Source of the DNA: an uncultured Akkermansia sp.
GTDB lineage: Bacteria; Verrucomicrobiota; Verrucomicrobiia; Limisphaerales; UBA9464
Assembly (NCBI GenBank): GCA_964386625.1
Contig: CAYLTF010000005.1
Span: 1 to 61,592 of the forward strand
DNA: 61,592 bases
Direction: 5' to 3'
The position numbers and the translations under genes were made by a program. Shown here one piece after another: positions 1 through 61,592 of this stretch. Within the stretch, counting starts at the first letter, position 1, and the number at the start of each line of letters is the position of its first letter. Below the pieces are notes generated by a model. The model was not told where the DNA came from, made no database searches, and worked only from the letters and a program-made list of their open reading frames with translations.

Positions 1-80
1 TTCCAGTGCTCACTCCGGACCGATCCCGCTCTCTTCCAGCCTCCGACGGATCCTGACTTTCCGAAACCGGGCGGCACGGC

Positions 81-650
81 TTGACCTGGGAACGGTTTTC
101 CCCGAAACCGGGCGCGGTGAGGAACATCGTCTACTTCGATCTCGAGACCCAGAAATCCGCCGATGAGGTGGGAGGTTGGTCGAACATCCGGGATATGAAG
201 ATGAGCCTCGGGGTGACCTATTCCACGGCGCGTGGGGGCTATGAGATCTATGGCGAGGACCGGGTCGACGAGCTGATCCGGGAATTGCAGCGGGCCGATC
301 TGGTGGTGGGCTTCAACAACCTGCGCTTCGATTACGAGGTGCTCCACGGCTACACGGTCTTCGATCTCACCCAGTTGCCGACCCTCGACATGCTGGTGGC
401 CCTGGTGGAGACGCTGAAGCACCGGCTTTCCCTGGATTCCATCGCCGAGGCGACGTTCGGTCTGGGGAAGACGAGCGAAGGGCTTCAAGCCATCGAGTGG
501 TATCGGCAGGGGAAGATGATGGAGATCGCGGAGTACTGCTGCTTCGATGTGAAGATCACCAAGATGGTGCATGAGTTCGGGTTGGCGCACCGGCAGTTGT
601 TCTACAAGAACCGCTTCGGCGCGAAGCTGAGCGTGGCGGCGCCTTGGTGA
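81..650 (+). CDS. RNase H-fold / DEDD-type 3'-5' exonuclease domain protein
   Basis: 189-aa ORF with a TTG start. 'IVYFDLETQ' resembles the DxE Exo-I motif and 'VGFNNLRFDYEVL' an Exo-II-like segment of RNase H-fold exonucleases. No finer family assignment is possible by eye. Confidence 0.5.
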   Translation: MTWERFSPKPGAVRNIVYFDLETQKSADEVGGWSNIRDMKMSLGVTYSTARGGYEIYGEDRVDELIRELQRADLVVGFNNLRFDYEVLHGYTVFDLTQLPTLDMLVALVETLKHRLSLDSIAEATFGLGKTSEGLQAIEWYRQGKMMEIAEYCCFDVKITKMVHEFGLAHRQLFYKNRFGAKLSVAAPW

Positions 651-764
651 CCCATTCCTGTCCGTCATGCCGAAGAGGCCACCCGCCGAAGGTCGGGTGG
701 ATCGACGGAGGGAGGCTGATCGCTTCCGGGTTCTTGCCCGGCGCGGACTTTGGGGGACGCGACC

Positions 765-2900
765 TCAACGGGCCGGTTGGGTCTCGTAGAATGCCTGGAA
801 TTCTTCCCGATCCAGTTCTCGGTCACCGTTCCTGTCCCAATCCCGCAATTCGGCCGTGGGGCCGAGCCAGAGACGCAGTTCCACCAGGTTGAGTTTGCCG
901 TCTCGATTGAGGTCCCGTCGCTTGAGCATGGCGGCCGCCGCATCGGTGGTGCCCGCGGACGCCTTCTCGGGAGCGGAGCCGGGAAGGCCGGAGGCCGGCA
1001 AACTCGGGGCCGCAGGTGGCGAGGTTGGCTTGGGCAGAGTCAGTGCCGGTGTGCCCTGGGAACTCGGGGAACTCGGTTGCTGGGGCGACACCGGGCGGGC
1101 TGGTGCCGGGATCGAGGGTGCGGCCACAGCGGCCGGGACCCCCGATGTCGGTGCGGCAGTAGCCGTCGAGGATGGGGACGGTGGCATGGGGACGGTCGTC
1201 CCAGCGTCCGCTCCGGTCGACGGGGGCAATGCTGGAGCCGGCGTGGAGGCGGAGGGAAGGGCTGAGGCGGGAGAAGGACTGCCTTCGGTTGGGCGGCCGG
1301 ACCCCGCCCGTTCCAGCAAGGCCGTGGCGAGGCGGGTGAACACGCTGTCCGGATGGCGGATGACCAAGCGACGGAGGTTCAAGGAGAACGCGTCGGGCTG
1401 GTTCAACCCGACCGGGTCGTAGCACATGGCCCGGAGGAACCACTGCTCATCGGTGAGTGTATCGCCTTCGGTCCAGCGCAGGACGCTGGCGTAGTCGCCC
1501 GAAAAGAAGGCGAACACCGTGCGCTCGGTCGCCGGCAACGAAGCGAGCTTCATGCGGATGTCGTCGGCGTCGAGCGTGTCAGGGCTCCATCGGTTGGCCG
1601 GGATGGACAGCAGTGCCGACTTCTCCACCGCATACAGCGGGGTCGCCCGGGCGAACTGGGTATCGGCACCCACCCACAGGTAACGGTCGTCGGCCGTCAG
1701 GGCGGTGACCGGAAACGCGAAGGGGAATCCCCCCACCCATTTTTGGCTTCCCGGATGGAAGAGGAGGATCCGGGAGCGCATCGGGAACGCGGGGTCGGCC
1801 GTGGCCACCCACAGGAATCCGCGATCCATGGCCAAGGCCCGCACACCTCCGGGGATCCGGCTCAGCGGCGTGACCGCATCGACCGGTTGGCCGGACTCGC
1901 GTGCTGCTCTTGCCAGGCGCGCCCGGAGTTTCATGCGCTCGCGGATGCCGTCGGCCACCCGCTCGCGCGCCGCCTCGATGGCGGCCGCGGTGGGTTGCAT
2001 GCCTGGCGCGATGGCGATCCCGAGCCCCCCGGGGACGGTGACGAGGCCGACACGCTCCCGCAGTCGCGCGGTGCCGTTCGCGGCATGGATGAATCCGAGT
2101 CCGGCGTCGCACCCGATCCAGAATCCGCCTTCCGCGTCCGGGCATACCGCGAAGATCCGGATGGGGTCCAGTTCCGGGGACCGGGGGCGCAGGGCGGTGG
2201 GGAGAGTGCTCCAGCGCTGGGCTTCGGCATGGCGGATGGCCACGCGCCGGTCGGTTGCCGCCATCAGCCATTCGCCCGAGCCCGAGAGGAAGCCCCACGC
2301 GGAGGTGTCACGGGTGTCCGGCGTGGGAGGGTTGGCGTCGAATCGGATGAAAGCCTTCTCATCCGGTGACAGTCGGAACAGCGCTCCGGAGTCGCCCAGG
2401 GCGAAGAACCCGCGGCTCGTCTCGGCCACGGCCGGGGGTTGGGGTCCGGGGATTCCCTGGGCCGAGCCGAAGGGATCCACGGCGAAGGAGGCCGCGTCCA
2501 TGCGTGCCAGCCCGCCATCGATCCTCAGCCAGAGGCGCTTGCCCTGGGCCTGCAGGCCGTGCACGGCGTGGACCTCCAGGATTCCCGTGGCCGGATCGAT
2601 GCGGTTGTCACCCGGGAGGAAGGTCCACAGCCGGCCGGCCGTCGGCGGCAGGTTGGTGTCGTTGAAGGGGTGCGCCGACATCCACAGGCGCTCGCCGGTC
2701 GAGGCGAGGGCATGGATGTAGCCCATGGGCTTGGTGTCGGGAAACGCGACCGGAACGACGCGGACCTGCGGTACCGAGGGTATCCAGTCCAGGGGGCGCA
2801 GGACGAAGACGTCTTTGGGGATCCTGCCGGCCGGTGTCGGCGCCGCCGCGAGGTCTAGGAGTCCGACCACCAGGAGCAATAGGAGTGCGATCGCGGGCAT
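765..2900 (-). CDS. Secreted protein with Pro/Ser/Ala-rich linker and C-terminal EF-hand pair
   Basis: The ORF track gives 765..3257, but its first 119 codons overlap rsmE. The in-frame ATG at 2900 gives a signal peptide (MPAIALLLLLVVGLLDLAAAP) and lies 1 nt after the rsmE stop at 2902. The C-terminus has two Ca-binding-loop-like segments, 'DLNRDGKLNLVE' and 'DWDRNGDRELDREE'. Confidence 0.6.
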   Translation of the reverse strand: MPAIALLLLLVVGLLDLAAAPTPAGRIPKDVFVLRPLDWIPSVPQVRVVPVAFPDTKPMGYIHALASTGERLWMSAHPFNDTNLPPTAGRLWTFLPGDNRIDPATGILEVHAVHGLQAQGKRLWLRIDGGLARMDAASFAVDPFGSAQGIPGPQPPAVAETSRGFFALGDSGALFRLSPDEKAFIRFDANPPTPDTRDTSAWGFLSGSGEWLMAATDRRVAIRHAEAQRWSTLPTALRPRSPELDPIRIFAVCPDAEGGFWIGCDAGLGFIHAANGTARLRERVGLVTVPGGLGIAIAPGMQPTAAAIEAARERVADGIRERMKLRARLARAARESGQPVDAVTPLSRIPGGVRALAMDRGFLWVATADPAFPMRSRILLFHPGSQKWVGGFPFAFPVTALTADDRYLWVGADTQFARATPLYAVEKSALLSIPANRWSPDTLDADDIRMKLASLPATERTVFAFFSGDYASVLRWTEGDTLTDEQWFLRAMCYDPVGLNQPDAFSLNLRRLVIRHPDSVFTRLATALLERAGSGRPTEGSPSPASALPSASTPAPALPPSTGADAGTTVPMPPSPSSTATAAPTSGVPAAVAAPSIPAPARPVSPQQPSSPSSQGTPALTLPKPTSPPAAPSLPASGLPGSAPEKASAGTTDAAAAMLKRRDLNRDGKLNLVELRLWLGPTAELRDWDRNGDRELDREEFQAFYETQPAR

Positions 2901-2901
2901 G

Positions 2902-3708
2902 TCAACGGGTGGGGGACGGGAGGGCGGGCATGACGGGCGAAGCGGGCCGGCTCCGGGCGTGGTCTCCGAGGATCGAAGCGGCGGCGATCGCCGCGGTCTC
3001 CGCCCGGAGGATGAGAGGGCCCAGCGACACGGGGCGGGCACCGGAGTCGCGGAAGCGTTCGAGTTCATCGGGGGTGAAATCCCCCTCGGGCCCGATCGCG
3101 ATGGCCAACCGTTTGTCGGGCGATCCGTCCGGCGCGAGTCGCTGCAGCGCCCGCCCCAAAAAAGGGGCGCCGGCCTCGAGCGAGGCGACGAACGATGGGG
3201 TTTCGCCACCGGGACCCGGTTGCAGGAACGGTTGACGGAGAGCCTCGTCGACTCCAAGCGGGCCGATCAGTTCCGGGAGCCACGGGTTGCGGGATTGCTT
3301 CGAGGCCTCGATGAGGGTCTGGGTCCACGCGGCGCGTTTGCGTTCGACCTCCGGAGCAGGAACCCGGGCAACGCACCGCTCGGTGTCCAGAAGCACCACC
3401 TTCTCGATCCCCAGTTCCACGGATTTCTCCAGGACGACCTCCATGGCCTTTCCCTTGAGCAGGGCCTGCATCAGCACCACCCCGGGCTCGGAGCGAGGGA
3501 TCGTGGCGCGACGGCGGACCTGCACCTCCACCGATTTGCGGGAGGCGCAAAGGATTTCCGCCTCGATCAGCCCCCCTTGGCCATCCAGGACCTCCACCGG
3601 GTCACCGGGACCCAGGCGGAGGACCTGCGAGGCGTGTCGGGCATCCGACTCGCTCAGGGCGAACACCGATGCCGAGCACCGATCCGGGGGAGCGAAGAAG
3701 CGGTGCAT
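2902..3708 (-). CDS. rsmE: 16S rRNA (uracil1498-N3)-methyltransferase RsmE
   Basis: 268 aa. It begins 'MHRFF..' with a PUA-like N-terminus, and has 'LLKGKAMEVVLEKSVELGIEKV' and C-terminal 'IAIGPEGDFTPDE...VSLGPLILRAETAAIAA' typical of the RsmE family. It sits directly downstream of dnaJ, as in many bacteria. Confidence 0.85.
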   Translation of the reverse strand: MHRFFAPPDRCSASVFALSESDARHASQVLRLGPGDPVEVLDGQGGLIEAEILCASRKSVEVQVRRRATIPRSEPGVVLMQALLKGKAMEVVLEKSVELGIEKVVLLDTERCVARVPAPEVERKRAAWTQTLIEASKQSRNPWLPELIGPLGVDEALRQPFLQPGPGGETPSFVASLEAGAPFLGRALQRLAPDGSPDKRLAIAIGPEGDFTPDELERFRDSGARPVSLGPLILRAETAAIAAASILGDHARSRPASPVMPALPSPTR

Positions 3709-3726
3709 GGAGGAGTACGGCGGAGC

Positions 3727-4890
3727 CTATTTGAAGAAGTCGCGGGCCTTTTCGAAGAAGCCCTTCGACTGGGGATTGACGTTCTCGTCGCACAGGGCGG
3801 CGAATTCCTCGAGCTTGGCCCGTTGTGCGGCATTGAGCCGCTGCGGAATCTCGACACGGACCGTGACCAGCAGATCTCCCTGACCGCCGCCCTGGAGGTC
3901 TTTCACGCCCCGGGCCTTGAGTCGGAAGGTGCTGCCGGACTGTGTCCCCGATGGGATGGCGATCCGTGCCTTGCCGGTGAGCGTCGGCACATCGATCTCT
4001 CCGCCGAGCGCGGCCTGCACGAAGCGGATCGGCACCTCGCACGTGAGATCGCGACCGTCCCGCCCGAAGATCTCGTGTTCGAGCACGTGGATCATCACAT
4101 GCAGGTCGCCATTCGGCGCCCCGCGGACTCCGGCGGCACCGTTGCCGGAGGAGCGCAGGCGGACCCCCGTGTCGACCCCGGCCGGGATGCGGATGCGCAC
4201 CGAGGTCTTCTGGTTGACCCGCCCCTCGCCGTTGCAGGCGCGGCAGGGGCGTTCGATCACCTTGCCCGCTCCCGAGCAGCGGGGGCAGGTCTGACGCATC
4301 ATGATGATGCCCGCATTGCGGGTGACCTGGCCGCGTCCGCCGCAGGTCTGGCAGGTGACCGTCTTCGATCCCTTTTCCGCGCCGCTGCCGCTGCAGGGTT
4401 CGCAGCGCATCGGCTTGGTGAAGCTCAGCTCCTTCTCGGTGCCGTTGACCGCCTCCTCGAGGGTGATCTCGAGGTCGTAGCGCAGGTTCTCCCCCTGGGA
4501 GGGACCGTCGTCGTCACCGCCACCGCCGCCGAAGAACTGCTCGAAGATGCTCCCGCCACCGCCACCGCCGCCGAACACTTCGCGGAAGATGTCGGCGGGA
4601 TCGTGGAAGCCCCCACCGCCACCGCGTGCTCCTCCGGCCCCGGCACGCATGCGAGGGTCGAATGCCGCATGGCCGTACTGGTCGTAGGCCGCGCGCTTCT
4701 GGGGGTCGTTGAGAGCCTCGTAGGCCTCGCCGAGTTCCTTGAATTTCTCCTCGGCCTCCTTGTTCCCGGGATTCTTGTCCGGGTGGTATTGGACGGCCAG
4801 TTTCCGGTAGGCCTTCTTCATCTCCTCCGGGGTGGCGTTGCGGCCCACGCCCAGCACTTCGTAGTAATCCCGCTTGTTCGAGGCAGCCAT
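3727..4890 (-). CDS. dnaJ: Molecular chaperone DnaJ
   Basis: J-domain with 'YHPDKNPG' (HPD motif), a Gly/Phe-rich region, and four CxxCxGxG zinc-finger repeats ([32 protein letters not shown]). Confidence 0.95.
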
Positions 4891-4893
4891 GGT

Positions 4894-5463
4894 TCAGGGT
4901 TGGCTCGGGGTGTTTCCGGTCGTGGAACCCGGCTTGCGGGCGACGACCACGGCGGCGGGTCGCAGCAACCGGTCCTTCATGCGATAGCCCTTGCGGTTCT
5001 GGGAGAGCACGTGCCCGTCGGCGACTTCGCTGGTCTCTTGTTGGGAGAGCGCTTCGTGCAGCGCGGGGTCGAAGGGTTTGCCCAGCGCGTCGATCTCCTC
5101 CACGCCGTAGTCGGCGACGGTGTTGCGCAGTTGACCTTGGATCATGGCCACTCCGGCCTTGAGGGACTCGAGGTTGGTGTTGGGCTGGGCCGCGGCCTGC
5201 ATGGCCATCTCGAAGGTGTCGAGCACGGGGAGAAGCCGGCCCAGGACCGACTCGGTGGTGGCTCGTCGGACCTCGTCGCGTTCACGGGCCGCCCGTTTCT
5301 TGAAATTCTCGAAGTCGGCGTACAGCCGCACGTAGCGTTCCTGGACCTCGGCCAGTTGGGCCATCAGGGGATCCGGCCCCGAGGACGCCTCGGGTGCGGG
5401 GCCGTGGGCGCTGGCGGTCTCGCCTTGAGGGATGGGGTTTTCAGCAGTCGGAGTCTCACTCAT
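4894..5463 (-). CDS. grpE: Nucleotide exchange factor GrpE
   Basis: 189 aa with the hallmark 'RLYADFENFKKRAARE' segment and a C-terminal beta-domain. Its stop lies 3 nt before the dnaJ start. Confidence 0.9.
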   Translation of the reverse strand: MSETPTAENPIPQGETASAHGPAPEASSGPDPLMAQLAEVQERYVRLYADFENFKKRAARERDEVRRATTESVLGRLLPVLDTFEMAMQAAAQPNTNLESLKAGVAMIQGQLRNTVADYGVEEIDALGKPFDPALHEALSQQETSEVADGHVLSQNRKGYRMKDRLLRPAAVVVARKPGSTTGNTPSQP

Positions 5464-5606
5464 GGTTGAAATGGTCTCGAATCAGGTCGGTGATGTTAGG
5501 AGTCGATGCGCTTCCGGGCAATAGCCACAGGCTCCGTCGGGAGGTTTTCAACGCTCCATGCGGGCATGTCGCCTTGGGGGCGGGATTCGATCGTTGGGCT
5601 CGAGAA

Positions 5607-6680
5607 TCAGAGGAGGCCCGCCGTCTCCGGGAATCCGCAGATCAGGTTGAGGCTCTGCACGGCCTGACCGGACGCTCCCTTGAGGATGTTGTCTTCGGCG
5701 CTCATGACGATGAGGCGGCCGGTCCTCGGGTCGAGTCGCCAGGCGATTTCCACCACATTCGTTCCCACCACGTTCTTGGTGTCGGGCAGTGCCTTGCCTT
5801 CCAGCAGGCGCACGAACGGGGCGTTCGCATAGGCCTTGGAGTAGGAGGCGGCGATGCGGGCACCGAGCGCGTTCACCTCCTCGGCGCTGGTGATCGGCTG
5901 GGTGGGGGCCAGGTACAGGGTCGTCAGGATGCCACGGTTGACGGGGATCAGGTGCGGCGTGAATTGGATGACCACCGGGCTTCCGGCCGCCGCCGAGAGC
6001 TGCTCCTCGATCTCCGAGAGGTGTCGGTGCTTCGGCACCCCATAGGGCCGGACGCTTTCATTGCATTCGCAGAAGAGGTAGTCGACCTCGGCCTTGCGGC
6101 CCGCTCCGCTGACGCCGCTCATGGAGTCGGCGATGATGCCGGTGGGGCGGATCAGGCCGTCGCGCAGGAGGGGCAAGGTCGGCAGGAGGATGCTTGTGGG
6201 ATAACATCCCGGCGAAGCCACCAGTCGGGCTCCGCGGATCGCCTCGCCATGGACCTCGGGCAATCCATACACCGACTGCGCCAACAATTCCGGTGCGGGA
6301 TGATCGTGCGCGTAGAATTCCTTGTAGACCGCGGCACTCTTCAGGCGGAAGTCCGCGCTCAGGTCGATGACCCGGCAGCCGCTGCGGAGCAGGGGGATCG
6401 CGAACTCGGCGGCCACTCCATGGGGCAGGGCCAGGAAGACGATTTCGGCTTCCCGAGCCAGGGAGGCGGTGTCCGGGTCGCTGAATTTGAGCGATCGCGC
6501 CACCGGATGCATGGCGAATCTGGGGAAGACCTGCGCGATGGTCTGACCCGCGCTCTGGCGCGAGGTGACCGCCACCAGTTCGACCTGGGGATGGCGGAGG
6601 AGCAGACGCACCAGTTCTTCACCGGAATAACCGGAGGCTCCGACAATGGCGACGCGGACGGGCTTGGGATTCGGATTCAT
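5607..6680 (-). CDS. argC: N-acetyl-gamma-glutamyl-phosphate reductase
   Basis: 'VRVAIVGASGYSGEEL' NAD-binding N-terminus and the catalytic-Cys segment 'LVASPGCYPTS'. The ORF track starts at a GTG (6698). I prefer the in-frame ATG at 6680 (MNPNPKPVRVAIVG...); the start is uncertain by 18 nt. Confidence 0.9.
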   Translation of the reverse strand: MNPNPKPVRVAIVGASGYSGEELVRLLLRHPQVELVAVTSRQSAGQTIAQVFPRFAMHPVARSLKFSDPDTASLAREAEIVFLALPHGVAAEFAIPLLRSGCRVIDLSADFRLKSAAVYKEFYAHDHPAPELLAQSVYGLPEVHGEAIRGARLVASPGCYPTSILLPTLPLLRDGLIRPTGIIADSMSGVSGAGRKAEVDYLFCECNESVRPYGVPKHRHLSEIEEQLSAAAGSPVVIQFTPHLIPVNRGILTTLYLAPTQPITSAEEVNALGARIAASYSKAYANAPFVRLLEGKALPDTKNVVGTNVVEIAWRLDPRTGRLIVMSAEDNILKGASGQAVQSLNLICGFPETAGLL

Positions 6681-6726
6681 GGACAATGCGACCTGCACAG
6701 GATTCTACAGGGGGTTGAGCTTCGGG

Positions 6727-6764
6727 ACAAAAGACAAAACCCCGCCGAATCGATATCGGCGGGG
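6727..6764 (-). terminator. Intrinsic terminator downstream of rpsI
   Basis: On the minus strand, a 9-bp GC-rich stem (CCCCGCCGA / TCGGCGGGG, 6740-6748 / 6756-6764) with a 7-nt loop is followed by TTTTGTCTTTTG. Confidence 0.5.
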
Positions 6765-6847
6765 TGTCTGTGGGTTGCGATGGGATCGCCGGGGGGATCG
6801 CCTCTGTTCGGGTCCCGAAAGGCCCGGACGTTCGCGATCGGCACCGA

Positions 6848-7243
6848 TCAGCGCTTGCTGAACTGGAAGCGCTTGCGGGCGCCGGGCTGACCGTACTTCT
6901 TGCGCTCCTTCATACGAGGATCGCGGGTGAGCAGGCCGTCGGCCTTCAGGAGAGGACGCAGCGCGGCGTCGGCCTCGATGAGCGCGCGGGCGATGCCATG
7001 GCGAACCGCACCGGCCTGGCCGATGGGGCCGCCGCCCACCACATTGATGGACACGTCATACTTGCCGGAGGTCGCCGTCGTGACGAAGGGCTGTTGGACA
7101 GCCATGCGCTGGGACTCGAGAGGGAAATACACCTCGAAGGCGCGGCCGTTGACCTGGATCTTGCCGGTGCCGGCGGAGATGCGGACCCGGGCCACGGAGG
7201 TCTTGCGGCGGCCGGTTCCAAGGAATTCGTTGGAGTTCGACAT
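6848..7243 (-). CDS. rpsI: 30S ribosomal protein S9
   Basis: 131 aa with '[12 protein letters not shown]' near the N-terminus and the C-terminal '[16 protein letters not shown]' characteristic of S9. Confidence 0.95.
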
Positions 7244-7274
7244 GGTGTGGAAGAAAGGGATGGGTCGACGTTGT

Positions 7275-7709
7275 TCAGCCGACGTACTTCATGTCGCGCG
7301 GCTCCTGCGCGGCGTGCGGGTGGTTGGCACCGGTGTAGACCTTGAGCTTGGTCAGCAGTTGATCACCCAGGCGGTTCTTGGGGAGCATGCCCTTGACGGC
7401 GTGCATCACCAGGCGCTCGGGGTGGGCCGCGCGGACCTGCGCCACGGAGCGGTACTTCTCGCCGCCCTTCCAACCGGAGTAGGACATGAACAGCTTGTCC
7501 GATTCCTTGGTGCCGCTCAGGACGACCTTCTCGGCGTTGATGACGACCACGAAGTCACCGGCATCGAGGTGGGGGGTGAACACAGGCTTGTCCTTGCCGC
7601 GCAGGGCGTCAGCAACTTGGACAGCGAGGCGGCCGAGGATGGCGCCGTTGGCGTCGATCACACGCCACGCACGGCGCTGCACGTCGACTTTGGGCAGATA
7701 GGTCTTCAT
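7275..7709 (-). CDS. rplM: 50S ribosomal protein L13
   Basis: The track ORF (7275..8129) has a 140-codon non-homologous extension. The L13 sequence starts at the ATG at 7709 ('[29 protein letters not shown]...'), giving 144 aa. The gene is immediately upstream of rpsI. Confidence 0.95.
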
Positions 7710-7756
7710 CAAGTATCCGAAAATCAAATATCCGAACGTTCCGAAAAGGAGGGCGG

Positions 7757-7784
7757 TTTCTATCAAACGAACACACCACGTCAA
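7757..7784 (-). promoter_or_regulatory. Possible sigma-70-type promoter of rplM-rpsI
   Basis: The minus strand reads TTGACG (7784-7779), a 16-nt spacer, then TAGAAA (7762-7757), in a locally AT-richer stretch ~50 nt upstream of the rplM ATG. This is pattern match only. Confidence 0.3.
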
Positions 7785-8128
7785 TCCTTGAATTGTTTTT
7801 TGATCCAAGGGACGCACCGGAACACCGGAAGTCTCACCGCTCCGGCACCGCGGTGCAAGCCTTGTCCATCGCGAATGTCGCGGCGGGGCGTGCGGCGGTG
7901 AAACGAGGCTTTGCTGCGGGGAATCATGGGTCGTGTCGGGGCGAGTCGCCCGGGTCCGGGGCTCCGCGATCAGCCCCGTGTGGCAGGACCGGGGTCGGTC
8001 GGGTGGGTTCGTGGCGGTCGGGCGCAGCCGGGACACAGGCCTTTCGGTCTCGCTGGGGAAATCTCCGATGGCAAATCCATGGAGCGTGGGCTTGACCCTT
8101 GGGGGCGGTGTGGTTGCATCGCGGCGCA

Positions 8129-8506
8129 ATGAACAAGTTTCTGACCGTCTCCGCCTTGTTGATCGGCCTCGCGACCTTCACCGGTTGCTATCGGACCCAG
8201 GAGGGTCGTGTGAAGGTGGGGGTGCCGTTCACCTCGGACACCATCGAGAGCCGCTATGAGCGGCCCGCCATCCAGTTGTTCGAGGCCGCCAAGGCCACGC
8301 TGGTCTACAACGGCACGTTGACCTCCGAGGATATCGTCCGGAAGACCCTCTCGGCCAAGATCGAGAACCGCACCCTGTGGATCCGCGTCGAAGAGCTGGA
8401 GCCCAACGCCAGCCGCATCCTGGTGCAGGCCCGTCAGTCCAACGGGAAGGCCGACATCCTCCTGGCCAGCGAGTTGGACAAGCAGATCGCGTTGCGCTTG
8501 CGTTGA
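8129..8506 (+). CDS. Small lipoprotein (unknown function)
   Basis: The in-frame ATG at 8129 gives 'MNKFLTVSALLIGLATFTGC' with the lipobox L-A-T-F-T-G-C. The protein is 125 aa with coding-like composition. Confidence 0.6.
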   Translation: MNKFLTVSALLIGLATFTGCYRTQEGRVKVGVPFTSDTIESRYERPAIQLFEAAKATLVYNGTLTSEDIVRKTLSAKIENRTLWIRVEELEPNASRILVQARQSNGKADILLASELDKQIALRLR

Positions 8507-8566
8507 TCCGGTAGGCCGAACGCGGCACCGTGGGTTCCTCCTCATGGGCCCGGTCGGTGTCTTCCC

Positions 8567-9817
8567 ATGGCCGAGGCGTTGAGTTTCGCGGAGGGTCGGC
8601 CCTGGGCCCGGCACGGTTTCACCGTGTGCATCGCCATCTTGGCGGGCGTGGGCTCCGGATTGGCCAGCGCCGCCTTCCTGACGGCGTTGGACTGGGTGAC
8701 CACGACCCGCTGGCGCCACCCTGGGCTGGTCTGGTGTCTGCCGGTCGCCGGACTCCTCATGGTCCGTGCCTATGCGCGCTGGGGGCGGGGGGCGGACCGG
8801 GGCATGAGCCTGATCCTTGACGCCGTCCACCGGCGGTCGGCGGAGGTGCCGTGGGTCATGGCTCCCCTGGTGCTGGGCTCCACGCTCCTGAGCCATCTGT
8901 GCGGCGGATCGGTCGGCCGCGAAGGAACGGCCGTCCAGATGGGGGCCTCCCTGGCCTGGGTCTGGGGCCGACGGTTCCGGGCCTGGGTTCCCGATCCCTC
9001 CCTGGCCTTGCTGTCGGGGGTCGCCGGAGGCTTCGGTTCGGTGTTCGGGACTCCTTGGGCCGGTGCCATGTACGCGATCGAACTGCCGGTGCTTGGGCGC
9101 TGCCAGTGGCACCGGGCGCTGCCGTGTTTGATCGCCTCCTGGACAGGGCATGCCGTCTGCATGCTCCTCGGGGTGAGCCATACCGGATACCCCCAGGCAC
9201 GTCCCATCGATCTCCAGCCCTGGGGTGGTCTGTGGCAGTGCCTCGTGGCCGCGGTGGTGTTCGGTCTGGCCGCGCGATGCTTCGTGGCCCTGTTGAAAGG
9301 GTGGGGACGAGGGTTTCGTGGGGTTGGCATCCCGCCCACCGTCTTCCCGGTCGTGGCCGGCCTGGGAGTCCTCTCGCTGGCGTGGGCGCTGGGGACCGAT
9401 GCCTATCTGGGGATCGGGGTGACCGGTCGATCGCCCGGGGACCCTTCGCTGGTGCGGTGCTTCGAACCCGGCGGTGTCACCGCGTGGAGTTGGGCATGGA
9501 AGGCCCTCTTCACCACCTTGACCCTGGCTGGCGGATTCAAAGGGGGTGAGGTGACTCCGCTCTTCTTCGTCGGTGCGGCCTTGGGGAACACCCTGGCCAC
9601 CGCGGCCGGTTGGCCGGTCCCGGAATTCGCGGCGCTCGGGTTCATCGCGGTCTTCGCCGCCGCGAGTCATGCTCCCTGGGCCTGTGCGATCCTTGGTTGG
9701 GAACTGTTCGGTCCGCAGCTGTGCCTCCCGGCGCTGCTGGTCTGCCTGGTGGCCCACGGGGTCGCCACCGGCACGGGTCTCTACGACGCCCGAACGCAGT
9801 CGGACTCCCGCCATTAG
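8567..9817 (+). CDS. ClC-family voltage-gated chloride channel / H+-Cl- antiporter
   Basis: 416 aa and multi-pass hydrophobic. 'GGSVGREGTAVQMG' and 'GSVFGTPWAGAMYAIE' resemble the ClC selectivity-filter segments (GxEGP / GxFxP). Confidence 0.8.
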   Translation: MAEALSFAEGRPWARHGFTVCIAILAGVGSGLASAAFLTALDWVTTTRWRHPGLVWCLPVAGLLMVRAYARWGRGADRGMSLILDAVHRRSAEVPWVMAPLVLGSTLLSHLCGGSVGREGTAVQMGASLAWVWGRRFRAWVPDPSLALLSGVAGGFGSVFGTPWAGAMYAIELPVLGRCQWHRALPCLIASWTGHAVCMLLGVSHTGYPQARPIDLQPWGGLWQCLVAAVVFGLAARCFVALLKGWGRGFRGVGIPPTVFPVVAGLGVLSLAWALGTDAYLGIGVTGRSPGDPSLVRCFEPGGVTAWSWAWKALFTTLTLAGGFKGGEVTPLFFVGAALGNTLATAAGWPVPEFAALGFIAVFAAASHAPWACAILGWELFGPQLCLPALLVCLVAHGVATGTGLYDARTQSDSRH

Positions 9818-9893
9818 GCCTGGGCCGCCGGCGATCCATCCGGGGCCGAGGTGCGCCCACCACGCGAGGGAGCTGTCGCCCCCGCATGGTCGG

Positions 9894-11270
<1,377 letters not shown>

Positions 11271-11541
11271 GGCACGACGATAGATTCCCGGCGCGATCCG
11301 GTCTCCAATTTTCAGCCATCCCACCGTCGGGCCGGGCGAGGGACACGCGGACCCCCTTCTGGATCTGGCACGGTCCTCGGCGCGGCCTCGTCGAGGAGGG
11401 GGGCGCGCAGTCGTCCTGGACCTTCCGGTGCTCGGCAGACTTTGCCGGTCAGACCGTCGCCACTCATGGAAACCCCCGTTTTCTCGGGGGAAATGCGGGT
11501 TGGACCAAGTCCTGCTACCTGCGGCGACTGGAACGAACGCG

Positions 11542-13653
11542 ATGACGAAAACACAGGACAGTTGGCTGGTGCGGTTGAGCCAGATGGACCTCTGGCTGGT
11601 GGCCGGGGTGTTCGGCACGGTGCTGCTGCTCATCCTTCCGGTGCCTCCCCTGCTGCTCGACCTCCTCCTCGCGGTCAGCATCGCTTCTTCGCTGCTCATC
11701 CTGTTGGTCATCCTCTACACCGACGACCCTTCCGAGTTCACCGGGTTCCCGTCGCTGCTGCTCTTCGTGACCCTGTTCCGGCTGGCCCTGAATGTGGCGA
11801 CCACCCGGTTGATCCTCATCTCCGGCAACGCGGGACACATCATCGAGGCCTTCGGCAATTTCGTCGTCGGGGGCAACTACGTGGTGGGCATCGTCATCTT
11901 CGCCATCCTGGTGGTCATCAATTTCGTGGTCATCACCAAGGGCGCGGGACGCATCGCCGAGGTGGCCGCCCGCTTCACCCTGGACGCCATGCCGGGCAAA
12001 CAGATGGCCATCGATGCCGAGCTGGGCGCGGGCATCATCAACGAGCAGCAGGCCCGGGCCCGCCGCCGGAAGGTGGAGCAAGAGGCCGATTTCTACGGCG
12101 CGATGGACGGCGCCTCGAAGTTCGTCCGCGGCGATGCCGTGGCGGCGGTGATCATCACGGTGGTCAATGTGGTCGGCGGGTTTGCCATCGGCATGGCGCA
12201 GCGCGGCATGAGCTTCACCGAGGCGCTCTCGCGCTACACGCTGCTTTCCATCGGCGACGGCCTGGTGTCGCAGATACCGGCCCTCGTGACCTCCATGGCC
12301 GCGGGCTTGCTGGTCACCCGGGCTGCTTCCCGCAACAATTTCGGCGAGGAACTGGGGCGGCAACTCACCTCGTATCCGCGGGCGCTGTCGATCTTGGCGG
12401 GCATGTTGGCGCTGCTGGCGCTGGTGCCGGGATTGCCGATGTTCCCGTTCCTCGTCCTGGCGGTCCTCGCCTGGTACATCGGCCGCAACATCAAGAACCG
12501 GCCTGCGACGGCCGCCGACACCGCGCGCAAGGCCGACGGAAAGGCCGCCAGACCGGGGGAGACTCCGGCGGCGGCGGCTCCCGGTGCTCCCGCCGCGGCC
12601 GGTGCCGACAAGCTCGAGAACCTGCTGGGCGTGGACGCCCTGCTCATCGAGCTGGGCTTTGGATTGGTTTCACTGGCCGACAGCCGCAAGGGAGGCGACC
12701 TGCTGGAGCGGGTGACCGGCGTCCGGCGGCAGTTCGCCCAGGAGATGGGGCTGCTGATCCCGCCGATCAAGCTCCGCGACAATCTCCAGATCGGGGCCAA
12801 CGAGTACCGGTTCCTCCTCAAGGGCAACCCTGTGGCCACGGGCAGTCTGATGCCGGGCTATTCTCTCGCGATGAACGCCACCAACAGCCGCGTCACGCTC
12901 AAGGGCATCCCGACGACCGAGCCGGTGTTCCAACTCCCGGCGACCTGGATCACGGAGGTCGAGCGCAAGACCGCTGAGATCGCCGGCTACACGGTGGTGG
13001 ACGCCTCCAGCGTGCTCATCACCCACCTGACGGAGGTGGTGAAGCACCAGAGCCATGAGATCCTCTCCCGACAGGATGTGCAGCAGCTGCTCGACCATCT
13101 CAAGACCACGCACCCGACCGTGGTGAACGAATTGGTCCCGGCCCAACTGAATGTCGGCCAGGTCCAGCGCATCCTTCAGAATCTGCTGGCCGAGGGCATC
13201 TCCATCCGAAACCTGGCGAGCATCCTGGAGAAGGTGAGCGACTTCGCCGGTGTCACCAAGAACCCCGACGAGCTCAGCGAGCATGCGAGACGCGCCCTCG
13301 GGCCGCAGATCGTGAAGCCCTACCAGGACGATCGCGGAGTGCTCAAGGCCATCACTCTCGATCCACGGCTCGAGCAGGAGATCGCCAAGGGAGTCCGGCA
13401 GTCGCAGACGGAGATCGCGTTGCTGCTCGAACCGCGGCTGGCCCGGCATCTGGTCGAGAACCTCTCCAAGATGATCCAGGGATTGTTGGCCGCAGGGCAG
13501 GCACCGGTGGTGCTGTGCGGTCCGCACATCCGGTTGGCCTTCCGCCGCTTCTTCGAGGCGACCTTCAGCGACTTGACCGTCCTGAGCTATTCGGAGATCC
13601 CGAGCAAGGTGGACATCCAGAGCGCGGGCACGCTGGTCGTCCCCGAAGGATGA
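11542..13653 (+). CDS. flhA: Flagellar/type III export apparatus protein FlhA (FHIPEP family)
   Basis: The ATG at 11542 gives 703 aa. FHIPEP hallmarks are present: 'ITKGAGRIAEVAARFTLDAMPGKQMAIDAEL', 'FYGAMDGASKFVRGDA', and a C-terminal cytoplasmic domain. Confidence 0.85.
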   Translation: MTKTQDSWLVRLSQMDLWLVAGVFGTVLLLILPVPPLLLDLLLAVSIASSLLILLVILYTDDPSEFTGFPSLLLFVTLFRLALNVATTRLILISGNAGHIIEAFGNFVVGGNYVVGIVIFAILVVINFVVITKGAGRIAEVAARFTLDAMPGKQMAIDAELGAGIINEQQARARRRKVEQEADFYGAMDGASKFVRGDAVAAVIITVVNVVGGFAIGMAQRGMSFTEALSRYTLLSIGDGLVSQIPALVTSMAAGLLVTRAASRNNFGEELGRQLTSYPRALSILAGMLALLALVPGLPMFPFLVLAVLAWYIGRNIKNRPATAADTARKADGKAARPGETPAAAAPGAPAAAGADKLENLLGVDALLIELGFGLVSLADSRKGGDLLERVTGVRRQFAQEMGLLIPPIKLRDNLQIGANEYRFLLKGNPVATGSLMPGYSLAMNATNSRVTLKGIPTTEPVFQLPATWITEVERKTAEIAGYTVVDASSVLITHLTEVVKHQSHEILSRQDVQQLLDHLKTTHPTVVNELVPAQLNVGQVQRILQNLLAEGISIRNLASILEKVSDFAGVTKNPDELSEHARRALGPQIVKPYQDDRGVLKAITLDPRLEQEIAKGVRQSQTEIALLLEPRLARHLVENLSKMIQGLLAAGQAPVVLCGPHIRLAFRRFFEATFSDLTVLSYSEIPSKVDIQSAGTLVVPEG

Positions 13654-13696
13654 ACCCGGGCCGAACCGGGACCGCCGTCGGCCTCGGCCTGGCATG

Positions 13697-13725
13697 AAAA
13701 AGGAGACCGTGTCGCCACGGTCCCC
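13697..13725 (-). terminator. Intrinsic terminator downstream of the outer-membrane protein gene
   Basis: The minus strand reads GGGGACCGTG-GCGA-CACGGTCTCC (10-bp stem with one mismatch, GNRA loop) followed by TTTTT. Confidence 0.5.
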
Positions 13726-13779
13726 CACACACGCAGACTGCAGGAAAGATGAAGGAGGTCGGTTCCCCAGAGCGGGTGT

Positions 13780-14946
13780 TCAGAACCACCGAGAAACCGA
13801 GAGTGTCACCAGGTAGTCGGCGAAGGCGGCATCGCCCCGGGTGCCTTTCTGGAGATTCCAGTAGCTCCGCTCCCGCTGGGCCTCGAGACGCCAGGGCACC
13901 GTGATGGCGACGTTCCACTTGCCCGGCATCCAGTTGATGCCCGGCTCGATGGCGATGGAATAGCCGGGACGGCGGAAGCCCTCTTCGTTCCCGGCGTTGC
14001 CGTTCAGATCCTCCACTGGGATGCCTTCCATGCGGCCACCAAGAGACAGCGAGAGGTGGTGCTTCTCGCTCACGACCTTGGAGAACCCGGCGCGGAACAA
14101 GTATTGGTCGGTGATGGACATGCCGTTGTCGATGTCCCTGCCGCCGATGGTGGGGCCGGCATCCCTGCGGGCCGTCGGGCTGACGGCGCCGTTCACGTTC
14201 TGCGGATTGAAGAGGTAGTAGGCCTGGGCGTAGGCGAAGAAGCCCTTGGTGAGCTCGCGATAGCCGTTGAGTTCCCACGAAACGCCCCAACCGCCGTCGC
14301 CGGGCTGGATGGACTGGTCGACGTTGCGGCGGACGGGCTGGATGTTGACCCCGGCCGTGGGGTCTTGGTCCTGGTAGAACACGTCGTCGGCCTGGTAGTC
14401 GCCGGTGGGCGCCTTGCCGCCGATGCTGACCTGCAGGTTGCCCTTGGGCTGGGTCTTCGGATCCCAGATCCAGTAGCCGACCACCGCACGGACATCGCCG
14501 ATGCCCATGGAACTGGTGTCACGGCGCACCCCGCTGTGCTCATAGGGGGCCGAACGGATGTGGGACACCCACGGCAACACCACTGTCGTCGACCACTGGG
14601 GCGTGAACTGGTAGGTGACGGCTGTATCGATGAACTGCGAGTAGTTGATCACCTCGGTGCCCTGCTCAAACCGGTTCAGGCCCGCCGCATTGCGCGACTC
14701 GTTGCCGCCAATGAAGTGGCGGTCGGACTTGAAAAAACGGTAACCGACCGTGGCGAGCCAGGGGCCGTGTTCGGCGGCGTCCTCTCCCATGCCCGAGTGG
14801 TTCATGGTGCACATGCCGCCACCGCGGACGGCGACGCAGCCCTGGGCGAGGGCGGATGGGGTCGAGAGGGCCTGCAGGACGAGGGCCGCGGAGGCAACGG
14901 CGGTGGCGGATTGGACAACCAACGGAGAGCGTTTCGAGTGGTTCAT
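13780..14946 (-). CDS. Outer-membrane beta-barrel protein (possibly MetA-pathway/'transporter'-like family)
   Basis: The ATG at 14946 gives signal peptide 'MNHSKRSPLVVQSATAVASAALVLQALSTPSALA'. The sequence has alternating amphipathic beta-strand-like character and ends in the OMP-type C-terminal '...VSRWF'. Confidence 0.55.
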   Translation of the reverse strand: MNHSKRSPLVVQSATAVASAALVLQALSTPSALAQGCVAVRGGGMCTMNHSGMGEDAAEHGPWLATVGYRFFKSDRHFIGGNESRNAAGLNRFEQGTEVINYSQFIDTAVTYQFTPQWSTTVVLPWVSHIRSAPYEHSGVRRDTSSMGIGDVRAVVGYWIWDPKTQPKGNLQVSIGGKAPTGDYQADDVFYQDQDPTAGVNIQPVRRNVDQSIQPGDGGWGVSWELNGYRELTKGFFAYAQAYYLFNPQNVNGAVSPTARRDAGPTIGGRDIDNGMSITDQYLFRAGFSKVVSEKHHLSLSLGGRMEGIPVEDLNGNAGNEEGFRRPGYSIAIEPGINWMPGKWNVAITVPWRLEAQRERSYWNLQKGTRGDAAFADYLVTLSVSRWF

Positions 14947-15109
14947 GGTTTGCAGTATCCCCGGATTCCCCGGTGGACCGGGTGTTTTGGGGCCAATCGC
15001 CGCCAATCCGGGGTGGGATGCCGGTTTCGAGGGGTCGATGGCTGGAATTCCCCGGGGTCGTTGCCGGGTTTCCCGCGGTCCGCGCGACCCTGGGCCGACA
15101 GGCTCGCCA

Positions 15110-16081
15110 CTAGATCCGGTGGCAGGCGATGCGTCGACCTTCGCCCAGATCGCGCAGTGTCGGGACCTCCGTCCGGCACCGGGATTCGGCCACCGGACAG
15201 CGCGGGTGGAAGGGGCACCCTGGCGGAGGCTGGATCGGCGAGGGCGGTTCCCCGGACAGGACGATGCGCGATCGCCTCGAGGCCGGATCGATCACGGGCA
15301 CCGCCGAGATCAGGGCCTGGGTGTACGGATGGAGCGGTTCCTGAAAAAGCGCCGGCACTCGGGCCTCTTCGACAACCCGACCGAGGTACAACACCAGGGC
15401 CCGATGCGCGAGGTGCTCGACCACCGCCAGGTCGTGCGAGATGAACAGGTAGGCCAACCCCCGTTGTCGCTGGAGATCCTGGAGCAGATTCAAGACCTGG
15501 GCCTGGACGCTCACGTCGAGGGCGCTGACCGGTTCATCGCAGACGATCCATGCTGGTTCTACGGCCAGGGCGCGGGCGATGCCGATCCGCTGCCGTTGAC
15601 CACCGCTGAACTCGTGCGGAAACCGATCCGAATGCCCAGCCTCGAGGCCGACGGACTCCAGCAGTGCGTGGATCCGCCGCTGGCGTTCCTCGGGATTCGC
15701 GACCAACCGATGGATCTCCAGCGGTTCGCCCAGGGTCTGCCCGATGGTGAAGCGCGGGTTCAGGGAACCGAACGGATCCTGGAAGACCATCTGGAACTGG
15801 CGGCGGTGTGCCCGCAGGTCGCGTTCCGCCAGGCGGGTCAAGTCGGTCCCGGCGAATCGGACACTGCCGGAGGTCACGGGGCCGAGCCGCATCACCGCCC
15901 GCCCGAGGGTCGTCTTGCCGCATCCGCTCTCGCCGACGATCCCGAGGGTCTCCCCCGCGTCCAGGGTGAAACTCACCCCGTCCACGGCGCGGACGAGGGA
16001 CCTCACGCGGGAAAACGGAGAGTCGCCGGCCGGGAAGTGAACCCGCAGGTCTTCGACGCGGAGCAGTGGGACGTGGGGCAT
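15110..16081 (-). CDS. Oligopeptide/dipeptide ABC transporter ATP-binding protein (OppF/DppF-like)
   Basis: Start at ATG 16081 ('MPHVPLLRVEDLRVHF'). Walker A 'GESGCGKTT', signature 'FSGGQRQRIGIARAL', and the C-terminal oligopeptide-type 'HPYTQALISAVP...PPPGCPFHPRCP'. Confidence 0.85.
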   Translation of the reverse strand: MPHVPLLRVEDLRVHFPAGDSPFSRVRSLVRAVDGVSFTLDAGETLGIVGESGCGKTTLGRAVMRLGPVTSGSVRFAGTDLTRLAERDLRAHRRQFQMVFQDPFGSLNPRFTIGQTLGEPLEIHRLVANPEERQRRIHALLESVGLEAGHSDRFPHEFSGGQRQRIGIARALAVEPAWIVCDEPVSALDVSVQAQVLNLLQDLQRQRGLAYLFISHDLAVVEHLAHRALVLYLGRVVEEARVPALFQEPLHPYTQALISAVPVIDPASRRSRIVLSGEPPSPIQPPPGCPFHPRCPVAESRCRTEVPTLRDLGEGRRIACHRI

Positions 16082-16088
16082 GATGAGG

Positions 16089-17036
16089 TCAATCTCCCGA
16101 GAACGGGCAGCGGACCCGATGGTCATCGGAGACCGTGCTCCATCCGGGTGGATTCCGGTGGCATGCATCGTGCGCCACCGGACAGCGGGGGGCGAACCGA
16201 CAACCCGGAGGCCCATCGCCCGGGCCGGGCACGGAACCGGGCAGGCTGGCCAGGCGCGGGACGGGACGACCGAGTTCCGGCACCGATCGCAACAAGGCCT
16301 GCGTGTAAGGGTGACGAGGGTGCTGGAGAATCCCGCGGGCCGGGCCCTCCTCGACCAGTCGCCCCGCGTACATCACGCCCACCCGGTCGGCGATTTCGCC
16401 GACCAGTCCCAGGTTGTGGGTGATGAGCAGGATGGCCATGCCGAGTCGCCGCTGGAGGTCGCGCAGCAGTTCGATGATCTGCGCTTGGACGGTGACATCG
16501 AGGGCGGTGGTCGGCTCATCGGCGATGAGGAGCCGAGGGTTCGGGGCCAGCGCCTGCGCGATCATCACCCGTTGGAGCATGCCCCCGGAGAGTTGGTGCG
16601 GATAGGCGTCGAGGCGCGCTTCGGGATCGGGAATCCCCACCCACCGAAGCAGGCGGACGATCTCGGCGTCGGTCGCCGATCCGGGGCGATGCAGGGCGAG
16701 AGACTCCCGGATCTGTGTCCCGATCCGCATCACCGGATTCAGCGCCGATGCCGGTTCCTGGAACACGTGGCCCACGATGCCGCCGCGGATCCGTCGCAGT
16801 TCGCGGGGGGGCATTCGAAGGACATCCCGACCCTCCAGGAGGATCTCTCCTCCGGAGATGGTGGCCGGAGGCGTCGGGAGCAGTCGGGTGATGCTCAGCG
16901 CGGTGATGCTCTTGCCGCAACCGCTCTCGCCGACCAGGCAGTAGGTTTCGCCCTCGTCCACGGAGAGCCGCAACCCATCGACGGCCCGCCGGGGACCGAA
17001 GTCGATGCAGAGGTCGCGGATCTCAAGCAGGGGCAT
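16089..17036 (-). CDS. Oligopeptide/dipeptide ABC transporter ATP-binding protein (OppD/DppD-like)
   Basis: Walker A 'GESGCGKSI', signature '[15 protein letters not shown]', and C-terminal '[12 protein letters not shown]...[11 protein letters not shown]'. I prefer the ATG at 17036 ('MPLLEIRDL'); the TTG at 17066 is the alternative. Confidence 0.85.
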
Positions 17037-17062
17037 GCGCTGGATGGGGGGCGAGGGGGTGA

Positions 17063-17566
17063 TCAAGGCTTGGGGGATGCCTCACCTTGGTTTCCCCGGG
17101 TCTTGTCGGCGATCTTGCGAGCCTGTTCCCGGGCCTTTTCGGCGGCCTGGGCGGCCAGTTCGGAGGCTTCCTTGAGGGCGGCGTCGGCCTGGGCGCGCGC
17201 CACGGAAACTCCCGCCTGGGCCTGGGTCCGGACCTGTTGCCACGCCTGGGTGCCCGCTCCCTTGAGCCTCTGTGCGGTCTCGCTGCGGGCGGCCGCCTCG
17301 GCGGCGCGACGGGTCTCGTCGGCCGCCCGCCGCGCGAGCGACTCGGCCTTCTGCGTGGCGTCGCGGGCCGCTTCCCGGGCGACCGCGGCGGCCGTGGACG
17401 CTCCGTGCTCCAGGCGTTCGCCGGCATCCTTGAGGACCTTGCGGGTCTCTTCGGCCGTGGGCGGCGGTGATTCCTTCGAACAGCCGAAGAACGCCGCCAC
17501 CGCCAGAGACAGTGCGAGGGTTCTGGAGACGGGTGCGGCCCATCCCGGACGGCTCCGAGGATCCAT
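17063..17566 (-). CDS. Ala-rich helical lipoprotein (unknown function)
   Basis: The ATG at 17566 gives 'MDPRSRPGWAAPVSRTLALSLAVAAFFGC', with the lipobox A-A-F-F-G-C. The mature part is a low-complexity A/E/R/K/Q helical-repeat-like sequence. Confidence 0.5.
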   Translation of the reverse strand: MDPRSRPGWAAPVSRTLALSLAVAAFFGCSKESPPPTAEETRKVLKDAGERLEHGASTAAAVAREAARDATQKAESLARRAADETRRAAEAAARSETAQRLKGAGTQAWQQVRTQAQAGVSVARAQADAALKEASELAAQAAEKAREQARKIADKTRGNQGEASPKP

Positions 17567-17747
17567 GCCTGAATGTCGCGGAGCGACCGTGCCGCGACAA
17601 CACCGGTTTACGGGAGTGATGCCGTCCCGGAATCGAGGGGGTTCATTCCTCCGGCGGGCCCGCTCTTTCGAGCGGATCGCGCCTGTGGCCGGCAACGCGG
17701 TCAGAGGAGCCTTGCCGCGTTTTGCATCGCTCTTTAGCGTCGATCCC

Positions 17748-18656
17748 ATGTCCACCTCGTTGAGTCGCCGCCGATTCCTGGTCGCTGCCGCATCGCTGGG
17801 CGCTCTGGGGATGAGCCCGCTTCGGGCGGTCGAGCCGTTCGCCCGTTCCTCGCGCCCGCGCCTGCGGTTGTCGCTGGCGGCCTATTCCTTCGGCGATCAG
17901 TTCAAGCCCGGCAAGGACGGCAGCCCGGCCCGGATGGACATGAAGCGCTTCGTCGATTACTGCGCGGACCACGCCTGTGGCGGTGCGGAACTCACCAGCT
18001 ACTACTTTCCGGAGAAGGTGACCGACGCTGACCTCCTGGAGGTCCGCCGTCATGCCCATCTCCGTGGCGTGACGGTGAGCGGGACCGCCGTGGGCAACGA
18101 TTTCTGCCATCCTCCGGGCGAGAAACGCAGCGCCGAGATCGCCTCGGTGAAGGAGTGGATCCGCAAGGCGGCGGTCCTGGGGGCTCCGCACATCCGCGTG
18201 TTCGCCGGCGGTGTCCACGGAACCTCGGAGGCCGAGGCGGCCAAGTTGACCATCGCGGCCCTGGAGGAATGCGGCGAAGAAGCCGGCAAGGCGGGGATCT
18301 TCCTGGGGGTCGAGAACCACGGGGGCATCGTGAGGCGCGCGGAATCGTTGATCGAGATCGTCAAGGCGGTCCGGAGTCCCTGGGTGGGCATCAACCTCGA
18401 CACCGGCAATTTCTATTCCGCCGACCCCTACCGGGAGTTGGCGCTGTGCGCCCCCTGGGCGGTGAACGTGCAGTTCAAGGGGAAGGTCCACGTGGGGGGC
18501 AAGTCTGCGGTGGAGAAGGCCGACTACCCGCGGACCTTCAAGATCCTGAGGGATGCGGGATACCAGGGTTTCGTGGCTCTCGAGTACGAATTCAAGGAAG
18601 ACCCCTTCGTCCGGGTGCCACAGATGCTGGAGGAGATGCGCCCGCTGCTGGATTGA
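17748..18656 (+). CDS. Sugar phosphate isomerase/epimerase (xylose isomerase-like TIM barrel) with TAT signal
   Basis: The ATG at 17748 gives the twin-arginine signal 'MSTSLSRRRFLVAAASLGALG'. 'GAPHIRVFAGG', 'GIFLGVENHGG' and 'GINLDTGNF' match AP-endonuclease-2 / xylose-isomerase-like TIM-barrel motifs. Confidence 0.8.
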   Translation: MSTSLSRRRFLVAAASLGALGMSPLRAVEPFARSSRPRLRLSLAAYSFGDQFKPGKDGSPARMDMKRFVDYCADHACGGAELTSYYFPEKVTDADLLEVRRHAHLRGVTVSGTAVGNDFCHPPGEKRSAEIASVKEWIRKAAVLGAPHIRVFAGGVHGTSEAEAAKLTIAALEECGEEAGKAGIFLGVENHGGIVRRAESLIEIVKAVRSPWVGINLDTGNFYSADPYRELALCAPWAVNVQFKGKVHVGGKSAVEKADYPRTFKILRDAGYQGFVALEYEFKEDPFVRVPQMLEEMRPLLD

Positions 18657-18729
18657 GGCCCCGGAACCCCGCCCGCTCTTTCCCCTCGCTTTGGGTGGGG
18701 TTTGTCGGAACCTTCGGGCTCATTCGTCG

Positions 18730-19284
18730 ATGAAGCTATCGCTGACCTTGTCGCAAGTGGCCCTCGCCTTGGGCCTGGGTTGCCTGCTGGGACACCTCTG
18801 GCCGGTGATCCGTCCGGGGGCCTGCGCCGCCTGGTTGCGGGGCTTCCATCGCAACACCGCGGTGGGCGTGGTGCTGATGCTCTTGGGCAGCGTGTGGTTC
18901 GAGCAGAATCTCCAGAACTCCGAGATCTCGGACTTCGCCGCCTTCCGCCCCGTCCTGCTGGGCGGGGTGATCGCGATCGGTGTGGCCAGTTGCTTCGTGG
19001 TCCGGGATTACCTGGCGGTGAGGGGCTTGGCCGTCATCCTGTGCCTGATCGCCGATGTCGTCCTGGACGCCCAGCGATGGCACCCGAGCCCCCTGCGGTA
19101 CCTGGTGACCGTGTGGATGTACGGGTGGGTCAGCCTGGCCATCTGGGTTGCGGTCTCGCCGTGGCGGGTGAGGGACTGGTTGGCCTGGTGCACGCAGTCC
19201 GAGAGTCGGGTGCGCTTGTTGGGGTGGTCCGGGGTGGTCTGGGGAACGCTGATTTCGGTGCTGGCGGTGACCGCCTATCGTTGA
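18730..19284 (+). CDS. Integral membrane protein (unknown function)
   Basis: ATG at 18730, 184 aa. About five or six hydrophobic spans are visible ('LSQVALALGLGCLLGHLW', 'VGVVLMLLGSVWF', 'VLLGGVIAIGVASCFVV' and others). Confidence 0.5.
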   Translation: MKLSLTLSQVALALGLGCLLGHLWPVIRPGACAAWLRGFHRNTAVGVVLMLLGSVWFEQNLQNSEISDFAAFRPVLLGGVIAIGVASCFVVRDYLAVRGLAVILCLIADVVLDAQRWHPSPLRYLVTVWMYGWVSLAIWVAVSPWRVRDWLAWCTQSESRVRLLGWSGVVWGTLISVLAVTAYR

Positions 19285-19385
19285 ACCCGACCTCGCTGCC
19301 GGGGATGGAGTTCCCGGCGCGGAGGCAGGTTTTCTCGATGCCGGAGGGGTGCGGGCTCTTCCCCTCCGGTCGATTCCGGGCTTAA

Positions 19386-19901
19386 TTGGGGGCGGTGCCG
19401 CTACCCTACAAAATCGCCACGCTTCTCTACTGCTTCGATCCGCAGGACAACGTGCTCCTGCTGCGTCGGTCGCAGGACCCCAATCGGGGGCTTTTCAGTC
19501 CGCCCGGGGGCAAGCTCAAGACCGACCTCGGCGAGTCTCCCTACGCCTGCGCCTGCCGTGAGGCATTGGAGGAGACCGGTGTCTCGCTGACTCCGTCCGA
19601 TCTGCATCTCACCGGCCTGATCAGCGAATACGGGTATCAGGGCCAGACCCACTGGTTGATGTTTCTCTTCGAGGTGAAACAGCGCCTCCTTCGTGTGCCT
19701 CCTCCGCATCGGGAAGGGGATTTCGGCTTCTACAGTCGTGCCGAGTTGCACCTGCTGGATCTTCCCGAGACCGACCGGGAGCAGATCTGGCCGCTCTTCT
19801 GGAGCCATCGCGGCGGGTTTTTCGCGGCCCATGTCCATTGCCACGAGGCGGGAGGATCGACCTGGACCATCGAACAAAGCAGCCCGCTCCGACGCGCCTG
19901 A
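19386..19901 (+). CDS. NUDIX hydrolase
   Basis: The Nudix box is 'GGKLKTDLGESPYACACREALEETGV' (GX5EX7REUXEEXGU). The start is the TTG at 19386 or the GTG at 19395. Confidence 0.8.
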   Translation: MGAVPLPYKIATLLYCFDPQDNVLLLRRSQDPNRGLFSPPGGKLKTDLGESPYACACREALEETGVSLTPSDLHLTGLISEYGYQGQTHWLMFLFEVKQRLLRVPPPHREGDFGFYSRAELHLLDLPETDREQIWPLFWSHRGGFFAAHVHCHEAGGSTWTIEQSSPLRRA

Positions 19902-19903
19902 TC

Positions 19904-20422
19904 ATGGAATCCGACCCCCAGCTCCTCATCGCCGATCCTGAGATCGACCGGATGTTCATGGGCGAGGCCCTGCGCCAGGCGGTCAAGGCTTACGACGCCC
20001 AGGAAGTGCCCGTCGGTGCCGTGATCGTCCGGGGGCATCGGGTCATCGCGCGCGCCTGGAATCAGGTTGAACTCCTCAAGGACGCCACAGCCCACGCCGA
20101 GATGCTGGCCTTGACCATGGCGCAAGAGGCCGTCGGCGACTGGCGTCTGACCGACTGCACGCTGTATGTCACCAAGGAGCCCTGTCCGATGTGTGCCGGG
20201 GCCATCGTCCATTGCCGCCTCGCGCGGGTGGTCTTCGGGGCGCCCGATGCCAAGGGGGGCGCCGCCGGGGGTGCCATGAATGTGCTCCAATTCCCCACCC
20301 TGAACCACCGCAGTGCGATCACCCCGGGAGTCCGCGAAGAGGAGTGCCGACACATCCTGAAGAGTTTTTTCCTCGAGCAGCGGACCCGGAAGGAGCGTCC
20401 GGTTTCCCCGTCCGATTCATGA
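19904..20422 (+). CDS. tadA: tRNA adenosine(34) deaminase TadA
   Basis: ATG at 19904, 2 nt after the NUDIX stop. Zinc-binding motifs 'HAEMLAL' and 'PCPMCAGA' are present. Confidence 0.9.
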   Translation: MESDPQLLIADPEIDRMFMGEALRQAVKAYDAQEVPVGAVIVRGHRVIARAWNQVELLKDATAHAEMLALTMAQEAVGDWRLTDCTLYVTKEPCPMCAGAIVHCRLARVVFGAPDAKGGAAGGAMNVLQFPTLNHRSAITPGVREEECRHILKSFFLEQRTRKERPVSPSDS

Positions 20423-21492
20423 GGGTTTCCCGGGGATCCTTCGCGAGTGCGGTGATCCTCGGGGTCCGGCTGCTGTGCTGTGCCATGCTGGTGCCGGTCG
20501 CCCGGGGGATCATCGTGTTCGGCTCCGGCGATCCGAGCCGGAACACGACGGATCCCTCCGGCACGCTGCAGGGCAGCGGTTGGCAGTGGCAGGGACGCTG
20601 GCAATTCGCCCTGGGCACGGTCATCGGACCGCGGCAGTTCGTGACCGCCAAGCACCTGGGAGGATCCCCGGGCGACGGCTTTGAATTCCGCGGTCTTCAC
20701 TACCGCACCCTCTCGGCCACCCATCGTCCCGGGACCGACCTCGTGGTCTTCACCGTGGCCGGGCGTTTCGGGGACTTCGCTCCGTTGAACACCAGCACCC
20801 GCGAAGCCGGTCGTCCGCTCATGCTCTTCGGTCGGGGAGGTCGTCGCGGGGAAGCGGTGGAGGGACGGGGCTGGCTGGTGGGCGATTACGATGGGGTGCA
20901 GCGCTGGGGGACCAACACGGTGAAGGGCGTGTTGCCCGCGAACCTGTCGCCCGTGGGAGACCTGCTGGTCTTCGACTTCTCCGGGACCGCGGGGGCCGAC
21001 GAGGGAATCTACTCCGGGGGGGATTCCGGCTCGGGTGCCTTCATGCTCGACCGGGATGGTGCCTGGAAACTCGCCGGTGTGGGCTATGCGGTCGAGGGCC
21101 CCTACACCGCCGACACCAACACGGCACCCCGATTCGGTGCCTTCTTCGATACCCGCGGTCTCTGGGCCGGACAACCGGGAAGCCAGGAATGGTTGCCCGA
21201 CGCGCCGACACCGACCGGCACGCCGGGGTACATGACCCGGGTCTCGTCGCATGCGGCGTGGATGACCCTTCAGACCTCCATCCAACGGCCCGAGGGTGAG
21301 CCTGTCCTGGAATCGGCTGCGCGACTCGGAGGGGCCTTCGCGGAGGAGAGCGCCTACGCCCTCGACTGGGGCCAGCGACGCATCGAGGTGCCCCTCTCGA
21401 CAGAGACGCGTTTCTTTCGCATCCGCGGTGCGTCTCGCCTCGAACTGGTTTCCATCGAAGCCGGGATCTGCACCTTGCGGTTCGAATGGTGA
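20419..21492 (+). CDS. Secreted trypsin-like serine peptidase
   Basis: The ATG at 20419 overlaps the tadA stop (ATGA). Signal-like N-terminus 'MRVSRGSFASAVILGVRLLCCAMLVPVARG', His segment 'FVTAKHLGG', and catalytic Ser segment 'GGDSGSGAF'. Confidence 0.7.
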   Translation: MRVSRGSFASAVILGVRLLCCAMLVPVARGIIVFGSGDPSRNTTDPSGTLQGSGWQWQGRWQFALGTVIGPRQFVTAKHLGGSPGDGFEFRGLHYRTLSATHRPGTDLVVFTVAGRFGDFAPLNTSTREAGRPLMLFGRGGRRGEAVEGRGWLVGDYDGVQRWGTNTVKGVLPANLSPVGDLLVFDFSGTAGADEGIYSGGDSGSGAFMLDRDGAWKLAGVGYAVEGPYTADTNTAPRFGAFFDTRGLWAGQPGSQEWLPDAPTPTGTPGYMTRVSSHAAWMTLQTSIQRPEGEPVLESAARLGGAFAEESAYALDWGQRRIEVPLSTETRFFRIRGASRLELVSIEAGICTLRFEW

Positions 21493-21565
21493 GCCGATGC
21501 TCCCGGACGGCCCCGAGGCCCTGGATCCCGGTCGCGGGCCCCCGGCAAGGGGCCTCCCGCCATGT

Positions 21566-23098
21566 TCAGCGCGGGGGAATCAACGGGGTCGCTCCCGGGG
21601 GAGGCGAGGGTCCCGCACCGGCCAGCACTTCGACAAACTGGTCCATCCGCACCCGCGCCTGCGGGTCGGACTGGGCTTCGTTGGCGTAGATGGCGAAGAC
21701 CAGTTCATCGCCCCCGACGCTGGTCACGTAGCCCCCGAGGGCATGGACTCCCCGCAGGCTGCCGGTCTTGGCCCGCACGTTTCCCAGGGTCGGTGCGGTC
21801 TTGAATCGATGCCGCAGGGTGCCGTCGACGCCCCCCACGGGCAGGCTCCCTTTCCACGCCTGCCGATGCGGGTGCAGGGCCATGGATCGCAAGAGGGTCG
21901 CCGTGGCGGCCGGGGTGACGCGGTTGGCCCGCGAGAGTCCGGATCCCTCCTCCAGGCGCACCGCCCCCTCGGGGATGCCTGCGCGTTCCAGGAAGCCCGG
22001 CAGCCTCGACAATCCCCATGCGTCATGCCTCCGGTGGTGGGGCGTCGTCCCGGTGCGAAGAGCCTCCCGTTCCGCGAGCCGCCCCACCTCGGCCAGCAGC
22101 AATTGCGCATGGAGGTTCTGGGAGGGTTTCAGGCACAGCGCGAGCCGTCGGGACAACGGATCGGAGCTCCAGTGATCCCATGCCAGGGAGGGGCAGCCCT
22201 GGTCGGAGTGGACGCTCCGCACCGACCCTGTGACGGTGATCCCTCGACGCTCCAGGGTGCGCTTCAGCAATTCTCCGAAGGTCCGCGCGGGGTCGGCCAC
22301 CGCCAGTTCCGCGGACCAGCCATGCGCACCCCGGGCCCACCGACCATCGAAGCGGATCCGTGCGTCGGGGGCTCGACGGACATATCGGATCCGGTGGCTG
22401 GTGTTGGTGCCCACCGTTACCCGCCAATCGACCGACAGGGAGGGCAGGGGTGGTTCGAGGTGGAACGGGATGTCCGTGGCGTCCTGCGGAGCGGGGCCGG
22501 CCACCAGGCGGAAAGTGTTGTCGTTCACCACGAAGGCCGAGACCGGGGCGCCGTACCACTCCGCCCGATCCTCGTCATCCCATCCGGGACCGTAGTCGGG
22601 GATCCGCAGGGCTGCGTCGCACATCACCAGGTCGCCGATCACCCGCCGCAGGCCTTTTGAATGCCAGCGGTCCACCAGAGGCAGGAGCGCGTCGTCCCAG
22701 GTTCCGGGGCGCGGGCTGGTGTTCAGGGTGGGATCGCCCTGGCCGACGACCCAGAGGTCGGAGCGCAGGACCCCGTTGGCGTCGGGGAGGCGGTCCACGT
22801 GGATCGGAGTGTCCAGCCGCGCTGCCGGGCCCAATTGGTCCAGGGCCATCGCCCCGATGAAGAGCTTGGTGTTGGAGGCGGGGATGAAGGCCTCGAAGGC
22901 GTTGGTGCTGAAGAGGACCGTCCCGTCGAGGCGGGTCACCACCGCTCCCCACCGGGGCGAGGCTTTCGGGGAGGCGGCGAGCGTCCGCTGCAGGCGTTCC
23001 GCGAGGCGTGACGGATCCTCGGCCCGCAATGCCCCTGCGAGGAGCGACGCGACCCCTGTCAGGAGCCCCATCGCGATGGACCATGCGCGTCGGTTCAA
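21566..23098 (-). CDS. dacB: D-alanyl-D-alanine carboxypeptidase/endopeptidase (PBP4, peptidase S13)
   Basis: SxxK motif in 'PASNTKLF' and KTG motif in 'RAKTGSL'. The track ORF runs to 23527, across the tRNA. The likely start is the TTG at 23098 ('(M)NRRAWSIAMGLLTGVASLLAGALRA', signal-like); the ATG at 23071 is the alternative. Confidence 0.8.
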   Translation of the reverse strand: MNRRAWSIAMGLLTGVASLLAGALRAEDPSRLAERLQRTLAASPKASPRWGAVVTRLDGTVLFSTNAFEAFIPASNTKLFIGAMALDQLGPAARLDTPIHVDRLPDANGVLRSDLWVVGQGDPTLNTSPRPGTWDDALLPLVDRWHSKGLRRVIGDLVMCDAALRIPDYGPGWDDEDRAEWYGAPVSAFVVNDNTFRLVAGPAPQDATDIPFHLEPPLPSLSVDWRVTVGTNTSHRIRYVRRAPDARIRFDGRWARGAHGWSAELAVADPARTFGELLKRTLERRGITVTGSVRSVHSDQGCPSLAWDHWSSDPLSRRLALCLKPSQNLHAQLLLAEVGRLAEREALRTGTTPHHRRHDAWGLSRLPGFLERAGIPEGAVRLEEGSGLSRANRVTPAATATLLRSMALHPHRQAWKGSLPVGGVDGTLRHRFKTAPTLGNVRAKTGSLRGVHALGGYVTSVGGDELVFAIYANEAQSDPQARVRMDQFVEVLAGAGPSPPPGATPLIPPR

Positions 23099-23497
23099 AC
23101 GAAGGGGTTCAACCGTCGACGTCTTGGATGTCGACGTGGGGGGGATGACAAAAGGACAGCCCGGGGACCGGTTGGGATTCGACGGGGCGACCTGCGGTGT
23201 CGAGGGATTGAAGTCGTTCAGCCGAGACCCCCCGAATTCCATCGGATGCCGTGGCTCACGTGGAGGATGTGGCCTGGAACGGGGAATCACCGGCGGGTGC
23301 ATGGTCGGTTGGAATCCGCCTCGGGAGAAGGTGTCTCGGAAGCGGAGACGTTCTGAGAAGAGGATCCCTGTTGCAGACGGGTTCGGAAGGAAATTTCCGA
23401 GCAGGCGATTTTCTATCGGGGGACTTCCGGGAAATGGATTCCTGAGAAATCGATTCCTGAGGGATGGACTTTCGAGAGATCTATTTCCGGGGAGGAA

Positions 23498-23572
23498 TGG
23501 CTCCAGAGGAAGGGCTCGAACCTTCAACCCATCGGTTAACAGCCGATTGCTCTACCATTGAGCTACTCTGGA
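23498..23572 (-). tRNA. tRNA-Asn (anticodon GTT), CCA encoded
   Basis: The minus strand reads TCCAGAG-TA-GCTC-AATGGTA-GAGC-A-ATCGG-CTGTTAA-CCGAT-GGGTT-GAAGG-TTCGAGC-CCTTC-CTCTGGA-G-CCA. It folds by hand into a full cloverleaf with a 7-bp acceptor stem, a TTCGA T-loop, anticodon GTT and discriminator G. Confidence 0.9.
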
Positions 23573-23769
23573 ACGCTCGGAGGGCGCAGAAAGTAGCGGC
23601 ATGGCTTTCGTCGCGTCAACGAGCATTTGACGCGGTTTGCCGATCCATGGTGGGGAGGGCATGACCGCGGGCGAGCCTTGGCCTTCGCGGCCCACGCAAG
23701 GATTCGAGTCGATGCCGCCGGTCGGTCCTGCGGCTTGGAGCGGGAGAGAGCCTGGGGTAGGCTCCGTCC

Positions 23770-24033
23770 ATGACTCGCCAGAAGGTCTTGGATCTCTATT
23801 TCATGGATGCTCGCTGCAAGCTGATAGAAATCGCCGCGTTCCTGGATCGGGTGGATCGTGCCGAAGGCCCCGACGACTTCCGTCTGGAGGCGTTCCGGCA
23901 GGCGATGCGGCATCTGGGAGCGGGGGAGTCCGGCCGTGCCGAGTCGGTCCTGCGCTCTCTGAGCGATCCCACCGTGGAGCCGATCGCCCAGGCTCCCGGG
24001 AAGGGTGCGGCCGGGGCTTGGCCCGGTCGTTGA
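23770..24033 (+). CDS. Hypothetical small protein
   Basis: 87-aa ORF with an ATG start and a plausible helical sequence ('KVLDLYFMDARCKLIEIAAFLDRVDR'). I recognise no family. It lies in an otherwise non-coding gap. Confidence 0.4.
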   Translation: MTRQKVLDLYFMDARCKLIEIAAFLDRVDRAEGPDDFRLEAFRQAMRHLGAGESGRAESVLRSLSDPTVEPIAQAPGKGAAGAWPGR

Positions 24034-24133
24034 GGTTCCGCGGCGCGGAGACAAGATCCACCACCGTCGGATCCGCCAGGAAACCCCATCGACTCTTCTG
24101 CAGGGCGAGTCATCGCCGCGCGGGGCGCCCGAC

Positions 24134-24700
24134 TCAGGGAGAACAGGCGATCACTCCGGGCGTGGAATAGAGGTAGCGTCCGTCCCCGATCGGGTGGCGG
24201 GCGATCACGGTGACCCTGTCATTCTTCGGCTTGAACCCGCCCCAGCGAAGCGTCAGCTGGTAGCCCGTTCCGACCATCGCCTGGGTTTCGTAACTCTTGA
24301 GATCCTTGGCCGTGAAAGTCCAGGTGTGGGCGGGTTGAGGAAGCGGGGCGTTGTTCCCGGTCAGGAGTCCGTCGAAGAGCAGGATCTCGATCTCACCGCT
24401 GCGGATCTGTCCAGGTTTCGCCGCGTTGCCCACGTTCGCGAAGAGTTTGACGGCGACCCCATCCGGCCCCGCCGCGCCATCCAGATTCAGGGCGACCGGC
24501 ATCGTCAACAGATGGAGTTCCAGGATCCCCGACGACCGCTGCGAACCGCGGCCTCGCATACCGGTTCCGGATGCGGTCCCCGAACCTCCGGTGCCGCATC
24601 CGACGGCCAGCCCGAGGACCAGCGCGATGCACAGCATCGGCACCCGGCCCGGGAGATGGCGGCCTGCGTGGAGGACTGGGAATCGGGATGTGGGCATCAC
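24134..24700 (-). CDS. Lipoprotein translationally coupled to the giant secretin (candidate pilotin/accessory)
   Basis: 188 aa. Its ATG (24700-24698) overlaps the secretin stop (24699-24697) as ATGA. The lipobox is 'LVLGLAVGC'; the mature part looks beta-rich. Confidence 0.6.
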   Translation of the reverse strand: MMPTSRFPVLHAGRHLPGRVPMLCIALVLGLAVGCGTGGSGTASGTGMRGRGSQRSSGILELHLLTMPVALNLDGAAGPDGVAVKLFANVGNAAKPGQIRSGEIEILLFDGLLTGNNAPLPQPAHTWTFTAKDLKSYETQAMVGTGYQLTLRWGGFKPKNDRVTVIARHPIGDGRYLYSTPGVIACSP

Positions 24701-27700
24701 TTCTTGCCGGCGGGTGTGTTGGTCTTGGAGCCGTTGGGGTCGTTCGGGAAGATCGAGTCCAGCAACTGGGCCTTCAGCGGATCCTTGTGCTCTGCGCTGC
24801 GAAGCGTCGACTTCTCCAGCATCCGGGTCGAGTAGTTCCCGATGGTGGTGATCTTGGCCTCCTGGTCATGGTTGGCGGTCAGCACCTGGGGCGTCAGCAT
24901 GATGAGCAGTTCCCGGCGCTCGGTCTTCTTGGACGAGCTGCGGAAGAAGAAACCGACACCCGGGATGTCGCCGAAGAAGGGCGTCTTTTTGCGGCGGATG
25001 TCGTCGACGGTGCCGATGAGGCCGCCGATGACCACGGTCTGGCCGCTCTGCACCGTGACCGTCGTGGAGGCGCGTCGCTCGTTGATGATCGGCACGGTCG
25101 CCTTGTCGTTGATCTCCACGCTGGAACTGGCCAGGGAGCTGTTGGTGGCGCCCACATCGATCTTCACGAAACCTTCGCCGGTGATGCGCGGAGTGACGGT
25201 GAGGTTCACACCCACGTCGCGGTAGTCGAAGGTGTTGATCTGGCCGCCCTGCGGTGTGGTGGAACTGCCGGTGATGATCGGGACCCGTTGGCCGATGTTG
25301 ATCGAGGCGATCTTGTTGTCGGCGGTGAGGATCTGCGGCCGGCTCAACACCTCCACTCGGCCGTCGTTCTCGAGGGCCCGCATCAGGAAGTTCATGTTGT
25401 TGCCGGTGACCAGCGCCGAATAGCCCCCGAAGTTCTGCATCTGGGCGGGGATGCCGAAGTCGGTGCCGGTGCCGACGTTCCAGCCGTTGCCGACATTCTT
25501 GGTGAAGCTCCACTCGAAGCCCAGGTCGCGGTTCGAGTCGAGGGTCACCTCGGCCAGGAGCACCTGGATGAGCACCTGCGACTGGGCTTGGTCGAGCTCC
25601 TCGATGATCTGGTGGATCTGCTCGAAATACCGCGGGCTGGCCGAGAGCAGCAGGGTGTTGCTGACCTGCTCGGGCACGATGGCCACCTCGCGCTCCAGCA
25701 GGCGCTGGGCGGTGCCGACCGCGTCGGTGCCCAGCACCTGGGTGACCCGCTGGCGTTCCTGGTCAAGGAAGCTGCGGATGGCGGTGCCGACATCGGGTGC
25801 CTGGGCGTTCTTGAGGCGATAGACCTCGGTCTTGCGCTCCAGGGCCTCGGACGAATCGAGAGTCTCGATGATCTGCTGGACCAGCGCGACGTAGTGCTCG
25901 GTGCCGCCGACCAGCAGGGTGTTGGTCCGGGGATCGACGCTGACCGTCAAGGCAGTCTGCTCCTCGGAGCCGATGACGGCGGTGGCCGAGGCGGTCTCGG
26001 TGCCATCCGGGGCCGGCTTCATGAGGGTGTATTGGATGGTCCGCTGCCCGTTGGCGGCCAGCGCGGTGCCGCTGGACTGCATGCGGAACATCGAAAGCAG
26101 CAGTTGGGCGGTCTGCTGGGCGTCGGCGTTGCGGAGCGAGAACACGCGGATCTTGGCCTCGCGCGAGGAACTGTTGTCGAGGCGGCCGACGATCTGCTCG
26201 AGCAGGCCCATGTAGTCGACCGGTCCGGACACCACGAGGGCGTTCATGCGCGGGTCCGGCGTGATCGAGATCGCCTCCTTGAGGGCGGCGGTCACCAGCT
26301 CCTGTCCGTCCTCGGTCCGGGTCACGAATTGCAGCACCGACTGGGCATTCGGGCTCAGGTCCGAGAGCGGGGCGATCTTTGAATTCAGGGAGGTGTTCAA
26401 GACCTGGGTGAGGTTCTCGGCCCGGGCGTACTTGAGGGGAATCACGCGGATCTCGCTCACGCGTGCGGTCTGGTCGGTGTCCAGCTTCGCCACTACGTCG
26501 CGGATGCGCTTCAGGTCGGTGGCTCCGCAGGAGACCACCAGCGCGTTCACCCGCTCGTCGGCGCTCACCACGATGGGCAGGGGACCGCCCTGGGTGCCTT
26601 CACGGAAAAGGCCCTGGACGGTCTGGGCGACCTTGCGGGCGTCGGCCTTGGCCAGGGGGATCACTTCGACCTTGAGGCCCAGTTCAGCCTGCTGCGTGTC
26701 GAGCCGCTGGATCAGGCCGTCGATCATGGACATGTCCTCGACCACCGCACCCACGATCAGCGCGTTCACCCAGGCGTCGGCGACCACGGTGATCGGATCG
26801 ACCGGCTCACCCCGTGCCTTGGGCGGGCGGTTGGCGAAGAGTCGCTGCAAGGTCGTCTGCAGGCGGACCGCGGTGGCCTCCTTGAGGGGGAAGACCCGGA
26901 AATTCAGCTGGGCGAGGCGGTCCTCGGCGTCGAGCTGGGGCACGATGCGGTCGAGCATGTCGATGGCCTCCTTGGAGCCGGTCGCGAGGATGGCATTGAG
27001 CCGGGTGTCGGCGATCACGGCCACGGGCATGCTGCGCTCCGGTGCATTGAGCGAGGCGGCGTCGGCCGCCTTGCGGGCCTGGAGGTACTGGGTGAGGACC
27101 CCCGCCAGGTTGGAGGCCCGGGCGTGCTCCAGCTTGTACACTTTGAGGTCGGTGGCGGCCACGAAGTCCACGGTGTCGACCTTGGCGAGGATCTCCTTGA
27201 TGAGACCGAGATTGTCGGGGCTCGCCGAGACCATGAGCGTGTTGCTCCGGGTATCCACGGCGATGGCCATGGCGTCCCGGCTTGCCTGGCCTGGGATCTT
27301 CACGTCGGACCGGCCCGGGCGGTACATGCCTTGCTGGACCAGGCTCTTGAGCATGGTGGCCACGCGCTGGGCGTCGGCATGCTTGAGGACGAAAGTCTCC
27401 AGCACACCCTCGGCGACGGTGGGTTCGACATCGATGCGGGTGAGCAGGTCCTTGATGAGGTCCAGGTTCTCCTTGTTGGAGGAGACGATCAGGGAGTTGT
27501 TGAGACTGTCGGTCTGGATCTCCACCCGGTCGGTGGGGGAGGGAGTCTGGCCGGGCAGGGTGCGCGCCTGGATGCGGGCGGCGAAGACACCCTCGAGAGT
27601 GGCGGCAACCCGTGCGGCGTCGTTGTGCTTCAGGGGCAGGACGGTCAGCGCCAGCGAGGGGTTGTCGAGCTTGCGGTCGAGCTTCTTGAGGAGGGCGTCG

Positions 27701-30700
27701 ATGGTCTCGTTGTCCTCGCGGCCGGCGGACACCATCAGCGCGTTGACCCGGGCGTCGGGCAGGATCACCGGTTTCTGGCGCTGGATCTCGGGCGAGGTGC
27801 TCGCCTGGTAGCGTTGGGTGAACAACTGATTGAAGGACGCCGCGAGGATGCGGGCGTCTGCATACTCCAGCGGCACGATGCGCACGCCGCCGGTCAGGCC
27901 CGGTGCGGCGTCGTCGAGCTTGCGCGCGAGAGATTCGACCAGTTCGTACGCATCCTTGCCACCGCCGACCAGGAGGCTGTTGGAGCGCGGTTCAGGCAGC
28001 ACCAGCACCTTGAGGCTGTCGGCCTGGCCTTTCCCGAGGGAACCCTGGCGGGTGACCCGCTGATCCATGAGGCGCTGCAGGGTCGCGGCCAGTTGGGCGG
28101 CATCGGCATGGGCGAGGGGCAGGATGCGGATGTCCCGGAACTCCGGCGCCATCGGCTTGTCGAGTTGGGCGATGAGGTTGTCGATGATGGCGAAGGCCTT
28201 GTCGTTCCCGGAGACGATCATCGAGTTGCTGCGATCATCGAGCGTGACGGTCGGGCGATCGGCCGGCTTGGCGTTGGCGTTGCGCGGGCCATTGTGGAGA
28301 TCGGAGATGATCTTCTGGACCGAGGCCGCGTCGGCGTGCTTGAGCGGATAGATGCGGACGGTGCTCAGCCCCGAGGCATCGGGGATGTCGAGTTGGGCCA
28401 GCAGTTCCTCGATCAGCGGCAGGGTGTCGGCGCGGGCGGCGACGATCAGGGCGCCGGCATTGTCGTCGGCCTGCAGGGTCAGGGCGGTGCGGGTCTTGGC
28501 CTGCTCGGTGGAGACCGTCTTGCCGCCCTCGCGGCGGGTCTGCAGCCGGCTGACATAGTTGTTCAACCCCTCGGTTCCCGGGACCGCCGGCCCCTCGGCG
28601 AACACGGATTGAAGCATCGGCAGCAGGCGGCTCGGGGTGGCGTATTTCACCCGGAACACCTTCACCTCGGTGATGGACGCGTCCCATTGCTTGTCGAGGT
28701 CTTTGACGAGCTTGCGGGCCAGCTCGATGGAGTCCTTGCGGCCGGACAGGATGAGGGCGTTCAGGCGGGAATCCGGAGTGACATTCAGGAGGCTGGCCAG
28801 TGCGCGTGCCGATCCGTTCTCGGGCTTGCCCGGGCCGTCCTGGCGGGTGCCGAGCTTGGCGCCCTGGGTGAAGATGGAGGTCAGGGTCTGGGCGGTGGTC
28901 CGGGCATCGGCGTGGAGCAGGGCCACGACCGCGAAGTCGGCGGCCTCGGCGGAGCCCACCTGGTCGAGCATCTCCACGACCTTGCCCAGGGCGTCGAGGT
29001 TCTTCGGGGTGGAGGTGATGAGCAGGCGGTTGCCGTCGCTGGGATCGGCCGTGATCTTGATCGGGCGCTGGAGATCGAGGGCCAGCGGTTCGCCCGAATC
29101 CCCCCGGATGTTGAGTTTGCGGACCTGCTCCTGGAGTTCACGCGCCTCGGTGCCCGCTTCTCCGGTGGCTCCCGGTCGCAACAGGTTCTGCAGGGTCGTG
29201 GCCATCGCCGGCGCGGCATTCTGCTTGAGCGTGAACACCCTCACCTCGGCTTCCGCATCTTCGCTGGGGGTGTCGAGGGTCTTGATCATCTTCTCCACCT
29301 GGGCGATGAGCGGCTCGCGGGCCACCACCAGCAACCCCTTGGATCGGCCGTAGGGGAGCACCGTGAGGGGATCGCCGGGATGCTGGGCGGCGAGTTGCTG
29401 GATCAGTTGCTGGACCAGCGGCGTGATTTTGGACGGGGGGGTGTGGGTGAGGGTGATGAGCCGATGCGACAGGTCGGCTGCCGGGTTGGCCGTGTCGAGT
29501 TGTTTGACCAAGGCCTCGATGATGGAAAAATCCTTGGCCGAGGCCCGGACCAGGAGGCTCCGGGATCGGGACTCGGGCACCACGGTGAAGCGGGGTGGAC
29601 GCTGGTTCTGCTGGTTCTGCTGGGCTTCGGGCTGCCCGCCACGGCCACCACCCGGACGGAAGACGTTGTTGAGGGTCCGGGCCATGACCACCGGGTCGGC
29701 CTGCGACAGGGCCAGGATGCGGAGGTCGCTCTCGCCCGAGGTGGCCTTCCAAGACAGGTCGGTGACCATGCGGTTGATGCGGTCGAGTTCCGGGGCCGGG
29801 CCCGACAGGATCAAGGCATTGGCGTTCCGGTCGAGGGCCACGGTGACCTCCGGGGCCTGTGCCGGATTGTTGGTCTTGGTGCGGTCGATCGCCGGCAACC
29901 GTTCGACCAGCTTCAGCGAAGCGCCGTACATCTGCGGATAGATGTTGGTCAGCATGCCGACCATCTGCTCCACCGGCACGTCATCCACCGTCAGGAGCCG
30001 GACTTGGAGGCTGTTGTCCTGGGCGGAGGTGTCCAGCCGCTGGATCAGGTCCTGGATCTGGGGCATGTCGGAGCGCCGGGCGATCACTGTCAGGGTGTTG
30101 GCCTCGCGGTCCACCTCGAGGACGGGCTGTTCGCCGCGAGGGCGCTCCTCATAGACGGCGGCGACCTTCATGCGGATGTCGGCGGCCCGCGCATTCTGGA
30201 GCCAGACGAACTGCACGTCGCGGTCCGAGCGCTCCGGGGCCTTGTCGAGGGTCGGCAGCAGTTGCTCGATGAGTTTGAAATGGGTGGCCGAGGCGGTGAT
30301 GAGCAGACTGTTGGATCGGGGATCGATGGCGATGGCCGGCTGGGAACGGCCACCGAAACCGCGGCGTTCGAGCCGGGTGCTCACGTTGGCCAGCAGCTGG
30401 GAGAGCACCGGCTGGATGTCGGTGGCGTTGGCGCTGCTGAGCTTGTAGATGCGGACCTCCACCTCGCCGGTGGCGCTTTCCGCGTCGAGCTCCTTGACCA
30501 GCTTCATGACCTCCTGCACGGCCTCGCCCGGCCCGTTCAGCAGGAGGGCGTTGGCGCCGGTCACCGGGGTGATGCTGACCCGGCGGAGCTTGGCGTCGGT
30601 CCCCTTGCTGGCGATGGCCTTGTTGACCGACTCGGCCACGGTCTCTGCGACCGTCTTGCGCAGGAGCACCGTCTGGAGCACCGACGAGCCGCCCGGGTCC

Positions 30701-33700
30701 GAGACATCCACGGAATGGATGACCGACTGGACCCGCTCGAAGAGGGCGGGGGGCGCGTTGACGAGGAGCGAGCGCTCGTCGAGGGCCGGGGTGACGACGA
30801 GCCGTTGGGCGTTGTCGGTGAGGGCCATCTCGCGGGCGAAGAGTTGACCGAGCAGGGTGATCACCGGCGCCGCGGTCACATGCTGCAGCGGCAAGGTGCG
30901 CACCCCGCGAACCAGGTTGGTGTCCGTGGTCAGGAGGCGTGAGGCGATTTCCTGGACCGCCTGCCATTGGGTGGGATTGGCGGTGACGAGCACGCGCGAC
31001 TGGGAATCATCGGGGACCAGAACGAGGTCGGTCGTCTTGCCCGAGGCCTTGAGGCGGTCGAGCACCAGCGGACGCAGGCGGGCCACCGCCTCGGTGGCCG
31101 AGCCCTGGGTGATCGGCAGGATCTGGAGGTCCCGCGCCTCGCGGGTGGTCGTGGCGTCGAGTTGGGTCACGATCTGCTCGGCGGCCTGCAGATCCTTGGC
31201 CTCACCCGAAACCACGAGGGTGCGGGCGGTGTTGTCGACACCGAGAGTGACCCGAGGCGTGATCCGGCCCGAGGATTCCACCGTGGCCAGCGTGTTCGAC
31301 AGGGCGGCCGCAACCTGGGCCGGCTCGGCGTTGGTCAGACGGAAGATCCGGGAGTTGCCCGAGCGCTGGTTGGCGGTATCGAGGTTCAAGACCAGGGCGG
31401 CGATCTGGTCCAGGTCATTGGTGCGTCCGGTGACGATGAGGCGGTTTCCCTCGGTGTCGGCACGGATCACGGCCTGCTCGGCCGGAGGCACGGGTTTGGA
31501 CTTGAGCGATTCCTCATACAGGGAGCGGAGCGTGCCGGCCAATTCGGTGGCCTTCCGCGCGGCCAGATTCAACACCCGTGTCTCTCGTGGGGCAGGGGCG
31601 GCCGTGGGTGCCTGGATCACGCCGAGGAGGGATTCGATCTCGGCGAGGTGATTGGTCCGTGCGGTGACCAGAATGCGACCGTTGGGGGCATCGGGAGTGA
31701 ACACCGCATCGGCCGGGTCGGCCGCGTCCTGGGTCTTCCAGCGTTCGGTGTAGAGCTGCCGGAGCAGGGGAAGCACGCGGATCACCTCGTCGGGCTGTCC
31801 CACCGTGATCGGCCGGGTCTCGCGAGGGGCCAAGGCCGCGGTGTTCTTCTGGAGTTGCTCGAGGATGTTGTCGACCAGCCCGAGCTGGGCCTCGCTGCCG
31901 GCCAGGATGAGCTGGTTGCTCGTGGCGTCATCCAGGATGAGCAGGTCGGAGAGGGCCAGCTCGGGCTGGTTGCGGGACTGGTCGTTGTACAGCTGCCGGA
32001 CGCGGGCCGACATCTCGCCCACCTTGCCCTGGCGCAGGGTGACCACCTTCATGCGGCGGTCGGGTCGGGCCCCGAGGGACGTGTCGAGCTGCTCGATGAT
32101 GGTGGAGACGGCCTGGAGTTCCTTCGGGTCGCCCGTCACGATCAGGGTGCGGCTCTTGGCATCCACCGAGACCGTGGCCCGCTTCTGGGCCCGGCCGAAG
32201 GCATCGTAACGAACCAGCGCGGTGGACAGCACCTCGGCCACCTTGTCCGGCTCGGCCGACCGGATCTTGAAGACCCGGGCTGTCGCGCTCTGCGAACCGA
32301 CCTTGTCGAGCTTGCGCACCAGGTCTTCGATGACGGCCAGCTCGTTGGTCTCGCCGACCACGATCAGGCGGTTGCTGCCCGTGTCGGAGGTGATGGTCGT
32401 GTCGGGCGGGGTGGCCCCGAAGCGGGCCTTGGCCTGGTCGAGGTACAGGCTGCGCACGGTGGTGGCCAACTCGGAGGCCGTCGCTGTGGCCAAGTCGATG
32501 ATGCGGACATCGCGGGAGTCGGCCCCGGGCTTGGCTGGGCTCGTGCCCAATTGCTGGAGGATCGACTCGATCTTCTGCAGGTGATCGGGCCGACCGGTGA
32601 CGATGATGCGCCCGCTGCGGGGATCGGCCAGGATCTGGGCGTCGGCCGGATCGGTGTCGGCACGCTCCTTCCATTGGTCGGTGTACAATTGCTGCAGCAG
32701 CGGTTGCACGCGCTGGACGTCGCTGGCGGAGCCGACCTCGAAGGTCCGCGTCTCGCGGCCGAGGTTCGTGCCACCGGTGCTCTTGAGATTGGCGATGATC
32801 TCCGAGATGCGGTCGAGGTGGGAGACCCGGCCCGAGGCGATGATCCGGCCCGAGCGGGGCTCGGTGATGAGCTGGGTGTCGGCGGGACCGTCGGAGGGGC
32901 GGCTCGAGGCCTGGTCCTTGTAGAGCTGCTGGATGATCGGGAGCAGGCGCTGGGCCTCGGCGGGCTTGCCGATCTCGAAGACCCGGTTCGTGCGCGCCTC
33001 GGGCATCTCGGTGGCCAGCGTGGTGACGATCTGGCGCACGGCCGTCGCCTGGTCGGCGGTGCCGAACACCATCAGCCGGTCGCCGCTGGGGTCGGTGTAC
33101 AGGGTGGCCGGCTTCGTGGTGCGCCCCTGGTTCTGCTCGGCGTAGATCTTGTTGACCATCGGCAGGAGGTCCGCGGCGCGGCTGCCCTGGGGTTCGATGG
33201 TGTGCAGTTGGCGCTGCGACTGATCCGGGCGGGCGTCGAGGGCCGAGATCACCGTCTCCACCTGCGCCATCAATGAATCCGGCGCGAGCACGATCAGTCG
33301 TCGGCCGTTCGGCTCCGGGGTGATGCTCACCAGGTTGGTCACCGAGCGTCCGGCGTTCTGGGCCATGAACACGCGGGTGGCCACCTGGGCGAGCGTGTCG
33401 GGTTCACCGACCACCTCCACCATCTTCAGATTGCGGTTCTTCGACCCGCCCGAGGTGCCCCCGTTCCCCTCGGCCCCCTCGTTGTCGAGGCGTTGGATGA
33501 TCCCCTCGGCGTCCTTCAGGTCCTGGCGGGATCCGGAGACCACGATGCTGTTGGACTCCCGATCGAGGGAGACCGAGGCCCGGCGGATGGGCTGGTTGCG
33601 GGCGTCGAATTTCACCATGGCGTTGGAGACCACGCTGACGACCTGGGCGGCGTCGGCGTTGTTGAGCCGGAAGACCCGGGCGCCGCCGGCGGCCTCCGGG

Positions 33701-36576
33701 GCCTGGTCGAGGCGTTCCACCACCTGGGTGATCAGCGTGATTTCTTCGCGCGGGGCGGAGATGATGACCCGGTTGGCGGCCGGGTCGGGCATGATGCGGC
33801 CCTTGGGGGTGTATTCGGTCCCGCGTTGGCTCTTCAGCAGGTCGGTCGCCAAGGTGGTGGCCAGCGTGGCCAAGGCGGCTGCGTCCGCCTGCTTGAGTTC
33901 GATGACCTTCATCTCGCGGGGTTGCACGTCGGAGGGGACGTCCAGCTCGCGGATGATCTTGGCGGCGGCCTCGACCGCCGCCGGTTCACCGGTGATCACC
34001 AGGCTGTTGCTTCGCGTATCGACCAGCACCTTCACCGCCTGGGTCTGGGAGCCGAGGCCCTTCTCGACCAGGCTGGAGATTTCCGAGGCGACGGCCGTCT
34101 TGAGGCGGATGATGCGCGTCTCCTCCTTGGCGCTCTTCTGCCCGGCCGGGTCGAGTTGACGGATGATGGCCTCGACGCGGGTGATCTCGCGCTCGGCGCC
34201 GCTGACCATGATGCGGTTGTTCTTCGCATCGGTCATCAGGGTGGCCGGTCCTCCGGGGGGCTCGGTGTTGCCCTTGATCTGCTCTTGGTAGAGCTGCTGC
34301 ACCAACGGGGTCAGTTCGGCCGCGGTGCGGTTGTGCAGCTCGACGTTGCGGAATTGGCGGCTGACGGCCGAGGCGGTCGTGGCGTCGAGCTGCTGGATGA
34401 GGGTCCGCACCCGCTGGATGTCCGAATCGGTGGCGAGCACGATGATCTGCTTGCCCGAGGCGTCCGGGATGAGCTTGGGCTCGAGCTGCGGGTTGCTCGG
34501 TTGTTCACCCAGCTGGCTCATCATCTGGCCGGCGAGGGTGATCAGTTCAGCGGGGGACTTGCCGTTGACCGGGATGACGGCCATCTGGCGCTTCTGGCGC
34601 TCCGGGGCGACATCCACCACGGACAGGATCGCCTCGATCTCCTTCTTCTGTTCCTCGGTGGCCGTCACCAGAAGCCGGTTGTTGGCGTTGTCGGGGACGA
34701 CCGATGGCTTGGGTTGGTCCTCGAAGCGCCGATCCGCCATGCGCTCGTTGATCAGGCTGTTGAGGCTGTTGAAGGCCGTCTCGAGCCGGGCATTGCGCAA
34801 CGAGAGGATGTGCAGCGAGCGTTGCAGCGGTCGGGATTTCTCGGCGCGCAGATTGCGGACGATCTCCTCGATGCGGGTCAGGTGCTCCTCCGAGGCCGTC
34901 ACGATCAGCCGGCTGGTGTTGGGCTCGGCCATGATCTTGGCGTGGGCGGCACCGCCGGCGCTCCCGTCGGCGACCTCGCTGCGGTAGATCTGCTCGACCA
35001 GGGGGACGATGCGCTTGGCCTCGGCGACGCTGCCGAGGTCGATGAAGCGGGTCTGCTGCGGCTTGGGATTGGTCGAACCGGTCTCCAGTTGGGAGATGAT
35101 GTCGGTGGCGGTCTGCACGTCGCCCGGCGAACCGGTCACCACGATGCTCTGGCTTCCCGGTTCCACCGAGACGCTCGCAGTGGGGACCTTCTGTCCGTTG
35201 GGCAGCGTCTTGGTGAGGGCCTCGGTGAGGATCTTGCCGACATTCTTGACCTCCGAAGTGCGGGTGCGGAAGACCCGGGTGATCTGCACGACCTGGGCCT
35301 TGCCCGGGGTGGCGTTGGCCACGGTGCGTCCCGATCCGTGGACCGGCTTGTCGAGCCGATTGACCAGCGCCTCGATCTGGTCGGCCATCCCGGCGAGCGG
35401 AGCGGCGACGATCAACCGGTTGGTGTTCTTCTCGGCGATGACGCGCGCCTTGGTGGCGGCGGCCGAGCCCGTCTCGTTGGGGGCCGCGACTCCGGGGATG
35501 GCCTGGCGGATCATGTTGGCCAACTCCTCGGCCTTGATGACCTCGGGGGTGTAGATGCGCACATCGCCGGCACCGCTGCCGCCGTCCTCGAAGCGGGTGA
35601 TGAGTTCGTCGGCCAGCGCCAACCGCTCACGGGGGCCGAACAGCACCAGGGTCCGCGAAGCGTCATCATACACGGCCGTGACGTAGTCGTTGGGGTCGGC
35701 TGGCAGCACGTCCAACTGCTTGGTGTTGGGGTTGAACTGCGTGCGCTTCGGGGCGGTGGTCACGCCGAAGGTGCGGTTGATGAGGTCGGCCACGACGGCC
35801 CCGGAGGCGTGGAGCAGCGTGTAGGTCTTCATCTGCCGCTGGGCCGCCGTCTCGTTGTCGACCGAGCCGATGAGGGCCTTGACCCGCTGGATGTTGGCCA
35901 GGCGGTCGGTGAGGATCAGCCCGCGGCCTCGGGACAGCGGGGCGACGGACCCCGCCGACGAAAGCAGGTTGGTGATCGATTCGGAGATCTCCTTGGCGTC
36001 GAGGTTCTTGAGGTCCAACACCACCGTGACCACCTCGCCGGGGCGGACCCCGTCGGCCTTGTCGCCGCCGCGCAGGATGCGCAAGGGGGTTTGCGGCAGT
36101 TCCTTGAAGGGCACCACCCGCAGGAAGTTGCCCTCTTCGACCACCATCTGCCCCTTCATGGACAGGATCACGTTGAGCGTGTCGAACGCCTCCGCGTAGT
36201 TGTACGCGTTGGAATCGTTGAAGGTGATGGTGCCCGGGATGTTCACCTCGCCGACCACCGGTTTGCCCGACATCTGCGCGAAGCGCTCGATCACGTCGGC
36301 GTAGGGAATGCCGTCGAACTGGAAGCGGATGTTCTTCGTGCTGGTCGACGGAGCCGCGGTGGGGGCATTCGTCGCGGAAGACTGCTCGGGCGTCGTGCTC
36401 CCCGCGGATGCCGTGGCCGAGGCGGGGACTTGGGTCGGGGACGCCTTGCCCGGGCTCGCTGGGGAGCTGCCGGAACCCGGATTGACCGTCTGCGCTTGGA
36501 CGAACGGGTTGGGGACGATCAGGCCGAGGCCGACGCCGAGGGCGAGGGCCAGACGGAAGGGCCGGTTCATGTTCAT
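24697..36576 (-). CDS. gspD: Giant GspD/PilQ-family secretin (3,959 aa): signal peptide, N0, ~43 secretin-N domains, secretin barrel
   Basis: Single uninterrupted ORF. Signal peptide 'MNMNRPFRLALALGVGLGLIVPNPFVQAQ' and N0-like residues ~82-160. A long array of units follows, each ending in '..N-x-L-[ILV]-[ILV]..[IL]xx[IL]D'. The canonical C-terminal secretin domain is 'RVEVLSRPQILTADNKIASINIGQRVPIITG...TPFFGDIPGVGFFFRSSSKKTERRELLIMLTPQVL'. Confidence 0.9.
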   Translation of the reverse strand: MNMNRPFRLALALGVGLGLIVPNPFVQAQTVNPGSGSSPASPGKASPTQVPASATASAGSTTPEQSSATNAPTAAPSTSTKNIRFQFDGIPYADVIERFAQMSGKPVVGEVNIPGTITFNDSNAYNYAEAFDTLNVILSMKGQMVVEEGNFLRVVPFKELPQTPLRILRGGDKADGVRPGEVVTVVLDLKNLDAKEISESITNLLSSAGSVAPLSRGRGLILTDRLANIQRVKALIGSVDNETAAQRQMKTYTLLHASGAVVADLINRTFGVTTAPKRTQFNPNTKQLDVLPADPNDYVTAVYDDASRTLVLFGPRERLALADELITRFEDGGSGAGDVRIYTPEVIKAEELANMIRQAIPGVAAPNETGSAAATKARVIAEKNTNRLIVAAPLAGMADQIEALVNRLDKPVHGSGRTVANATPGKAQVVQITRVFRTRTSEVKNVGKILTEALTKTLPNGQKVPTASVSVEPGSQSIVVTGSPGDVQTATDIISQLETGSTNPKPQQTRFIDLGSVAEAKRIVPLVEQIYRSEVADGSAGGAAHAKIMAEPNTSRLIVTASEEHLTRIEEIVRNLRAEKSRPLQRSLHILSLRNARLETAFNSLNSLINERMADRRFEDQPKPSVVPDNANNRLLVTATEEQKKEIEAILSVVDVAPERQKRQMAVIPVNGKSPAELITLAGQMMSQLGEQPSNPQLEPKLIPDASGKQIIVLATDSDIQRVRTLIQQLDATTASAVSRQFRNVELHNRTAAELTPLVQQLYQEQIKGNTEPPGGPATLMTDAKNNRIMVSGAEREITRVEAIIRQLDPAGQKSAKEETRIIRLKTAVASEISSLVEKGLGSQTQAVKVLVDTRSNSLVITGEPAAVEAAAKIIRELDVPSDVQPREMKVIELKQADAAALATLATTLATDLLKSQRGTEYTPKGRIMPDPAANRVIISAPREEITLITQVVERLDQAPEAAGGARVFRLNNADAAQVVSVVSNAMVKFDARNQPIRRASVSLDRESNSIVVSGSRQDLKDAEGIIQRLDNEGAEGNGGTSGGSKNRNLKMVEVVGEPDTLAQVATRVFMAQNAGRSVTNLVSITPEPNGRRLIVLAPDSLMAQVETVISALDARPDQSQRQLHTIEPQGSRAADLLPMVNKIYAEQNQGRTTKPATLYTDPSGDRLMVFGTADQATAVRQIVTTLATEMPEARTNRVFEIGKPAEAQRLLPIIQQLYKDQASSRPSDGPADTQLITEPRSGRIIASGRVSHLDRISEIIANLKSTGGTNLGRETRTFEVGSASDVQRVQPLLQQLYTDQWKERADTDPADAQILADPRSGRIIVTGRPDHLQKIESILQQLGTSPAKPGADSRDVRIIDLATATASELATTVRSLYLDQAKARFGATPPDTTITSDTGSNRLIVVGETNELAVIEDLVRKLDKVGSQSATARVFKIRSAEPDKVAEVLSTALVRYDAFGRAQKRATVSVDAKSRTLIVTGDPKELQAVSTIIEQLDTSLGARPDRRMKVVTLRQGKVGEMSARVRQLYNDQSRNQPELALSDLLILDDATSNQLILAGSEAQLGLVDNILEQLQKNTAALAPRETRPITVGQPDEVIRVLPLLRQLYTERWKTQDAADPADAVFTPDAPNGRILVTARTNHLAEIESLLGVIQAPTAAPAPRETRVLNLAARKATELAGTLRSLYEESLKSKPVPPAEQAVIRADTEGNRLIVTGRTNDLDQIAALVLNLDTANQRSGNSRIFRLTNAEPAQVAAALSNTLATVESSGRITPRVTLGVDNTARTLVVSGEAKDLQAAEQIVTQLDATTTREARDLQILPITQGSATEAVARLRPLVLDRLKASGKTTDLVLVPDDSQSRVLVTANPTQWQAVQEIASRLLTTDTNLVRGVRTLPLQHVTAAPVITLLGQLFAREMALTDNAQRLVVTPALDERSLLVNAPPALFERVQSVIHSVDVSDPGGSSVLQTVLLRKTVAETVAESVNKAIASKGTDAKLRRVSITPVTGANALLLNGPGEAVQEVMKLVKELDAESATGEVEVRIYKLSSANATDIQPVLSQLLANVSTRLERRGFGGRSQPAIAIDPRSNSLLITASATHFKLIEQLLPTLDKAPERSDRDVQFVWLQNARAADIRMKVAAVYEERPRGEQPVLEVDREANTLTVIARRSDMPQIQDLIQRLDTSAQDNSLQVRLLTVDDVPVEQMVGMLTNIYPQMYGASLKLVERLPAIDRTKTNNPAQAPEVTVALDRNANALILSGPAPELDRINRMVTDLSWKATSGESDLRILALSQADPVVMARTLNNVFRPGGGRGGQPEAQQNQQNQRPPRFTVVPESRSRSLLVRASAKDFSIIEALVKQLDTANPAADLSHRLITLTHTPPSKITPLVQQLIQQLAAQHPGDPLTVLPYGRSKGLLVVAREPLIAQVEKMIKTLDTPSEDAEAEVRVFTLKQNAAPAMATTLQNLLRPGATGEAGTEARELQEQVRKLNIRGDSGEPLALDLQRPIKITADPSDGNRLLITSTPKNLDALGKVVEMLDQVGSAEAADFAVVALLHADARTTAQTLTSIFTQGAKLGTRQDGPGKPENGSARALASLLNVTPDSRLNALILSGRKDSIELARKLVKDLDKQWDASITEVKVFRVKYATPSRLLPMLQSVFAEGPAVPGTEGLNNYVSRLQTRREGGKTVSTEQAKTRTALTLQADDNAGALIVAARADTLPLIEELLAQLDIPDASGLSTVRIYPLKHADAASVQKIISDLHNGPRNANAKPADRPTVTLDDRSNSMIVSGNDKAFAIIDNLIAQLDKPMAPEFRDIRILPLAHADAAQLAATLQRLMDQRVTRQGSLGKGQADSLKVLVLPEPRSNSLLVGGGKDAYELVESLARKLDDAAPGLTGGVRIVPLEYADARILAASFNQLFTQRYQASTSPEIQRQKPVILPDARVNALMVSAGREDNETIDALLKKLDRKLDNPSLALTVLPLKHNDAARVAATLEGVFAARIQARTLPGQTPSPTDRVEIQTDSLNNSLIVSSNKENLDLIKDLLTRIDVEPTVAEGVLETFVLKHADAQRVATMLKSLVQQGMYRPGRSDVKIPGQASRDAMAIAVDTRSNTLMVSASPDNLGLIKEILAKVDTVDFVAATDLKVYKLEHARASNLAGVLTQYLQARKAADAASLNAPERSMPVAVIADTRLNAILATGSKEAIDMLDRIVPQLDAEDRLAQLNFRVFPLKEATAVRLQTTLQRLFANRPPKARGEPVDPITVVADAWVNALIVGAVVEDMSMIDGLIQRLDTQQAELGLKVEVIPLAKADARKVAQTVQGLFREGTQGGPLPIVVSADERVNALVVSCGATDLKRIRDVVAKLDTDQTARVSEIRVIPLKYARAENLTQVLNTSLNSKIAPLSDLSPNAQSVLQFVTRTEDGQELVTAALKEAISITPDPRMNALVVSGPVDYMGLLEQIVGRLDNSSSREAKIRVFSLRNADAQQTAQLLLSMFRMQSSGTALAANGQRTIQYTLMKPAPDGTETASATAVIGSEEQTALTVSVDPRTNTLLVGGTEHYVALVQQIIETLDSSEALERKTEVYRLKNAQAPDVGTAIRSFLDQERQRVTQVLGTDAVGTAQRLLEREVAIVPEQVSNTLLLSASPRYFEQIHQIIEELDQAQSQVLIQVLLAEVTLDSNRDLGFEWSFTKNVGNGWNVGTGTDFGIPAQMQNFGGYSALVTGNNMNFLMRALENDGRVEVLSRPQILTADNKIASINIGQRVPIITGSSTTPQGGQINTFDYRDVGVNLTVTPRITGEGFVKIDVGATNSSLASSSVEINDKATVPIINERRASTTVTVQSGQTVVIGGLIGTVDDIRRKKTPFFGDIPGVGFFFRSSSKKTERRELLIMLTPQVLTANHDQEAKITTIGNYSTRMLEKSTLRSAEHKDPLKAQLLDSIFPNDPNGSKTNTPAGKK
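24877..25584 (-). other. Secretin beta-barrel domain-coding segment of the giant secretin
   Basis: Residues ~3665-3900, running from 'VLIQVLLAEVTLDSNRDLGFEW' to 'ELLIMLTPQVLT'. This matches the conserved secretin (T2SS/T3SS/T4P) C-domain. Confidence 0.85.
25585..36036 (-). repeat. Tandem array of ~43 secretin-N (N1-like) domain-coding units inside the giant secretin gene
   Basis: Manual parsing of residues ~181-3664 gives about 43 consecutive 65-95-aa units. Each has the pattern 'beta-strand (xVRVFxLxxAxA) - helix - ...DxxxNxLIVxGxxxxxxxIxxLIxxLD'. Examples of unit endings: 'KNTNRLIVAAPLAGMADQIEALVNRLD', 'DPRSNSLLITASATHFKLIEQLLPTLD', 'DPRTNTLLVGGTEHYVALVQQIIETLD'. Confidence 0.8.
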
Positions 36577-36597
36577 GGGAAAAGGGGGGGGAAGGAC

Positions 36598-37599
36598 TCA
36601 GAATTGGGCGATGCCCGGGGGCAATTGCTCCGGTTTCAGTTTGTGGCGTTGGGCGAAGGTGCCACCGCGTTCGATGGCCCAGTATTCGTTGCCGATGCGA
36701 AGGATGACCCGACTGCCCGACAAGACGTCTTCTCGGCCCGGAGTCGGCATCGGGCGGTAGTCCACCTGGACGATGACCCCCCCGGCGATGCTGTCGCCCA
36801 CCTTGTAGCGGAGGGTCTTCTGGGCGGTCAGGTCTCGGACATGGATCTCGGACTCGCCGGCCCACTCCGACAGCGAGACCAGGCGGAAGGTTTCCGGGCC
36901 CGGACTGCCCGGGGGGGCCGGGCGGGGCGGGGCCGGGGGTTGGCCCACCGGGGGCGCCGGTGCCGGGCGCGGGATGTAGGGGCGCAGGAGGTCCCGCGCG
37001 ACCATGGCATCGTAGGCGCGCCGCTCCGGGCTCTCGGCGTTGAGGCGGGATTCGAGGTCGCCTCGCTCGACCTCGGGACACGGAGCGGGCACCAGGGTGA
37101 GGTAGCGGAAGCTCACCCGGACACGGCCGGGGGCGTCGGATGGGGAGAGGGTCAGACCGTCAAGCCGATGGACCGGCGTTGCACGGTCGAGCAGGAAGAT
37201 CAGGTTGACCACCTGCGCGAGCGGACCGTCGCCACGGACCGTCCAACCGGTCTCGAGCGCGCCGCGGATCTTGCGGGTGCCGGTCGGGAGGCGGCTGAAG
37301 TCGGCTTCCCGCAGGCCGCTGTTGATCAGGGTCCGCGTGAGCATCTCGCCGAACCGGGCGCTGGCCTGGTCGATGTCGTCGGAGAAGGTTCGGGCGGCGA
37401 CGGCTTTCACCGCATCCTCGGCGGCGAAGTAATCGCGGCGTTCCTTGGCGAGCCGATCGAGCTTCTCGCGGACGCCGGCGATGCGTCGGTCGATCTCGGT
37501 CAGCGGCTTGAGGAAGACGCTGCGACCGATCACGAAGAGCAGCGCCACACCGACGAGACCCCCGATGACGGTCAGGAGCTTTTTCTCGCGATCGTTCAT
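36598..37599 (-). CDS. Bitopic inner-membrane assembly protein: GspM/PilO-like N-half plus GspC/PilP-like C-terminal domain
   Basis: 333 aa. One N-terminal TM ('LLTVIGGLVGVALLFVIG'), a coiled-coil-like segment, a globular region, the Pro-rich linker 'RPYIPRPAPAPPVGQPPAPPRPAPPGSPGPE', and a ~90-aa beta-rich C-domain. It lies between the PilM/N-like gene and the secretin. The domain assignment is inferred from architecture and position. Confidence 0.5.
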   Translation of the reverse strand: MNDREKKLLTVIGGLVGVALLFVIGRSVFLKPLTEIDRRIAGVREKLDRLAKERRDYFAAEDAVKAVAARTFSDDIDQASARFGEMLTRTLINSGLREADFSRLPTGTRKIRGALETGWTVRGDGPLAQVVNLIFLLDRATPVHRLDGLTLSPSDAPGRVRVSFRYLTLVPAPCPEVERGDLESRLNAESPERRAYDAMVARDLLRPYIPRPAPAPPVGQPPAPPRPAPPGSPGPETFRLVSLSEWAGESEIHVRDLTAQKTLRYKVGDSIAGGVIVQVDYRPMPTPGREDVLSGSRVILRIGNEYWAIERGGTFAQRHKLKPEQLPPGIAQF

Positions 37600-39266
37600 C
37601 GAGCCCCTCCCTTCCGGGGATTCTCAAGGGACATGTCGTCGGCGGGCCGGGCCGGGGGGTGTAGCTTGTTCAGGTCGAACTTGAGCTTGGCCGGAACGGT
37701 GAGCTCGACCGTGGTGCGGAAGTTGTACCCGTTGCGATCAGCGCCCGGGGTCACGGCCAGGGGCTTCACATCGTAGCCGGCGGCCCGCAGCAGACGGTCG
37801 ACCTTGCCGAGGATCTCGCCGTTGCGGGCCTGGACTCCCAGGCGGATGGCCCGGTTGGGTCCGAAGGCGACGGAAGTCAGGTAGATCTCCTCGCTGGGCG
37901 GCAGCACCGCGCTCAAGTGGGCATAGTGGTCGAGCCAGTCGCGCTCCTCGGCCGACCAGGCCTTCAAGGTGGCCGCCTGCTGGATCATCTGGCGGTAGAC
38001 CGGCCGCTTCTTCTCTCCGGTGGTCAGCTCCGACTGGAGGGCGGCGAGCACGGCCTCACGCCGGCTGATCAGCGTCTTGCGCACCCCGAGCACCACGACC
38101 AGGACCGCGACCGCCGCGGCGGCCCCGGCGATCATTCGGATCTTCCGGAGGTCGGGCGGAGGCGTGGGGCGCTTGGGGTTGAGGAAGTCGAATTCGAGGC
38201 CGGACGGGTGGGTGGCCCCCAGTGCGAGGCCGATGCTGGAGAAGCCGCTCGCCACCGCCGCCGCGTCGGATCGTTCCAGGCCAAGCGCGTGAGCGGGTGC
38301 GACCTGGGGCACGGCGAACCCGAGGCGGGTCTGGAGCGCGATCGAAAGGGCCTCTTCATGGCCGGTGCCGCCGAGGATGGCCGCGGCCTCCGGTGCGGTG
38401 CGCCCGGCGGTGCCGCCGAAGGCGTGCAGGCTCCGCACCACCTCGATCGTCGCCGTCCGGACCCATTGCTCGGCATCGGTCTCCGCCGCGGGGGGCATCG
38501 GAAGGCCACGGCTGAACAGCAGGGAGGATCCTTCCAGGATCTCGATGCCGACCTCCTCGGACTTGAGCGCGACCAAGGCTCGTGGCCCGGTCTGCGCCCC
38601 GGCGCCGGTGCCCGTCGCCTGGAGACAGGTGGCGTTCGCCTGCGAGATCCAGCCCACGGCGGCCAGTGAAAGACCCGCGGCCTCGGCCAACCGCCGGAGG
38701 AACTCGAGGGACTCCTGCCGGGTGACGGCCACCAGCACCTCGACACGGTCCACAGAATCGTGGGCCGTCGCCGGGGACGACGCCTGCGTGTCGCCCTCGC
38801 CAGGCTCGCGTGCGGGAAGTCGGCGGAGGATCTGGAAATCGATGATCGCCTCGTCCAGTCGGAAGGGCAGGTCGCGCGCCACCTGGAAGCGGACGAGGGA
38901 CGCGATGGTGCCGGTCAGCCCGGTGTCGGGGACCGCCACCGTCCGGAGGATCACCTGCGAGCGGCCGATCCCGAGCACCACGGGGCCGGGTTTGATCCGG
39001 GCCTTGGCCAGCGCCTTCGCGATGGCCGTCCCGAGGACGGAGGCATCGGTCCGATCGGCGTCGTCCGGCAGTTCGAGGGCCAAGGCGCGGACCTGGTCGA
39101 CGCGGCTCGAGTTGCCCGATCGGGTGGCCTCGGCGATGCGGAGCACCCGGCCGTCGACCTCCAGCGCCGTCACCGCAGGCAGGCCACGGACCGTGGGGCG
39201 CGAACCTGCCCCCCCGGGGAGTCGGGATCGGATCTGACCGGTCAAATCTTTGAGGGAAATTCCCAT
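37596..39266 (-). CDS. PilM-like (actin-fold) / PilN-like fusion; functional analogue of GspL
   Basis: I prefer the ATG at 39266; the track start is a GTG at 39290. The N-terminal ~380 aa resemble PilM ('VLGIGRSQVILRTVAVP', 'LVRFQVARDLPFRLDEAIIDFQIL'). One TM follows ('IRMIAGAAAAVAVLVVVLGV'), then a periplasmic ~160-aa domain. The stop overlaps the next gene's start (ATGA at 37596-37599). Confidence 0.6.
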   Translation of the reverse strand: MGISLKDLTGQIRSRLPGGAGSRPTVRGLPAVTALEVDGRVLRIAEATRSGNSSRVDQVRALALELPDDADRTDASVLGTAIAKALAKARIKPGPVVLGIGRSQVILRTVAVPDTGLTGTIASLVRFQVARDLPFRLDEAIIDFQILRRLPAREPGEGDTQASSPATAHDSVDRVEVLVAVTRQESLEFLRRLAEAAGLSLAAVGWISQANATCLQATGTGAGAQTGPRALVALKSEEVGIEILEGSSLLFSRGLPMPPAAETDAEQWVRTATIEVVRSLHAFGGTAGRTAPEAAAILGGTGHEEALSIALQTRLGFAVPQVAPAHALGLERSDAAAVASGFSSIGLALGATHPSGLEFDFLNPKRPTPPPDLRKIRMIAGAAAAVAVLVVVLGVRKTLISRREAVLAALQSELTTGEKKRPVYRQMIQQAATLKAWSAEERDWLDHYAHLSAVLPPSEEIYLTSVAFGPNRAIRLGVQARNGEILGKVDRLLRAAGYDVKPLAVTPGADRNGYNFRTTVELTVPAKLKFDLNKLHPPARPADDMSLENPRKGGAR

Positions 39267-39431
39267 GTTGCTTTGGACTCGAGGAAACACCGCCAGAATG
39301 CCACAGCGCTCGACGAGTCGCCAACACCCGACGCTGGCGAGCCGTGGCTTATTTCAGCTGATTTTCGAGGCGGCCCCGGGCGGTTTTCCGGGGTTTTGTC
39401 CGGGCCGGTGCCGTCACCCTCCCGCCTGCGT

Positions 39432-40871
39432 TCAGGGGCGGGGTCCCGTCGGTGCCGCCGTGTCTGTTCCGGTCGATTGGACCGGATCGTCCGATGGGAT
39501 TCCCTCCTCGGATTCCAGGCGGATCGGGAAGGGGAGCCCCAGGCGGGTGAGATCCCTCAGATATACCAGTCGGGTCGGCGGGCTGGAGGCATCGATGACG
39601 GCTTCCAGGATTCGAAACCGCCCGGACCGTGCGCCATAAGCCAGCACCTGGAACCGGAACTGGAGGCTGCGGGTCGTGAGGAATGGGGCGATCTCCCGGA
39701 ACCGTTCGGCGTCCACCAGGTTCTCCACATGGATCCAGGCGATCGATGCCCGTCGCTCCGCAGGCAGGTTCCGTCGGGCCGAGAGGATGCTCTCGGCGAG
39801 GGCGTTGTCGATGCCGGGCACGAGTTGCAGCACGCTGGCCGGGGCGGTGTTGACGTTGATCCGGCCGACGAGCTCAGCCTCGGCGGATCCGGTGAACCGG
39901 TCGAGCACCAGGGCCAACGAGTCTTTGCCGATCCCGGTGGGCACCGATCGCTCCTGTCCGTCCGGACCGCTCAGCGTGACCGTGGCATCCAGCAGTTCCG
40001 CCGGATCGAGCACCACGCTCTTGGAGGCTCCCAGTTCCGCGACGAACGCCACGAAGGCGGGCGGGAGATCGTTGGTCTCGGTGAGGGTCGCCCCGGGGGT
40101 GTTGAGGTGGAAGCGGCGTTTCCCGTTCCGGTCGGTGTTGGGTTCGCGTGAATAGACCGTCAGCAGCGGCAGCAACCCTGGATTGAGGCGTCCGTCGGCG
40201 TCGTCCGGCGGTTCCCGCTCGTCGCCGTCATCCTCGTTCGGATCGAGGGAGAAGTTGCGGTTGGCATCTTCTCCGAGGACGACCGCCGGCGTGAAACCAC
40301 GGACGAGCAGCAATTGTTCGACCGTGGACAGGGCTCCATTGTGGATGCGGTAGGGTTGCGGCAGGGCGCTGTAGTATTCCTGCTCGGCTCCCTCGGGACG
40401 GGGCACATCATCCGCGTCGAGGAAATCGAGCAGTGCGTCGGTGAGCGAGGCCTTCATCCCGGGCAATCGGCTGACCATCGACGTGGTCGCGGAGTTGAGA
40501 TTGAGCTTCGAAGCCTCGTCGGTGAGACCGAATCGGATGCCTCCCTCGGGGTTCGCCGAATAGATCGTCCATCGCCACTCCTCGGACCCGTCGTCGTAGA
40601 GCACGCGGTCTTTGAAGCGCTCCGGGGCGTCCATCCAGGAGGTGTCGCCGGCCTGCAGTCCCGAAGCCAGACGCATCGCTTCGCGCACTCCGCTCATCGC
40701 CGTCGACCACCCCTGTTCTGCAGTGGAACCGGTCGCCCCGGCGGTCTCTTCGGAGCGCATGCGGAACATCAGGCTCAGGGCGATCATCGACATCAGCATC
40801 ACCACGACGAGGACCCCCACGAGGACGAAAGCCCGGGGGGATTGTGCGGAACCCAAACGAGGGGTCCTCAT
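39432..40871 (-). CDS. gspK: Type II secretion minor pseudopilin GspK-like
   Basis: The ATG at 40871 overlaps the gspJ-like stop. The hydrophobic N-terminus lacks Glu5 ('PRAFVLVGVLVVVMLMSMIALSL'). Two helix-hairpin-helix-like segments are typical of GspK ('LNLNSATTSMVSRLPGM', 'INVNTAPASVLQLVPGIDNALAESI'). Confidence 0.75.
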   Translation of the reverse strand: MRTPRLGSAQSPRAFVLVGVLVVVMLMSMIALSLMFRMRSEETAGATGSTAEQGWSTAMSGVREAMRLASGLQAGDTSWMDAPERFKDRVLYDDGSEEWRWTIYSANPEGGIRFGLTDEASKLNLNSATTSMVSRLPGMKASLTDALLDFLDADDVPRPEGAEQEYYSALPQPYRIHNGALSTVEQLLLVRGFTPAVVLGEDANRNFSLDPNEDDGDEREPPDDADGRLNPGLLPLLTVYSREPNTDRNGKRRFHLNTPGATLTETNDLPPAFVAFVAELGASKSVVLDPAELLDATVTLSGPDGQERSVPTGIGKDSLALVLDRFTGSAEAELVGRINVNTAPASVLQLVPGIDNALAESILSARRNLPAERRASIAWIHVENLVDAERFREIAPFLTTRSLQFRFQVLAYGARSGRFRILEAVIDASSPPTRLVYLRDLTRLGLPFPIRLESEEGIPSDDPVQSTGTDTAAPTGPRP

Positions 40872-41656
40872 GGGGCCGGGACCTCCTCTGCCATCGCCGG
40901 TTCGACCATCGCGGCGGGTTGTGCAAGCGCCGCGGGCAGCGCGATGACCCGGCGGAACACCTCGAACGGGTAGTCGGCCGGCGCGTCGCCGGTATCCGTG
41001 ACCTCGTCGGGGAATGTCTCTTCGATGGGGTCCAGGCCGAGCGAAACCTCGACGGCAGACGGCGGTTCGGCCTTGTCCCATGCGCTCTGCCAACGGGATC
41101 CATCCCAGTACCGGAAACGCAGATAACCGATGGCCTCCGAGAGGAGCGCGCCACCCGAGGATGGGATCGAGTTCGTGCCGCCGACCGAGGGCGATTCGAT
41201 CTCGGTGGGCAGGTTGGTGGAGACCGCGGCGCTGGCCGTATGCGCCCGTTCCTGCCGGAACAATCCTGGTTGATTGGTGTCGGACGACCATCGGTAGGCG
41301 ACCTCCATCCAATCGGCCTCCGCGATCGCAGCCCGGCCCAGATTCCCTCCGCGCCAGGGAGTCTTGGACGGAACCGCCGTGTGGAGCATCCGCAGGGAGC
41401 GGGAATCACCGGAGAGGATCGGGGTCCCCGGGGTCGCGGGTGGAACCGTGCGCAGTTCGCTGCTGATCCGATCCATCACCAAGCGCACTGCGGAAAGGGC
41501 GTCGGCCTTGCGCAGGATCTCTTCGCGGAGGACCGAAGCCTGTCGATAGAACACCAGGACGCCCGTGAGCAGGCCGACGGCGATCACGATCGCCAGGACC
41601 ACCTCGATCAGGGTGAATCCACCGGCATCCCCGGGGTTGCGCCTTGGAATCGTCAT
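40868..41656 (-). CDS. gspJ: Minor pseudopilin GspJ-like (prepilin-type N-terminal cleavage/methylation domain)
   Basis: 'GDAGG/FTLIEVVLAIVIAVGLL' prepilin site with Glu5, and a 'LRFRYWDGSRWQSAWD' segment typical of GspJ. 262 aa. Confidence 0.65.
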   Translation of the reverse strand: MTIPRRNPGDAGGFTLIEVVLAIVIAVGLLTGVLVFYRQASVLREEILRKADALSAVRLVMDRISSELRTVPPATPGTPILSGDSRSLRMLHTAVPSKTPWRGGNLGRAAIAEADWMEVAYRWSSDTNQPGLFRQERAHTASAAVSTNLPTEIESPSVGGTNSIPSSGGALLSEAIGYLRFRYWDGSRWQSAWDKAEPPSAVEVSLGLDPIEETFPDEVTDTGDAPADYPFEVFRRVIALPAALAQPAAMVEPAMAEEVPAP

Positions 41657-42087
41657 GGCTCGGCAGGGGGTTCTTCCGGGGTCCCCGGGGCAGAATCGCC
41701 GGCGCTCAACGACGGCGTCTGGATGACTTGGGCCAACCGTCGCACCACTTCCGGATCGGCATGACGAACGATGATCTCATGCGGAGTCCCTGGGGTGTCT
41801 CCGCTGGGCGGGACGATCTGCCAGGTCCAGTTGGTGAAAGGAGGCTGGAAGGGGGCCGGCCCCAGGACCGCGGCCGATCGAAGACCGACCTCGAGTTCTG
41901 CGACCACCGAAGCGGCCAAGTTGTCGGCGTGGGCTCCCAACCGCAGCCGCTCCTCGCTATCGATGGCCGACTGGAGGGCGCTGCTGATCACCGCCGCAGC
42001 CGCCACGAAAAGGACCAGGGCCAGCACCACCTCGAGCAACACCGAGCCCGTTTCGGGTCGGGCTTGGATCTGGGGCCGCTTCAGCAT
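41653..42087 (-). CDS. gspI: Minor pseudopilin GspI-like
   Basis: 144 aa. 'PETG/SVLLEVVLALVLFVAAAAV' is a prepilin-like site with Glu5. Size and position between the H-like and J-like genes fit GspI. Confidence 0.55.
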   Translation of the reverse strand: MLKRPQIQARPETGSVLLEVVLALVLFVAAAAVISSALQSAIDSEERLRLGAHADNLAASVVAELEVGLRSAAVLGPAPFQPPFTNWTWQIVPPSGDTPGTPHEIIVRHADPEVVRRLAQVIQTPSLSAGDSAPGTPEEPPAEP

Positions 42088-42129
42088 CGCGGGAACAGGC
42101 GCTCGGGGCGATGCCCCCGCAACAAGGAC

Positions 42130-43065
42130 TCAGCGTCGGCCCCGGGATGTCGTCGTCGAGGCGGTCGCGCGCGGCGACAGCCTCGATGGGGAGGACTCGT
42201 AGACAGCCGAACCCGCATCGGCGGGGGACGCGGTTCCGGACGACGGGTTCGCCGAAGTCCCACGCGTCGAGGCAACCGGATCACGGCTCTCGCTCGTGCC
42301 CGCAGCGCTGGACGATTCCTTCCAGTGCCGTCGGGTGGTGCCGGTGACGCTCTCGAGATGCACGGCCACCTCGCGGACATCGTCGCTGTCGCGGCTGGCC
42401 AAGACGATGGTCGCTCCGTCGCAGGAACCGTCGGGGTAGAAGGTGATCGTCGTTTCTCCGGGATTGGAGCCGCCCGCGGCCCGGGTCGAGGTGTCGGGAC
42501 CAGGATCCGCCCCGGATTCCGAATCACCGCTCCCGGAGGCGGGAAACGCGAGGGCAGCCGAGGCGGCGGTGCCGGACTCGAAAGCGTCGCCGTCGATCGA
42601 GGCCGTCGCCGATTCCACTCCTTTGGAGTCACGACCGACGGAACGGATCTCGACCAGTTCCGAGACATCGGTGACCTCGGCCGAGAGGGATGGGATGGGC
42701 TCGAACACCCCCGGAGCCCTCGCGGGATCGGCTTCCCAGAGGATGCTCAGGGAGGGGGCGGATTCACCGGTCCCGGTGGCGTCGGGGTTTCCCTTGGGTG
42801 TCCCCGGCGTGGAGACTCCCGGGGCTTCGGCGGCGGTCACCACGACCTGGACCTTGCGGCCGGTGTTGGCCGCATGGGCACGGGCGAACCGCATGGCGGT
42901 TTCCACCCGCTCGACCCCTTCGTTGAGTTGGGCGCTCCGCTGCAGGCTGGAGAAGCCGAAGACGGCCGCGGCCATCAATCCTGCCAGCAGGGTCACGGCC
43001 AGGAGCAGCTCCACCAGAGTGAAGCCACCTGTGCGCAACCGGCGATGGCGGGAGGTCAGCATCAT
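42130..43065 (-). CDS. gspH: Pseudopilin GspH/FimT-like with extended low-complexity C-terminal region
   Basis: ATG at 43065. 'RLRTGG/FTLVELLLAVTLLAGLMAAAV' prepilin site, followed by 'LQRSAQLNEGVERVETAMRFARAHAANTGRKVQVVV', which resembles the GspH/FimT domain start. At 311 aa it is longer than usual, with S/G/T/A/D-rich stretches. Confidence 0.6.
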   Translation of the reverse strand: MMLTSRHRRLRTGGFTLVELLLAVTLLAGLMAAAVFGFSSLQRSAQLNEGVERVETAMRFARAHAANTGRKVQVVVTAAEAPGVSTPGTPKGNPDATGTGESAPSLSILWEADPARAPGVFEPIPSLSAEVTDVSELVEIRSVGRDSKGVESATASIDGDAFESGTAASAALAFPASGSGDSESGADPGPDTSTRAAGGSNPGETTITFYPDGSCDGATIVLASRDSDDVREVAVHLESVTGTTRRHWKESSSAAGTSESRDPVASTRGTSANPSSGTASPADAGSAVYESSPSRLSPRATASTTTSRGRR

Positions 43066-43081
43066 GGCCGTGCCTTGTCGA

Positions 43082-43627
43082 TCACGGGTTCGATCCGCCC
43101 GAGGATCCGCCGGCATTGGCGCCGCCGGCACCCGAGGTGTCGGATTCGGTGGACATCTTGATGTCGTCGTCGTTGTCGGGCTGCCCGTCGGGGCCGACCG
43201 AGAAAAGTTTGTAGGGCAGGGCCGACTTGGCCCCGTCGGAACCTTGCGACCGATCGACGACCTCGTAGCGGATCGGGAAGCCCCACGGGTCGTCCAGGCG
43301 GGTGCCCGGCTTGAGGTAGGGCCCTTGCCACTTCTCACCCTGGCGCTCGTTCTCGAAGGTGGGCTTGGTCAGCAACGCATTGAGACCGCCCTCTTGTTCC
43401 GTCGGATAGTGGCCGAGATTCAGGCGGTAGGTGTCGAGGGCGCTGGAGATGTTGTTGAGCAGCAGCCGGGTGGTGTTCTTCTCGGCGCCCTCCTGTTGAG
43501 GCAGCACGAACACGACCAGGGCTCCGGCCAGGAGCAGGATGATCACGATGACCAGCAGGATTTCGATGAGCGTGAAGCCGGCGGCCTGGCGGACGCGGCG
43601 AGCGGAGTTTTGGAGCGGGAGTCTCAT
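43082..43627 (-). CDS. gspG: Type II secretion major pseudopilin GspG-like
   Basis: 181 aa. 'RQAAG/FTLIEILLVIVIILLLAGALV' prepilin site, and a GspG-like core ('ISSALDTYRLNLGHYPTEQEGLNALL...WQGPYLK...DPWGFPIRY'). Confidence 0.8.
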   Translation of the reverse strand: MRLPLQNSARRVRQAAGFTLIEILLVIVIILLLAGALVVFVLPQQEGAEKNTTRLLLNNISSALDTYRLNLGHYPTEQEGGLNALLTKPTFENERQGEKWQGPYLKPGTRLDDPWGFPIRYEVVDRSQGSDGAKSALPYKLFSVGPDGQPDNDDDIKMSTESDTSGAGGANAGGSSGGSNP

Positions 43628-43759
43628 GCGGTTGAAGAACTGAATCCTAATGAGTGCCGACGGTTCGCGCCTAGAGACAATTCAACCCATTTTCTGCCCG
43701 GGACGGGAATCCTCACGGCACCCGGGGTGTGATCCGCCGGGTATCCGCGCTGCCGAATG

Positions 43760-43794
43760 AAAAAGACCGGAATCCCGTGCGGGAATTCCGGTCT
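43760..43794 (-). terminator. Strong intrinsic terminator after ilvB, separating it from the pseudopilin operon
   Basis: The minus strand reads AGACCGGAATTCCCG-CA-CGGGATTCCGGTCT, a ~13-bp stem with one bulged A and a small apical loop (the innermost G-C pair presumably opens), followed by TTTTT. It lies 62 nt downstream of the ilvB stop. Confidence 0.6.
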
Positions 43795-43855
43795 TGAGAG
43801 ATCGGCTTGGAAGGCTGGGGGCCCGTTCTGGGTGGATGAGCCCGCCTCGTCGTGG

Positions 43856-45727
43856 TCACCAGCGCATGTCGGCCACCGTGCGTCCGGCCGGGATGAAGGG
43901 CAGCACGTGCTCGGTGTACGGCGTGATGATGTCCAGCACGTAGGGGGTTTCAGCCGCCAGCATCCGCTCGAGCGCGGCACGCAGGTCTTTCCGGTACACG
44001 ACGCGCTCGCAAGGCACACCGAAGCTGGTGCACACCTTCACGTAGTCGGGATAGATGCCCGAACGGTTGTCGGGGTTGCCCAGGTAGGTGTGGCCGCGGT
44101 TGCCCTCGAAGAAGTTGTCCTCCCATTGGACCACCATGCCCAAGTGCTGGTTGTTCAGCACGATGGCCTTGGCCGCGATCTTCTCGACGTGGGCGGTGGC
44201 CAACTCCTGGATGTTCATCAGGAAGGACCCGTCGCCGTCGATGTCGATGACCTGCTTGTCGGGCCGGGCGACCTTGGCTCCCAAGGCGGCCGGGTAGCCG
44301 TAGCCCATGGAACCGAGACCGGCGCTGGTGATGAACTGGCGGGCGAACTTGTACTTGTACCATTGCCCGGCCCACATCTGGTGCTGGCCGACGCCGGTCG
44401 TGATGATCGCCTCGCCTTTCGTGAGGCGCCAGAGTTCCTCGATGACCATCTGGGGCAGGATGTATTCCTCGCCCTCTTTCTGGAACGGCTTGATGTGGGC
44501 CGAGTCGATGATCTGCCCTTCGGTGGTGTACCGGAAGGGGGCCTTGGCCTTCCACTCGGCGATCTGGCTGTGCCAGGCCGGGAAGGTCTTTTTGATGCCC
44601 TTGCGCTGGGCGATCAAGGCGTTGATCCGGTGCAGGGCGTCCTTCAGGTCGCCATGGATGGCCAGGTTGGCCCGCTTGTTCTTGTGGTGCTCGGAGGGGT
44701 CGATGTCCAGGTGGACGATGGTCGCCCCCTTGGCGAACTCGCTGAAGGCACCGGTGACCCGGTCATCGAACCGGACACCGAAGGCGAGCAGCAGATCGCA
44801 GCCGTCCTTCAGTTTCACCATGGGCTCGGACGGATCGTTGCGCCGTGCGAACTCGCCATTGACCGCCCAGTTGGCGAAGGCCGCCCCGTGCATGCCCAGC
44901 CAGCGCAGGGACAGCGGGTGGTCTTCAGGGAAACCGCCGATGCCCATCAGCGTGGTGGTCAGCGGAATCTGAGTGGATTCGGCGAATTCCAGCAACTCGG
45001 CCGAGGCGCCAGCCGTGATGATGCCGCCGCCGCTGTAGATCACCGGGCGCTCGGCCTTCTCGATGAGTCCGATGATCTCGTTGAGCGCGAGTTCGTCGGC
45101 GCTCACGCGGTCGGTGTAACCGCGCAGCCGGGCCTTGACCTCGTCCAGCGTGGGCCACACGGGGCGGGCTTTCTGCTGCTGCACGTTCTTCGGGAAGTCG
45201 ATGACCACGGGTCCCGGGCGCCCGCTCTCGGCGATGTAGAACGCCTCTTTGACAATGCGCGGGATGTCGTTGATGTCGGTCACCAGGTAGGAGTGCTTCA
45301 CGATCGGCAGGGTCACGCCGATCATGTCGGTCTCCTGGAAGGCGCCTCGGCCGATCATCGACTGGGCCACCTGGCCGGTGATCGCGATCAGGGGGCAGGA
45401 ATCGACGTAGGCGTCGGCGATGGCCGTCACCAGGTTGGTCGCACCGGGACCGCTGGTCGCCATGCACACGCCGGCCTTGCCGGTGGCGCGGGCGTAGCCC
45501 TCGGCGGCGAAGCTGCCGCCCTGCTCGTGGCGCGGAAGGATGGTGCGGATCTTCGACTTGGTCAGCGACTGGTGGATCTCCATGCTCGCGCCGCCAGGGT
45601 AGGCGAAGATGACCTCGCAACCCTCGCGCTCGAGCGCCTCGACAAAGATGTCGCGCCCGAACATCAGGGGTCCGATGTCTTTGTTGCTTTGGGTCTGGTT
45701 GCTCTGCGTCGGGGTGGCCGTGCTCAT
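43856..45727 (-). CDS. ilvB: Acetolactate synthase (acetohydroxy-acid synthase) large subunit
   Basis: The ATG at 45727 gives 623 aa. ThDP-enzyme hallmarks are present: '[16 protein letters not shown]', '[16 protein letters not shown]', and the ThDP-binding '[18 protein letters not shown]...[16 protein letters not shown]'. No small-subunit gene follows; a terminator does. Confidence 0.9.
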
Positions 45728-45778
45728 GTGTTGTTTGCTGGTTCTTGGCCGGTGGTCGTGGATTTCCCTGTTCGGAAC

Positions 45779-45809
45779 AAAAAACCCACGACCGTCGCCG
45801 GCCGTGGGT
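45779..45809 (-). terminator. Intrinsic terminator (putative attenuator) in the ilvB leader
   Basis: The minus strand reads ACCCACGGCCG-GCGA-CGGTCGTGGGT, an 11-bp stem whose one non-Watson-Crick pair is G-U on this strand only, with a GNRA tetraloop. TTTTTG follows, ~50 nt upstream of the ilvB ATG. Confidence 0.55.
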
Positions 45810-45825
45810 TCTTGTGAAAGCTGCA

Positions 45826-45903
45826 TCAAGCGTGACGACAAGTCCCATCGGCGGCCTTCGGGCCACCTACCGATACGGGTACTACCTTGTGCGTCGCGCT
45901 CAT
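45826..45903 (-). promoter_or_regulatory. Candidate Val-rich leader peptide ORF of ilvB
   Basis: 25-codon ORF '[25 protein letters not shown]' with 4 Val in residues 7-12. It ends 16 nt upstream of the terminator hairpin. Confidence 0.35.
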
Positions 45904-46034
45904 GACGATGGAACAAAATGGCCTGAATCCCGGTGGGTGGTCAAGCCCAAGCCCCAGCCATGCGGTCGAAGCGCTCGACGTCGCCAATCGGTGCCTTGCC
46001 CCCGGGGAGGCGCTGCGGTTTGATTTCCGCCGAC

Positions 46035-47294
46035 ATGGAATGCCTCCCCGGTTTCCGCGAATTCTATCCCGAGCCGCTGCCTCTGAAGGACGCCTGGTCC
46101 TGCGATGCACGCAACCACCTCTTCGACGCCTGGCGGCACACCGCCCGCTGTTACGGGTTCCGGGAGTATGACGGCCCTCCGTTGGAGCCGCTCGAGCTCT
46201 ACACGGCCAAGTCGGGTGCCGAGATCGTGGGGCAGTTGTTCAACTTCGTGGACAAGGGCGATAGGTCGGTTTCGATGCGTCCGGAGATGACGCCGACGGT
46301 CGCCCGCATGATCGCCGCGGCGGAGCGGGCCTACAAGAAGCCCATCAAATGGTTCTCGATGCCGCAGCTCTTCCGGTACGAGAAGCAGCAGCGCGGCCGC
46401 CTGCGGGAGCATTTCCAGTTGAATTGCGACATCTTCGGCGAGGCCGACGTCGCCGCCGACGCCGAGATCATCGCGCTGCTCATCGATGTGCTGCGCCGCC
46501 TGGGACTCGATTCCCAGGACTTCGTGGTCCGGTTGAGCAGCCGGCAGGCCTGGCAGCGGTTCTATGAATCGCGCAACGGCGATCCCGCCCGCGCCTACGA
46601 GTTCTACCAGGTCATCGACAAGATCGAGCGCGAGAAGCCGGAGGTCACGGCGCAGAAGCTCCAGGTGCTGGGGATCGACGTGGCCGATGTCCGGAAGTTC
46701 ATCGAAGCCGGGGAGCCGACGCCCGAGTTGCAGGCCGTGCTCGACAATCTGGCGGCCCGGGGCCTGCGCGACTACGTGGCCATCGATTACAACGTGATCC
46801 GCGGCCTGGCCTACTACACGGGCGTCGTCTTCGAGGCGTTCGACCGCAAGGGCGAGTTCCGGGCCATCGCCGGAGGCGGCCGGTACGATCAGTTGGTCAA
46901 GCTGTTGAGCCAGGGCAAGGTCGATCTCCCGGCGCTGGGATTCGGCATGGGCGATGTCGTCCTGCTGGAGTTGCTCAAGGCTCGCGGCAAGCTGCCCTCC
47001 TTCAACGCCGGCCTCGATTGCGTGGTCATCATCGAGGACGAATCCCTCCGTGCGGAATCGCTGGCCCTGGTCCAGGAGTTGCGCCAGATCGGTCGCCTGG
47101 TGGAGTACAGCCTGACCCCGGCCAAGGGGGACAAGCAGCTCAAGCGCGCCCTCGAGTTGGGTGCGCGCTACAGCCACTGGGTCCAGCGCGATGCCCAGGG
47201 AAAGATCGTCTACCGGACCCGCCACCTGGCCAGCCGGTGCGAGTTGACCGGCGACCTCAAGTCTGCGCTGACCACCAGCGATCCCTTGAGGTGA
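46035..47294 (+). CDS. hisS: Histidine--tRNA ligase
   Basis: The ATG at 46035 gives 419 aa. Class II aaRS motifs are present: 'MPQLFRYEKQQRGRLREHFQLNCDIFG' (motif 2 region), 'AIAGGGRYDQL' (motif 3 region), and the N-terminal 'GFREFYPE'. Confidence 0.9.
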   Translation: MECLPGFREFYPEPLPLKDAWSCDARNHLFDAWRHTARCYGFREYDGPPLEPLELYTAKSGAEIVGQLFNFVDKGDRSVSMRPEMTPTVARMIAAAERAYKKPIKWFSMPQLFRYEKQQRGRLREHFQLNCDIFGEADVAADAEIIALLIDVLRRLGLDSQDFVVRLSSRQAWQRFYESRNGDPARAYEFYQVIDKIEREKPEVTAQKLQVLGIDVADVRKFIEAGEPTPELQAVLDNLAARGLRDYVAIDYNVIRGLAYYTGVVFEAFDRKGEFRAIAGGGRYDQLVKLLSQGKVDLPALGFGMGDVVLLELLKARGKLPSFNAGLDCVVIIEDESLRAESLALVQELRQIGRLVEYSLTPAKGDKQLKRALELGARYSHWVQRDAQGKIVYRTRHLASRCELTGDLKSALTTSDPLR

Positions 47295-47384
47295 GGAGGG
47301 GTGCTGCAGCCCGCAGCGGCATGCACGGCCGCTCCAGGAGCTGAGGAGACCGGCGCGCCGGCCTTGGGGTTGGGCGCGCCCCGG

Positions 47385-48563
47385 TCAACCTGCCGGACGG
47401 AATCCACGCTCGGCGAACCGGGCGAGCGTCCACTCGTATTCGTGGACCAGTTGGTCGACCACATCGCGTTGTTTCATCGCGGCAGGCATGACCTCCCAGG
47501 TGTAGGTCTCCATCTCGAAATGGCGGCAGAGCCCCGGGTCGGCCTTGACCGCGTCGAGGACCCCGACGAGATGGTCGGCCGTGGTGCCGAATCCCCCCTG
47601 GGGCTCCGCATGCAGCGGGATGTGGAAATGCACGCGCCACTCCGGCAGCGGAGCCCCTGCGGCGGTCGTCGGCGTGGCCAGCGCATCCTGGAGGTCGGCA
47701 TGGCGAACCAGAGTCCCGTCGGGGCGGCGTTCGATGACTTGATGGAAGTAGATGTCCTCGGCGAAGGCCTGCAACGCGTGCCGCACGTCGGGTGTGGGCC
47801 GCACGGACAGGGCGTTGCTGAGGTGGATCTTGCTCAGGCGGATGCCCGCCGCCCGCAGCCGCGACAGCGCCTCGGCCGGGGACTCGTATTCGATGGCGAG
47901 GTGGCAGCAGTCGTAGTTGACCCCCAGGCGCGTCTCGATGCGGCGGTCTCCCGGTCGAGCGGCCCGGAGGCGTTCGAAATACCCGACGCACTCCGCGGTC
48001 GTCTCCAGCGTGCACAGCGGTTCCGGTTCGAGCCCGAGGTGCAGGTCGTGACCGGATTCCCGGGAGAGATCCTCCAGGAAGTCCACGCATTCCCAGAGTT
48101 GTTGGATGGCGAGTCGATCCTCCTCGGGCGAACGTTGGAACGCCTTGTAGGACACCGGCACCGTGCTGACGCTGCCCGGCACTCCTGGCGGCAGGAGGTC
48201 GGCGAGGATCCGGAAGAGTCTCCGGGTGTATTCGAGGCGTTCCGGCCGAGACCAATCCGGGCGGTAGACCTGCTCCTTGACCCGTTGCCCATGGAACTGG
48301 CCGTACGGGAACCCGTTGATCGTGAAGACGTAGGCGTTGTGACGTTGGAGCCACTCCCGGAAGGCCCGGAAGGTGGCGGGTTCCACCAGTTCCCGAGAGG
48401 CCCGGTCGCTGAGGCGGAGCCCGATGGCGTAGGGGCGTCCGCCGCTGACGCGGTCCTGCACCGCGCGGGTGTGACGCTCGAGGCCGGCGAAGGTCTCCGC
48501 CCAGTCCTCTCCGCGATGGATGTTGGTGCAATAGGCCAGGTGCAGTCCGTCGGTCAGTTGCAT
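47385..48563 (-). CDS. Xylose isomerase-like TIM-barrel protein, EboE-like (metabolite traffic protein family)
   Basis: 392 aa. The N-terminal 'LAYCTNIHRGEDWAETF' and the overall layout resemble what I recall of EboE-type TIM-barrel proteins. This is from memory, not a search. Confidence 0.5.
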   Translation of the reverse strand: MQLTDGLHLAYCTNIHRGEDWAETFAGLERHTRAVQDRVSGGRPYAIGLRLSDRASRELVEPATFRAFREWLQRHNAYVFTINGFPYGQFHGQRVKEQVYRPDWSRPERLEYTRRLFRILADLLPPGVPGSVSTVPVSYKAFQRSPEEDRLAIQQLWECVDFLEDLSRESGHDLHLGLEPEPLCTLETTAECVGYFERLRAARPGDRRIETRLGVNYDCCHLAIEYESPAEALSRLRAAGIRLSKIHLSNALSVRPTPDVRHALQAFAEDIYFHQVIERRPDGTLVRHADLQDALATPTTAAGAPLPEWRVHFHIPLHAEPQGGFGTTADHLVGVLDAVKADPGLCRHFEMETYTWEVMPAAMKQRDVVDQLVHEYEWTLARFAERGFRPAG

Positions 48564-48667
48564 GCGGACCGATGGAAACCCGATCGGAGCCCGATAAAAA
48601 GCTCTCTTCGAAGCGTCCTTTCCTGTTTCCCGTCAGCCGTTACCCTCTCGCCGTGCACAAGAATTGG

Positions 48668-50473
48668 ATGCCGTGCGTCCTGGCCTCGTTGGTGGGATGG
48701 GTCCTGCCGCTCCCCGCGCAATCGGTGGTCATCAGTGAGGTGATGTACGAGCCCCCGGGCGGCACCGCTTTCGCCGAGGCCGAATTCCTCGAACTCTTCA
48801 ATCCGGGTTCCGTGGCCGCGGACCTCTCCGGCGCGACCTTCACGGCAGGCATCGGATTCACGTTTCCCTCGCCCTTCCTGCTCCCACCCAAGGCCCGAGC
48901 GGTGGTCTGCCGCAACCCTGCGCTCCTCAAGTCGCGGTACGGGAGCGTCCCGGGGTTGCTGGAGGGAGCCTACCTCGGCGCGCTGAACAACGGGGGCGAG
49001 ACCCTGGTGCTCGCCGGCACCGACGGTTCGATCCTGGCCCAACTCAAGTACGGCATCGGTGGGGATTGGCCCAGCCGGCCGGCGGGCAACGGAGGATCGA
49101 TCGAGTTGGTGGACCCCTTGGCTGACCCGACCCTGGCCTCCAACTGGAGGGCCAGCGCCGAATTCCACGGGTCACCCGGCACCGCCGGCTCCGGGGCACC
49201 GAACCGGGTGGTGATCAACGAGTTGCTGGCGCACACCGATCCGCCCCTCGAGGATGCGGTCGAATTGTTCAACCGGACCGATCAACCGATCGATGTGGGC
49301 GGCTGGTTCTTGTCGAACGACCTGGCCGACCCGTTCCGATTCCGCATCCCGCCGGGAACCGTGGTTCCGCCGCGCGGGTTCCGCATGATCTACGAGTACC
49401 AGTTCAACCCGCTTCAGCCGGCTCCGGGTCGCACGGCCTTCACCTTCGGTGCCGCGCGCGGAGGAGTGGTCACGCTGCTTTCCGCTGATTCCCGGGAAGT
49501 TCCCCAGCGGTGGGAAGACGTGCAGGAGTTTCCCGCCAGCCCCAATGGAGTGAGCTTCGGTCTCCATCCCGACGGCGAGGGGCCGTTTCTGTTGATGCAG
49601 CGGATGACGCTCGGGACCGGCATCGACAACTCGATGGATCCGATGCTGTTGAACATTTTCCGGCAGGGACTCGGGGGCACGAACGCGCCTCATGCCCTTG
49701 GGCCGATCGTGTTCCGGCGGTTGCGGCACTCGGCCCCCGCCGGTGAGATCGAGTTCTTGGAGCTGGAGAATGTGTCCTCCCGGACGGTGCCTCTTTACGA
49801 CCCGGCCTATCCGACGAATGGATGGCGCATCGAGGGAGGGATCGGGTTCAATTTCTCGGAACCCCAGGCGATGCCACCGGGCGCCCGGTGGATCGTCGCC
49901 AACACCAACGATCCGGCGGCGGTCCGCCGCCTCCTGGGGTTGTCCCAGGATCAGGTCGTGTTGGGGCCGTACACGGGGCAGCTCGCTTCCGGGGGAGAGC
50001 GGGTGACGCTGGTGCGCCCCGACACCCCCCAGTTGCCCCCGCGACCGGACGCCGGATTCGTGCCGTACTATGTCGTGGAGCAGCTGGATTACCGTTCAGC
50101 GGCGCCGTGGCCCGCCGATGCGGCCTCACCCGATCGCTGCCTCGCCCGGATCGTCTCCACGGAGCCGGCGCATTTGCCCACGAACTGGCGAGCGGAGCCT
50201 CTGGTGACGACCGAGGCGGTGCGGCCATCGCTGGTGCTCGAGGCGGTCTCCGGCGGTCTGGTCCGTCTGCGCACCCGCGGGCCGAGGGACAGGGGATACG
50301 TCTTGGAGCGGGGTGTCTTGACCGGAGGAACCTTCATCGCCACGGCTACCGTGTTGACCGGTTCCTACTCGGCACCGCCGGGCTCGGTTCAGACCGACGG
50401 CACCGTGGAGCGCGCCTTCGAATTGCCCGCGGGCGAATCCGCCGAGATCTGGCGGATCCGCCTCGGTCCGTGA
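48668..50473 (+). CDS. Secreted protein with three lamin-tail-domain (LTD)-like modules
   Basis: Signal-like N-terminus ('MPCVLASLVGWVLPLPAQS'); an in-frame GTG at 48653 is the alternative start. There are three LTD-like starts: 'VVISEVMYEP...AEFLELFNPG', 'VVINELLAHT...DAVELFNRTD', and 'GEIEFLELENVS'. Confidence 0.6.
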   Translation: MPCVLASLVGWVLPLPAQSVVISEVMYEPPGGTAFAEAEFLELFNPGSVAADLSGATFTAGIGFTFPSPFLLPPKARAVVCRNPALLKSRYGSVPGLLEGAYLGALNNGGETLVLAGTDGSILAQLKYGIGGDWPSRPAGNGGSIELVDPLADPTLASNWRASAEFHGSPGTAGSGAPNRVVINELLAHTDPPLEDAVELFNRTDQPIDVGGWFLSNDLADPFRFRIPPGTVVPPRGFRMIYEYQFNPLQPAPGRTAFTFGAARGGVVTLLSADSREVPQRWEDVQEFPASPNGVSFGLHPDGEGPFLLMQRMTLGTGIDNSMDPMLLNIFRQGLGGTNAPHALGPIVFRRLRHSAPAGEIEFLELENVSSRTVPLYDPAYPTNGWRIEGGIGFNFSEPQAMPPGARWIVANTNDPAAVRRLLGLSQDQVVLGPYTGQLASGGERVTLVRPDTPQLPPRPDAGFVPYYVVEQLDYRSAAPWPADAASPDRCLARIVSTEPAHLPTNWRAEPLVTTEAVRPSLVLEAVSGGLVRLRTRGPRDRGYVLERGVLTGGTFIATATVLTGSYSAPPGSVQTDGTVERAFELPAGESAEIWRIRLGP

Positions 50474-50495
50474 TCGGGACCCGATCCGGGGCAGG

Positions 50496-50529
50496 CAGGG
50501 CGAGGTGTCCCGCGATGGGGCTCGCCCTG
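50496..50529. terminator. Hairpin between convergent genes (possible bidirectional terminator)
   Basis: A 9-bp stem (CAGGGCGAG / CTCGCCCTG) with a 16-nt loop, lying between the stops at 50473 (+) and 50537 (-). There is no clear U-tract. Confidence 0.3.
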
Positions 50530-50536
50530 GGGTCGC

Positions 50537-51535
50537 TCACTTCAGTTCGTGCGATTCGACTTTGACGCCCTTCTTGAAGGTGTTGAAGCCGAACATCGAC
50601 GGTTCAAACACGCCCACCGGAGCCACGTCCGCCTTCTTCGGCACCTCCAACCCGGTCAGGGAATAGGCGGCGTTGACGAAGAGTCGACGGAGGTCCTCGC
50701 TGCGCAGGTCGGTGGCCGCGCCGATCGTGGTGCAGAGGATCTGGGAAGTGTGCCCTGAGGCACCCTTGTGGTCGCGCAGCCAGACCAGGGGCATGGCCGG
50801 CTTGGACAAGTTCGGCGGGTCGTTGGGCTGCATCCCGGTCAACACCTGGCCGTGCATGAGGACGGTGGCGTCTTTCGGGAAGTCGGGGTTCACCCCGTAG
50901 ACATCGCTCGGCCCGAAGACATCGAACACGCCGTTGAGGATCGGGTGCTTCGCGTACCGTCCGTCGATCACGCCCCGAGTGGCCTCCTTGCCATGGTGCC
51001 CGTGATGGTAGGTCCACGTCTCGCCCACGGTCTTGCCGCCGAACCCCCCGCCCTTGGCCGTCCACGAGTACCCGGCATAAGGGCTCTGTTTGTTGCGCTC
51101 GTAATTGAAGGCATGGGTCGCCGTCCGGACGACCATCATGGGCTTGCCGCTGTCGAGGTACCGCACGAAATGCTCCATGTCGGCATCGGGCAATTCGCGG
51201 AAGCGGAACTGATTGACCACCAGGTCGGCCGAGGCCAGCAGGTGCATGCCGGGGATGTTGGTCTGGTTGTTGGGATTGATGGTTCCGTCGGCGTCCTGGC
51301 TGAAGAGCACGATGCACTTGAAGCCGTGCTTCTGGCTGAGGATCTTGCCCATCTGAGGGAGGCTTTCCTCGGACCGGTATTCTTCATCGCCGCTCATCAG
51401 GACGATGGTCTTGCCGTTGGCTGTTCCGGCCTTCGGTTCGTAGGTGACCCAAGGCCCCGCCCAGGCGGGCAAGGCGGCGGCCACGAGGGAAACCAGGGAG
51501 CAGGTCAGGGCACGATTGGGGAAGTGCTGTTTCAT
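50537..51535 (-). CDS. ThuA-domain (class I glutamine amidotransferase-like) secreted protein
   Basis: The ATG at 51535 gives signal peptide 'MKQHFPNRALTCSLVSLVAAALPAWA'. 'VLMSGDEEYRSEESLPQMGKIL' and 'VVRTATHAF' match the PVC-abundant ThuA-domain family as I recall it. Confidence 0.6.
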   Translation of the reverse strand: MKQHFPNRALTCSLVSLVAAALPAWAGPWVTYEPKAGTANGKTIVLMSGDEEYRSEESLPQMGKILSQKHGFKCIVLFSQDADGTINPNNQTNIPGMHLLASADLVVNQFRFRELPDADMEHFVRYLDSGKPMMVVRTATHAFNYERNKQSPYAGYSWTAKGGGFGGKTVGETWTYHHGHHGKEATRGVIDGRYAKHPILNGVFDVFGPSDVYGVNPDFPKDATVLMHGQVLTGMQPNDPPNLSKPAMPLVWLRDHKGASGHTSQILCTTIGAATDLRSEDLRRLFVNAAYSLTGLEVPKKADVAPVGVFEPSMFGFNTFKKGVKVESHELK

Positions 51536-51782
51536 AGGCGTGGGTCCATTCCAGCAGTTCTGCCGTCCGCAAGCCAGCCTTTCAACAGGCGCGTGCCCGG
51601 CGAAGTGCGCCAATGAGACGAAGGGGCAGCCGTGAGTTGCGCCAGGTTGGCTCGTGGTGTCTCAAAACCCTGGGTTTGGTGAGGGGTTCACGGCACGAAA
51701 TGCCTCGAAACTGGCAAAAATCGGGTTGGCCCTCTGAATGCTTCCCGGATCCGAGATCGGAGACCGAAAGGGGGGTTTTCCC

Positions 51783-53045
51783 ATGAAACCTCGCCGCTTC
51801 GGAACGAGTCCGATGAAACCAGTGAACAAAATCGCCTCGGGCGACTCCAACGCTTCCAGAGAGATGAAAACGAATTTCAAGACCAAGCGGCCCGGAACCG
51901 GATCCCATGCGAACTCCGGCAAAGCCAAAGGGCTTCGGGCTCGGACCTCCTCCTCCTCCACGAAGGCTCGGCCCCGGCGCTCCCGCAAGGCCGCCATCTC
52001 GAAGCGAACCCGTCCGATCGCGCTCCCGCCGACGCCTGCCGCGGATCGTTCCCGCATCCAGGTTCCCCGCGGGCCGCTCCCTCCGGGCGAGGTGGTGATC
52101 CCGGTCGAGACGTTGGCGACCTCGCGGGCGGTTCCCCTGAAGGTGGAGGCGGAGGATCCCTCCATCGCCCTCCGTGAAACGCGGTCGACCGAATCGGCCG
52201 GGCGCGGAGTGTGGGATGAGCATTCCTCCCTGCGACTCTACCTGCGCGACGCCGTCGAGACCCCTCTGCTGACCGCTCAAGAAGAGGTCGAGTTGGCCCG
52301 GCGGATCCAGAAGGGCGACGAAGCGGCCCGAGAGCACATGATCCGGGCCAATTTGCGCCTGGTGATCAAGATCGCCCGGGAATACGAAGATTACGGCCTG
52401 CCGCTCCTCGACCTCGTCAACGAGGGCAACATCGGCTTGATGCGCGCGGTGGAGCGCTTCGATCCGGACCGGGGTGCCAAGCTCTCGACCTATGCCGCCT
52501 GGTGGATCAAGCAGTCCATCAAGCGGGCCCTGTCCAATCAGTCGAAGTCCATTCGCCTGCCCATCCACATCGTCCAGGAACTGGCCCGCATGAAGAAGGC
52601 CGAGGTGCGCCTCGAGTCCGAACTCGGGCGCCCGGCCACCGATGTCGAGTTGGCCGGTGAACTCGAGGCCGATGTCGAGGACATCCGCCGTTGGCGAGAG
52701 GCGGCCGCCGTGGGTGCGACCTCCCTCGACGCCCCGATCGGCAACGACCCCGAGTCGAACCGCATCGCCGATGTGATCGCCGACGAATCCGCCGTGATGC
52801 CGTGGGCGGGAGTGAGCGAGTCGAGCAACGCCGAACTCATGCGCGAACTGGTGGGTTCGTTGAATCCGCGCGAGCAGGTGATCCTCAATCAGCGCTTCGC
52901 GCTGGAAGGGGGAGACCCCCGCACGTTGGAGGAGATCGGCGCCGACTTCGGCCTCACGCGCGAGCGGATCCGCCAACTCGAGGCCGCCGCGCTCCGGAAG
53001 TTGCGCGACCGGTTCCTCGCCCGCGAGGCGATGGCCGAGGCCTGA
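51783..53045 (+). CDS. RpoD-family (group 1/2) sigma-70 factor with basic N-terminal extension
   Basis: Region 2 is 'ANLRLVIKIAREYEDYGLPLLDLVNEGNIGLMRAVERFDPDRGAKLSTYAAWWIKQSIKRAL'. Region 4.2 is 'TLEEIGADFGLTRERIRQLEAAALRKLR'. The start is uncertain: ATGs at 51738, 51783 and 51813 are all in frame. Confidence 0.85.
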   Translation: MKPRRFGTSPMKPVNKIASGDSNASREMKTNFKTKRPGTGSHANSGKAKGLRARTSSSSTKARPRRSRKAAISKRTRPIALPPTPAADRSRIQVPRGPLPPGEVVIPVETLATSRAVPLKVEAEDPSIALRETRSTESAGRGVWDEHSSLRLYLRDAVETPLLTAQEEVELARRIQKGDEAAREHMIRANLRLVIKIAREYEDYGLPLLDLVNEGNIGLMRAVERFDPDRGAKLSTYAAWWIKQSIKRALSNQSKSIRLPIHIVQELARMKKAEVRLESELGRPATDVELAGELEADVEDIRRWREAAAVGATSLDAPIGNDPESNRIADVIADESAVMPWAGVSESSNAELMRELVGSLNPREQVILNQRFALEGGDPRTLEEIGADFGLTRERIRQLEAAALRKLRDRFLAREAMAEA

Positions 53046-53115
53046 GGCCTGAGGCGGGGCCGTCGGGCCGTGCCCGAACCCGGACTGCATTTCAGGGAGC
53101 CCCTCGGACTGACGG

Positions 53116-56034
53116 TCAGGCCGAGGTGGCTCCTGTTTCTTTTCTGCGCTTGAGGCGTTCGCGGAGGGTCAGCAGCGCCGGCAGCATGGTCATGGCAGCG
53201 ATCATGCAGGTGGCCGTGCCGACCGCCATGACCCAACCGAGACTGCGGATGCCCCGGTGGTCTGCGATGATGAGGCTGCCGAATCCGGCGATCGTGGTGA
53301 GGCCCGAGATGAGCACCGCTTTCCCGGTGCTCTTGCCCAGGATGGCCGGTGTCCGTTCCTCGGCGAACCGGTTCAGGATGTGGATGCCATTGGTGACGCC
53401 GATCCCGATGACCAGCGGCAGCGTCATGATGTTGGCCGGATTGAACGGGATTCCGGCGACCCCCATGAAGCCGACCATCCACAATGAACCCAACGCCACG
53501 GGGAACAGGGACAGGAACACCTGCGTCGGAGAACGGAAGTGGATGAAGACCAGCAACACGATGGCCCCCAGCGCCCACCCCGCCGCCTCGATGTACGAGA
53601 CCTTGAGGAGCTCGGTGTAGTAGTAGAGTTGGACCGGGGTTCCCGTGGCCGTCGGTGCGACCGATCGGATGTCCTTCACGAAGTCGTGCTGGGCCTGGCG
53701 TTCCCAGACGTCTTCCTTCGGATAGACCAGGATCAGGTGCTTTCCGGTGATCCCGATGAAACGGTTCCTCAGCACCGGAGGCAGGTCCGACTCGCGGAGG
53801 CCGCCCGACTCATCCTGCTGCTTGAGGGTCTCGAAGGTCTCGTGGATGTCCCGGAACAGCGCGTATTGGAAATGCCCCAGTTGGCGCGCGTTGGACTGCC
53901 GATCCCCGCGGAACATGGACGAGCGCAGTTCGGCAATGGCCTCTCTCAACGAGGTCATGTGCTTGAGCAGGTCCTTCTCCTCGGGGGCGGTCTTGCGGAC
54001 TTCGTCGGCCGCGAGGGCCAGGAGTCCTTGGAGTCCCCACAGACGCTGGCTGAAGGCATTGAGGTCCAGCGGACCGTCCGCCACCCGAGGGAAGGCGATC
54101 GATCGGGTCTCCTGCCGGATCTCGCGGATCAACCGCAATTGTTCGGTCGAATCCTGGTTCAGGTAGTGGCCCATCGAGTCCACTCCGGCCACCGTGGGCA
54201 GGGCCTTCAATTTGGCTTCGATGGCGGGCACCTCGGCCACGGATGGGACCATGACCGCCCCGAAAAGCACCCCTTGGGCCCGTTCCTCGGAGGCCCCGCC
54301 TTTTCGAACCCGCGCGGCTTCGACGAGTTTCTTCTCGAAGATCACCGATGAGAGCCCATCGCTCTGCATGTTCAGCAGGTTGTAGTCGAACGAGACCCGG
54401 GAAGCGTAGACCACGCACAGGGCGCTCAGGCTCACCCCGGCCCCGAGCACCCACCAGGGGCGCTCCAGCCAGAACCGCTCGGCCCGTTCGCGCCAGTCGG
54501 TGGTGGGGGCTTGGACGGTCGGTGTGACATCGACGGCGACGGAGGGGGGCGCCGGCGACTCTTCCCGCCTGAGCCCTTTCTCGCCCAGCAGCAGCGCGGG
54601 CAGGAGGGTCATCATCGGAAAGAGGCAGATGAGCATGCCACCGCCGCTGATCACCCCCATCTCCTGGATGCCGCGGAAATCGGTCAGAGCCATGGCAAAG
54701 AAGGCTCCCGCAGTGGTGAAGCAGCCGGTGAAGATGCCTTGGCCCGTGTTGACCACCGCCCGACTGATCGCGGTGAAGGCCGTTTCCCCACTGTGGAGTT
54801 CCTCCTCGAAGCGGCTGATCAGGTGGACCCCGAAGTCGATCGCCAGTCCGATGAGCATCGGCGCGAAGGTGATGGTGAGGATGTTCAGGTGGCCGACGAC
54901 GAGCGTGGTGTAGCCCATCGTGTAGCACAGGCCCACCACCAGCGAGAGGACGGTCTTCTGGGGGCGCCCCCGATGGTTGTAGCCGATCAGGAAGAGCAAG
55001 CCGCACAGCACCAGGGAGAGCAGGGTCGCCCAGGTGGAGTCCTTCTCGGACTGCTTCATCTCGTCCACCTCGAGCACGGGCTCGCCGGTGAGGCCCACGT
55101 TGACCCCCGACACCTCGCGCACCGTTTCGGCGATCAGCTCGCGGAAACGCCGGACGGCCGCCTCGCTGAGCTCGCCCTGCCGCCATTTCAAATCGGCCTC
55201 GAGCTCCTGGGGAGTCTTGGCCCGGCTGCGGCCGAGCCACCGGTCCCACATCGACTGGGTGGTCTTGGGGATCTCGTCCATCGTGGCCAACCGGGCCTTG
55301 GCATTGACCAGGTAGATGCGCCCCCGGTCGAAGGTGATGTATTTGGCCCGCTCGGCCTCGGGTCCGGCCCCGAACAGGGCGTCTACCCCGGGCGACGGCG
55401 GGGTCCCGGGGCGGGTCATGCTCTCCCGGCACCGCTGGACGATGCGCTCGAGCGCCGGCAGCGCCCCGATGAGGGCGTCGTTGGAGGCGTTGGTGGAACG
55501 GTCGGCCGTGCGGATCTGGACGCTGACCTGGTGGAACACCTCGGTCAGGTTGGTCGCCTTGGAGAACTGCTCGATGAAGGGGCGGAATCCGCGGATCGCC
55601 TTGAGCATCTCCTTCAGGTCGCCCTCGGGCACGAAGAGCAGGGCCTTGCGCCCCATCAAGGGCAGGTCGCCCTTGTAGAAGACATCGGTGAACAGGTTGG
55701 TGGGCGACGCCGCGGTCGATTCGCGGTCGAGTCGTGCCCCGATCCGCTCCACGAATTGGCGATTCTTCTCCGGATCGTCGCTCTCGATGATGGCGACCAG
55801 GTCGTCCTGTCCCGGGAACTCGCGTTTCAGCTCCAGGAAGTTGCGGTGGTATTCCTGGTCGGAACCGACGAGGTCGTTCCGGTCCACGCTGAACTCCAGA
55901 CGGGCGACCGTGTACCAGATGCACACGGCGGCCAGAAGCAATTGGGGGAGGATGAACCAGGCCCGGCGTCGGTAGATCACCTGCGCCAGACGGGTCAGCA
56001 CTCGGACGGGAATGGATGCGGGGGAGTCCGCCAT
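53116..56034 (-). CDS. RND-superfamily MMPL-type exporter (HpnN-like)
   Basis: The ATG at 56034 gives 972 aa. Two blocks of ~6 TM helices are each preceded by a large soluble loop. The N-terminus 'VLTRLAQVIYRRRAWFILPQLLLAAVCIWYTVARLEFSVDRNDLV' resembles MMPL/HpnN proteins. Confidence 0.7.
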   Translation of the reverse strand: MADSPASIPVRVLTRLAQVIYRRRAWFILPQLLLAAVCIWYTVARLEFSVDRNDLVGSDQEYHRNFLELKREFPGQDDLVAIIESDDPEKNRQFVERIGARLDRESTAASPTNLFTDVFYKGDLPLMGRKALLFVPEGDLKEMLKAIRGFRPFIEQFSKATNLTEVFHQVSVQIRTADRSTNASNDALIGALPALERIVQRCRESMTRPGTPPSPGVDALFGAGPEAERAKYITFDRGRIYLVNAKARLATMDEIPKTTQSMWDRWLGRSRAKTPQELEADLKWRQGELSEAAVRRFRELIAETVREVSGVNVGLTGEPVLEVDEMKQSEKDSTWATLLSLVLCGLLFLIGYNHRGRPQKTVLSLVVGLCYTMGYTTLVVGHLNILTITFAPMLIGLAIDFGVHLISRFEEELHSGETAFTAISRAVVNTGQGIFTGCFTTAGAFFAMALTDFRGIQEMGVISGGGMLICLFPMMTLLPALLLGEKGLRREESPAPPSVAVDVTPTVQAPTTDWRERAERFWLERPWWVLGAGVSLSALCVVYASRVSFDYNLLNMQSDGLSSVIFEKKLVEAARVRKGGASEERAQGVLFGAVMVPSVAEVPAIEAKLKALPTVAGVDSMGHYLNQDSTEQLRLIREIRQETRSIAFPRVADGPLDLNAFSQRLWGLQGLLALAADEVRKTAPEEKDLLKHMTSLREAIAELRSSMFRGDRQSNARQLGHFQYALFRDIHETFETLKQQDESGGLRESDLPPVLRNRFIGITGKHLILVYPKEDVWERQAQHDFVKDIRSVAPTATGTPVQLYYYTELLKVSYIEAAGWALGAIVLLVFIHFRSPTQVFLSLFPVALGSLWMVGFMGVAGIPFNPANIMTLPLVIGIGVTNGIHILNRFAEERTPAILGKSTGKAVLISGLTTIAGFGSLIIADHRGIRSLGWVMAVGTATCMIAAMTMLPALLTLRERLKRRKETGATSA

Positions 56035-56195
56035 GGATCGGCCGCGGAAGGTAGGGCAGAGTCCAGCGATTGTCGCCTCCGGTTTCTCCTCAGGCGGGTT
56101 CCGCGATGCCCGCATCCCGTTGGGATCACATCCGGATCATGTCCGTTAAATAATCCTCGCACTGCGACGTCGGAACCCCACGCTCTGCGCACCCA

Positions 56196-57383
56196 ATGTC
56201 CGTCGTCGAACGTGTCATCTCGGTCCATTACCGACATCAGCTCCATTTCACCGACCGCGTCTTCGCCCGGGGAAATCCGGTGCTGGCGTCGGTGCTGCTG
56301 GGCGACGGGGCCTCGGCAAGCGCCACCCGGGTGAAGGTGCTCCTCGTGCTGGAAGAGGCTCTCGCTGCGGCCCGGCCGGCGCTGGCCGAGCAGATCGAGG
56401 CCTATTTCGGCGCCGATTCCGGCCGGCTGCAGTTGGTCTGCCCCCCGGTGCGCGTGCACGGGGGAGAGTCGGTCAAGAACGACTGGTCGCGGGTGGTGGA
56501 AGTCCTGGAACTGGTGCACCGGCACCACATCGACCGGCACAACTACATCGTGGTCGTCGGAGGCGGGGCCTTGCTCGACATGGTGGGGCTCGCCGCAGCG
56601 ACGGCCCACCGGGGGGTCCGCCTGGTGCGCATCCCCACCACCACGCTGGCCCAGGACGATTCCGGGGTCGGGGTGAAGAATGGCGTCAACGCCTTCGGGA
56701 AGAAGAATTTCATCGGGACCTTCGCGCCGCCGTTCGCGGTGATCAACGACTTCGACCTCCTGGCGACCCTCCCGGATCGCGACAAACGGGCCGGGTATGT
56801 CGAGGCGGTCAAGGTGGCCTGCATCCGCGATGCGGAGTTTTTCGGGCGGCTCGAGGCCGATGCGCCGGCGCTCGCGGCCTTCGAGCCCGAGCCGATGAAA
56901 CACCTCATCCGGCGGAGCGCCGAACTGCACCTCAACCATATCGCCAACGGTGGCGATCCCTTCGAGATGGGCAGCGCCCGTCCGCTCGATTTCGGTCACT
57001 GGGCCGCCCACAAGCTCGAGCAGATGAGCGGATACCGGTTGCGCCATGGCGAGGCGGTCGCCATCGGTATCGCGCTGGATGTCCTCTACTCGGTGCGGCA
57101 GGGGCTCCTGGGGGCACCGGCTGCGGAACGCATTCTCGGACTGCTCGAAAGGTTGGGCTTCACCTTGTTCGATCCCGAACTCAAGACCGTCTCGCCGTCG
57201 GGGACCCTGGGCGTCCTGGAAGGGCTCGAGGAATTCCGCGAACACTTGGGTGGTGAACTCACCATCACTCTGCTCAACGACATCGGCCGCGGAGTGGAGG
57301 TCCATGCGATGGACCTGGGCCATGTCCGCCAGGCGCTCGAAGACCTCGAGGTCAGGCACCGGACCCGCCAGGCGCGGCTTTGA
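56196..57383 (+). CDS. 3-dehydroquinate synthase family protein (sugar-phosphate cyclase-like)
   Basis: 'VVVGGGALLDMVGLAAATAHRGVRLVRIPTTTLAQDDSGVGVKNGVNAFGKKNFIGTF' and 'RLRHGEAVAIGIALD' align by eye with the AroB/DHQS-family nucleotide- and metal-binding segments. Whether it is true AroB or a paralogue (EboD/EEVS-like) is unresolved. Confidence 0.7.
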   Translation: MSVVERVISVHYRHQLHFTDRVFARGNPVLASVLLGDGASASATRVKVLLVLEEALAAARPALAEQIEAYFGADSGRLQLVCPPVRVHGGESVKNDWSRVVEVLELVHRHHIDRHNYIVVVGGGALLDMVGLAAATAHRGVRLVRIPTTTLAQDDSGVGVKNGVNAFGKKNFIGTFAPPFAVINDFDLLATLPDRDKRAGYVEAVKVACIRDAEFFGRLEADAPALAAFEPEPMKHLIRRSAELHLNHIANGGDPFEMGSARPLDFGHWAAHKLEQMSGYRLRHGEAVAIGIALDVLYSVRQGLLGAPAAERILGLLERLGFTLFDPELKTVSPSGTLGVLEGLEEFREHLGGELTITLLNDIGRGVEVHAMDLGHVRQALEDLEVRHRTRQARL

Positions 57384-57498
57384 GTGTCGCCTTGGGCCTC
57401 CCCGGTGGATCACCGGGGCAGGGCCCTCGGCCGGTGCATGGAGGTGCTCCCATTCTCGCGGGTTTCCTTTTCGGCGGGGCGACCCTAGCCTCCGCCCC

Positions 57499-58209
57499 AT
57501 GAATCGATTGGCAGTGGTGACGGGTGGCGGCTCCGGAGTCGGTCGGGCGACGGTGCTCGCCCTGGTTTCGGCGGGATGGTCGGTGGTCGCCTTGGGGCGG
57601 CGGCGTTCCGCCCTGGAGGAGACCCGTTCGCTGGCCGGGGCGTTGGCCGGGCGCGTCACGGTGCTCGAATGCGACATCGCCCAGCAGGAGTCGGTGCGCG
57701 AGGTCGGTGCCCTCATCGAGAAAGACCACGGTCCTGTGGAGGTCTTGGTCAACGCCGCCGGCACCAACGCTCCGCAGCGCGCGCTCGAGGTGCTCTCCGA
57801 TGCCGACTATCGGGCCATGATGGATACCAACCTCAACGGGGCCTACCATTGTGTGCAGGCCTTCCTGCCCGGGATGCGCGCCCGGGGCTCGGGCACCATC
57901 GTCAACATCATCTCCGACGCCGGCAAACAGGCCTCGCCGAAGGCCGGCCCGGCCTACGTGATGTCGAAGTTCGGCCTGGCCGGCCTGACCCAGGCGATCA
58001 ACGCCGAGGAGCGGTCGCGTGGGGTGCGGGCCATCGGGATCTTCCCGGGCGACATCGACACTCCGTTGCTCAACCGCCGTCCGGTGGTGCCCGATGAAGC
58101 GGCCCGTGCCCGCATGATGCAGCCCGAGGACATCGCCGCGTGCGTCATGCTGGCGGTCCAATTGCCCTCGCGCGCGGTGATCGAAGAGCTGGTCATCCGC
58201 CCCCGCTGA
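57499..58209 (+). CDS. SDR-family oxidoreductase
   Basis: ATG at 57499, 236 aa. 'VVTGGGSGVGRA' (TGxxxGxG), 'NAAG', and catalytic 'YVMSKFG' (YxxxK). Confidence 0.85.
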   Translation: MNRLAVVTGGGSGVGRATVLALVSAGWSVVALGRRRSALEETRSLAGALAGRVTVLECDIAQQESVREVGALIEKDHGPVEVLVNAAGTNAPQRALEVLSDADYRAMMDTNLNGAYHCVQAFLPGMRARGSGTIVNIISDAGKQASPKAGPAYVMSKFGLAGLTQAINAEERSRGVRAIGIFPGDIDTPLLNRRPVVPDEAARARMMQPEDIAACVMLAVQLPSRAVIEELVIRPR

Positions 58210-58228
58210 TTCGGCGGGGCAGCGCGGG

Positions 58229-58903
58229 TCACGCTGGCGGACGTTCGCCGTCCGACGTCTCTTCGGCGTCGCTGTCGTCGCCTTCCTCCTGTTCGTCCTC
58301 CGACGCCTCGACGCTGGCCACCTCGGCTCCGATGAAGCGGAGGACTTCCAGTTTCCCGGCACCGGTCTCCGACGAGGTCTCGAACATGGGGGAAGCCGAG
58401 ATTCCCATTTCTTGGAAGAGCGCCTCGAATTGGCCGCGCGTTTCGCGGAGCACGGCCGGCTTGGTCTTGTCGACCTTGGTGAAGACCAGGGCGAAGTCGA
58501 TGTCGGCCCCGATGAGCCACTGCACGAAGTCCCGGTCCAGCTTCTGCATCGGCAGGCGCGAGTCGATGAGCACGAAGACGCGGATGAGCGATTCGCGCTC
58601 TTCGAGGTACTCGATGATCATCGCCTCGAAGCGTTCCCGGTCGGCGAGGTTCTTCTGGGCGAAGCCGTATCCGGGAAGATCCACCAGGTGCCAGTCTTTG
58701 TTGATGAGGTAGAAATTCAGCGTCTTGGTATGCCCCGGGGTCGCTGACACCTTGGCCAAGCCGGTCTGGCCGGTGAGGCGGTTGATGAGCGACGACTTGC
58801 CCACGTTGGACCGCCCGATGAAGGCGAACTCCGGGACGATGGGGTCCGGGCAGCCGTCGAGGTCGGTGGCGCTGGTCACGAATTGGGCGGAACGGATTTG
58901 CAT
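58229..58903 (-). CDS. engB: Ribosome biogenesis GTP-binding protein YihA/EngB
   Basis: ATG at 58903. G1 'GRSNVGKSSLIN', G3 'DLPGYG', G4 'TKVDK', and an acidic C-terminal tail. Confidence 0.85.
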   Translation of the reverse strand: MQIRSAQFVTSATDLDGCPDPIVPEFAFIGRSNVGKSSLINRLTGQTGLAKVSATPGHTKTLNFYLINKDWHLVDLPGYGFAQKNLADRERFEAMIIEYLEERESLIRVFVLIDSRLPMQKLDRDFVQWLIGADIDFALVFTKVDKTKPAVLRETRGQFEALFQEMGISASPMFETSSETGAGKLEVLRFIGAEVASVEASEDEQEEGDDSDAEETSDGERPPA

Positions 58904-59036
58904 GCGGTGTGTTCTCGGGCGGCCTGTTGTCAGGCGGACAAAGCCTACCAGGATCTCCCGGTGCATTGAAATCCTGCGATGCGAAATCCCGCGCGCGGGC
59001 GCTCGCCTCTTCGGCCTTTCCGTCTAGGTTGGCCGG

Positions 59037-61589
59037 GTGATCCGGCACTTGTTTCATGGGTGGACCTGGCGGATGGCCTGGCGCGAGTCGCGCACCTCCC
59101 GGGTGCGCCTGGCTTGGTTCTCCCTGTCGATCTCGCTGGGAGTGGCGGCACTGGCGGCGGTGGGTTCGTTGTCGGCGACCCTGCGGGAGGCCGTCGATGC
59201 CCAGGCCAAGACCCTGTTGGGCGCCGATCTGGTGCTCGCCTCGCGACAGCCCTTCACGCCCGCCGCCGAGGCGTTGGCGCGCTCGCTGCCGGCCCTCGAG
59301 ACCGCCCGCGAGACGAGTTTCTCGACGATGGCGGTGTTCCCGGGGCGGACCAACGCCACCCGGCTGGTCAATGCCCGTGCGTTGGACGGCGGGTTTCCGT
59401 TCTACGGGCGGCTCGAGTGCGATCCTCCTTCGGCCGTGGAGGCGCTGCGTCGGGGCGAGGGGGTGATCCTCGATGCCACGGTGCTGCATCAATTCGGCCT
59501 GAAGGAGGGCGACCCGGTGCAGTTGGGTCGGTGGAAGACCCGGATCCTGGGATCGTTGGTGCGGGTGCCGGGCGACACGGTGGCTTTTTCGACGCTGGCG
59601 CCCCGGGCTTATTTGCCGGCCTCGCGGTTGCCCGAGACCGGCTTGTTGGGCACCGCCAGCCTCGCGCGGTACCGGGTGATGTTCCGCTGGCCCGATGCCG
59701 GCGCGGTCGAGCAATGGTCGGCCGCCCATCGCGCCGAGTTGCAGGACCTGAGGCTCGAGTCGGACACGGTGGACAAGCGCAAGGAAGACCTGGGACGAAC
59801 CCTCCAGAACCTGAACCGATTCCTGAACCTCGTGGCGGCCGTGGCCTTGATCCTGGGTTCCATCGGCATCGCCAGCGCCCTGCAAGTGCATGTGGGGTCG
59901 AAGCTGCCGAATGCCGCCATCCTGCGGTGCCTCGGGGCCGGGATCGCGAAGACCTCGGCCATCTACCTGGCGCAGGGGTTGGCGCTGACCGCCCTTGGGA
60001 CCGTGGTCGGCCTGGCCCTCGGCGGGCTGTTGCAGCCGTGGATCCCCCGATTGCTCCAGGGCTGGATTCCGGTGGCCCTCGAGGCCCGGTTCGAGTTGTT
60101 GCCGGCTGCCGTGGCCGCCTTGGCGGGATTCTCGGTGAGCCTGGCCTTCACCTTGTTGCCGCTGGGCGTCGTCCGGTCGGTGTCGCCCTTGAGCGTGATC
60201 CGTGCCGACCATACCCGAGGGGAGGTCGCTGACCGTCGATGGCGGGTCGGGATCGGCCTGGCCATCCTGGCGGGATTGACCTTGTTCGCCGTGGTGCAGG
60301 CCCGACGACCTCGTGAAGGATTGGCCACGGTGGGCGGATTGCTGGCGGCCTTCGCCGCCCTCGCCGGAGTGGCCCGGGCGTTGACCTGGGCCGCCCGGAG
60401 GTGGACGCCTGCAGCCTGGCCCTTCGCCGTCCGCCAGGGACTGGCCAGCCTGCATCGCCCGGGCAATCGCACCCTGCTGGTGCTGACCTCGGTGGGCCTG
60501 GGGACCTTCCTGCTGGTGACCTTGCAACTGACCCGCGATGTGCTCCTCACGCAGTTGTTCCCGGCCGACCGGCTTCAGCAGCCCAACGCCATCCTCTTCG
60601 ACATCCAGCCCGATCAACGCGAGGACGTGATCGCGACGGTCCGGGCCGAGGGGTTCCCGGTCCTCGACATGGCCCCGATCGTCACCATGCGCATCGCCTC
60701 GCTCAAGGGGCGCAGTGCCGAGAGCCTGCTGTCGGAGTCCAACAGTCCCATCCCCGGCTGGACCCTGCGTCGGGAATACCGCTCCACCTTTCGCGGCTCG
60801 CTGGTGGGTTCCGAGCGCCTGGTGGCCGGGCGGTTCGTGCCCCGGGCCAGCGAGTCGGAGGGGCCGGTGCCCATCACGCTCGAGTCGGGCATCGCCCGTG
60901 ACCTGGGCCTGGGCGTCGGCGACGCGGTGACCTTCGACATCCAGGGCGTGCCCCTGGAGACCCGGGTGGTGGGGATCCGCGAGGTCGACTGGAAACAGGT
61001 GCGACCCAACTTCTTCGTGGTGTTCCCCGAGGGCGTCCTCGAATCGGCTCCGGCGATGACCGTGCTGGCGACCCGGGTCCCGGATGCCGCCGCCTCGGCC
61101 CGGCTCCAGAGCGCGCTGGTGGCCCGGTTCCCCAACGTGTCGGCCATCGACCTCATGCTGGTCTTGGAGACCCTCGACCGGGTGGTCACCCAGGCGGCCC
61201 ACGGCATCCGCTTCATGGCCCTCTTCACCGTGGTGACCGGCCTGGTGGTGATGGCTGGCGCGATCCTCACCGGCCGCTGGCAACGGGTCCGCGAGATGGT
61301 GCTGTTGCGGACCTTGGGCGCCAGCCGGAGCCAACTGCGCCAGGCGCTCCTGGCCGAGTATGCCGCTCTCGGCGTGATGGGAGCCCTGACCGGCACGGTG
61401 CTGGCCTGCGCCGCGGCGTGGGCTCTGGCCCGCTTCGCCTTCCGCGCCCCGTTCGCGGCCTCTCCATGGGTCTTGCTCGCCGCGGTGGCCACCGTCACCG
61501 CCATGACCGTCGTGGTCGGACTCCTCTCCAGTCGCGGCCTCACCCGTCAATCACCCCTGGAAATCCTCCGCGACGAAGCGGTCGTGTGA
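59037..61589 (+). CDS. ABC transporter permease with two FtsX-type domains (YbbP-like)
   Basis: 850 aa with a GTG start. Two repeated 4-TM FtsX-like modules are each preceded by a large periplasmic loop. The N-terminal 'WRMAWRESRTSRVRLAWFSLSISLGVAALAAVGSL' is typical of YbbP-type permeases. No ATPase partner lies inside the window. Confidence 0.75.
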   Translation: MIRHLFHGWTWRMAWRESRTSRVRLAWFSLSISLGVAALAAVGSLSATLREAVDAQAKTLLGADLVLASRQPFTPAAEALARSLPALETARETSFSTMAVFPGRTNATRLVNARALDGGFPFYGRLECDPPSAVEALRRGEGVILDATVLHQFGLKEGDPVQLGRWKTRILGSLVRVPGDTVAFSTLAPRAYLPASRLPETGLLGTASLARYRVMFRWPDAGAVEQWSAAHRAELQDLRLESDTVDKRKEDLGRTLQNLNRFLNLVAAVALILGSIGIASALQVHVGSKLPNAAILRCLGAGIAKTSAIYLAQGLALTALGTVVGLALGGLLQPWIPRLLQGWIPVALEARFELLPAAVAALAGFSVSLAFTLLPLGVVRSVSPLSVIRADHTRGEVADRRWRVGIGLAILAGLTLFAVVQARRPREGLATVGGLLAAFAALAGVARALTWAARRWTPAAWPFAVRQGLASLHRPGNRTLLVLTSVGLGTFLLVTLQLTRDVLLTQLFPADRLQQPNAILFDIQPDQREDVIATVRAEGFPVLDMAPIVTMRIASLKGRSAESLLSESNSPIPGWTLRREYRSTFRGSLVGSERLVAGRFVPRASESEGPVPITLESGIARDLGLGVGDAVTFDIQGVPLETRVVGIREVDWKQVRPNFFVVFPEGVLESAPAMTVLATRVPDAAASARLQSALVARFPNVSAIDLMLVLETLDRVVTQAAHGIRFMALFTVVTGLVVMAGAILTGRWQRVREMVLLRTLGASRSQLRQALLAEYAALGVMGALTGTVLACAAAWALARFAFRAPFAASPWVLLAAVATVTAMTVVVGLLSSRGLTRQSPLEILRDEAVV

Positions 61590-61592
61590 GGG

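Follow-up and report, generated by a model that had tools for sequence, protein, structure and literature searches.

A giant GspD-like secretin with 43 tandem N units in a type II secretion operon of a freshwater Verrucomicrobiota bacterium

The window analysed here, a stretch of 61,592 nt, carries on its minus strand an operon of type II secretion system (T2SS) character, in the order gspG-H-I-J-K, a PilM/GspL-like gene, a gene for a 333-aa PilO/GspM-like protein, a giant gspD-like secretin gene and a gene for a small lipoprotein, with a tRNA-Asn(GTT) gene (23498..23572, minus strand) next after it. The secretin gene (24697..36576, minus strand) is a single open frame that starts at an ATG and runs for 3,959 codons with zero internal stops, in agreement with the original prediction of one uninterrupted 11.9-kb secretin ORF, and encodes a protein of 3,959 aa (~424 kDa mature). 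All genes named below lie on the same strand unless stated otherwise. The operon opens in the window with the major pseudopilin GspG (43082..43627; Pfam T2SSG, 2.2e-20; TIGR01710, 99.7 bits against a cut-off of 88.85), followed by four minor pseudopilins: a GspH-like protein (42130..43041; Pfam GspH, 23.0 bits, cut-off 21, with N_methyl), a GspI-like protein (41653..42087; a weak TIGR01707 gspI match, 4e-4, and operon position), a GspJ-like protein (40868..41656; weak T2SSJ and N_methyl matches on a prepilin-type N-terminus) and a GspK-like protein of 480 aa from an internal ATG (39432..40874; Pfam T2SSK_1st, 1.3e-13, and HHH_3), for which NF037980 GspK is the top match, yet sub-threshold at 83 bits. 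Neither gspE nor gspF was found in the window; in relatives they head the same operon, which there forms one block, gspE-gspF-G-H-I-J-K-L-(333 aa)-giant secretin (secretin of 4,293 aa in locus L029). No clear GspC homologue was recognised in the window.

Between the pseudopilins and the secretin lie two genes for putative assembly-platform proteins. The first encodes a 564-aa PilM/GspL-like protein (37596..39290; Pfam PilM_2, 1.3e-9; TIGR01175 sub-threshold) with a cytoplasmic actin-like domain, a TM helix and a periplasmic domain. The second encodes the bitopic 333-aa protein (36598..37599), which consists of a TM helix, a long helix, a PilO/GspM-like ferredoxin domain, a Pro-rich linker and a C-terminal beta-sandwich; its AlphaFold2 model (mean pLDDT 81) matches PilO structures 2rjz and 5uvr in Foldseek (prob 1.0, TM-score 0.58-0.70 on target), and its sequence gives weak T2SSM/GspM_XpsM matches. 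More than 400 homologues of ~333 aa each occur across Verrucomicrobiota, and the gene always lies directly upstream of the giant secretin. The beta-sandwich may be PilP/GspC-HR-like, judging from weak Foldseek matches to PilP (3jc8_Pa, prob 0.41; 2lc4, prob 0.47), with no profile match among PDB sequences. On the other side of the secretin, the start of the lipoprotein gene (24134..24700; lipobox LAVG|C) overlaps the secretin stop. The lipoprotein has no Pfam or NCBIfam match and no similarity to known pilotin families, and is a candidate pilotin-like partner; a homologue directly follows the secretin in all relatives, including loci L019 (37%) and L025 (33%), and a lipoprotein of 22% (E 4e-5) follows a normal-sized 628-aa Phycisphaerales secretin in locus L026.

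In the giant protein a signal peptide and a low-complexity linker precede a GspD-type N0 domain, 43 Secretin_N units, one barrel and a tail. Residues 1-28, MNMNRPFRLALALGVGLGLIVPNPFVQA (36493..36576), read by eye as a predicted Sec signal peptide, and full-length members of the family described below start with comparable hydrophobic leaders. An S/T/A/P/G-rich linker, likewise assigned by eye, covers residues 29-80 (36337..36492) and leads into the N0 domain (residues ~81-165; 36082..36336). The Pfam model type_II_gspD_N0 scores 25.0 bits on residues 93-154, slightly below its 27-bit cut-off, while a PDB sequence search aligns residues 81-440 in collinear order with the N0, N1, N2 and N3 domains of Vibrio cholerae GspD (5wq8, E 3e-11). 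PF21305 is precomputed on N-terminal homologues of the giant secretin, and an N0-like segment occurs in 133/150 family representatives. N0 is presumed to be the docking site for the inner-membrane platform.

The array of ring-building Secretin_N units (beta-alpha-beta-beta-alpha) occupies residues 184-3665 (25582..36027). Pfam Secretin_N recognises 38 separate stretches in it (1158.6 bits summed). With an HMM grown iteratively from one unit of the array, the single seed found 37 units and the first profile made from those 37 found 43, a number that was stable over further iterations, with every unit at E <= 4e-11 and the array fully tiled. The earlier manual count of about 43 thus proves exact, and the unit motif read by eye matches the HMM consensus, xRxxxLxxAxA...DxxxNxLxV...LD. 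Units are 60-102 aa long (median 71) and are joined by linkers of 5-9 aa, exactly 6 aa in 20 consecutive cases, except for two gaps of ~20 aa, which follow units 3 and 11. Mean identity between units is ~21%, and the gene has no nucleotide tandem repeats. One internal block duplication stands out, in which units 15-17 resemble units 19-21 (31147..32988) at 43-47% identity against the array mean; it falls within a middle zone whose unit number varies in relatives, the unit-block insertions and deletions of relatives P0121 and P0127 being located in units 13-23.

The array ends in a single secretin outer-membrane barrel domain (residues 3666-3900; 24877..25581), recognised by Pfam Secretin (residues 3734-3899, E 1.5e-48) and by PDB sequence matches to PulD (6hcg, 9e-45) and GspD (5wq7, 5e-44). 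An AlphaFold2 monomer model that covers the barrel and units 40-43 confirms the expected folds, with beta-alpha-beta-beta-alpha in each unit and long beta-strands at pLDDT 80-90 in the barrel, and its best Foldseek matches are GspD structures (5zdh, 6hcg, 6i1x and 5wq7; E ~1e-31 to 1e-30, prob 1.0). With a pTM of 0.46, the arrangement of domains in this monomer superposes on GspD chains only at 16-19 A rmsd. A C-terminal tail of about 59 aa (residues 3901-3959 plus stop; 24697..24876) sits in the position of the GspD S-domain; it is modelled as short helices of moderate to low confidence, and is the least conserved part of the protein: orthologues share 41-92% identity here and 87-98% in the barrel.

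These results show that the giant ORF encodes an outer-membrane T2SS secretin, a GspD homologue, of a freshwater Verrucomicrobiota bacterium. Both functional ends of GspD are kept (N0 with the first N domains, and the last N domain with barrel and tail), and the usual two or three N domains between them are expanded to 43 anciently diverged, individually conserved units joined by short, near-constant linkers. Pfam, NCBIfam and searches by PDB sequence and by structure all agree on the secretin with N0, about 43 N domains and one barrel that had been predicted, and chance is not at issue as the origin of the match because the scores are so high. GspD (TIGR02517) is the top NCBIfam model, at 1184.3 bits over the whole protein against a cut-off of 351.35, a score inflated by repeats, with model positions 126-596 on residues 3438-3905 as the best single stretch. 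TIGR02516 (SctC/InvG) reaches 380.7 bits from the shared barrel and N domains; flagellar FlhA, ~11 kb off on the opposite strand, is the sole T3SS-family gene in the window, and the genes around the giant secretin are of T2SS type rather than an injectisome cluster.

The match to TIGR02515 PilQ, at 440.7 bits against a cut-off of 284, also lies over its cut-off and is accompanied by platform proteins that are PilM- and PilO-like, possibly PilP-like, with weak GspL/M/C signals, and by an MshEN domain on the ATPases of relatives. The machine could on this evidence be another type IV filament system (a pilus, a DNA or polymer uptake system or a fibre that retracts into the periplasm), with the secretin as a fibre sheath, for example in capturing polysaccharides, a role suggested for surface structures of planctomycetes; fibre-mediated polysaccharide binding and periplasm enlargement are reported in Planctomycetota (PMC11131199). 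The PilQ score is, however, far under that of GspD, T2SS secretins are the top PDB matches at both ends of the protein, Pfam reports no AMIN domain on it, and the genes upstream are not pilMNOP but pseudopilins, among them a GspG over the T2SS major-pseudopilin equivalog cut-off and a homologue of GspK, a T2SS hallmark. GspL and GspM have PilM-/PilO-like folds as well, and the operon of relatives has a single ATPase gene and was not seen to include a PilT-type retraction ATPase. We therefore regard a fibre-bearing machine of this kind as improbable.

An ORF of this size in sequence of metagenome-type origin might also be an artefact, either a mis-assembled repeat expansion or a decaying pseudogene, and some public copies are indeed broken (locus L025 is split into ~10 ORFs and L027 into 2). 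However, the units are ~21% identical on average, repeats are absent at the nucleotide level, and the same collinear, nearly indel-free array is found in nine independent MAG loci at 75-96% identity, with 42/43 units visible in the 9 MAGs. The frame is open up to the limit of the locus in 20/20 close relatives, dN/dS is 0.04-0.09 over the whole gene and stays under 0.22 in each unit, an identical relative of 3,510 aa recurs in more than 10 independent assemblies, and 122 of the best 150 representatives are complete, carrying both N0 and barrel. The broken copies resemble frameshift-prone assemblies. On unit divergence, independent assemblies and purifying selection we thus reject the artefact reading, which these comparisons effectively refute and to which we give almost no weight; the array is real, as had been proposed.

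A profile run against 1.84 billion representative proteins places the giant secretin in a family with at least 150 clusters (50% identity) that range from 1,794 to 5,532 aa and from 22 to 61 units. The size distribution was taken from this search because the matches in a search of 5.8 billion sequences, queried with 379 aa from the C-terminus and 340 aa from the N-terminus, are all fragments of 660 aa or less. A look-up of the exact protein sequence gave no match. Named members belong to Verrucomicrobiota and Planctomycetota, and every named relative is a MAG: the close relatives are all Verrucomicrobiota, and the more distant named giants come from Limisphaerales and Phycisphaerae, which bears out the guess of a PVC-type host. 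Public giant secretins, filed under automatic GspD names, include MFP4104932.1 (Phycisphaerae, 4,756 aa), the Limisphaerales 3,510-aa cluster and JGI entries annotated 'type II secretion system protein D' (4,618-5,131 aa). They share the signal peptide, N0, N units (27-57 of them) and barrel of the 3,959-aa protein, have barrel-proximal units orthologous to it in register and, in Verrucomicrobiota, lie in the same operon, but differ in unit number and mid-array composition. Across 121 complete members, the position of units 42-43 is kept in 85-96% and that of units 36-41 in 55-70%, while mid-array positions are not kept. A Gemmataceae secretin of intermediate size (L021; 2,027 aa) is another PVC protein with an expanded N array, of 9 Secretin_N stretches; its barrel is 31% identical and its ~400 N-terminal residues are without a Secretin_N match. 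The giant secretin is typical of this family. The original statement that no characterised secretin was known to have this architecture held, in that none of this size, no characterised orthologue and no published study of the family were found in the openly accessible literature searched, but the protein is no singleton.

Secretins belong to the most thoroughly studied machines of the outer membrane, and those studied have 3 to 6 periplasmic ring-building domains. GspD/PulD/EpsD proteins (V. cholerae 5WQ8, E. coli K-12 5WQ7 and K. pneumoniae PulD 6HCG) share with the giant secretin a signal peptide, N0, KH-like N domains, a double barrel and a C-terminal tail; they match it best at both ends, in sequence as in structure, and like T2SS GspD it is encoded with gspG-K and platform genes. 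GspD, in contrast, has three N units (N1-N3) in ~650 aa, and the N0 of the giant secretin scores just under the Pfam threshold. The giant secretin operon also differs from GspD systems in having no recognisable GspC or known pilotin, in whose place stand the PilO-like 333-aa protein with its extra beta-sandwich and the unrelated small lipoprotein. The closest precedent for a long array is Thermus thermophilus PilQ, a protein of 757 aa that forms six stacked rings, N0-N5, over 350 A, that its authors called one of the largest characterised secretins and whose extra N rings they read as spanning a wide periplasm (PMC5745081), which supports the original comparison. This PilQ is a rod-like stack of beta-alpha-beta-beta-alpha rings, as we propose for the giant secretin, is flexible between rings and gains an extra gate from long loops in some N domains (PMC5745081). 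It serves a T4P/DNA-uptake machine rather than a T2SS, however, and has six rings where 44 are inferred for the giant secretin, in a sequence about five times shorter. Amuc_1098 of Akkermansia muciniphila, a PilQ of 907 aa localised experimentally to the outer membrane (PMC4960237), is the only experimentally localised verrucomicrobial secretin found in the literature searched; this T4P-type protein has a TPR/BAM-like region at its N-terminus, unlike the giant secretin, on which its family model matches the barrel only (73 bits against a cut-off of 750). We also considered the slime 'nozzles' of cyanobacteria and myxobacteria as a known long secretin and rejected them, as these are normal ~80 kDa PilQ/GspD proteins (PMC12475490).

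Combining these observations, we propose, with a probability of roughly 0.6, that the protein acts as a T2SS secretin whose 43 N units form a stacked-ring conduit, docked through N0 to the inner-membrane platform. In this model 12-16 subunits would assemble a gated double barrel in the outer membrane, as in all solved secretins, and each N unit would contribute one ring beneath it, giving with N0 a continuous conduit of 44 rings. At ~3-4 nm per ring, a spacing based on the 350 A that Thermus PilQ takes for six rings and a cap, the conduit would be ~130-175 nm long and weigh 5-7 MDa. The distal N0 ring would dock on a platform of the PilM/GspL-like and 333-aa PilO/GspM-like proteins, on which a GspG-K pseudopilus would be built that pushes folded substrates through the tube, and the downstream lipoprotein would probably serve to target or stabilise the secretin. 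The retention of N0 at the far end fits the need to reach the platform, and the regularity of the array, in the run of constant linkers and the positional conservation of barrel-near units, lends further support. Blocks of units would be gained and lost mid-array, so that length would be tuned by lineage, and this length would most plausibly be matched to the enlarged or variable periplasm of PVC bacteria; an enlarged periplasm is described for PVC phyla (PMC11131199, citing Boedeker et al.).

Such a length is hard to reconcile with some of what surrounds the gene. A conduit of 130-175 nm is several times the usual Gram-negative periplasm, and we know of no pseudopilus piston whose stroke exceeds 100 nm. 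Also counting against the model are the lack of gspE and gspF beside the operon in the window and the weakness of the PilP/HR-like assignment for the 333-aa protein. The window also encodes FlhA and a MacB-type pump component, parts of envelope-spanning assemblies that are short, which argues against a uniformly wide periplasm and implies a membrane spacing that is at least locally normal. The same T2SS secretin could instead have most of its N units arranged otherwise than one ring each in a straight stack, either folded back into a shorter multi-walled structure or a wider vestibule, or as 12-16 flexible strands that act as a tether, hose, cage or scaffold and possibly bind cell wall or substrates, in which case the height of the machine would be nearer to that of a normal periplasm; the original prediction likewise allowed for either a tube of about 100 nm or a non-stacked use of the domains. 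Variable unit number across the family (27 to 57), with mid-array gain and loss, is as expected of a spacer or scaffold; the ~20-aa gaps could be hinges, the AlphaFold2 monomer has no fixed inter-unit geometry, and flexibility between rings has been seen in Thermus PilQ (PMC5745081).

Conversely, the identity and position of each unit are conserved with almost no indels over 3,700 aa at 75-96% identity, and the linkers are short and constant, which points to a defined quaternary structure rather than to a generic flexible spacer. N0 is still present at the far end, and secretin N domains have, to our knowledge, no established role other than forming rings around the channel, as in the GspD, InvG and PilQ structures. 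We accordingly consider a non-stacked arrangement rather unlikely, while giving it far more weight than the fibre sheath discussed above. Within the preferred stacked-ring reading, its strongest form is that all 44 domains are ringed in 12-16 copies as a continuous gated tube of ~150 nm that bridges an enlarged PVC periplasm and perhaps sets its width, with length tuned by lineage (27-57 units) through mid-array block duplication. This strongest form is put forward tentatively, at something short of even odds. Such a tube might correspond to some unassigned envelope structure seen in these phyla.

A family of secretins with 27-57 ring-building domains under strong purifying selection is widespread, implying either conduits an order of magnitude longer than those described or a new use of the ring-building module other than in rings. 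The natural length series of ~9, 27, 43 and 57 units with conserved ends makes the choice between stacked and non-stacked arrangements directly testable. Gene catalogues hold many fragments of the family, as contig-end pieces and frameshift-split copies, so that surveys of secretion systems may miss or miscount it. If true, a ringed tube of ~150 nm would far exceed every known bacterial envelope channel in length, and either outcome bears on the long-standing question of how PVC bacteria link their membranes across enlarged or irregular periplasms and export folded proteins.

The minus strand at 24697-36576 holds one open frame of 3,959 codons, as the original prediction of an uninterrupted 11.9-kb ORF had it, with the codon-position GC (GC3 0.91) of a genuine gene, the genome being 66% GC. 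Its product begins with a Sec-type leader, followed by a linker of 50 residues rich in S/T/A/P/G, both read from the sequence; the Pfam GspD N0 model then scores 25.0 bits on residues 93-154, slightly below its 27-bit cut-off, and a single Secretin domain follows at residues 3734-3899 (E 1.5e-48). Counting the intervening domains objectively, we found 38 separate Secretin_N stretches with Pfam (1158.6 bits summed), while a self-built unit HMM returned 37 units with a single-unit seed and 43 with the first profile made from those 37, a number that stayed stable in later rounds (every unit at E <= 4e-11). The earlier manual count of ~43 units and the motif proposed for them were therefore correct, as the HMM-derived units and their consensus agree with both. 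The 43 units, numbered from the N-terminal end, tile residues 184-3665; the mature chain has a mass of 424 kDa. They measure 60-102 aa (median 71) and are separated by linkers of 5-9 aa, with two exceptions of ~20 aa; 20 consecutive linkers are exactly 6 residues each (25582-31353, minus strand, units 21-43). Long insertions, which bring units to 80-102 aa, are concentrated in units 2, 27-32 and 41-43; they might mark extra constrictions, comparable to the second gate that loops form in Thermus PilQ.

Judged by sequence similarity, both ends of the protein are of the type II secretion system (T2SS) GspD type. Residues 81-440 are collinear with N0-N1-N2-N3 of V. cholerae GspD (E 3e-11), the last units and barrel find PulD and GspD as best matches, and the best NCBIfam model is GspD, above PilQ and SctC. 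An AlphaFold2 model of units 40-43 plus barrel (pLDDT 74) matched GspD cryo-EM chains in Foldseek at E ~1e-31, with an rmsd of 16-19 A, so the monomer model leaves relative domain placement unfixed. The predicted secretin identity, with N0, ~43 N-domains and one barrel, was thus borne out, and given its GspD-type ends and best models we file the protein as a T2SS secretin with a roughly fourteen-fold expansion of its N-domain section. In all solved secretins the N domains form stacked rings around a channel below a 12-16-mer barrel, and N0 touches the inner-membrane platform via GspC-HR or PilP. The largest described secretin that literature searches turned up, Thermus PilQ, has six rings and is 350 A long, spanning a wide periplasm (PMC5745081), against N0 plus 43 N units here; a characterised verrucomicrobial secretin, Amuc_1098 PilQ, has 907 aa (PMC4960237), against 3,959.

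Repeat-driven mis-assembly of the array is implausible, since pairwise unit identity is low (mean 21%, maximum 47%) and Tandem Repeats Finder detected only trivial 5-16-bp repeats. Scanning one genome per GTDB species, we identified 20 close relatives with 81-98% identity over the last 379 aa, in all of which the frame is open as far as the fetched DNA reaches (at least 3,711 aa in loci with the full 10 kb upstream). Nine of these loci display 42 of the 43 units, the maximum visible within a 10-kb flank, and are collinear with the window at 75-96% identity; in ~3,700 aligned positions, gaps amount to 0-4 residues and insertions to 0-14. Neither assembly expansion nor internal stops were seen. 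Against three close orthologues (Nei-Gojobori), dN/dS was 0.04-0.09 for the gene and below 0.22 in each of the 43 units, which argues that every unit is individually maintained. Nineteen of the 20 relatives, mostly lake or pond MAGs, are titled Verrucomicrobia, Verrucomicrobiota, Verrucomicrobiales or 'Akkermansia muciniphila', and one (L018) Candidatus Chromulinivoraceae. The 'Akkermansia muciniphila' label on lake MAGs L006-L008, L014 and L015, whose copies are 81-95% identical over the last 379 aa, is evidently wrong; like the 'Yoonia sp.' title of MGK0197355.1, a member of a Limisphaerales cluster, it probably reflects a taxonomy-label or binning error.

Searching 1.84 billion representative proteins with a profile built from the 43 units yielded 18,450 matches at E <= 1e-3, of which 2,035 reached E <= 1e-30. 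The 150 best clusters (50% identity) span 1,794-5,532 aa with 22-61 matched stretches; 122 of them combine an N0-like start with a barrel, and these complete members carry 27-57 units (median 38) at a median length of 4,218 aa. Giant relatives are thus many, and the named organisms include Phycisphaerae (4,756 aa), Verrucomicrobiia and Limisphaerales (3,510 aa, identical in more than 10 assemblies); a Gemmataceae chromosome encodes an intermediate, 2,027 aa long and carrying 9 Secretin_N stretches. Where source records carry a name, it was assigned automatically, as 'type II secretion system protein D' or as 'secretin N-terminal domain-containing protein'. The arrays are related in register. 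Among 121 complete representatives, distance from the barrel is kept in 85-96% for units 42-43, 55-70% for units 36-41 and about 30-40% for units 29-35, and is not kept for the middle units; within the family, the ends are thus conserved while the middle varies. Two close collinear relatives (cluster representatives P0127 and P0121) differ from the window by gain or loss of mid-array blocks around units 13-23, where the window protein itself has a duplicated block (units 15-17 resembling 19-21). Homologue searches with the C-terminal 379 aa and the N-terminal 340 aa returned nothing longer than 660 aa, so the family is present in gene catalogues largely as fragments. In two relatives the gene is split into consecutive called ORFs, all with Secretin_N (~10 at L025:1-11611, ENA contig_22862; 2 at L027:11060-21008), which look like frameshift errors.

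The secretin sits at the end of a minus-strand operon, in which it is preceded, in this order, by gspG, gspH, gspI, gspJ, gspK, a PilM/GspL-like gene (564 aa) and a gene for a bitopic protein of 333 aa. Its stop overlaps the start of a small lipoprotein gene, after which comes tRNA-Asn(GTT) (23498-23572, minus strand). gspG is above the TIGR01710 equivalog cut-off, the gspH-like pseudopilin (42130-43041, minus strand) is at the Pfam threshold, and gspI, gspJ and gspK give weaker, consistent matches. The GspH-like protein also weakly matches TIGR02596 ('Verru_Chthon cassette protein D'), a family of pilin-like proteins restricted to Verrucomicrobia and Chthoniobacter. Across Verrucomicrobiota the 333-aa protein has over 400 homologues, which hardly vary in length and are without exception annotated as hypothetical. 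Its AlphaFold2 model (mean pLDDT 81) comprises a TM helix, a long helix, a ferredoxin-like domain that Foldseek equates with PilO (probability 1.0), a proline-rich linker and a C-terminal beta-sandwich that matches PilP weakly; a sequence profile of the sandwich found no match in the PDB. The lipoprotein directly follows the giant secretin in all relatives, and a Phycisphaerales secretin of normal size (628 aa) is likewise followed by a weak homologue. Neither gspE nor gspF lies within the 61,592-nt window. Relatives found through the 333-aa protein carry gspE-gspF-gspG-H-I-J-K-(PilM-like)-(333 aa)-giant secretin as a block, one secretin being called at 4,293 aa. In four relatives (L027-L030) gspE and gspF lie directly upstream of gspG, a place occupied here by an acetolactate-synthase-like TPP enzyme (43856-45916, minus strand), which suggests a local rearrangement.

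The remainder of the window is ordinary chromosome (DnaJ/GrpE, ribosomal protein S9, HisRS, a sigma-70 factor, acetolactate synthase and others). Further envelope-related genes encode FlhA, the flagellar export gate (11428-13653, plus strand), a MacB/FtsX-type permease (59037-61589, plus strand), a 999-aa MMPL/RND-like transporter with a weak sterol-sensing-domain match (53116-56115, minus strand) and a 633-aa protein with two lamin-tail domains (48572-50473, plus strand). Between lipoprotein and tRNA lies a 163-aa ORF without family match (23563-24054, minus strand). Fourteen relatives have, at the equivalent position, a sequence whose translation matches it with 45-60% identity over ~80 aa. 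Either the ORF is a genuine small gene, or the region is conserved without coding for protein. The tRNA overlaps the 5' extension of an S13 D-Ala-D-Ala carboxypeptidase ORF (21566-23527), whose true start is therefore further in.

The array of 43 ring-building domains is regular and position-specific, N0 is kept at its distal end, and the protein is encoded together with a full set of pseudopilus and platform genes. That this machinery serves a non-secretory type IV filament is a minor alternative, which we consider improbable. On the reading we favour, at a probability of roughly 0.6, the secretin would form a conduit of 44 rings, some 130-175 nm long and 5-7 MDa in mass, docked through N0 on the PilM/GspL-like and PilO/GspM-like platform and adjusted in length during evolution by mid-array block duplication. 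On the main rival reading, which we hold less likely, the same T2SS secretin builds no straight stack, most units being used in a folded-back, multi-walled or strand-like way; in its favour, the window also encodes flagellar and MacB-type components, and we know of no piston-like pseudopilus of > 100 nm.

For the conduit, the PVC distribution of giant secretins fits the enlarged periplasm reported for these phyla (PMC11131199). As the original prediction supposed, no giant or multi-N-domain secretin was found described in the open-access and preprint literature; subscription journals lay outside this scope, so 'undescribed' means not found rather than proven absent. Public databases already contain the sequences, under automatic names, and what is new is the recognition of the giant-secretin architecture, its conservation and its spread.

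What the first reader, a model, noticed from the sequence alone, without database searches (positions are those of the whole stretch)
24134..43627. Hybrid T2SS/T4P-like operon built around the giant secretin, lacking ATPase, platform and peptidase
Seen: nine co-directional minus-strand genes with short gaps or ATGA overlaps. The order is GspG-like, GspH-like, GspI-like, GspJ-like, GspK-like, PilM-PilN-like fusion, GspM/PilO + GspC/PilP-like fusion, giant secretin, lipoprotein. A strong intrinsic terminator (43760-43794) isolates the operon from ilvB upstream. The pseudopilin set (G-K, with K lacking Glu5 and carrying HhH-like motifs) is T2SS-like. The inner-membrane alignment components look like the T4P PilM/N/O/P logic rather than GspL/M/C. 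No GspE/PilB-type ATPase, GspF/PilC platform or prepilin peptidase lies anywhere in this 61.6-kb window. Inference: this is a complete envelope-spanning 'outer' module of a pseudopilus machine whose motor is encoded elsewhere or shared. Its piston or pseudopilus would have to operate through an exceptionally long secretin vestibule. The substrate and function (secretion, fibre display, uptake) are unknown.
Basis: partly seen in the sequence, partly recalled or inferred. Interest (0 to 1): 0.8.

Follow-up and report, generated by a model that had tools for sequence, protein, structure and literature searches.

The report
Type II secretion operon, giant secretin
This is most of a type II protein-secretion machine from a freshwater Verrucomicrobia bacterium whose outer-membrane channel protein is about six times the usual length, a feature conserved across a whole bacterial order that I found described in no paper and that may let the machine span a very wide periplasm.

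Summary
Nine co-directional minus-strand genes (43627-24134) encode GspG, H-, I-, J- and K-type pseudopilins, a PilM-PilN fusion, a GspM-like protein with an extra C-terminal beta domain, a 3959-aa GspD-type secretin and a lipoprotein. No ATPase, platform or prepilin peptidase lies in the window.

The organism is an uncultured Limisphaerales (Verrucomicrobiota). The operon is conserved across 80 related genomes. In 23 of 40 informative relatives, gspE-gspF sit directly upstream of gspG, so the missing motor is a lineage-specific relocation. In one congeneric genome assembly the two gene sets lie on different contigs.

"Hybrid T2SS/T4P" is only partly right. The gene order G-H-I-J-K-"L"-"M/C"-D is the canonical T2SS order. 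The L position is filled by a true PilM-PilN fusion, which has the same architecture as GspL.

The remarkable part is the secretin: N0 plus about 43 divergent ring domains. These are orthologous one-to-one across the order and under strong purifying selection. It belongs to a large family of 2000-6900-aa secretins in Verrucomicrobiota and Phycisphaerae.

If the domains stack like known secretin rings, they would form a periplasmic tube of roughly 130-170 nm. No paper describing this was found. It is a new variant of a known kind.

The parts
43763..43795 (-). Intrinsic terminator of the upstream ilvB gene. It marks the 5' boundary of the operon.
   Evidence: 14-bp stem, 5-nt loop and T-run; sequence read.
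43082..43627 (-). gspG, major pseudopilin (181 aa). Prepilin motif G|FTLIE. GspG-type 'GPDGQPDNDDDI' loop. Gly/Ser-rich C-terminal tail.
   Evidence: TIGR01710 at 99.7 bits, above the 88.85 cut-off; Pfam T2SSG 2.2e-20. 66-96% identical in 60+ related loci.
42130..43065 (-). gspH-like minor pseudopilin (311 aa, with a long low-complexity insert).
   Evidence: Pfam GspH at 23 bits (gathering score 21). NCBIfam XpsH 6.9e-7 and GspH 2.9e-5, N-terminal part only. Motif G|FTLVE. Conserved position in the operon.
41653..42087 (-). gspI-like minor pseudopilin (144 aa).
   Evidence: The only NCBIfam hit is gspI at 4.3e-4, below its cut-off. Motif G|SVLLE. Conserved position. No PDB hit with the profile.
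40868..41656 (-). gspJ-like minor pseudopilin (262 aa).
   Evidence: A profile of 19 orthologues hits EpsJ/GspJ structures at 5.6e-4 over the conserved R-G-W-W region. Pfam T2SSJ 6e-3. Motif G|FTLIE.
39432..40871 (-). gspK minor pseudopilin (479 aa). Lacks Glu5 and carries a helix-hairpin-helix motif.
   Evidence: Pfam T2SSK_1st 7.5e-14, HHH_3 6.8e-13, T2SSK 1.1e-4. NCBIfam GspK at 83 bits is the best hit but is below its 130-bit cut-off.
37596..39266 (-). pilM-pilN fusion (556 aa), occupying the GspL position. Cytoplasmic actin-like PilM domain (aa ~27-355), invariant FDFLNPK motif (359-365), transmembrane/coiled-coil helix (373-419), and a periplasmic alpha/beta domain (to ~523).
   Evidence: Pfam PilM_2 at 38 bits (gathering score 27). 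PDB profile search hits PilM at 8.5e-18 and no GspL. AF2 model has pLDDT 79. Foldseek gives PilM 1e-20 (TM 0.64-0.74) against EpsL/GspL 6e-9 (TM about 0.55). hhalign against E. coli GspL is not significant.
36598..37599 (-). GspM-like bitopic protein (333 aa) with a Pro-rich linker and a conserved C-terminal beta domain (aa ~237-321). It is a candidate GspC-HR/PilP-like connector to secretin N0.
   Evidence: NCBIfam GspM_XpsM 1.3e-3 over profile positions 8-159 of 180. 8 of 19 orthologues hit it, best 2.3e-5. GspC_delta 0.022, 2 of 19. The C-terminal domain is highly conserved. The fold is not verified.
24697..36576 (-). Giant GspD-type secretin (3959 aa).
   Evidence: Collinear with orthologues over about 2950 aa at 32-93% identity. 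dN/dS about 0.04-0.12.
36115..36300 (-). Secretin N0 domain (aa 93-154). It follows a signal peptide and a Ser/Thr/Ala/Pro-rich linker.
   Evidence: Pfam type_II_gspD_N0 1.7e-5. The same family is recorded in orthologues.
25588..36021 (-). Array of about 43 tandem N1-type (Secretin_N) ring domains (aa 186-3663) joined by 8-24-residue linkers (mostly 8-12).
   Evidence: Pfam Secretin_N, 38 stretches, 1158 bits in total. A self-built HMM finds 43 domains. Mean pairwise identity is 23% and there are no DNA tandem repeats.
24880..25377 (-). Outer-membrane secretin (pore) domain (aa 3734-3899).
   Evidence: Pfam Secretin 1.5e-48. On the C-terminal 599 aa, NCBIfam gives GspD 320 bits, PilQ 206 and SctC 187.
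24700..24879 (-). Conserved C-terminal tail after the pore domain (motif ...RD-LQKQ(I/L)LDP(I/L)F-P). It may be an S-domain-like docking site.
   Evidence: Alignment of 18 C-termini, including Planctomycetota-labelled relatives. The function is inferred.
24134..24697 (-). Small lipoprotein (187 aa; lipobox LAVGC) of no known family. Candidate pilotin or accessory protein of the giant secretin.
   Evidence: Homologues lie immediately downstream of the giant secretin in two divergent relatives (L087: 37% identity, 4e-21; L106: 28%, 2e-14) and near the operon in L084. No Pfam, NCBIfam or PDB hit.

Best explanation
The locus encodes the pseudopilus (GspG plus the H/I/J/K tip set), the inner-membrane alignment proteins and the outer-membrane channel of a type II secretion system. 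The organism is an uncultured freshwater Limisphaerales (Verrucomicrobiota) bacterium.

Shown:
- Family identity of G, K, the PilM-PilN fusion and the GspD-type secretin.
- Order-wide conservation of the operon.
- In most relatives gspE-gspF directly precede gspG. In the window's sub-lineage ilvB sits there instead. In a congeneric MAG, gspE-gspF form a separate two-gene unit on another contig.

Inferred mechanism:
1. A prepilin peptidase encoded elsewhere processes the five pseudopilins.
2. GspF, the PilM-PilN fusion (a GspL analogue whose actin-like domain docks the GspE hexamer) and the GspM-like protein form the assembly platform.
3. The C-terminal beta domain of the GspM-like protein contacts secretin N0, as GspC or PilP do.
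4. The K-I-J(-H) tip primes a GspG filament that grows inside the secretin.

The secretin has N0 plus about 43 ring-forming N domains. By analogy with the stacked N rings of GspD and Thermus PilQ, this would give a continuous periplasmic tube of roughly 130-170 nm. That is probably an adaptation to the enlarged, variable periplasm of PVC bacteria. The pseudopilus would then need to be pilus-length, about 10^3 subunits, to drive folded proteins out. The downstream lipoprotein is a conserved partner, possibly a pilotin.
For: Gene identities.

Taxon and synteny: the G-H-I-J-K-MN-OP-D order is conserved in loci L007-L086, all Verrucomicrobiota/Limisphaerales MAGs.

Motor genes: gspE (T2SSE + MshEN) and gspF (T2SSF) lie directly upstream of gspG in 23 of 40 loci with enough upstream sequence. 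A stand-alone arrangement ruvB(-)|gspE-gspF|DUF1501 appears in relatives with matching GC of about 60-62%. Both gene sets occur in one MAG on different contigs: CAMATE010000043.1 (L025) and CAMATE010000047.1 (L115).

Secretin: 43 N domains with short linkers. The ORF is still open after at least 2500 codons in 41 related loci. It aligns collinearly with one-to-one domain orthology, and dN/dS is about 0.04-0.12. In a search of representative proteins clustered at 50% identity, about 140 of the top 150 are 2000-5500 aa. Cluster members in Phycisphaerae and Planctomycetes MAGs reach 6885 aa.

Precedent: Thermus PilQ's six rings make a 350 A complex that spans a wide periplasm (PMC5745081). Pedosphaera strain Ellin514, which I take to belong to the same order (own knowledge), has a planctomycete-like paryphoplasm (PMC2647929).

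Lipoprotein: linked to the secretin in divergent genomes.
Against: - No expression, proteomic or imaging data exist for this system.
- The window organism's own gspE/gspF and prepilin peptidase were not located. The only evidence comes from relatives, and that rests on MAG binning.
- The H and I assignments rest on weak hits plus gene position.
- The GspC/PilP-like role of the seventh protein's C-terminal domain is unverified.
- Ring stacking and tube length are extrapolations. Nobody has shown that 44 N domains stack linearly, or that these cells have a periplasm of 130 nm or more.
- It is unclear how a piston could load and push substrates through such a tube.
- The PilM-type rather than GspL-type cytoplasmic domain leaves room for pilus-like dynamics.
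Confidence: 0.75

Rival explanations
1. The machine assembles a real surface fibre, a type IV pilus-like filament used for adhesion, uptake or motility, rather than secreting proteins. The long secretin is simply the sheath through which the fibre crosses a wide periplasm, as in Thermus.
For: The platform protein is PilM-PilN type, not GspL type. A filament long enough to traverse about 150 nm is already pilus-sized. The Thermus T4P precedent for multi-ring secretins applies. There are weak hits to Akkermansia's Amuc_1101 and Amuc_1098 pilus-cluster families.
Against: The major subunit passes the GspG equivalog cut-off. A GspK without Glu5 and a G-H-I-J-K set are T2SS hallmarks. The secretin scores GspD 320 bits against PilQ 206 and no AMIN domain was reported by Pfam. 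No PilT-type retraction ATPase lies next to gspE-gspF in any relative examined.
Confidence: 0.12
2. It is an ordinary T2SS, but the 43 N domains do not form a straight trans-periplasmic tube. They might form a flexible or collapsible tether, a multi-layered cage, or a periplasmic or peptidoglycan scaffold around a channel of normal length.
For: No structural data exist. Several domains carry 20-30-residue insertions. The substrate-loading problem of a closed 150-nm tube argues for another geometry. Periplasm width in PVC bacteria is variable, according to the literature cited.
Against: Linkers are short, mostly 8-12 residues, as between stacked N1-N3 rings. Every domain is individually conserved with very few indels over about 2950 aa across the order. 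That pattern is what a fixed-length stacked assembly would predict. Domain number differs between lineages (lengths of 2000-6900 aa), as expected for a spacer or ruler.
Confidence: 0.25
3. The operon is a decaying remnant that lost its motor, or the giant ORF is an assembly artefact of a repetitive gene.
For: ATPase and platform genes are absent from the window. Some long-read assemblies show the secretin broken by frameshifts.
Against: The same intact 3959-aa ORF is on independent contigs. There are no DNA-level repeats. dN/dS is about 0.04 against a 93%-identical orthologue. The gene is conserved in dozens of species. The motor genes are present elsewhere in a congeneric MAG.
Confidence: 0.03

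Closest known systems
Canonical Gsp type II secretion system (E. coli/Klebsiella/Vibrio gspC-O)
   Same: Gene order G-H-I-J-K followed by two bitopic platform proteins. GspG equivalog. GspK without Glu5 and with an HhH motif. GspD-type secretin with N0. gspE-gspF directly upstream of gspG in most orthologous operons.
   Different: The secretin is 3959 aa with about 43 N domains, against the three (N1-N3) of canonical GspD (own knowledge). The L position holds a full PilM domain fused to PilN, with no detectable sequence similarity to E. coli GspL. The GspM-like protein carries an extra C-terminal domain and there is no separate gspC. The secretin lies at the 3' end of the operon. In this lineage gspE/F are unlinked. 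No gspO was seen.
Thermus thermophilus type IV pilus/DNA-uptake machine with multi-ring PilQ
   Same: Extra N-terminal ring domains lengthen the secretin so that it spans a wide periplasm. It has a PilM-type cytoplasmic component (PMC5745081; PDB 2YCH hit).
   Different: Thermus PilQ has six rings (757 aa, 350 A). Here there are about 44. The pilins and secretin here are Gsp type. PilM and PilN are separate proteins in Thermus.
PilMNOP alignment subcomplex of type IVa pili (Myxococcus, Pseudomonas)
   Same: The cytoplasmic domain is closest to PilM in both sequence and predicted fold. An invariant FDFLNPK segment sits where the N-terminal peptide of PilN binds PilM (my reading of the alignment).
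   Different: PilM and PilN are covalently fused. No separate PilO or PilP. No AMIN-domain PilQ. No PilA, PilB or PilT nearby.
Akkermansia Amuc_1098-1102 type IV pilus-like cluster (NCBIfam Amuc_1098 and Amuc_1101 families)
   Same: Same phylum. Weak similarity of the PilM-like protein and the secretin pore domain.
   Different: Scores are far below the family cut-offs (27.7 against 650; 88.5 against 750). It is a different system.

Membership tests
Type II secretion system (Gsp) | Major pseudopilin GspG | tested here: met
   TIGR01710 equivalog at 99.7 bits, above the 88.85 cut-off; Pfam T2SSG 2.2e-20.
Type II secretion system (Gsp) | Minor pseudopilins GspH, I, J and K, with K lacking Glu5 | tested here: inconclusive
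   K is clear at domain level (T2SSK_1st 7.5e-14, no Glu5) but falls below the NCBIfam cut-off. H passes the Pfam gathering score narrowly (23 against 21 bits). J hits EpsJ structures at 5.6e-4. I shows only gspI at 4.3e-4. Order and prepilin motifs fit.
Type II secretion system (Gsp) | GspD-type secretin with an N0 domain | tested here: met
   Pfam Secretin 1.5e-48 and N0 1.7e-5. For the C-terminal 599 aa, GspD 320 bits, PilQ 206 and SctC 187. The GspD cut-off of 351 was not reached with this fragment.
Type II secretion system (Gsp) | GspE ATPase and GspF platform protein belonging to the same system | tested here: inconclusive
   Absent from the window. Present directly upstream of gspG in 23 of 40 orthologous loci, and on a separate contig of a congeneric MAG. 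Not located for the window's own genome.
Type II secretion system (Gsp) | GspL and GspM assembly proteins | tested here: inconclusive
   The L position is filled by a PilM-PilN fusion, which has GspL-like architecture but is PilM-like in sequence and fold. The M position gives weak GspM_XpsM hits in 8 of 19 orthologues, best 2.3e-5.
Type II secretion system (Gsp) | GspC (HR domain binding secretin N0) | tested here: inconclusive
   There is no separate gspC. The C-terminal domain of the GspM-like protein hits GspC_delta only at 0.022. The AF2 single-sequence model is unusable (pLDDT 47). hhalign against E. coli GspC is not significant.
Type II secretion system (Gsp) | Prepilin peptidase (GspO/PilD) | tested here: not met
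   No prepilin-peptidase family among the Pfam hits for the ORFs scanned across the window, nor in the precomputed hits for the flanks of relatives inspected. It is often unlinked in other bacteria (own knowledge).
Type II secretion system (Gsp) | Secretes folded periplasmic proteins | not testable with these tools
   Needs a secretome comparison in a cultured relative.
Type IVa pilus machine (PilMNOPQ) | PilM actin-like cytoplasmic protein | tested here: met
   Pfam PilM_2 at 38 bits (gathering score 27); PDB PilM 8.5e-18; Foldseek 1e-20.
Type IVa pilus machine (PilMNOPQ) | Separate PilN, PilO, PilP proteins and an AMIN-domain PilQ secretin | tested here: not met
   PilN is fused to PilM. The next protein is GspM-like. 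The secretin scores best as GspD, and no AMIN domain was reported by Pfam.
Type IVa pilus machine (PilMNOPQ) | Major pilin PilA with PilB/PilT extension and retraction ATPases | tested here: not met
   The major subunit is a GspG equivalog. Only one GspE-type ATPase is linked in relatives, and no PilT was seen next to it.

The most novel reading that the evidence does not exclude
PVC bacteria with enlarged periplasms (Limisphaerales, Phycisphaerae) run a mechanistically distinct 'long-conduit' type II secretion system. A secretin of 40-70 stacked rings would form a tunnel of 130 to over 200 nm whose ring number acts as a ruler for outer-to-inner-membrane distance. A pilus-length periplasmic pseudopilus, built on a PilM-PilN-type platform, would work inside it. 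A dedicated small lipoprotein would serve the giant secretin.
Probability: 0.4. Interest if true: 0.85.

Novelty: new variant of a known kind. Interest (0 to 1): 0.62.

Why it matters
Secretins with more than six periplasmic rings have not been characterised, as far as I could find. [quoted passage not shown]

A conserved family of 2000-6900-aa secretins would be among the longest protein conduits known in bacteria. It challenges the piston model of type II secretion: how are substrates loaded and pushed through about 150 nm?

It also gives a concrete molecular handle on an open question in PVC cell biology, namely how proteins cross the enlarged periplasm. The question becomes directly testable by cryo-tomography of a cultured Pedosphaera or Limisphaera strain.

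The PilM-PilN fusion at the GspL position is a natural intermediate that bears on how GspL relates to PilM and PilN.

Tried and rejected
- A homologue search with the full 3959-aa secretin timed out.
- The word-indexed search with the C-terminal 599 aa returned only fragments of 1045 aa or less. It could not give a length distribution. The exhaustive search of representative proteins did.
- A strict Walker-A regular expression under-counted gspE next to gspG, finding 9 loci. tblastn corrected this to 23 of 40.
- I tried to find the window organism's own gspE-gspF through four exact-protein look-ups. These found only relatives at 60-62% GC, against 66.7% for the window organism. One did give the same-MAG evidence.
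- The cluster look-up gave no accession for the window's protein.
- The fold of the seventh protein could not be established. The profile search against PDB found nothing. Pfam on 19 orthologues gave only weak T2SSM hits. The single-sequence AF2 model was unusable at pLDDT 47. hhalign against E. coli GspC and GspM was not significant.
- PDB profile searches for GspI and for the lipoprotein found nothing.
- An apparent frameshift of the seventh gene in L003 is a scaffold gap containing Ns.
- I considered and dropped the idea that the secretin underlies planctomycete crateriform structures. No evidence was found in the papers searched, and I know of no report of such structures in Verrucomicrobia.
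- Ten literature searches found no description of giant secretins. Subscription journals are not covered.

Full report
**Observation.** The nine minus-strand genes are present as described. Their coordinates are:

| Gene | Coordinates | Length |
|---|---|---|
| G | 43627-43082 | 181 aa |
| H | 43065-42130 | 311 aa |
| I | 42087-41653 | 144 aa |
| J | 41656-40868 | 262 aa |
| K | 40871-39432 | 479 aa |
| PilM-PilN fusion | 39266-37596 | 556 aa |
| GspM-like protein | 37599-36598 | 333 aa |
| secretin | 36576-24697 | 3959 aa |
| lipoprotein | 24697-24134 | 187 aa |

Identical gene calls occur on three independent ENA metagenome contigs. Gaps between genes are 16, 42, -4, -4, 165, -4, 21 and -1 nt. 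A 14-bp-stem terminator with a T-run follows ilvB at 43795-43763.

tblastn with GspE and GspF from relatives finds nothing in the window. Neither does a GspE-type Walker-A motif search. No T2SSE, T2SSF or prepilin-peptidase family appeared among the Pfam hits for the ORFs scanned across the rest of the window (precomputed hits).

**What the genes are.**
- G passes the NCBIfam GspG equivalog cut-off (99.7 against 88.85 bits) and carries G|FTLIE.
- K has T2SSK_1st (7.5e-14) and an HhH motif, and lacks Glu5.
- H, I and J have prepilin motifs and only weak family hits: Pfam GspH 23 bits; gspI 4.3e-4; an orthologue profile against EpsJ/GspJ structures at 5.6e-4. Their assignment rests mainly on order and size.
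- The sixth protein is a true PilM-PilN fusion. A profile of 12 homologues hits PilM structures at 8.5e-18 and no GspL. An AF2 model (pLDDT 79) shows an actin-like domain, a transmembrane/coiled-coil helix and a periplasmic alpha/beta domain. Foldseek ranks PilM (1e-20, TM 0.64-0.74) well above the cytoplasmic domain of EpsL/GspL (6e-9, TM about 0.55). An invariant FDFLNPK segment lies between the two parts. From my own knowledge, it resembles the PilN N-terminal peptide that binds PilM.
- The seventh protein has a weak but near-full-length GspM_XpsM match. 8 of 19 orthologues hit it, best 2.3e-5. It also has a strongly conserved beta-rich C-terminal domain behind a proline-rich linker. The GspC/PilP-like nature of that domain could not be verified.
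- The secretin pore region scores GspD 320, PilQ 206 and SctC 187 bits.

**Whose genes they are, and where the motor is.** Homologues of the fusion protein are all from Verrucomicrobiota, mostly labelled Limisphaerales or Pedosphaera, and all are MAGs. In 80 genome loci the order G-H-I-J-K-MN-OP-secretin is conserved, down to 40% identity of the fusion protein.

In 23 of 40 loci with at least 3.2 kb upstream of gspG, gspF (preceded in nearly all by gspE) lies directly upstream on the same strand. For two of these loci Pfam confirms gspE (T2SSE + MshEN) and gspF (T2SSF). Several shorter loci show the same arrangement. The usual state, and probably the ancestral one, is therefore gspE-F-G-H-I-J-K-MN-OP-D.

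Only the window's close relatives (73-83% identity of the fusion protein) have ilvB at that position. GspF proteins 84-86% identical to that of L021 sit in a different, conserved context: ruvB(-)|gspE-gspF|DUF1501. These contigs have 60-62% GC, like the ilvB-type relatives L007-L013 and L025.

Most directly, MAG GCA_945861075.1 carries ilvB-G...OP on contig CAMATE010000043.1 (L025) and gspE-gspF-DUF1501 on CAMATE010000047.1 (L115). The motor of the window's own genome (66.7% GC) was not located. No prepilin peptidase was seen in any flank examined.

**The giant secretin.** After a signal peptide, a low-complexity linker and N0 (aa 93-154), a self-trained HMM finds 43 N1-type domains between aa 186 and 3663. 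They are joined by 8-24-residue linkers, mostly 8-12. Then come the pore domain (3734-3899) and a 60-residue tail.

The domains are only 23% identical to each other on average. The maximum is 55%, in a pattern suggesting an old four-domain block duplication (d14-17 against d18-21). There are no DNA tandem repeats.

The protein aligns collinearly with orthologues over about 2950 residues at 32-93% identity with very few gaps. Every domain has its own orthologue. Rough dN/dS is 0.04 against L009 and 0.12 against L021. In 41 related loci the secretin ORF is still open after at least 2500 codons where the retrieved DNA ends. Two long-read assemblies show frameshifted copies summing to more than 3700 and more than 4500 aa.

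An exhaustive HMMER search of 1.84 billion representative proteins returned, among the best 150, almost only proteins of 2000-5500 aa. Named members include Phycisphaerae and Planctomycetes MAG proteins of up to 6885 aa. The giant secretin is therefore an old, selected, widespread feature and not an artefact.

A small lipoprotein of no known family follows the secretin here and in two divergent relatives. The secretin tail carries a conserved motif. A pilotin-like relationship between the two is an inference.

**How it most likely works.** It is a type II secretion machine. The cytoplasmic PilM-like domain of the fusion presumably docks GspE. The fusion, the GspM-like protein and GspF form the platform. 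The extra C-terminal domain of the GspM-like protein is placed to reach N0. The K-I-J(-H) tip primes a GspG filament.

In solved secretins, N domains stack as rings. The six-ring Thermus PilQ is 350 A long and is described as spanning a wide periplasm (PMC5745081). At 3-4 nm per ring, which is my own estimate, 44 rings give about 130-170 nm.

Strain Ellin514 (subdivision 3), which I take to belong to the same order (own knowledge), shows a planctomycete-like paryphoplasm (PMC2647929). That compartment is now read as enlarged periplasm. Ring number as an adaptation to periplasm width is therefore plausible but not shown.

A filament spanning that distance would need on the order of 10^3 subunits. 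How substrates would enter such a tube is unexplained.

**Comparison and novelty.** The system works like a Gsp T2SS and meets the G and D criteria. It differs in four ways:
- the roughly 43-domain secretin;
- a PilM-PilN fusion instead of GspL;
- a fused GspM-plus-extra-domain protein with no separate GspC;
- in this lineage, unlinked gspE/F.

'Hybrid T2SS/T4P' describes the origin of one component, not the machine as a whole. Databases auto-annotate these proteins as 'type II secretion system protein D' or 'secretin N-terminal domain-containing protein'. Ten full-text searches found no paper describing giant secretins or this operon type. The library omits most subscription journals. I class it as a new variant of a known kind.

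Noticed in passing
window 9894-13653: A sigma-54-dependent response regulator (Response_reg + Sigma54_activat + HTH_8, minus strand) lies divergent from a flagellar export gene flhA (FHIPEP 3e-265). The organism therefore appears to be flagellated.
   Followed up: no
window 48449-50473 (+): A 674-aa protein with two lamin-tail domains (LTD 4e-27) sits between an AP_endonuc_2-like gene and an unknown 374-aa gene.
   Followed up: no
window 13780-15291 (-), 20071-21492 (+), 50537-51661 (-), 18550-19284 (+), 57-650 (+): Five ORFs with coding-like GC3 have no Pfam family at E <= 1e-4 (<= 1e-3 for 50537-51661).
   Followed up: no
window 31400-33000 approx. (secretin domains d14-d21): The highest inter-domain identities follow a +4 register (d15/d19 55%, d17/d21 45%, d16/d20 45%). 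This suggests an ancient duplication of a four-domain block within the array.
   Followed up: partly
window 24700-24879 (secretin aa 3900-3959): A conserved tail motif after the pore domain (...RD-LQKQ(I/L)LDP(I/L)F-P) is shared with relatives labelled Phycisphaerae or Planctomycetota. It may be a docking site for the downstream lipoprotein.
   Followed up: partly
L069 1-21692; L106 1-13416; L105 1-7735; L048 and L059 upstream regions: The operon is broken at different places in different lineages. In L069, three minus-strand ORFs lie between OP and the secretin, and no G-K genes lie upstream. In L106 the secretin follows fliS. In L105 a gspE-like gene is convergent with the secretin end. In L048 and L059 there are 1-3.5 kb inserts between gspF and gspG.
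   Followed up: partly
L057 13059-14399; L066 12785-16315: These are the only two related loci where the secretin ORF stops early, at 509 and 1228 aa. Whether this is a frameshift, an assembly error or a genuinely short form was not determined.
   Followed up: no
record titles of L011, L020, L024, L025, L036, L059, L060, L064-L066, L085: Many MAG records that carry this Verrucomicrobiota operon are labelled Akkermansia muciniphila, Klebsiella, Bifidobacterium, Limnocylindria, Methylomirabilota and so on. These look like taxonomy mislabels in the public records.
   Followed up: no
L088-L116 (gspE-gspF loci): The relocated gspE-gspF pair is always followed by a DUF1501 gene and a sodium:solute symporter, and is preceded by a divergent ruvB. 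Whether DUF1501 is functionally linked is unknown.
   Followed up: no
window 43082-43150 (GspG C-terminus) and 42130-42700 (GspH insert): GspG ends in a Gly/Ser/Ala-rich tail of about 25 residues. GspH carries a long low-complexity Ser/Gly/Ala/Thr-rich insert, which makes it about 120 aa longer than usual GspH proteins.
   Followed up: no
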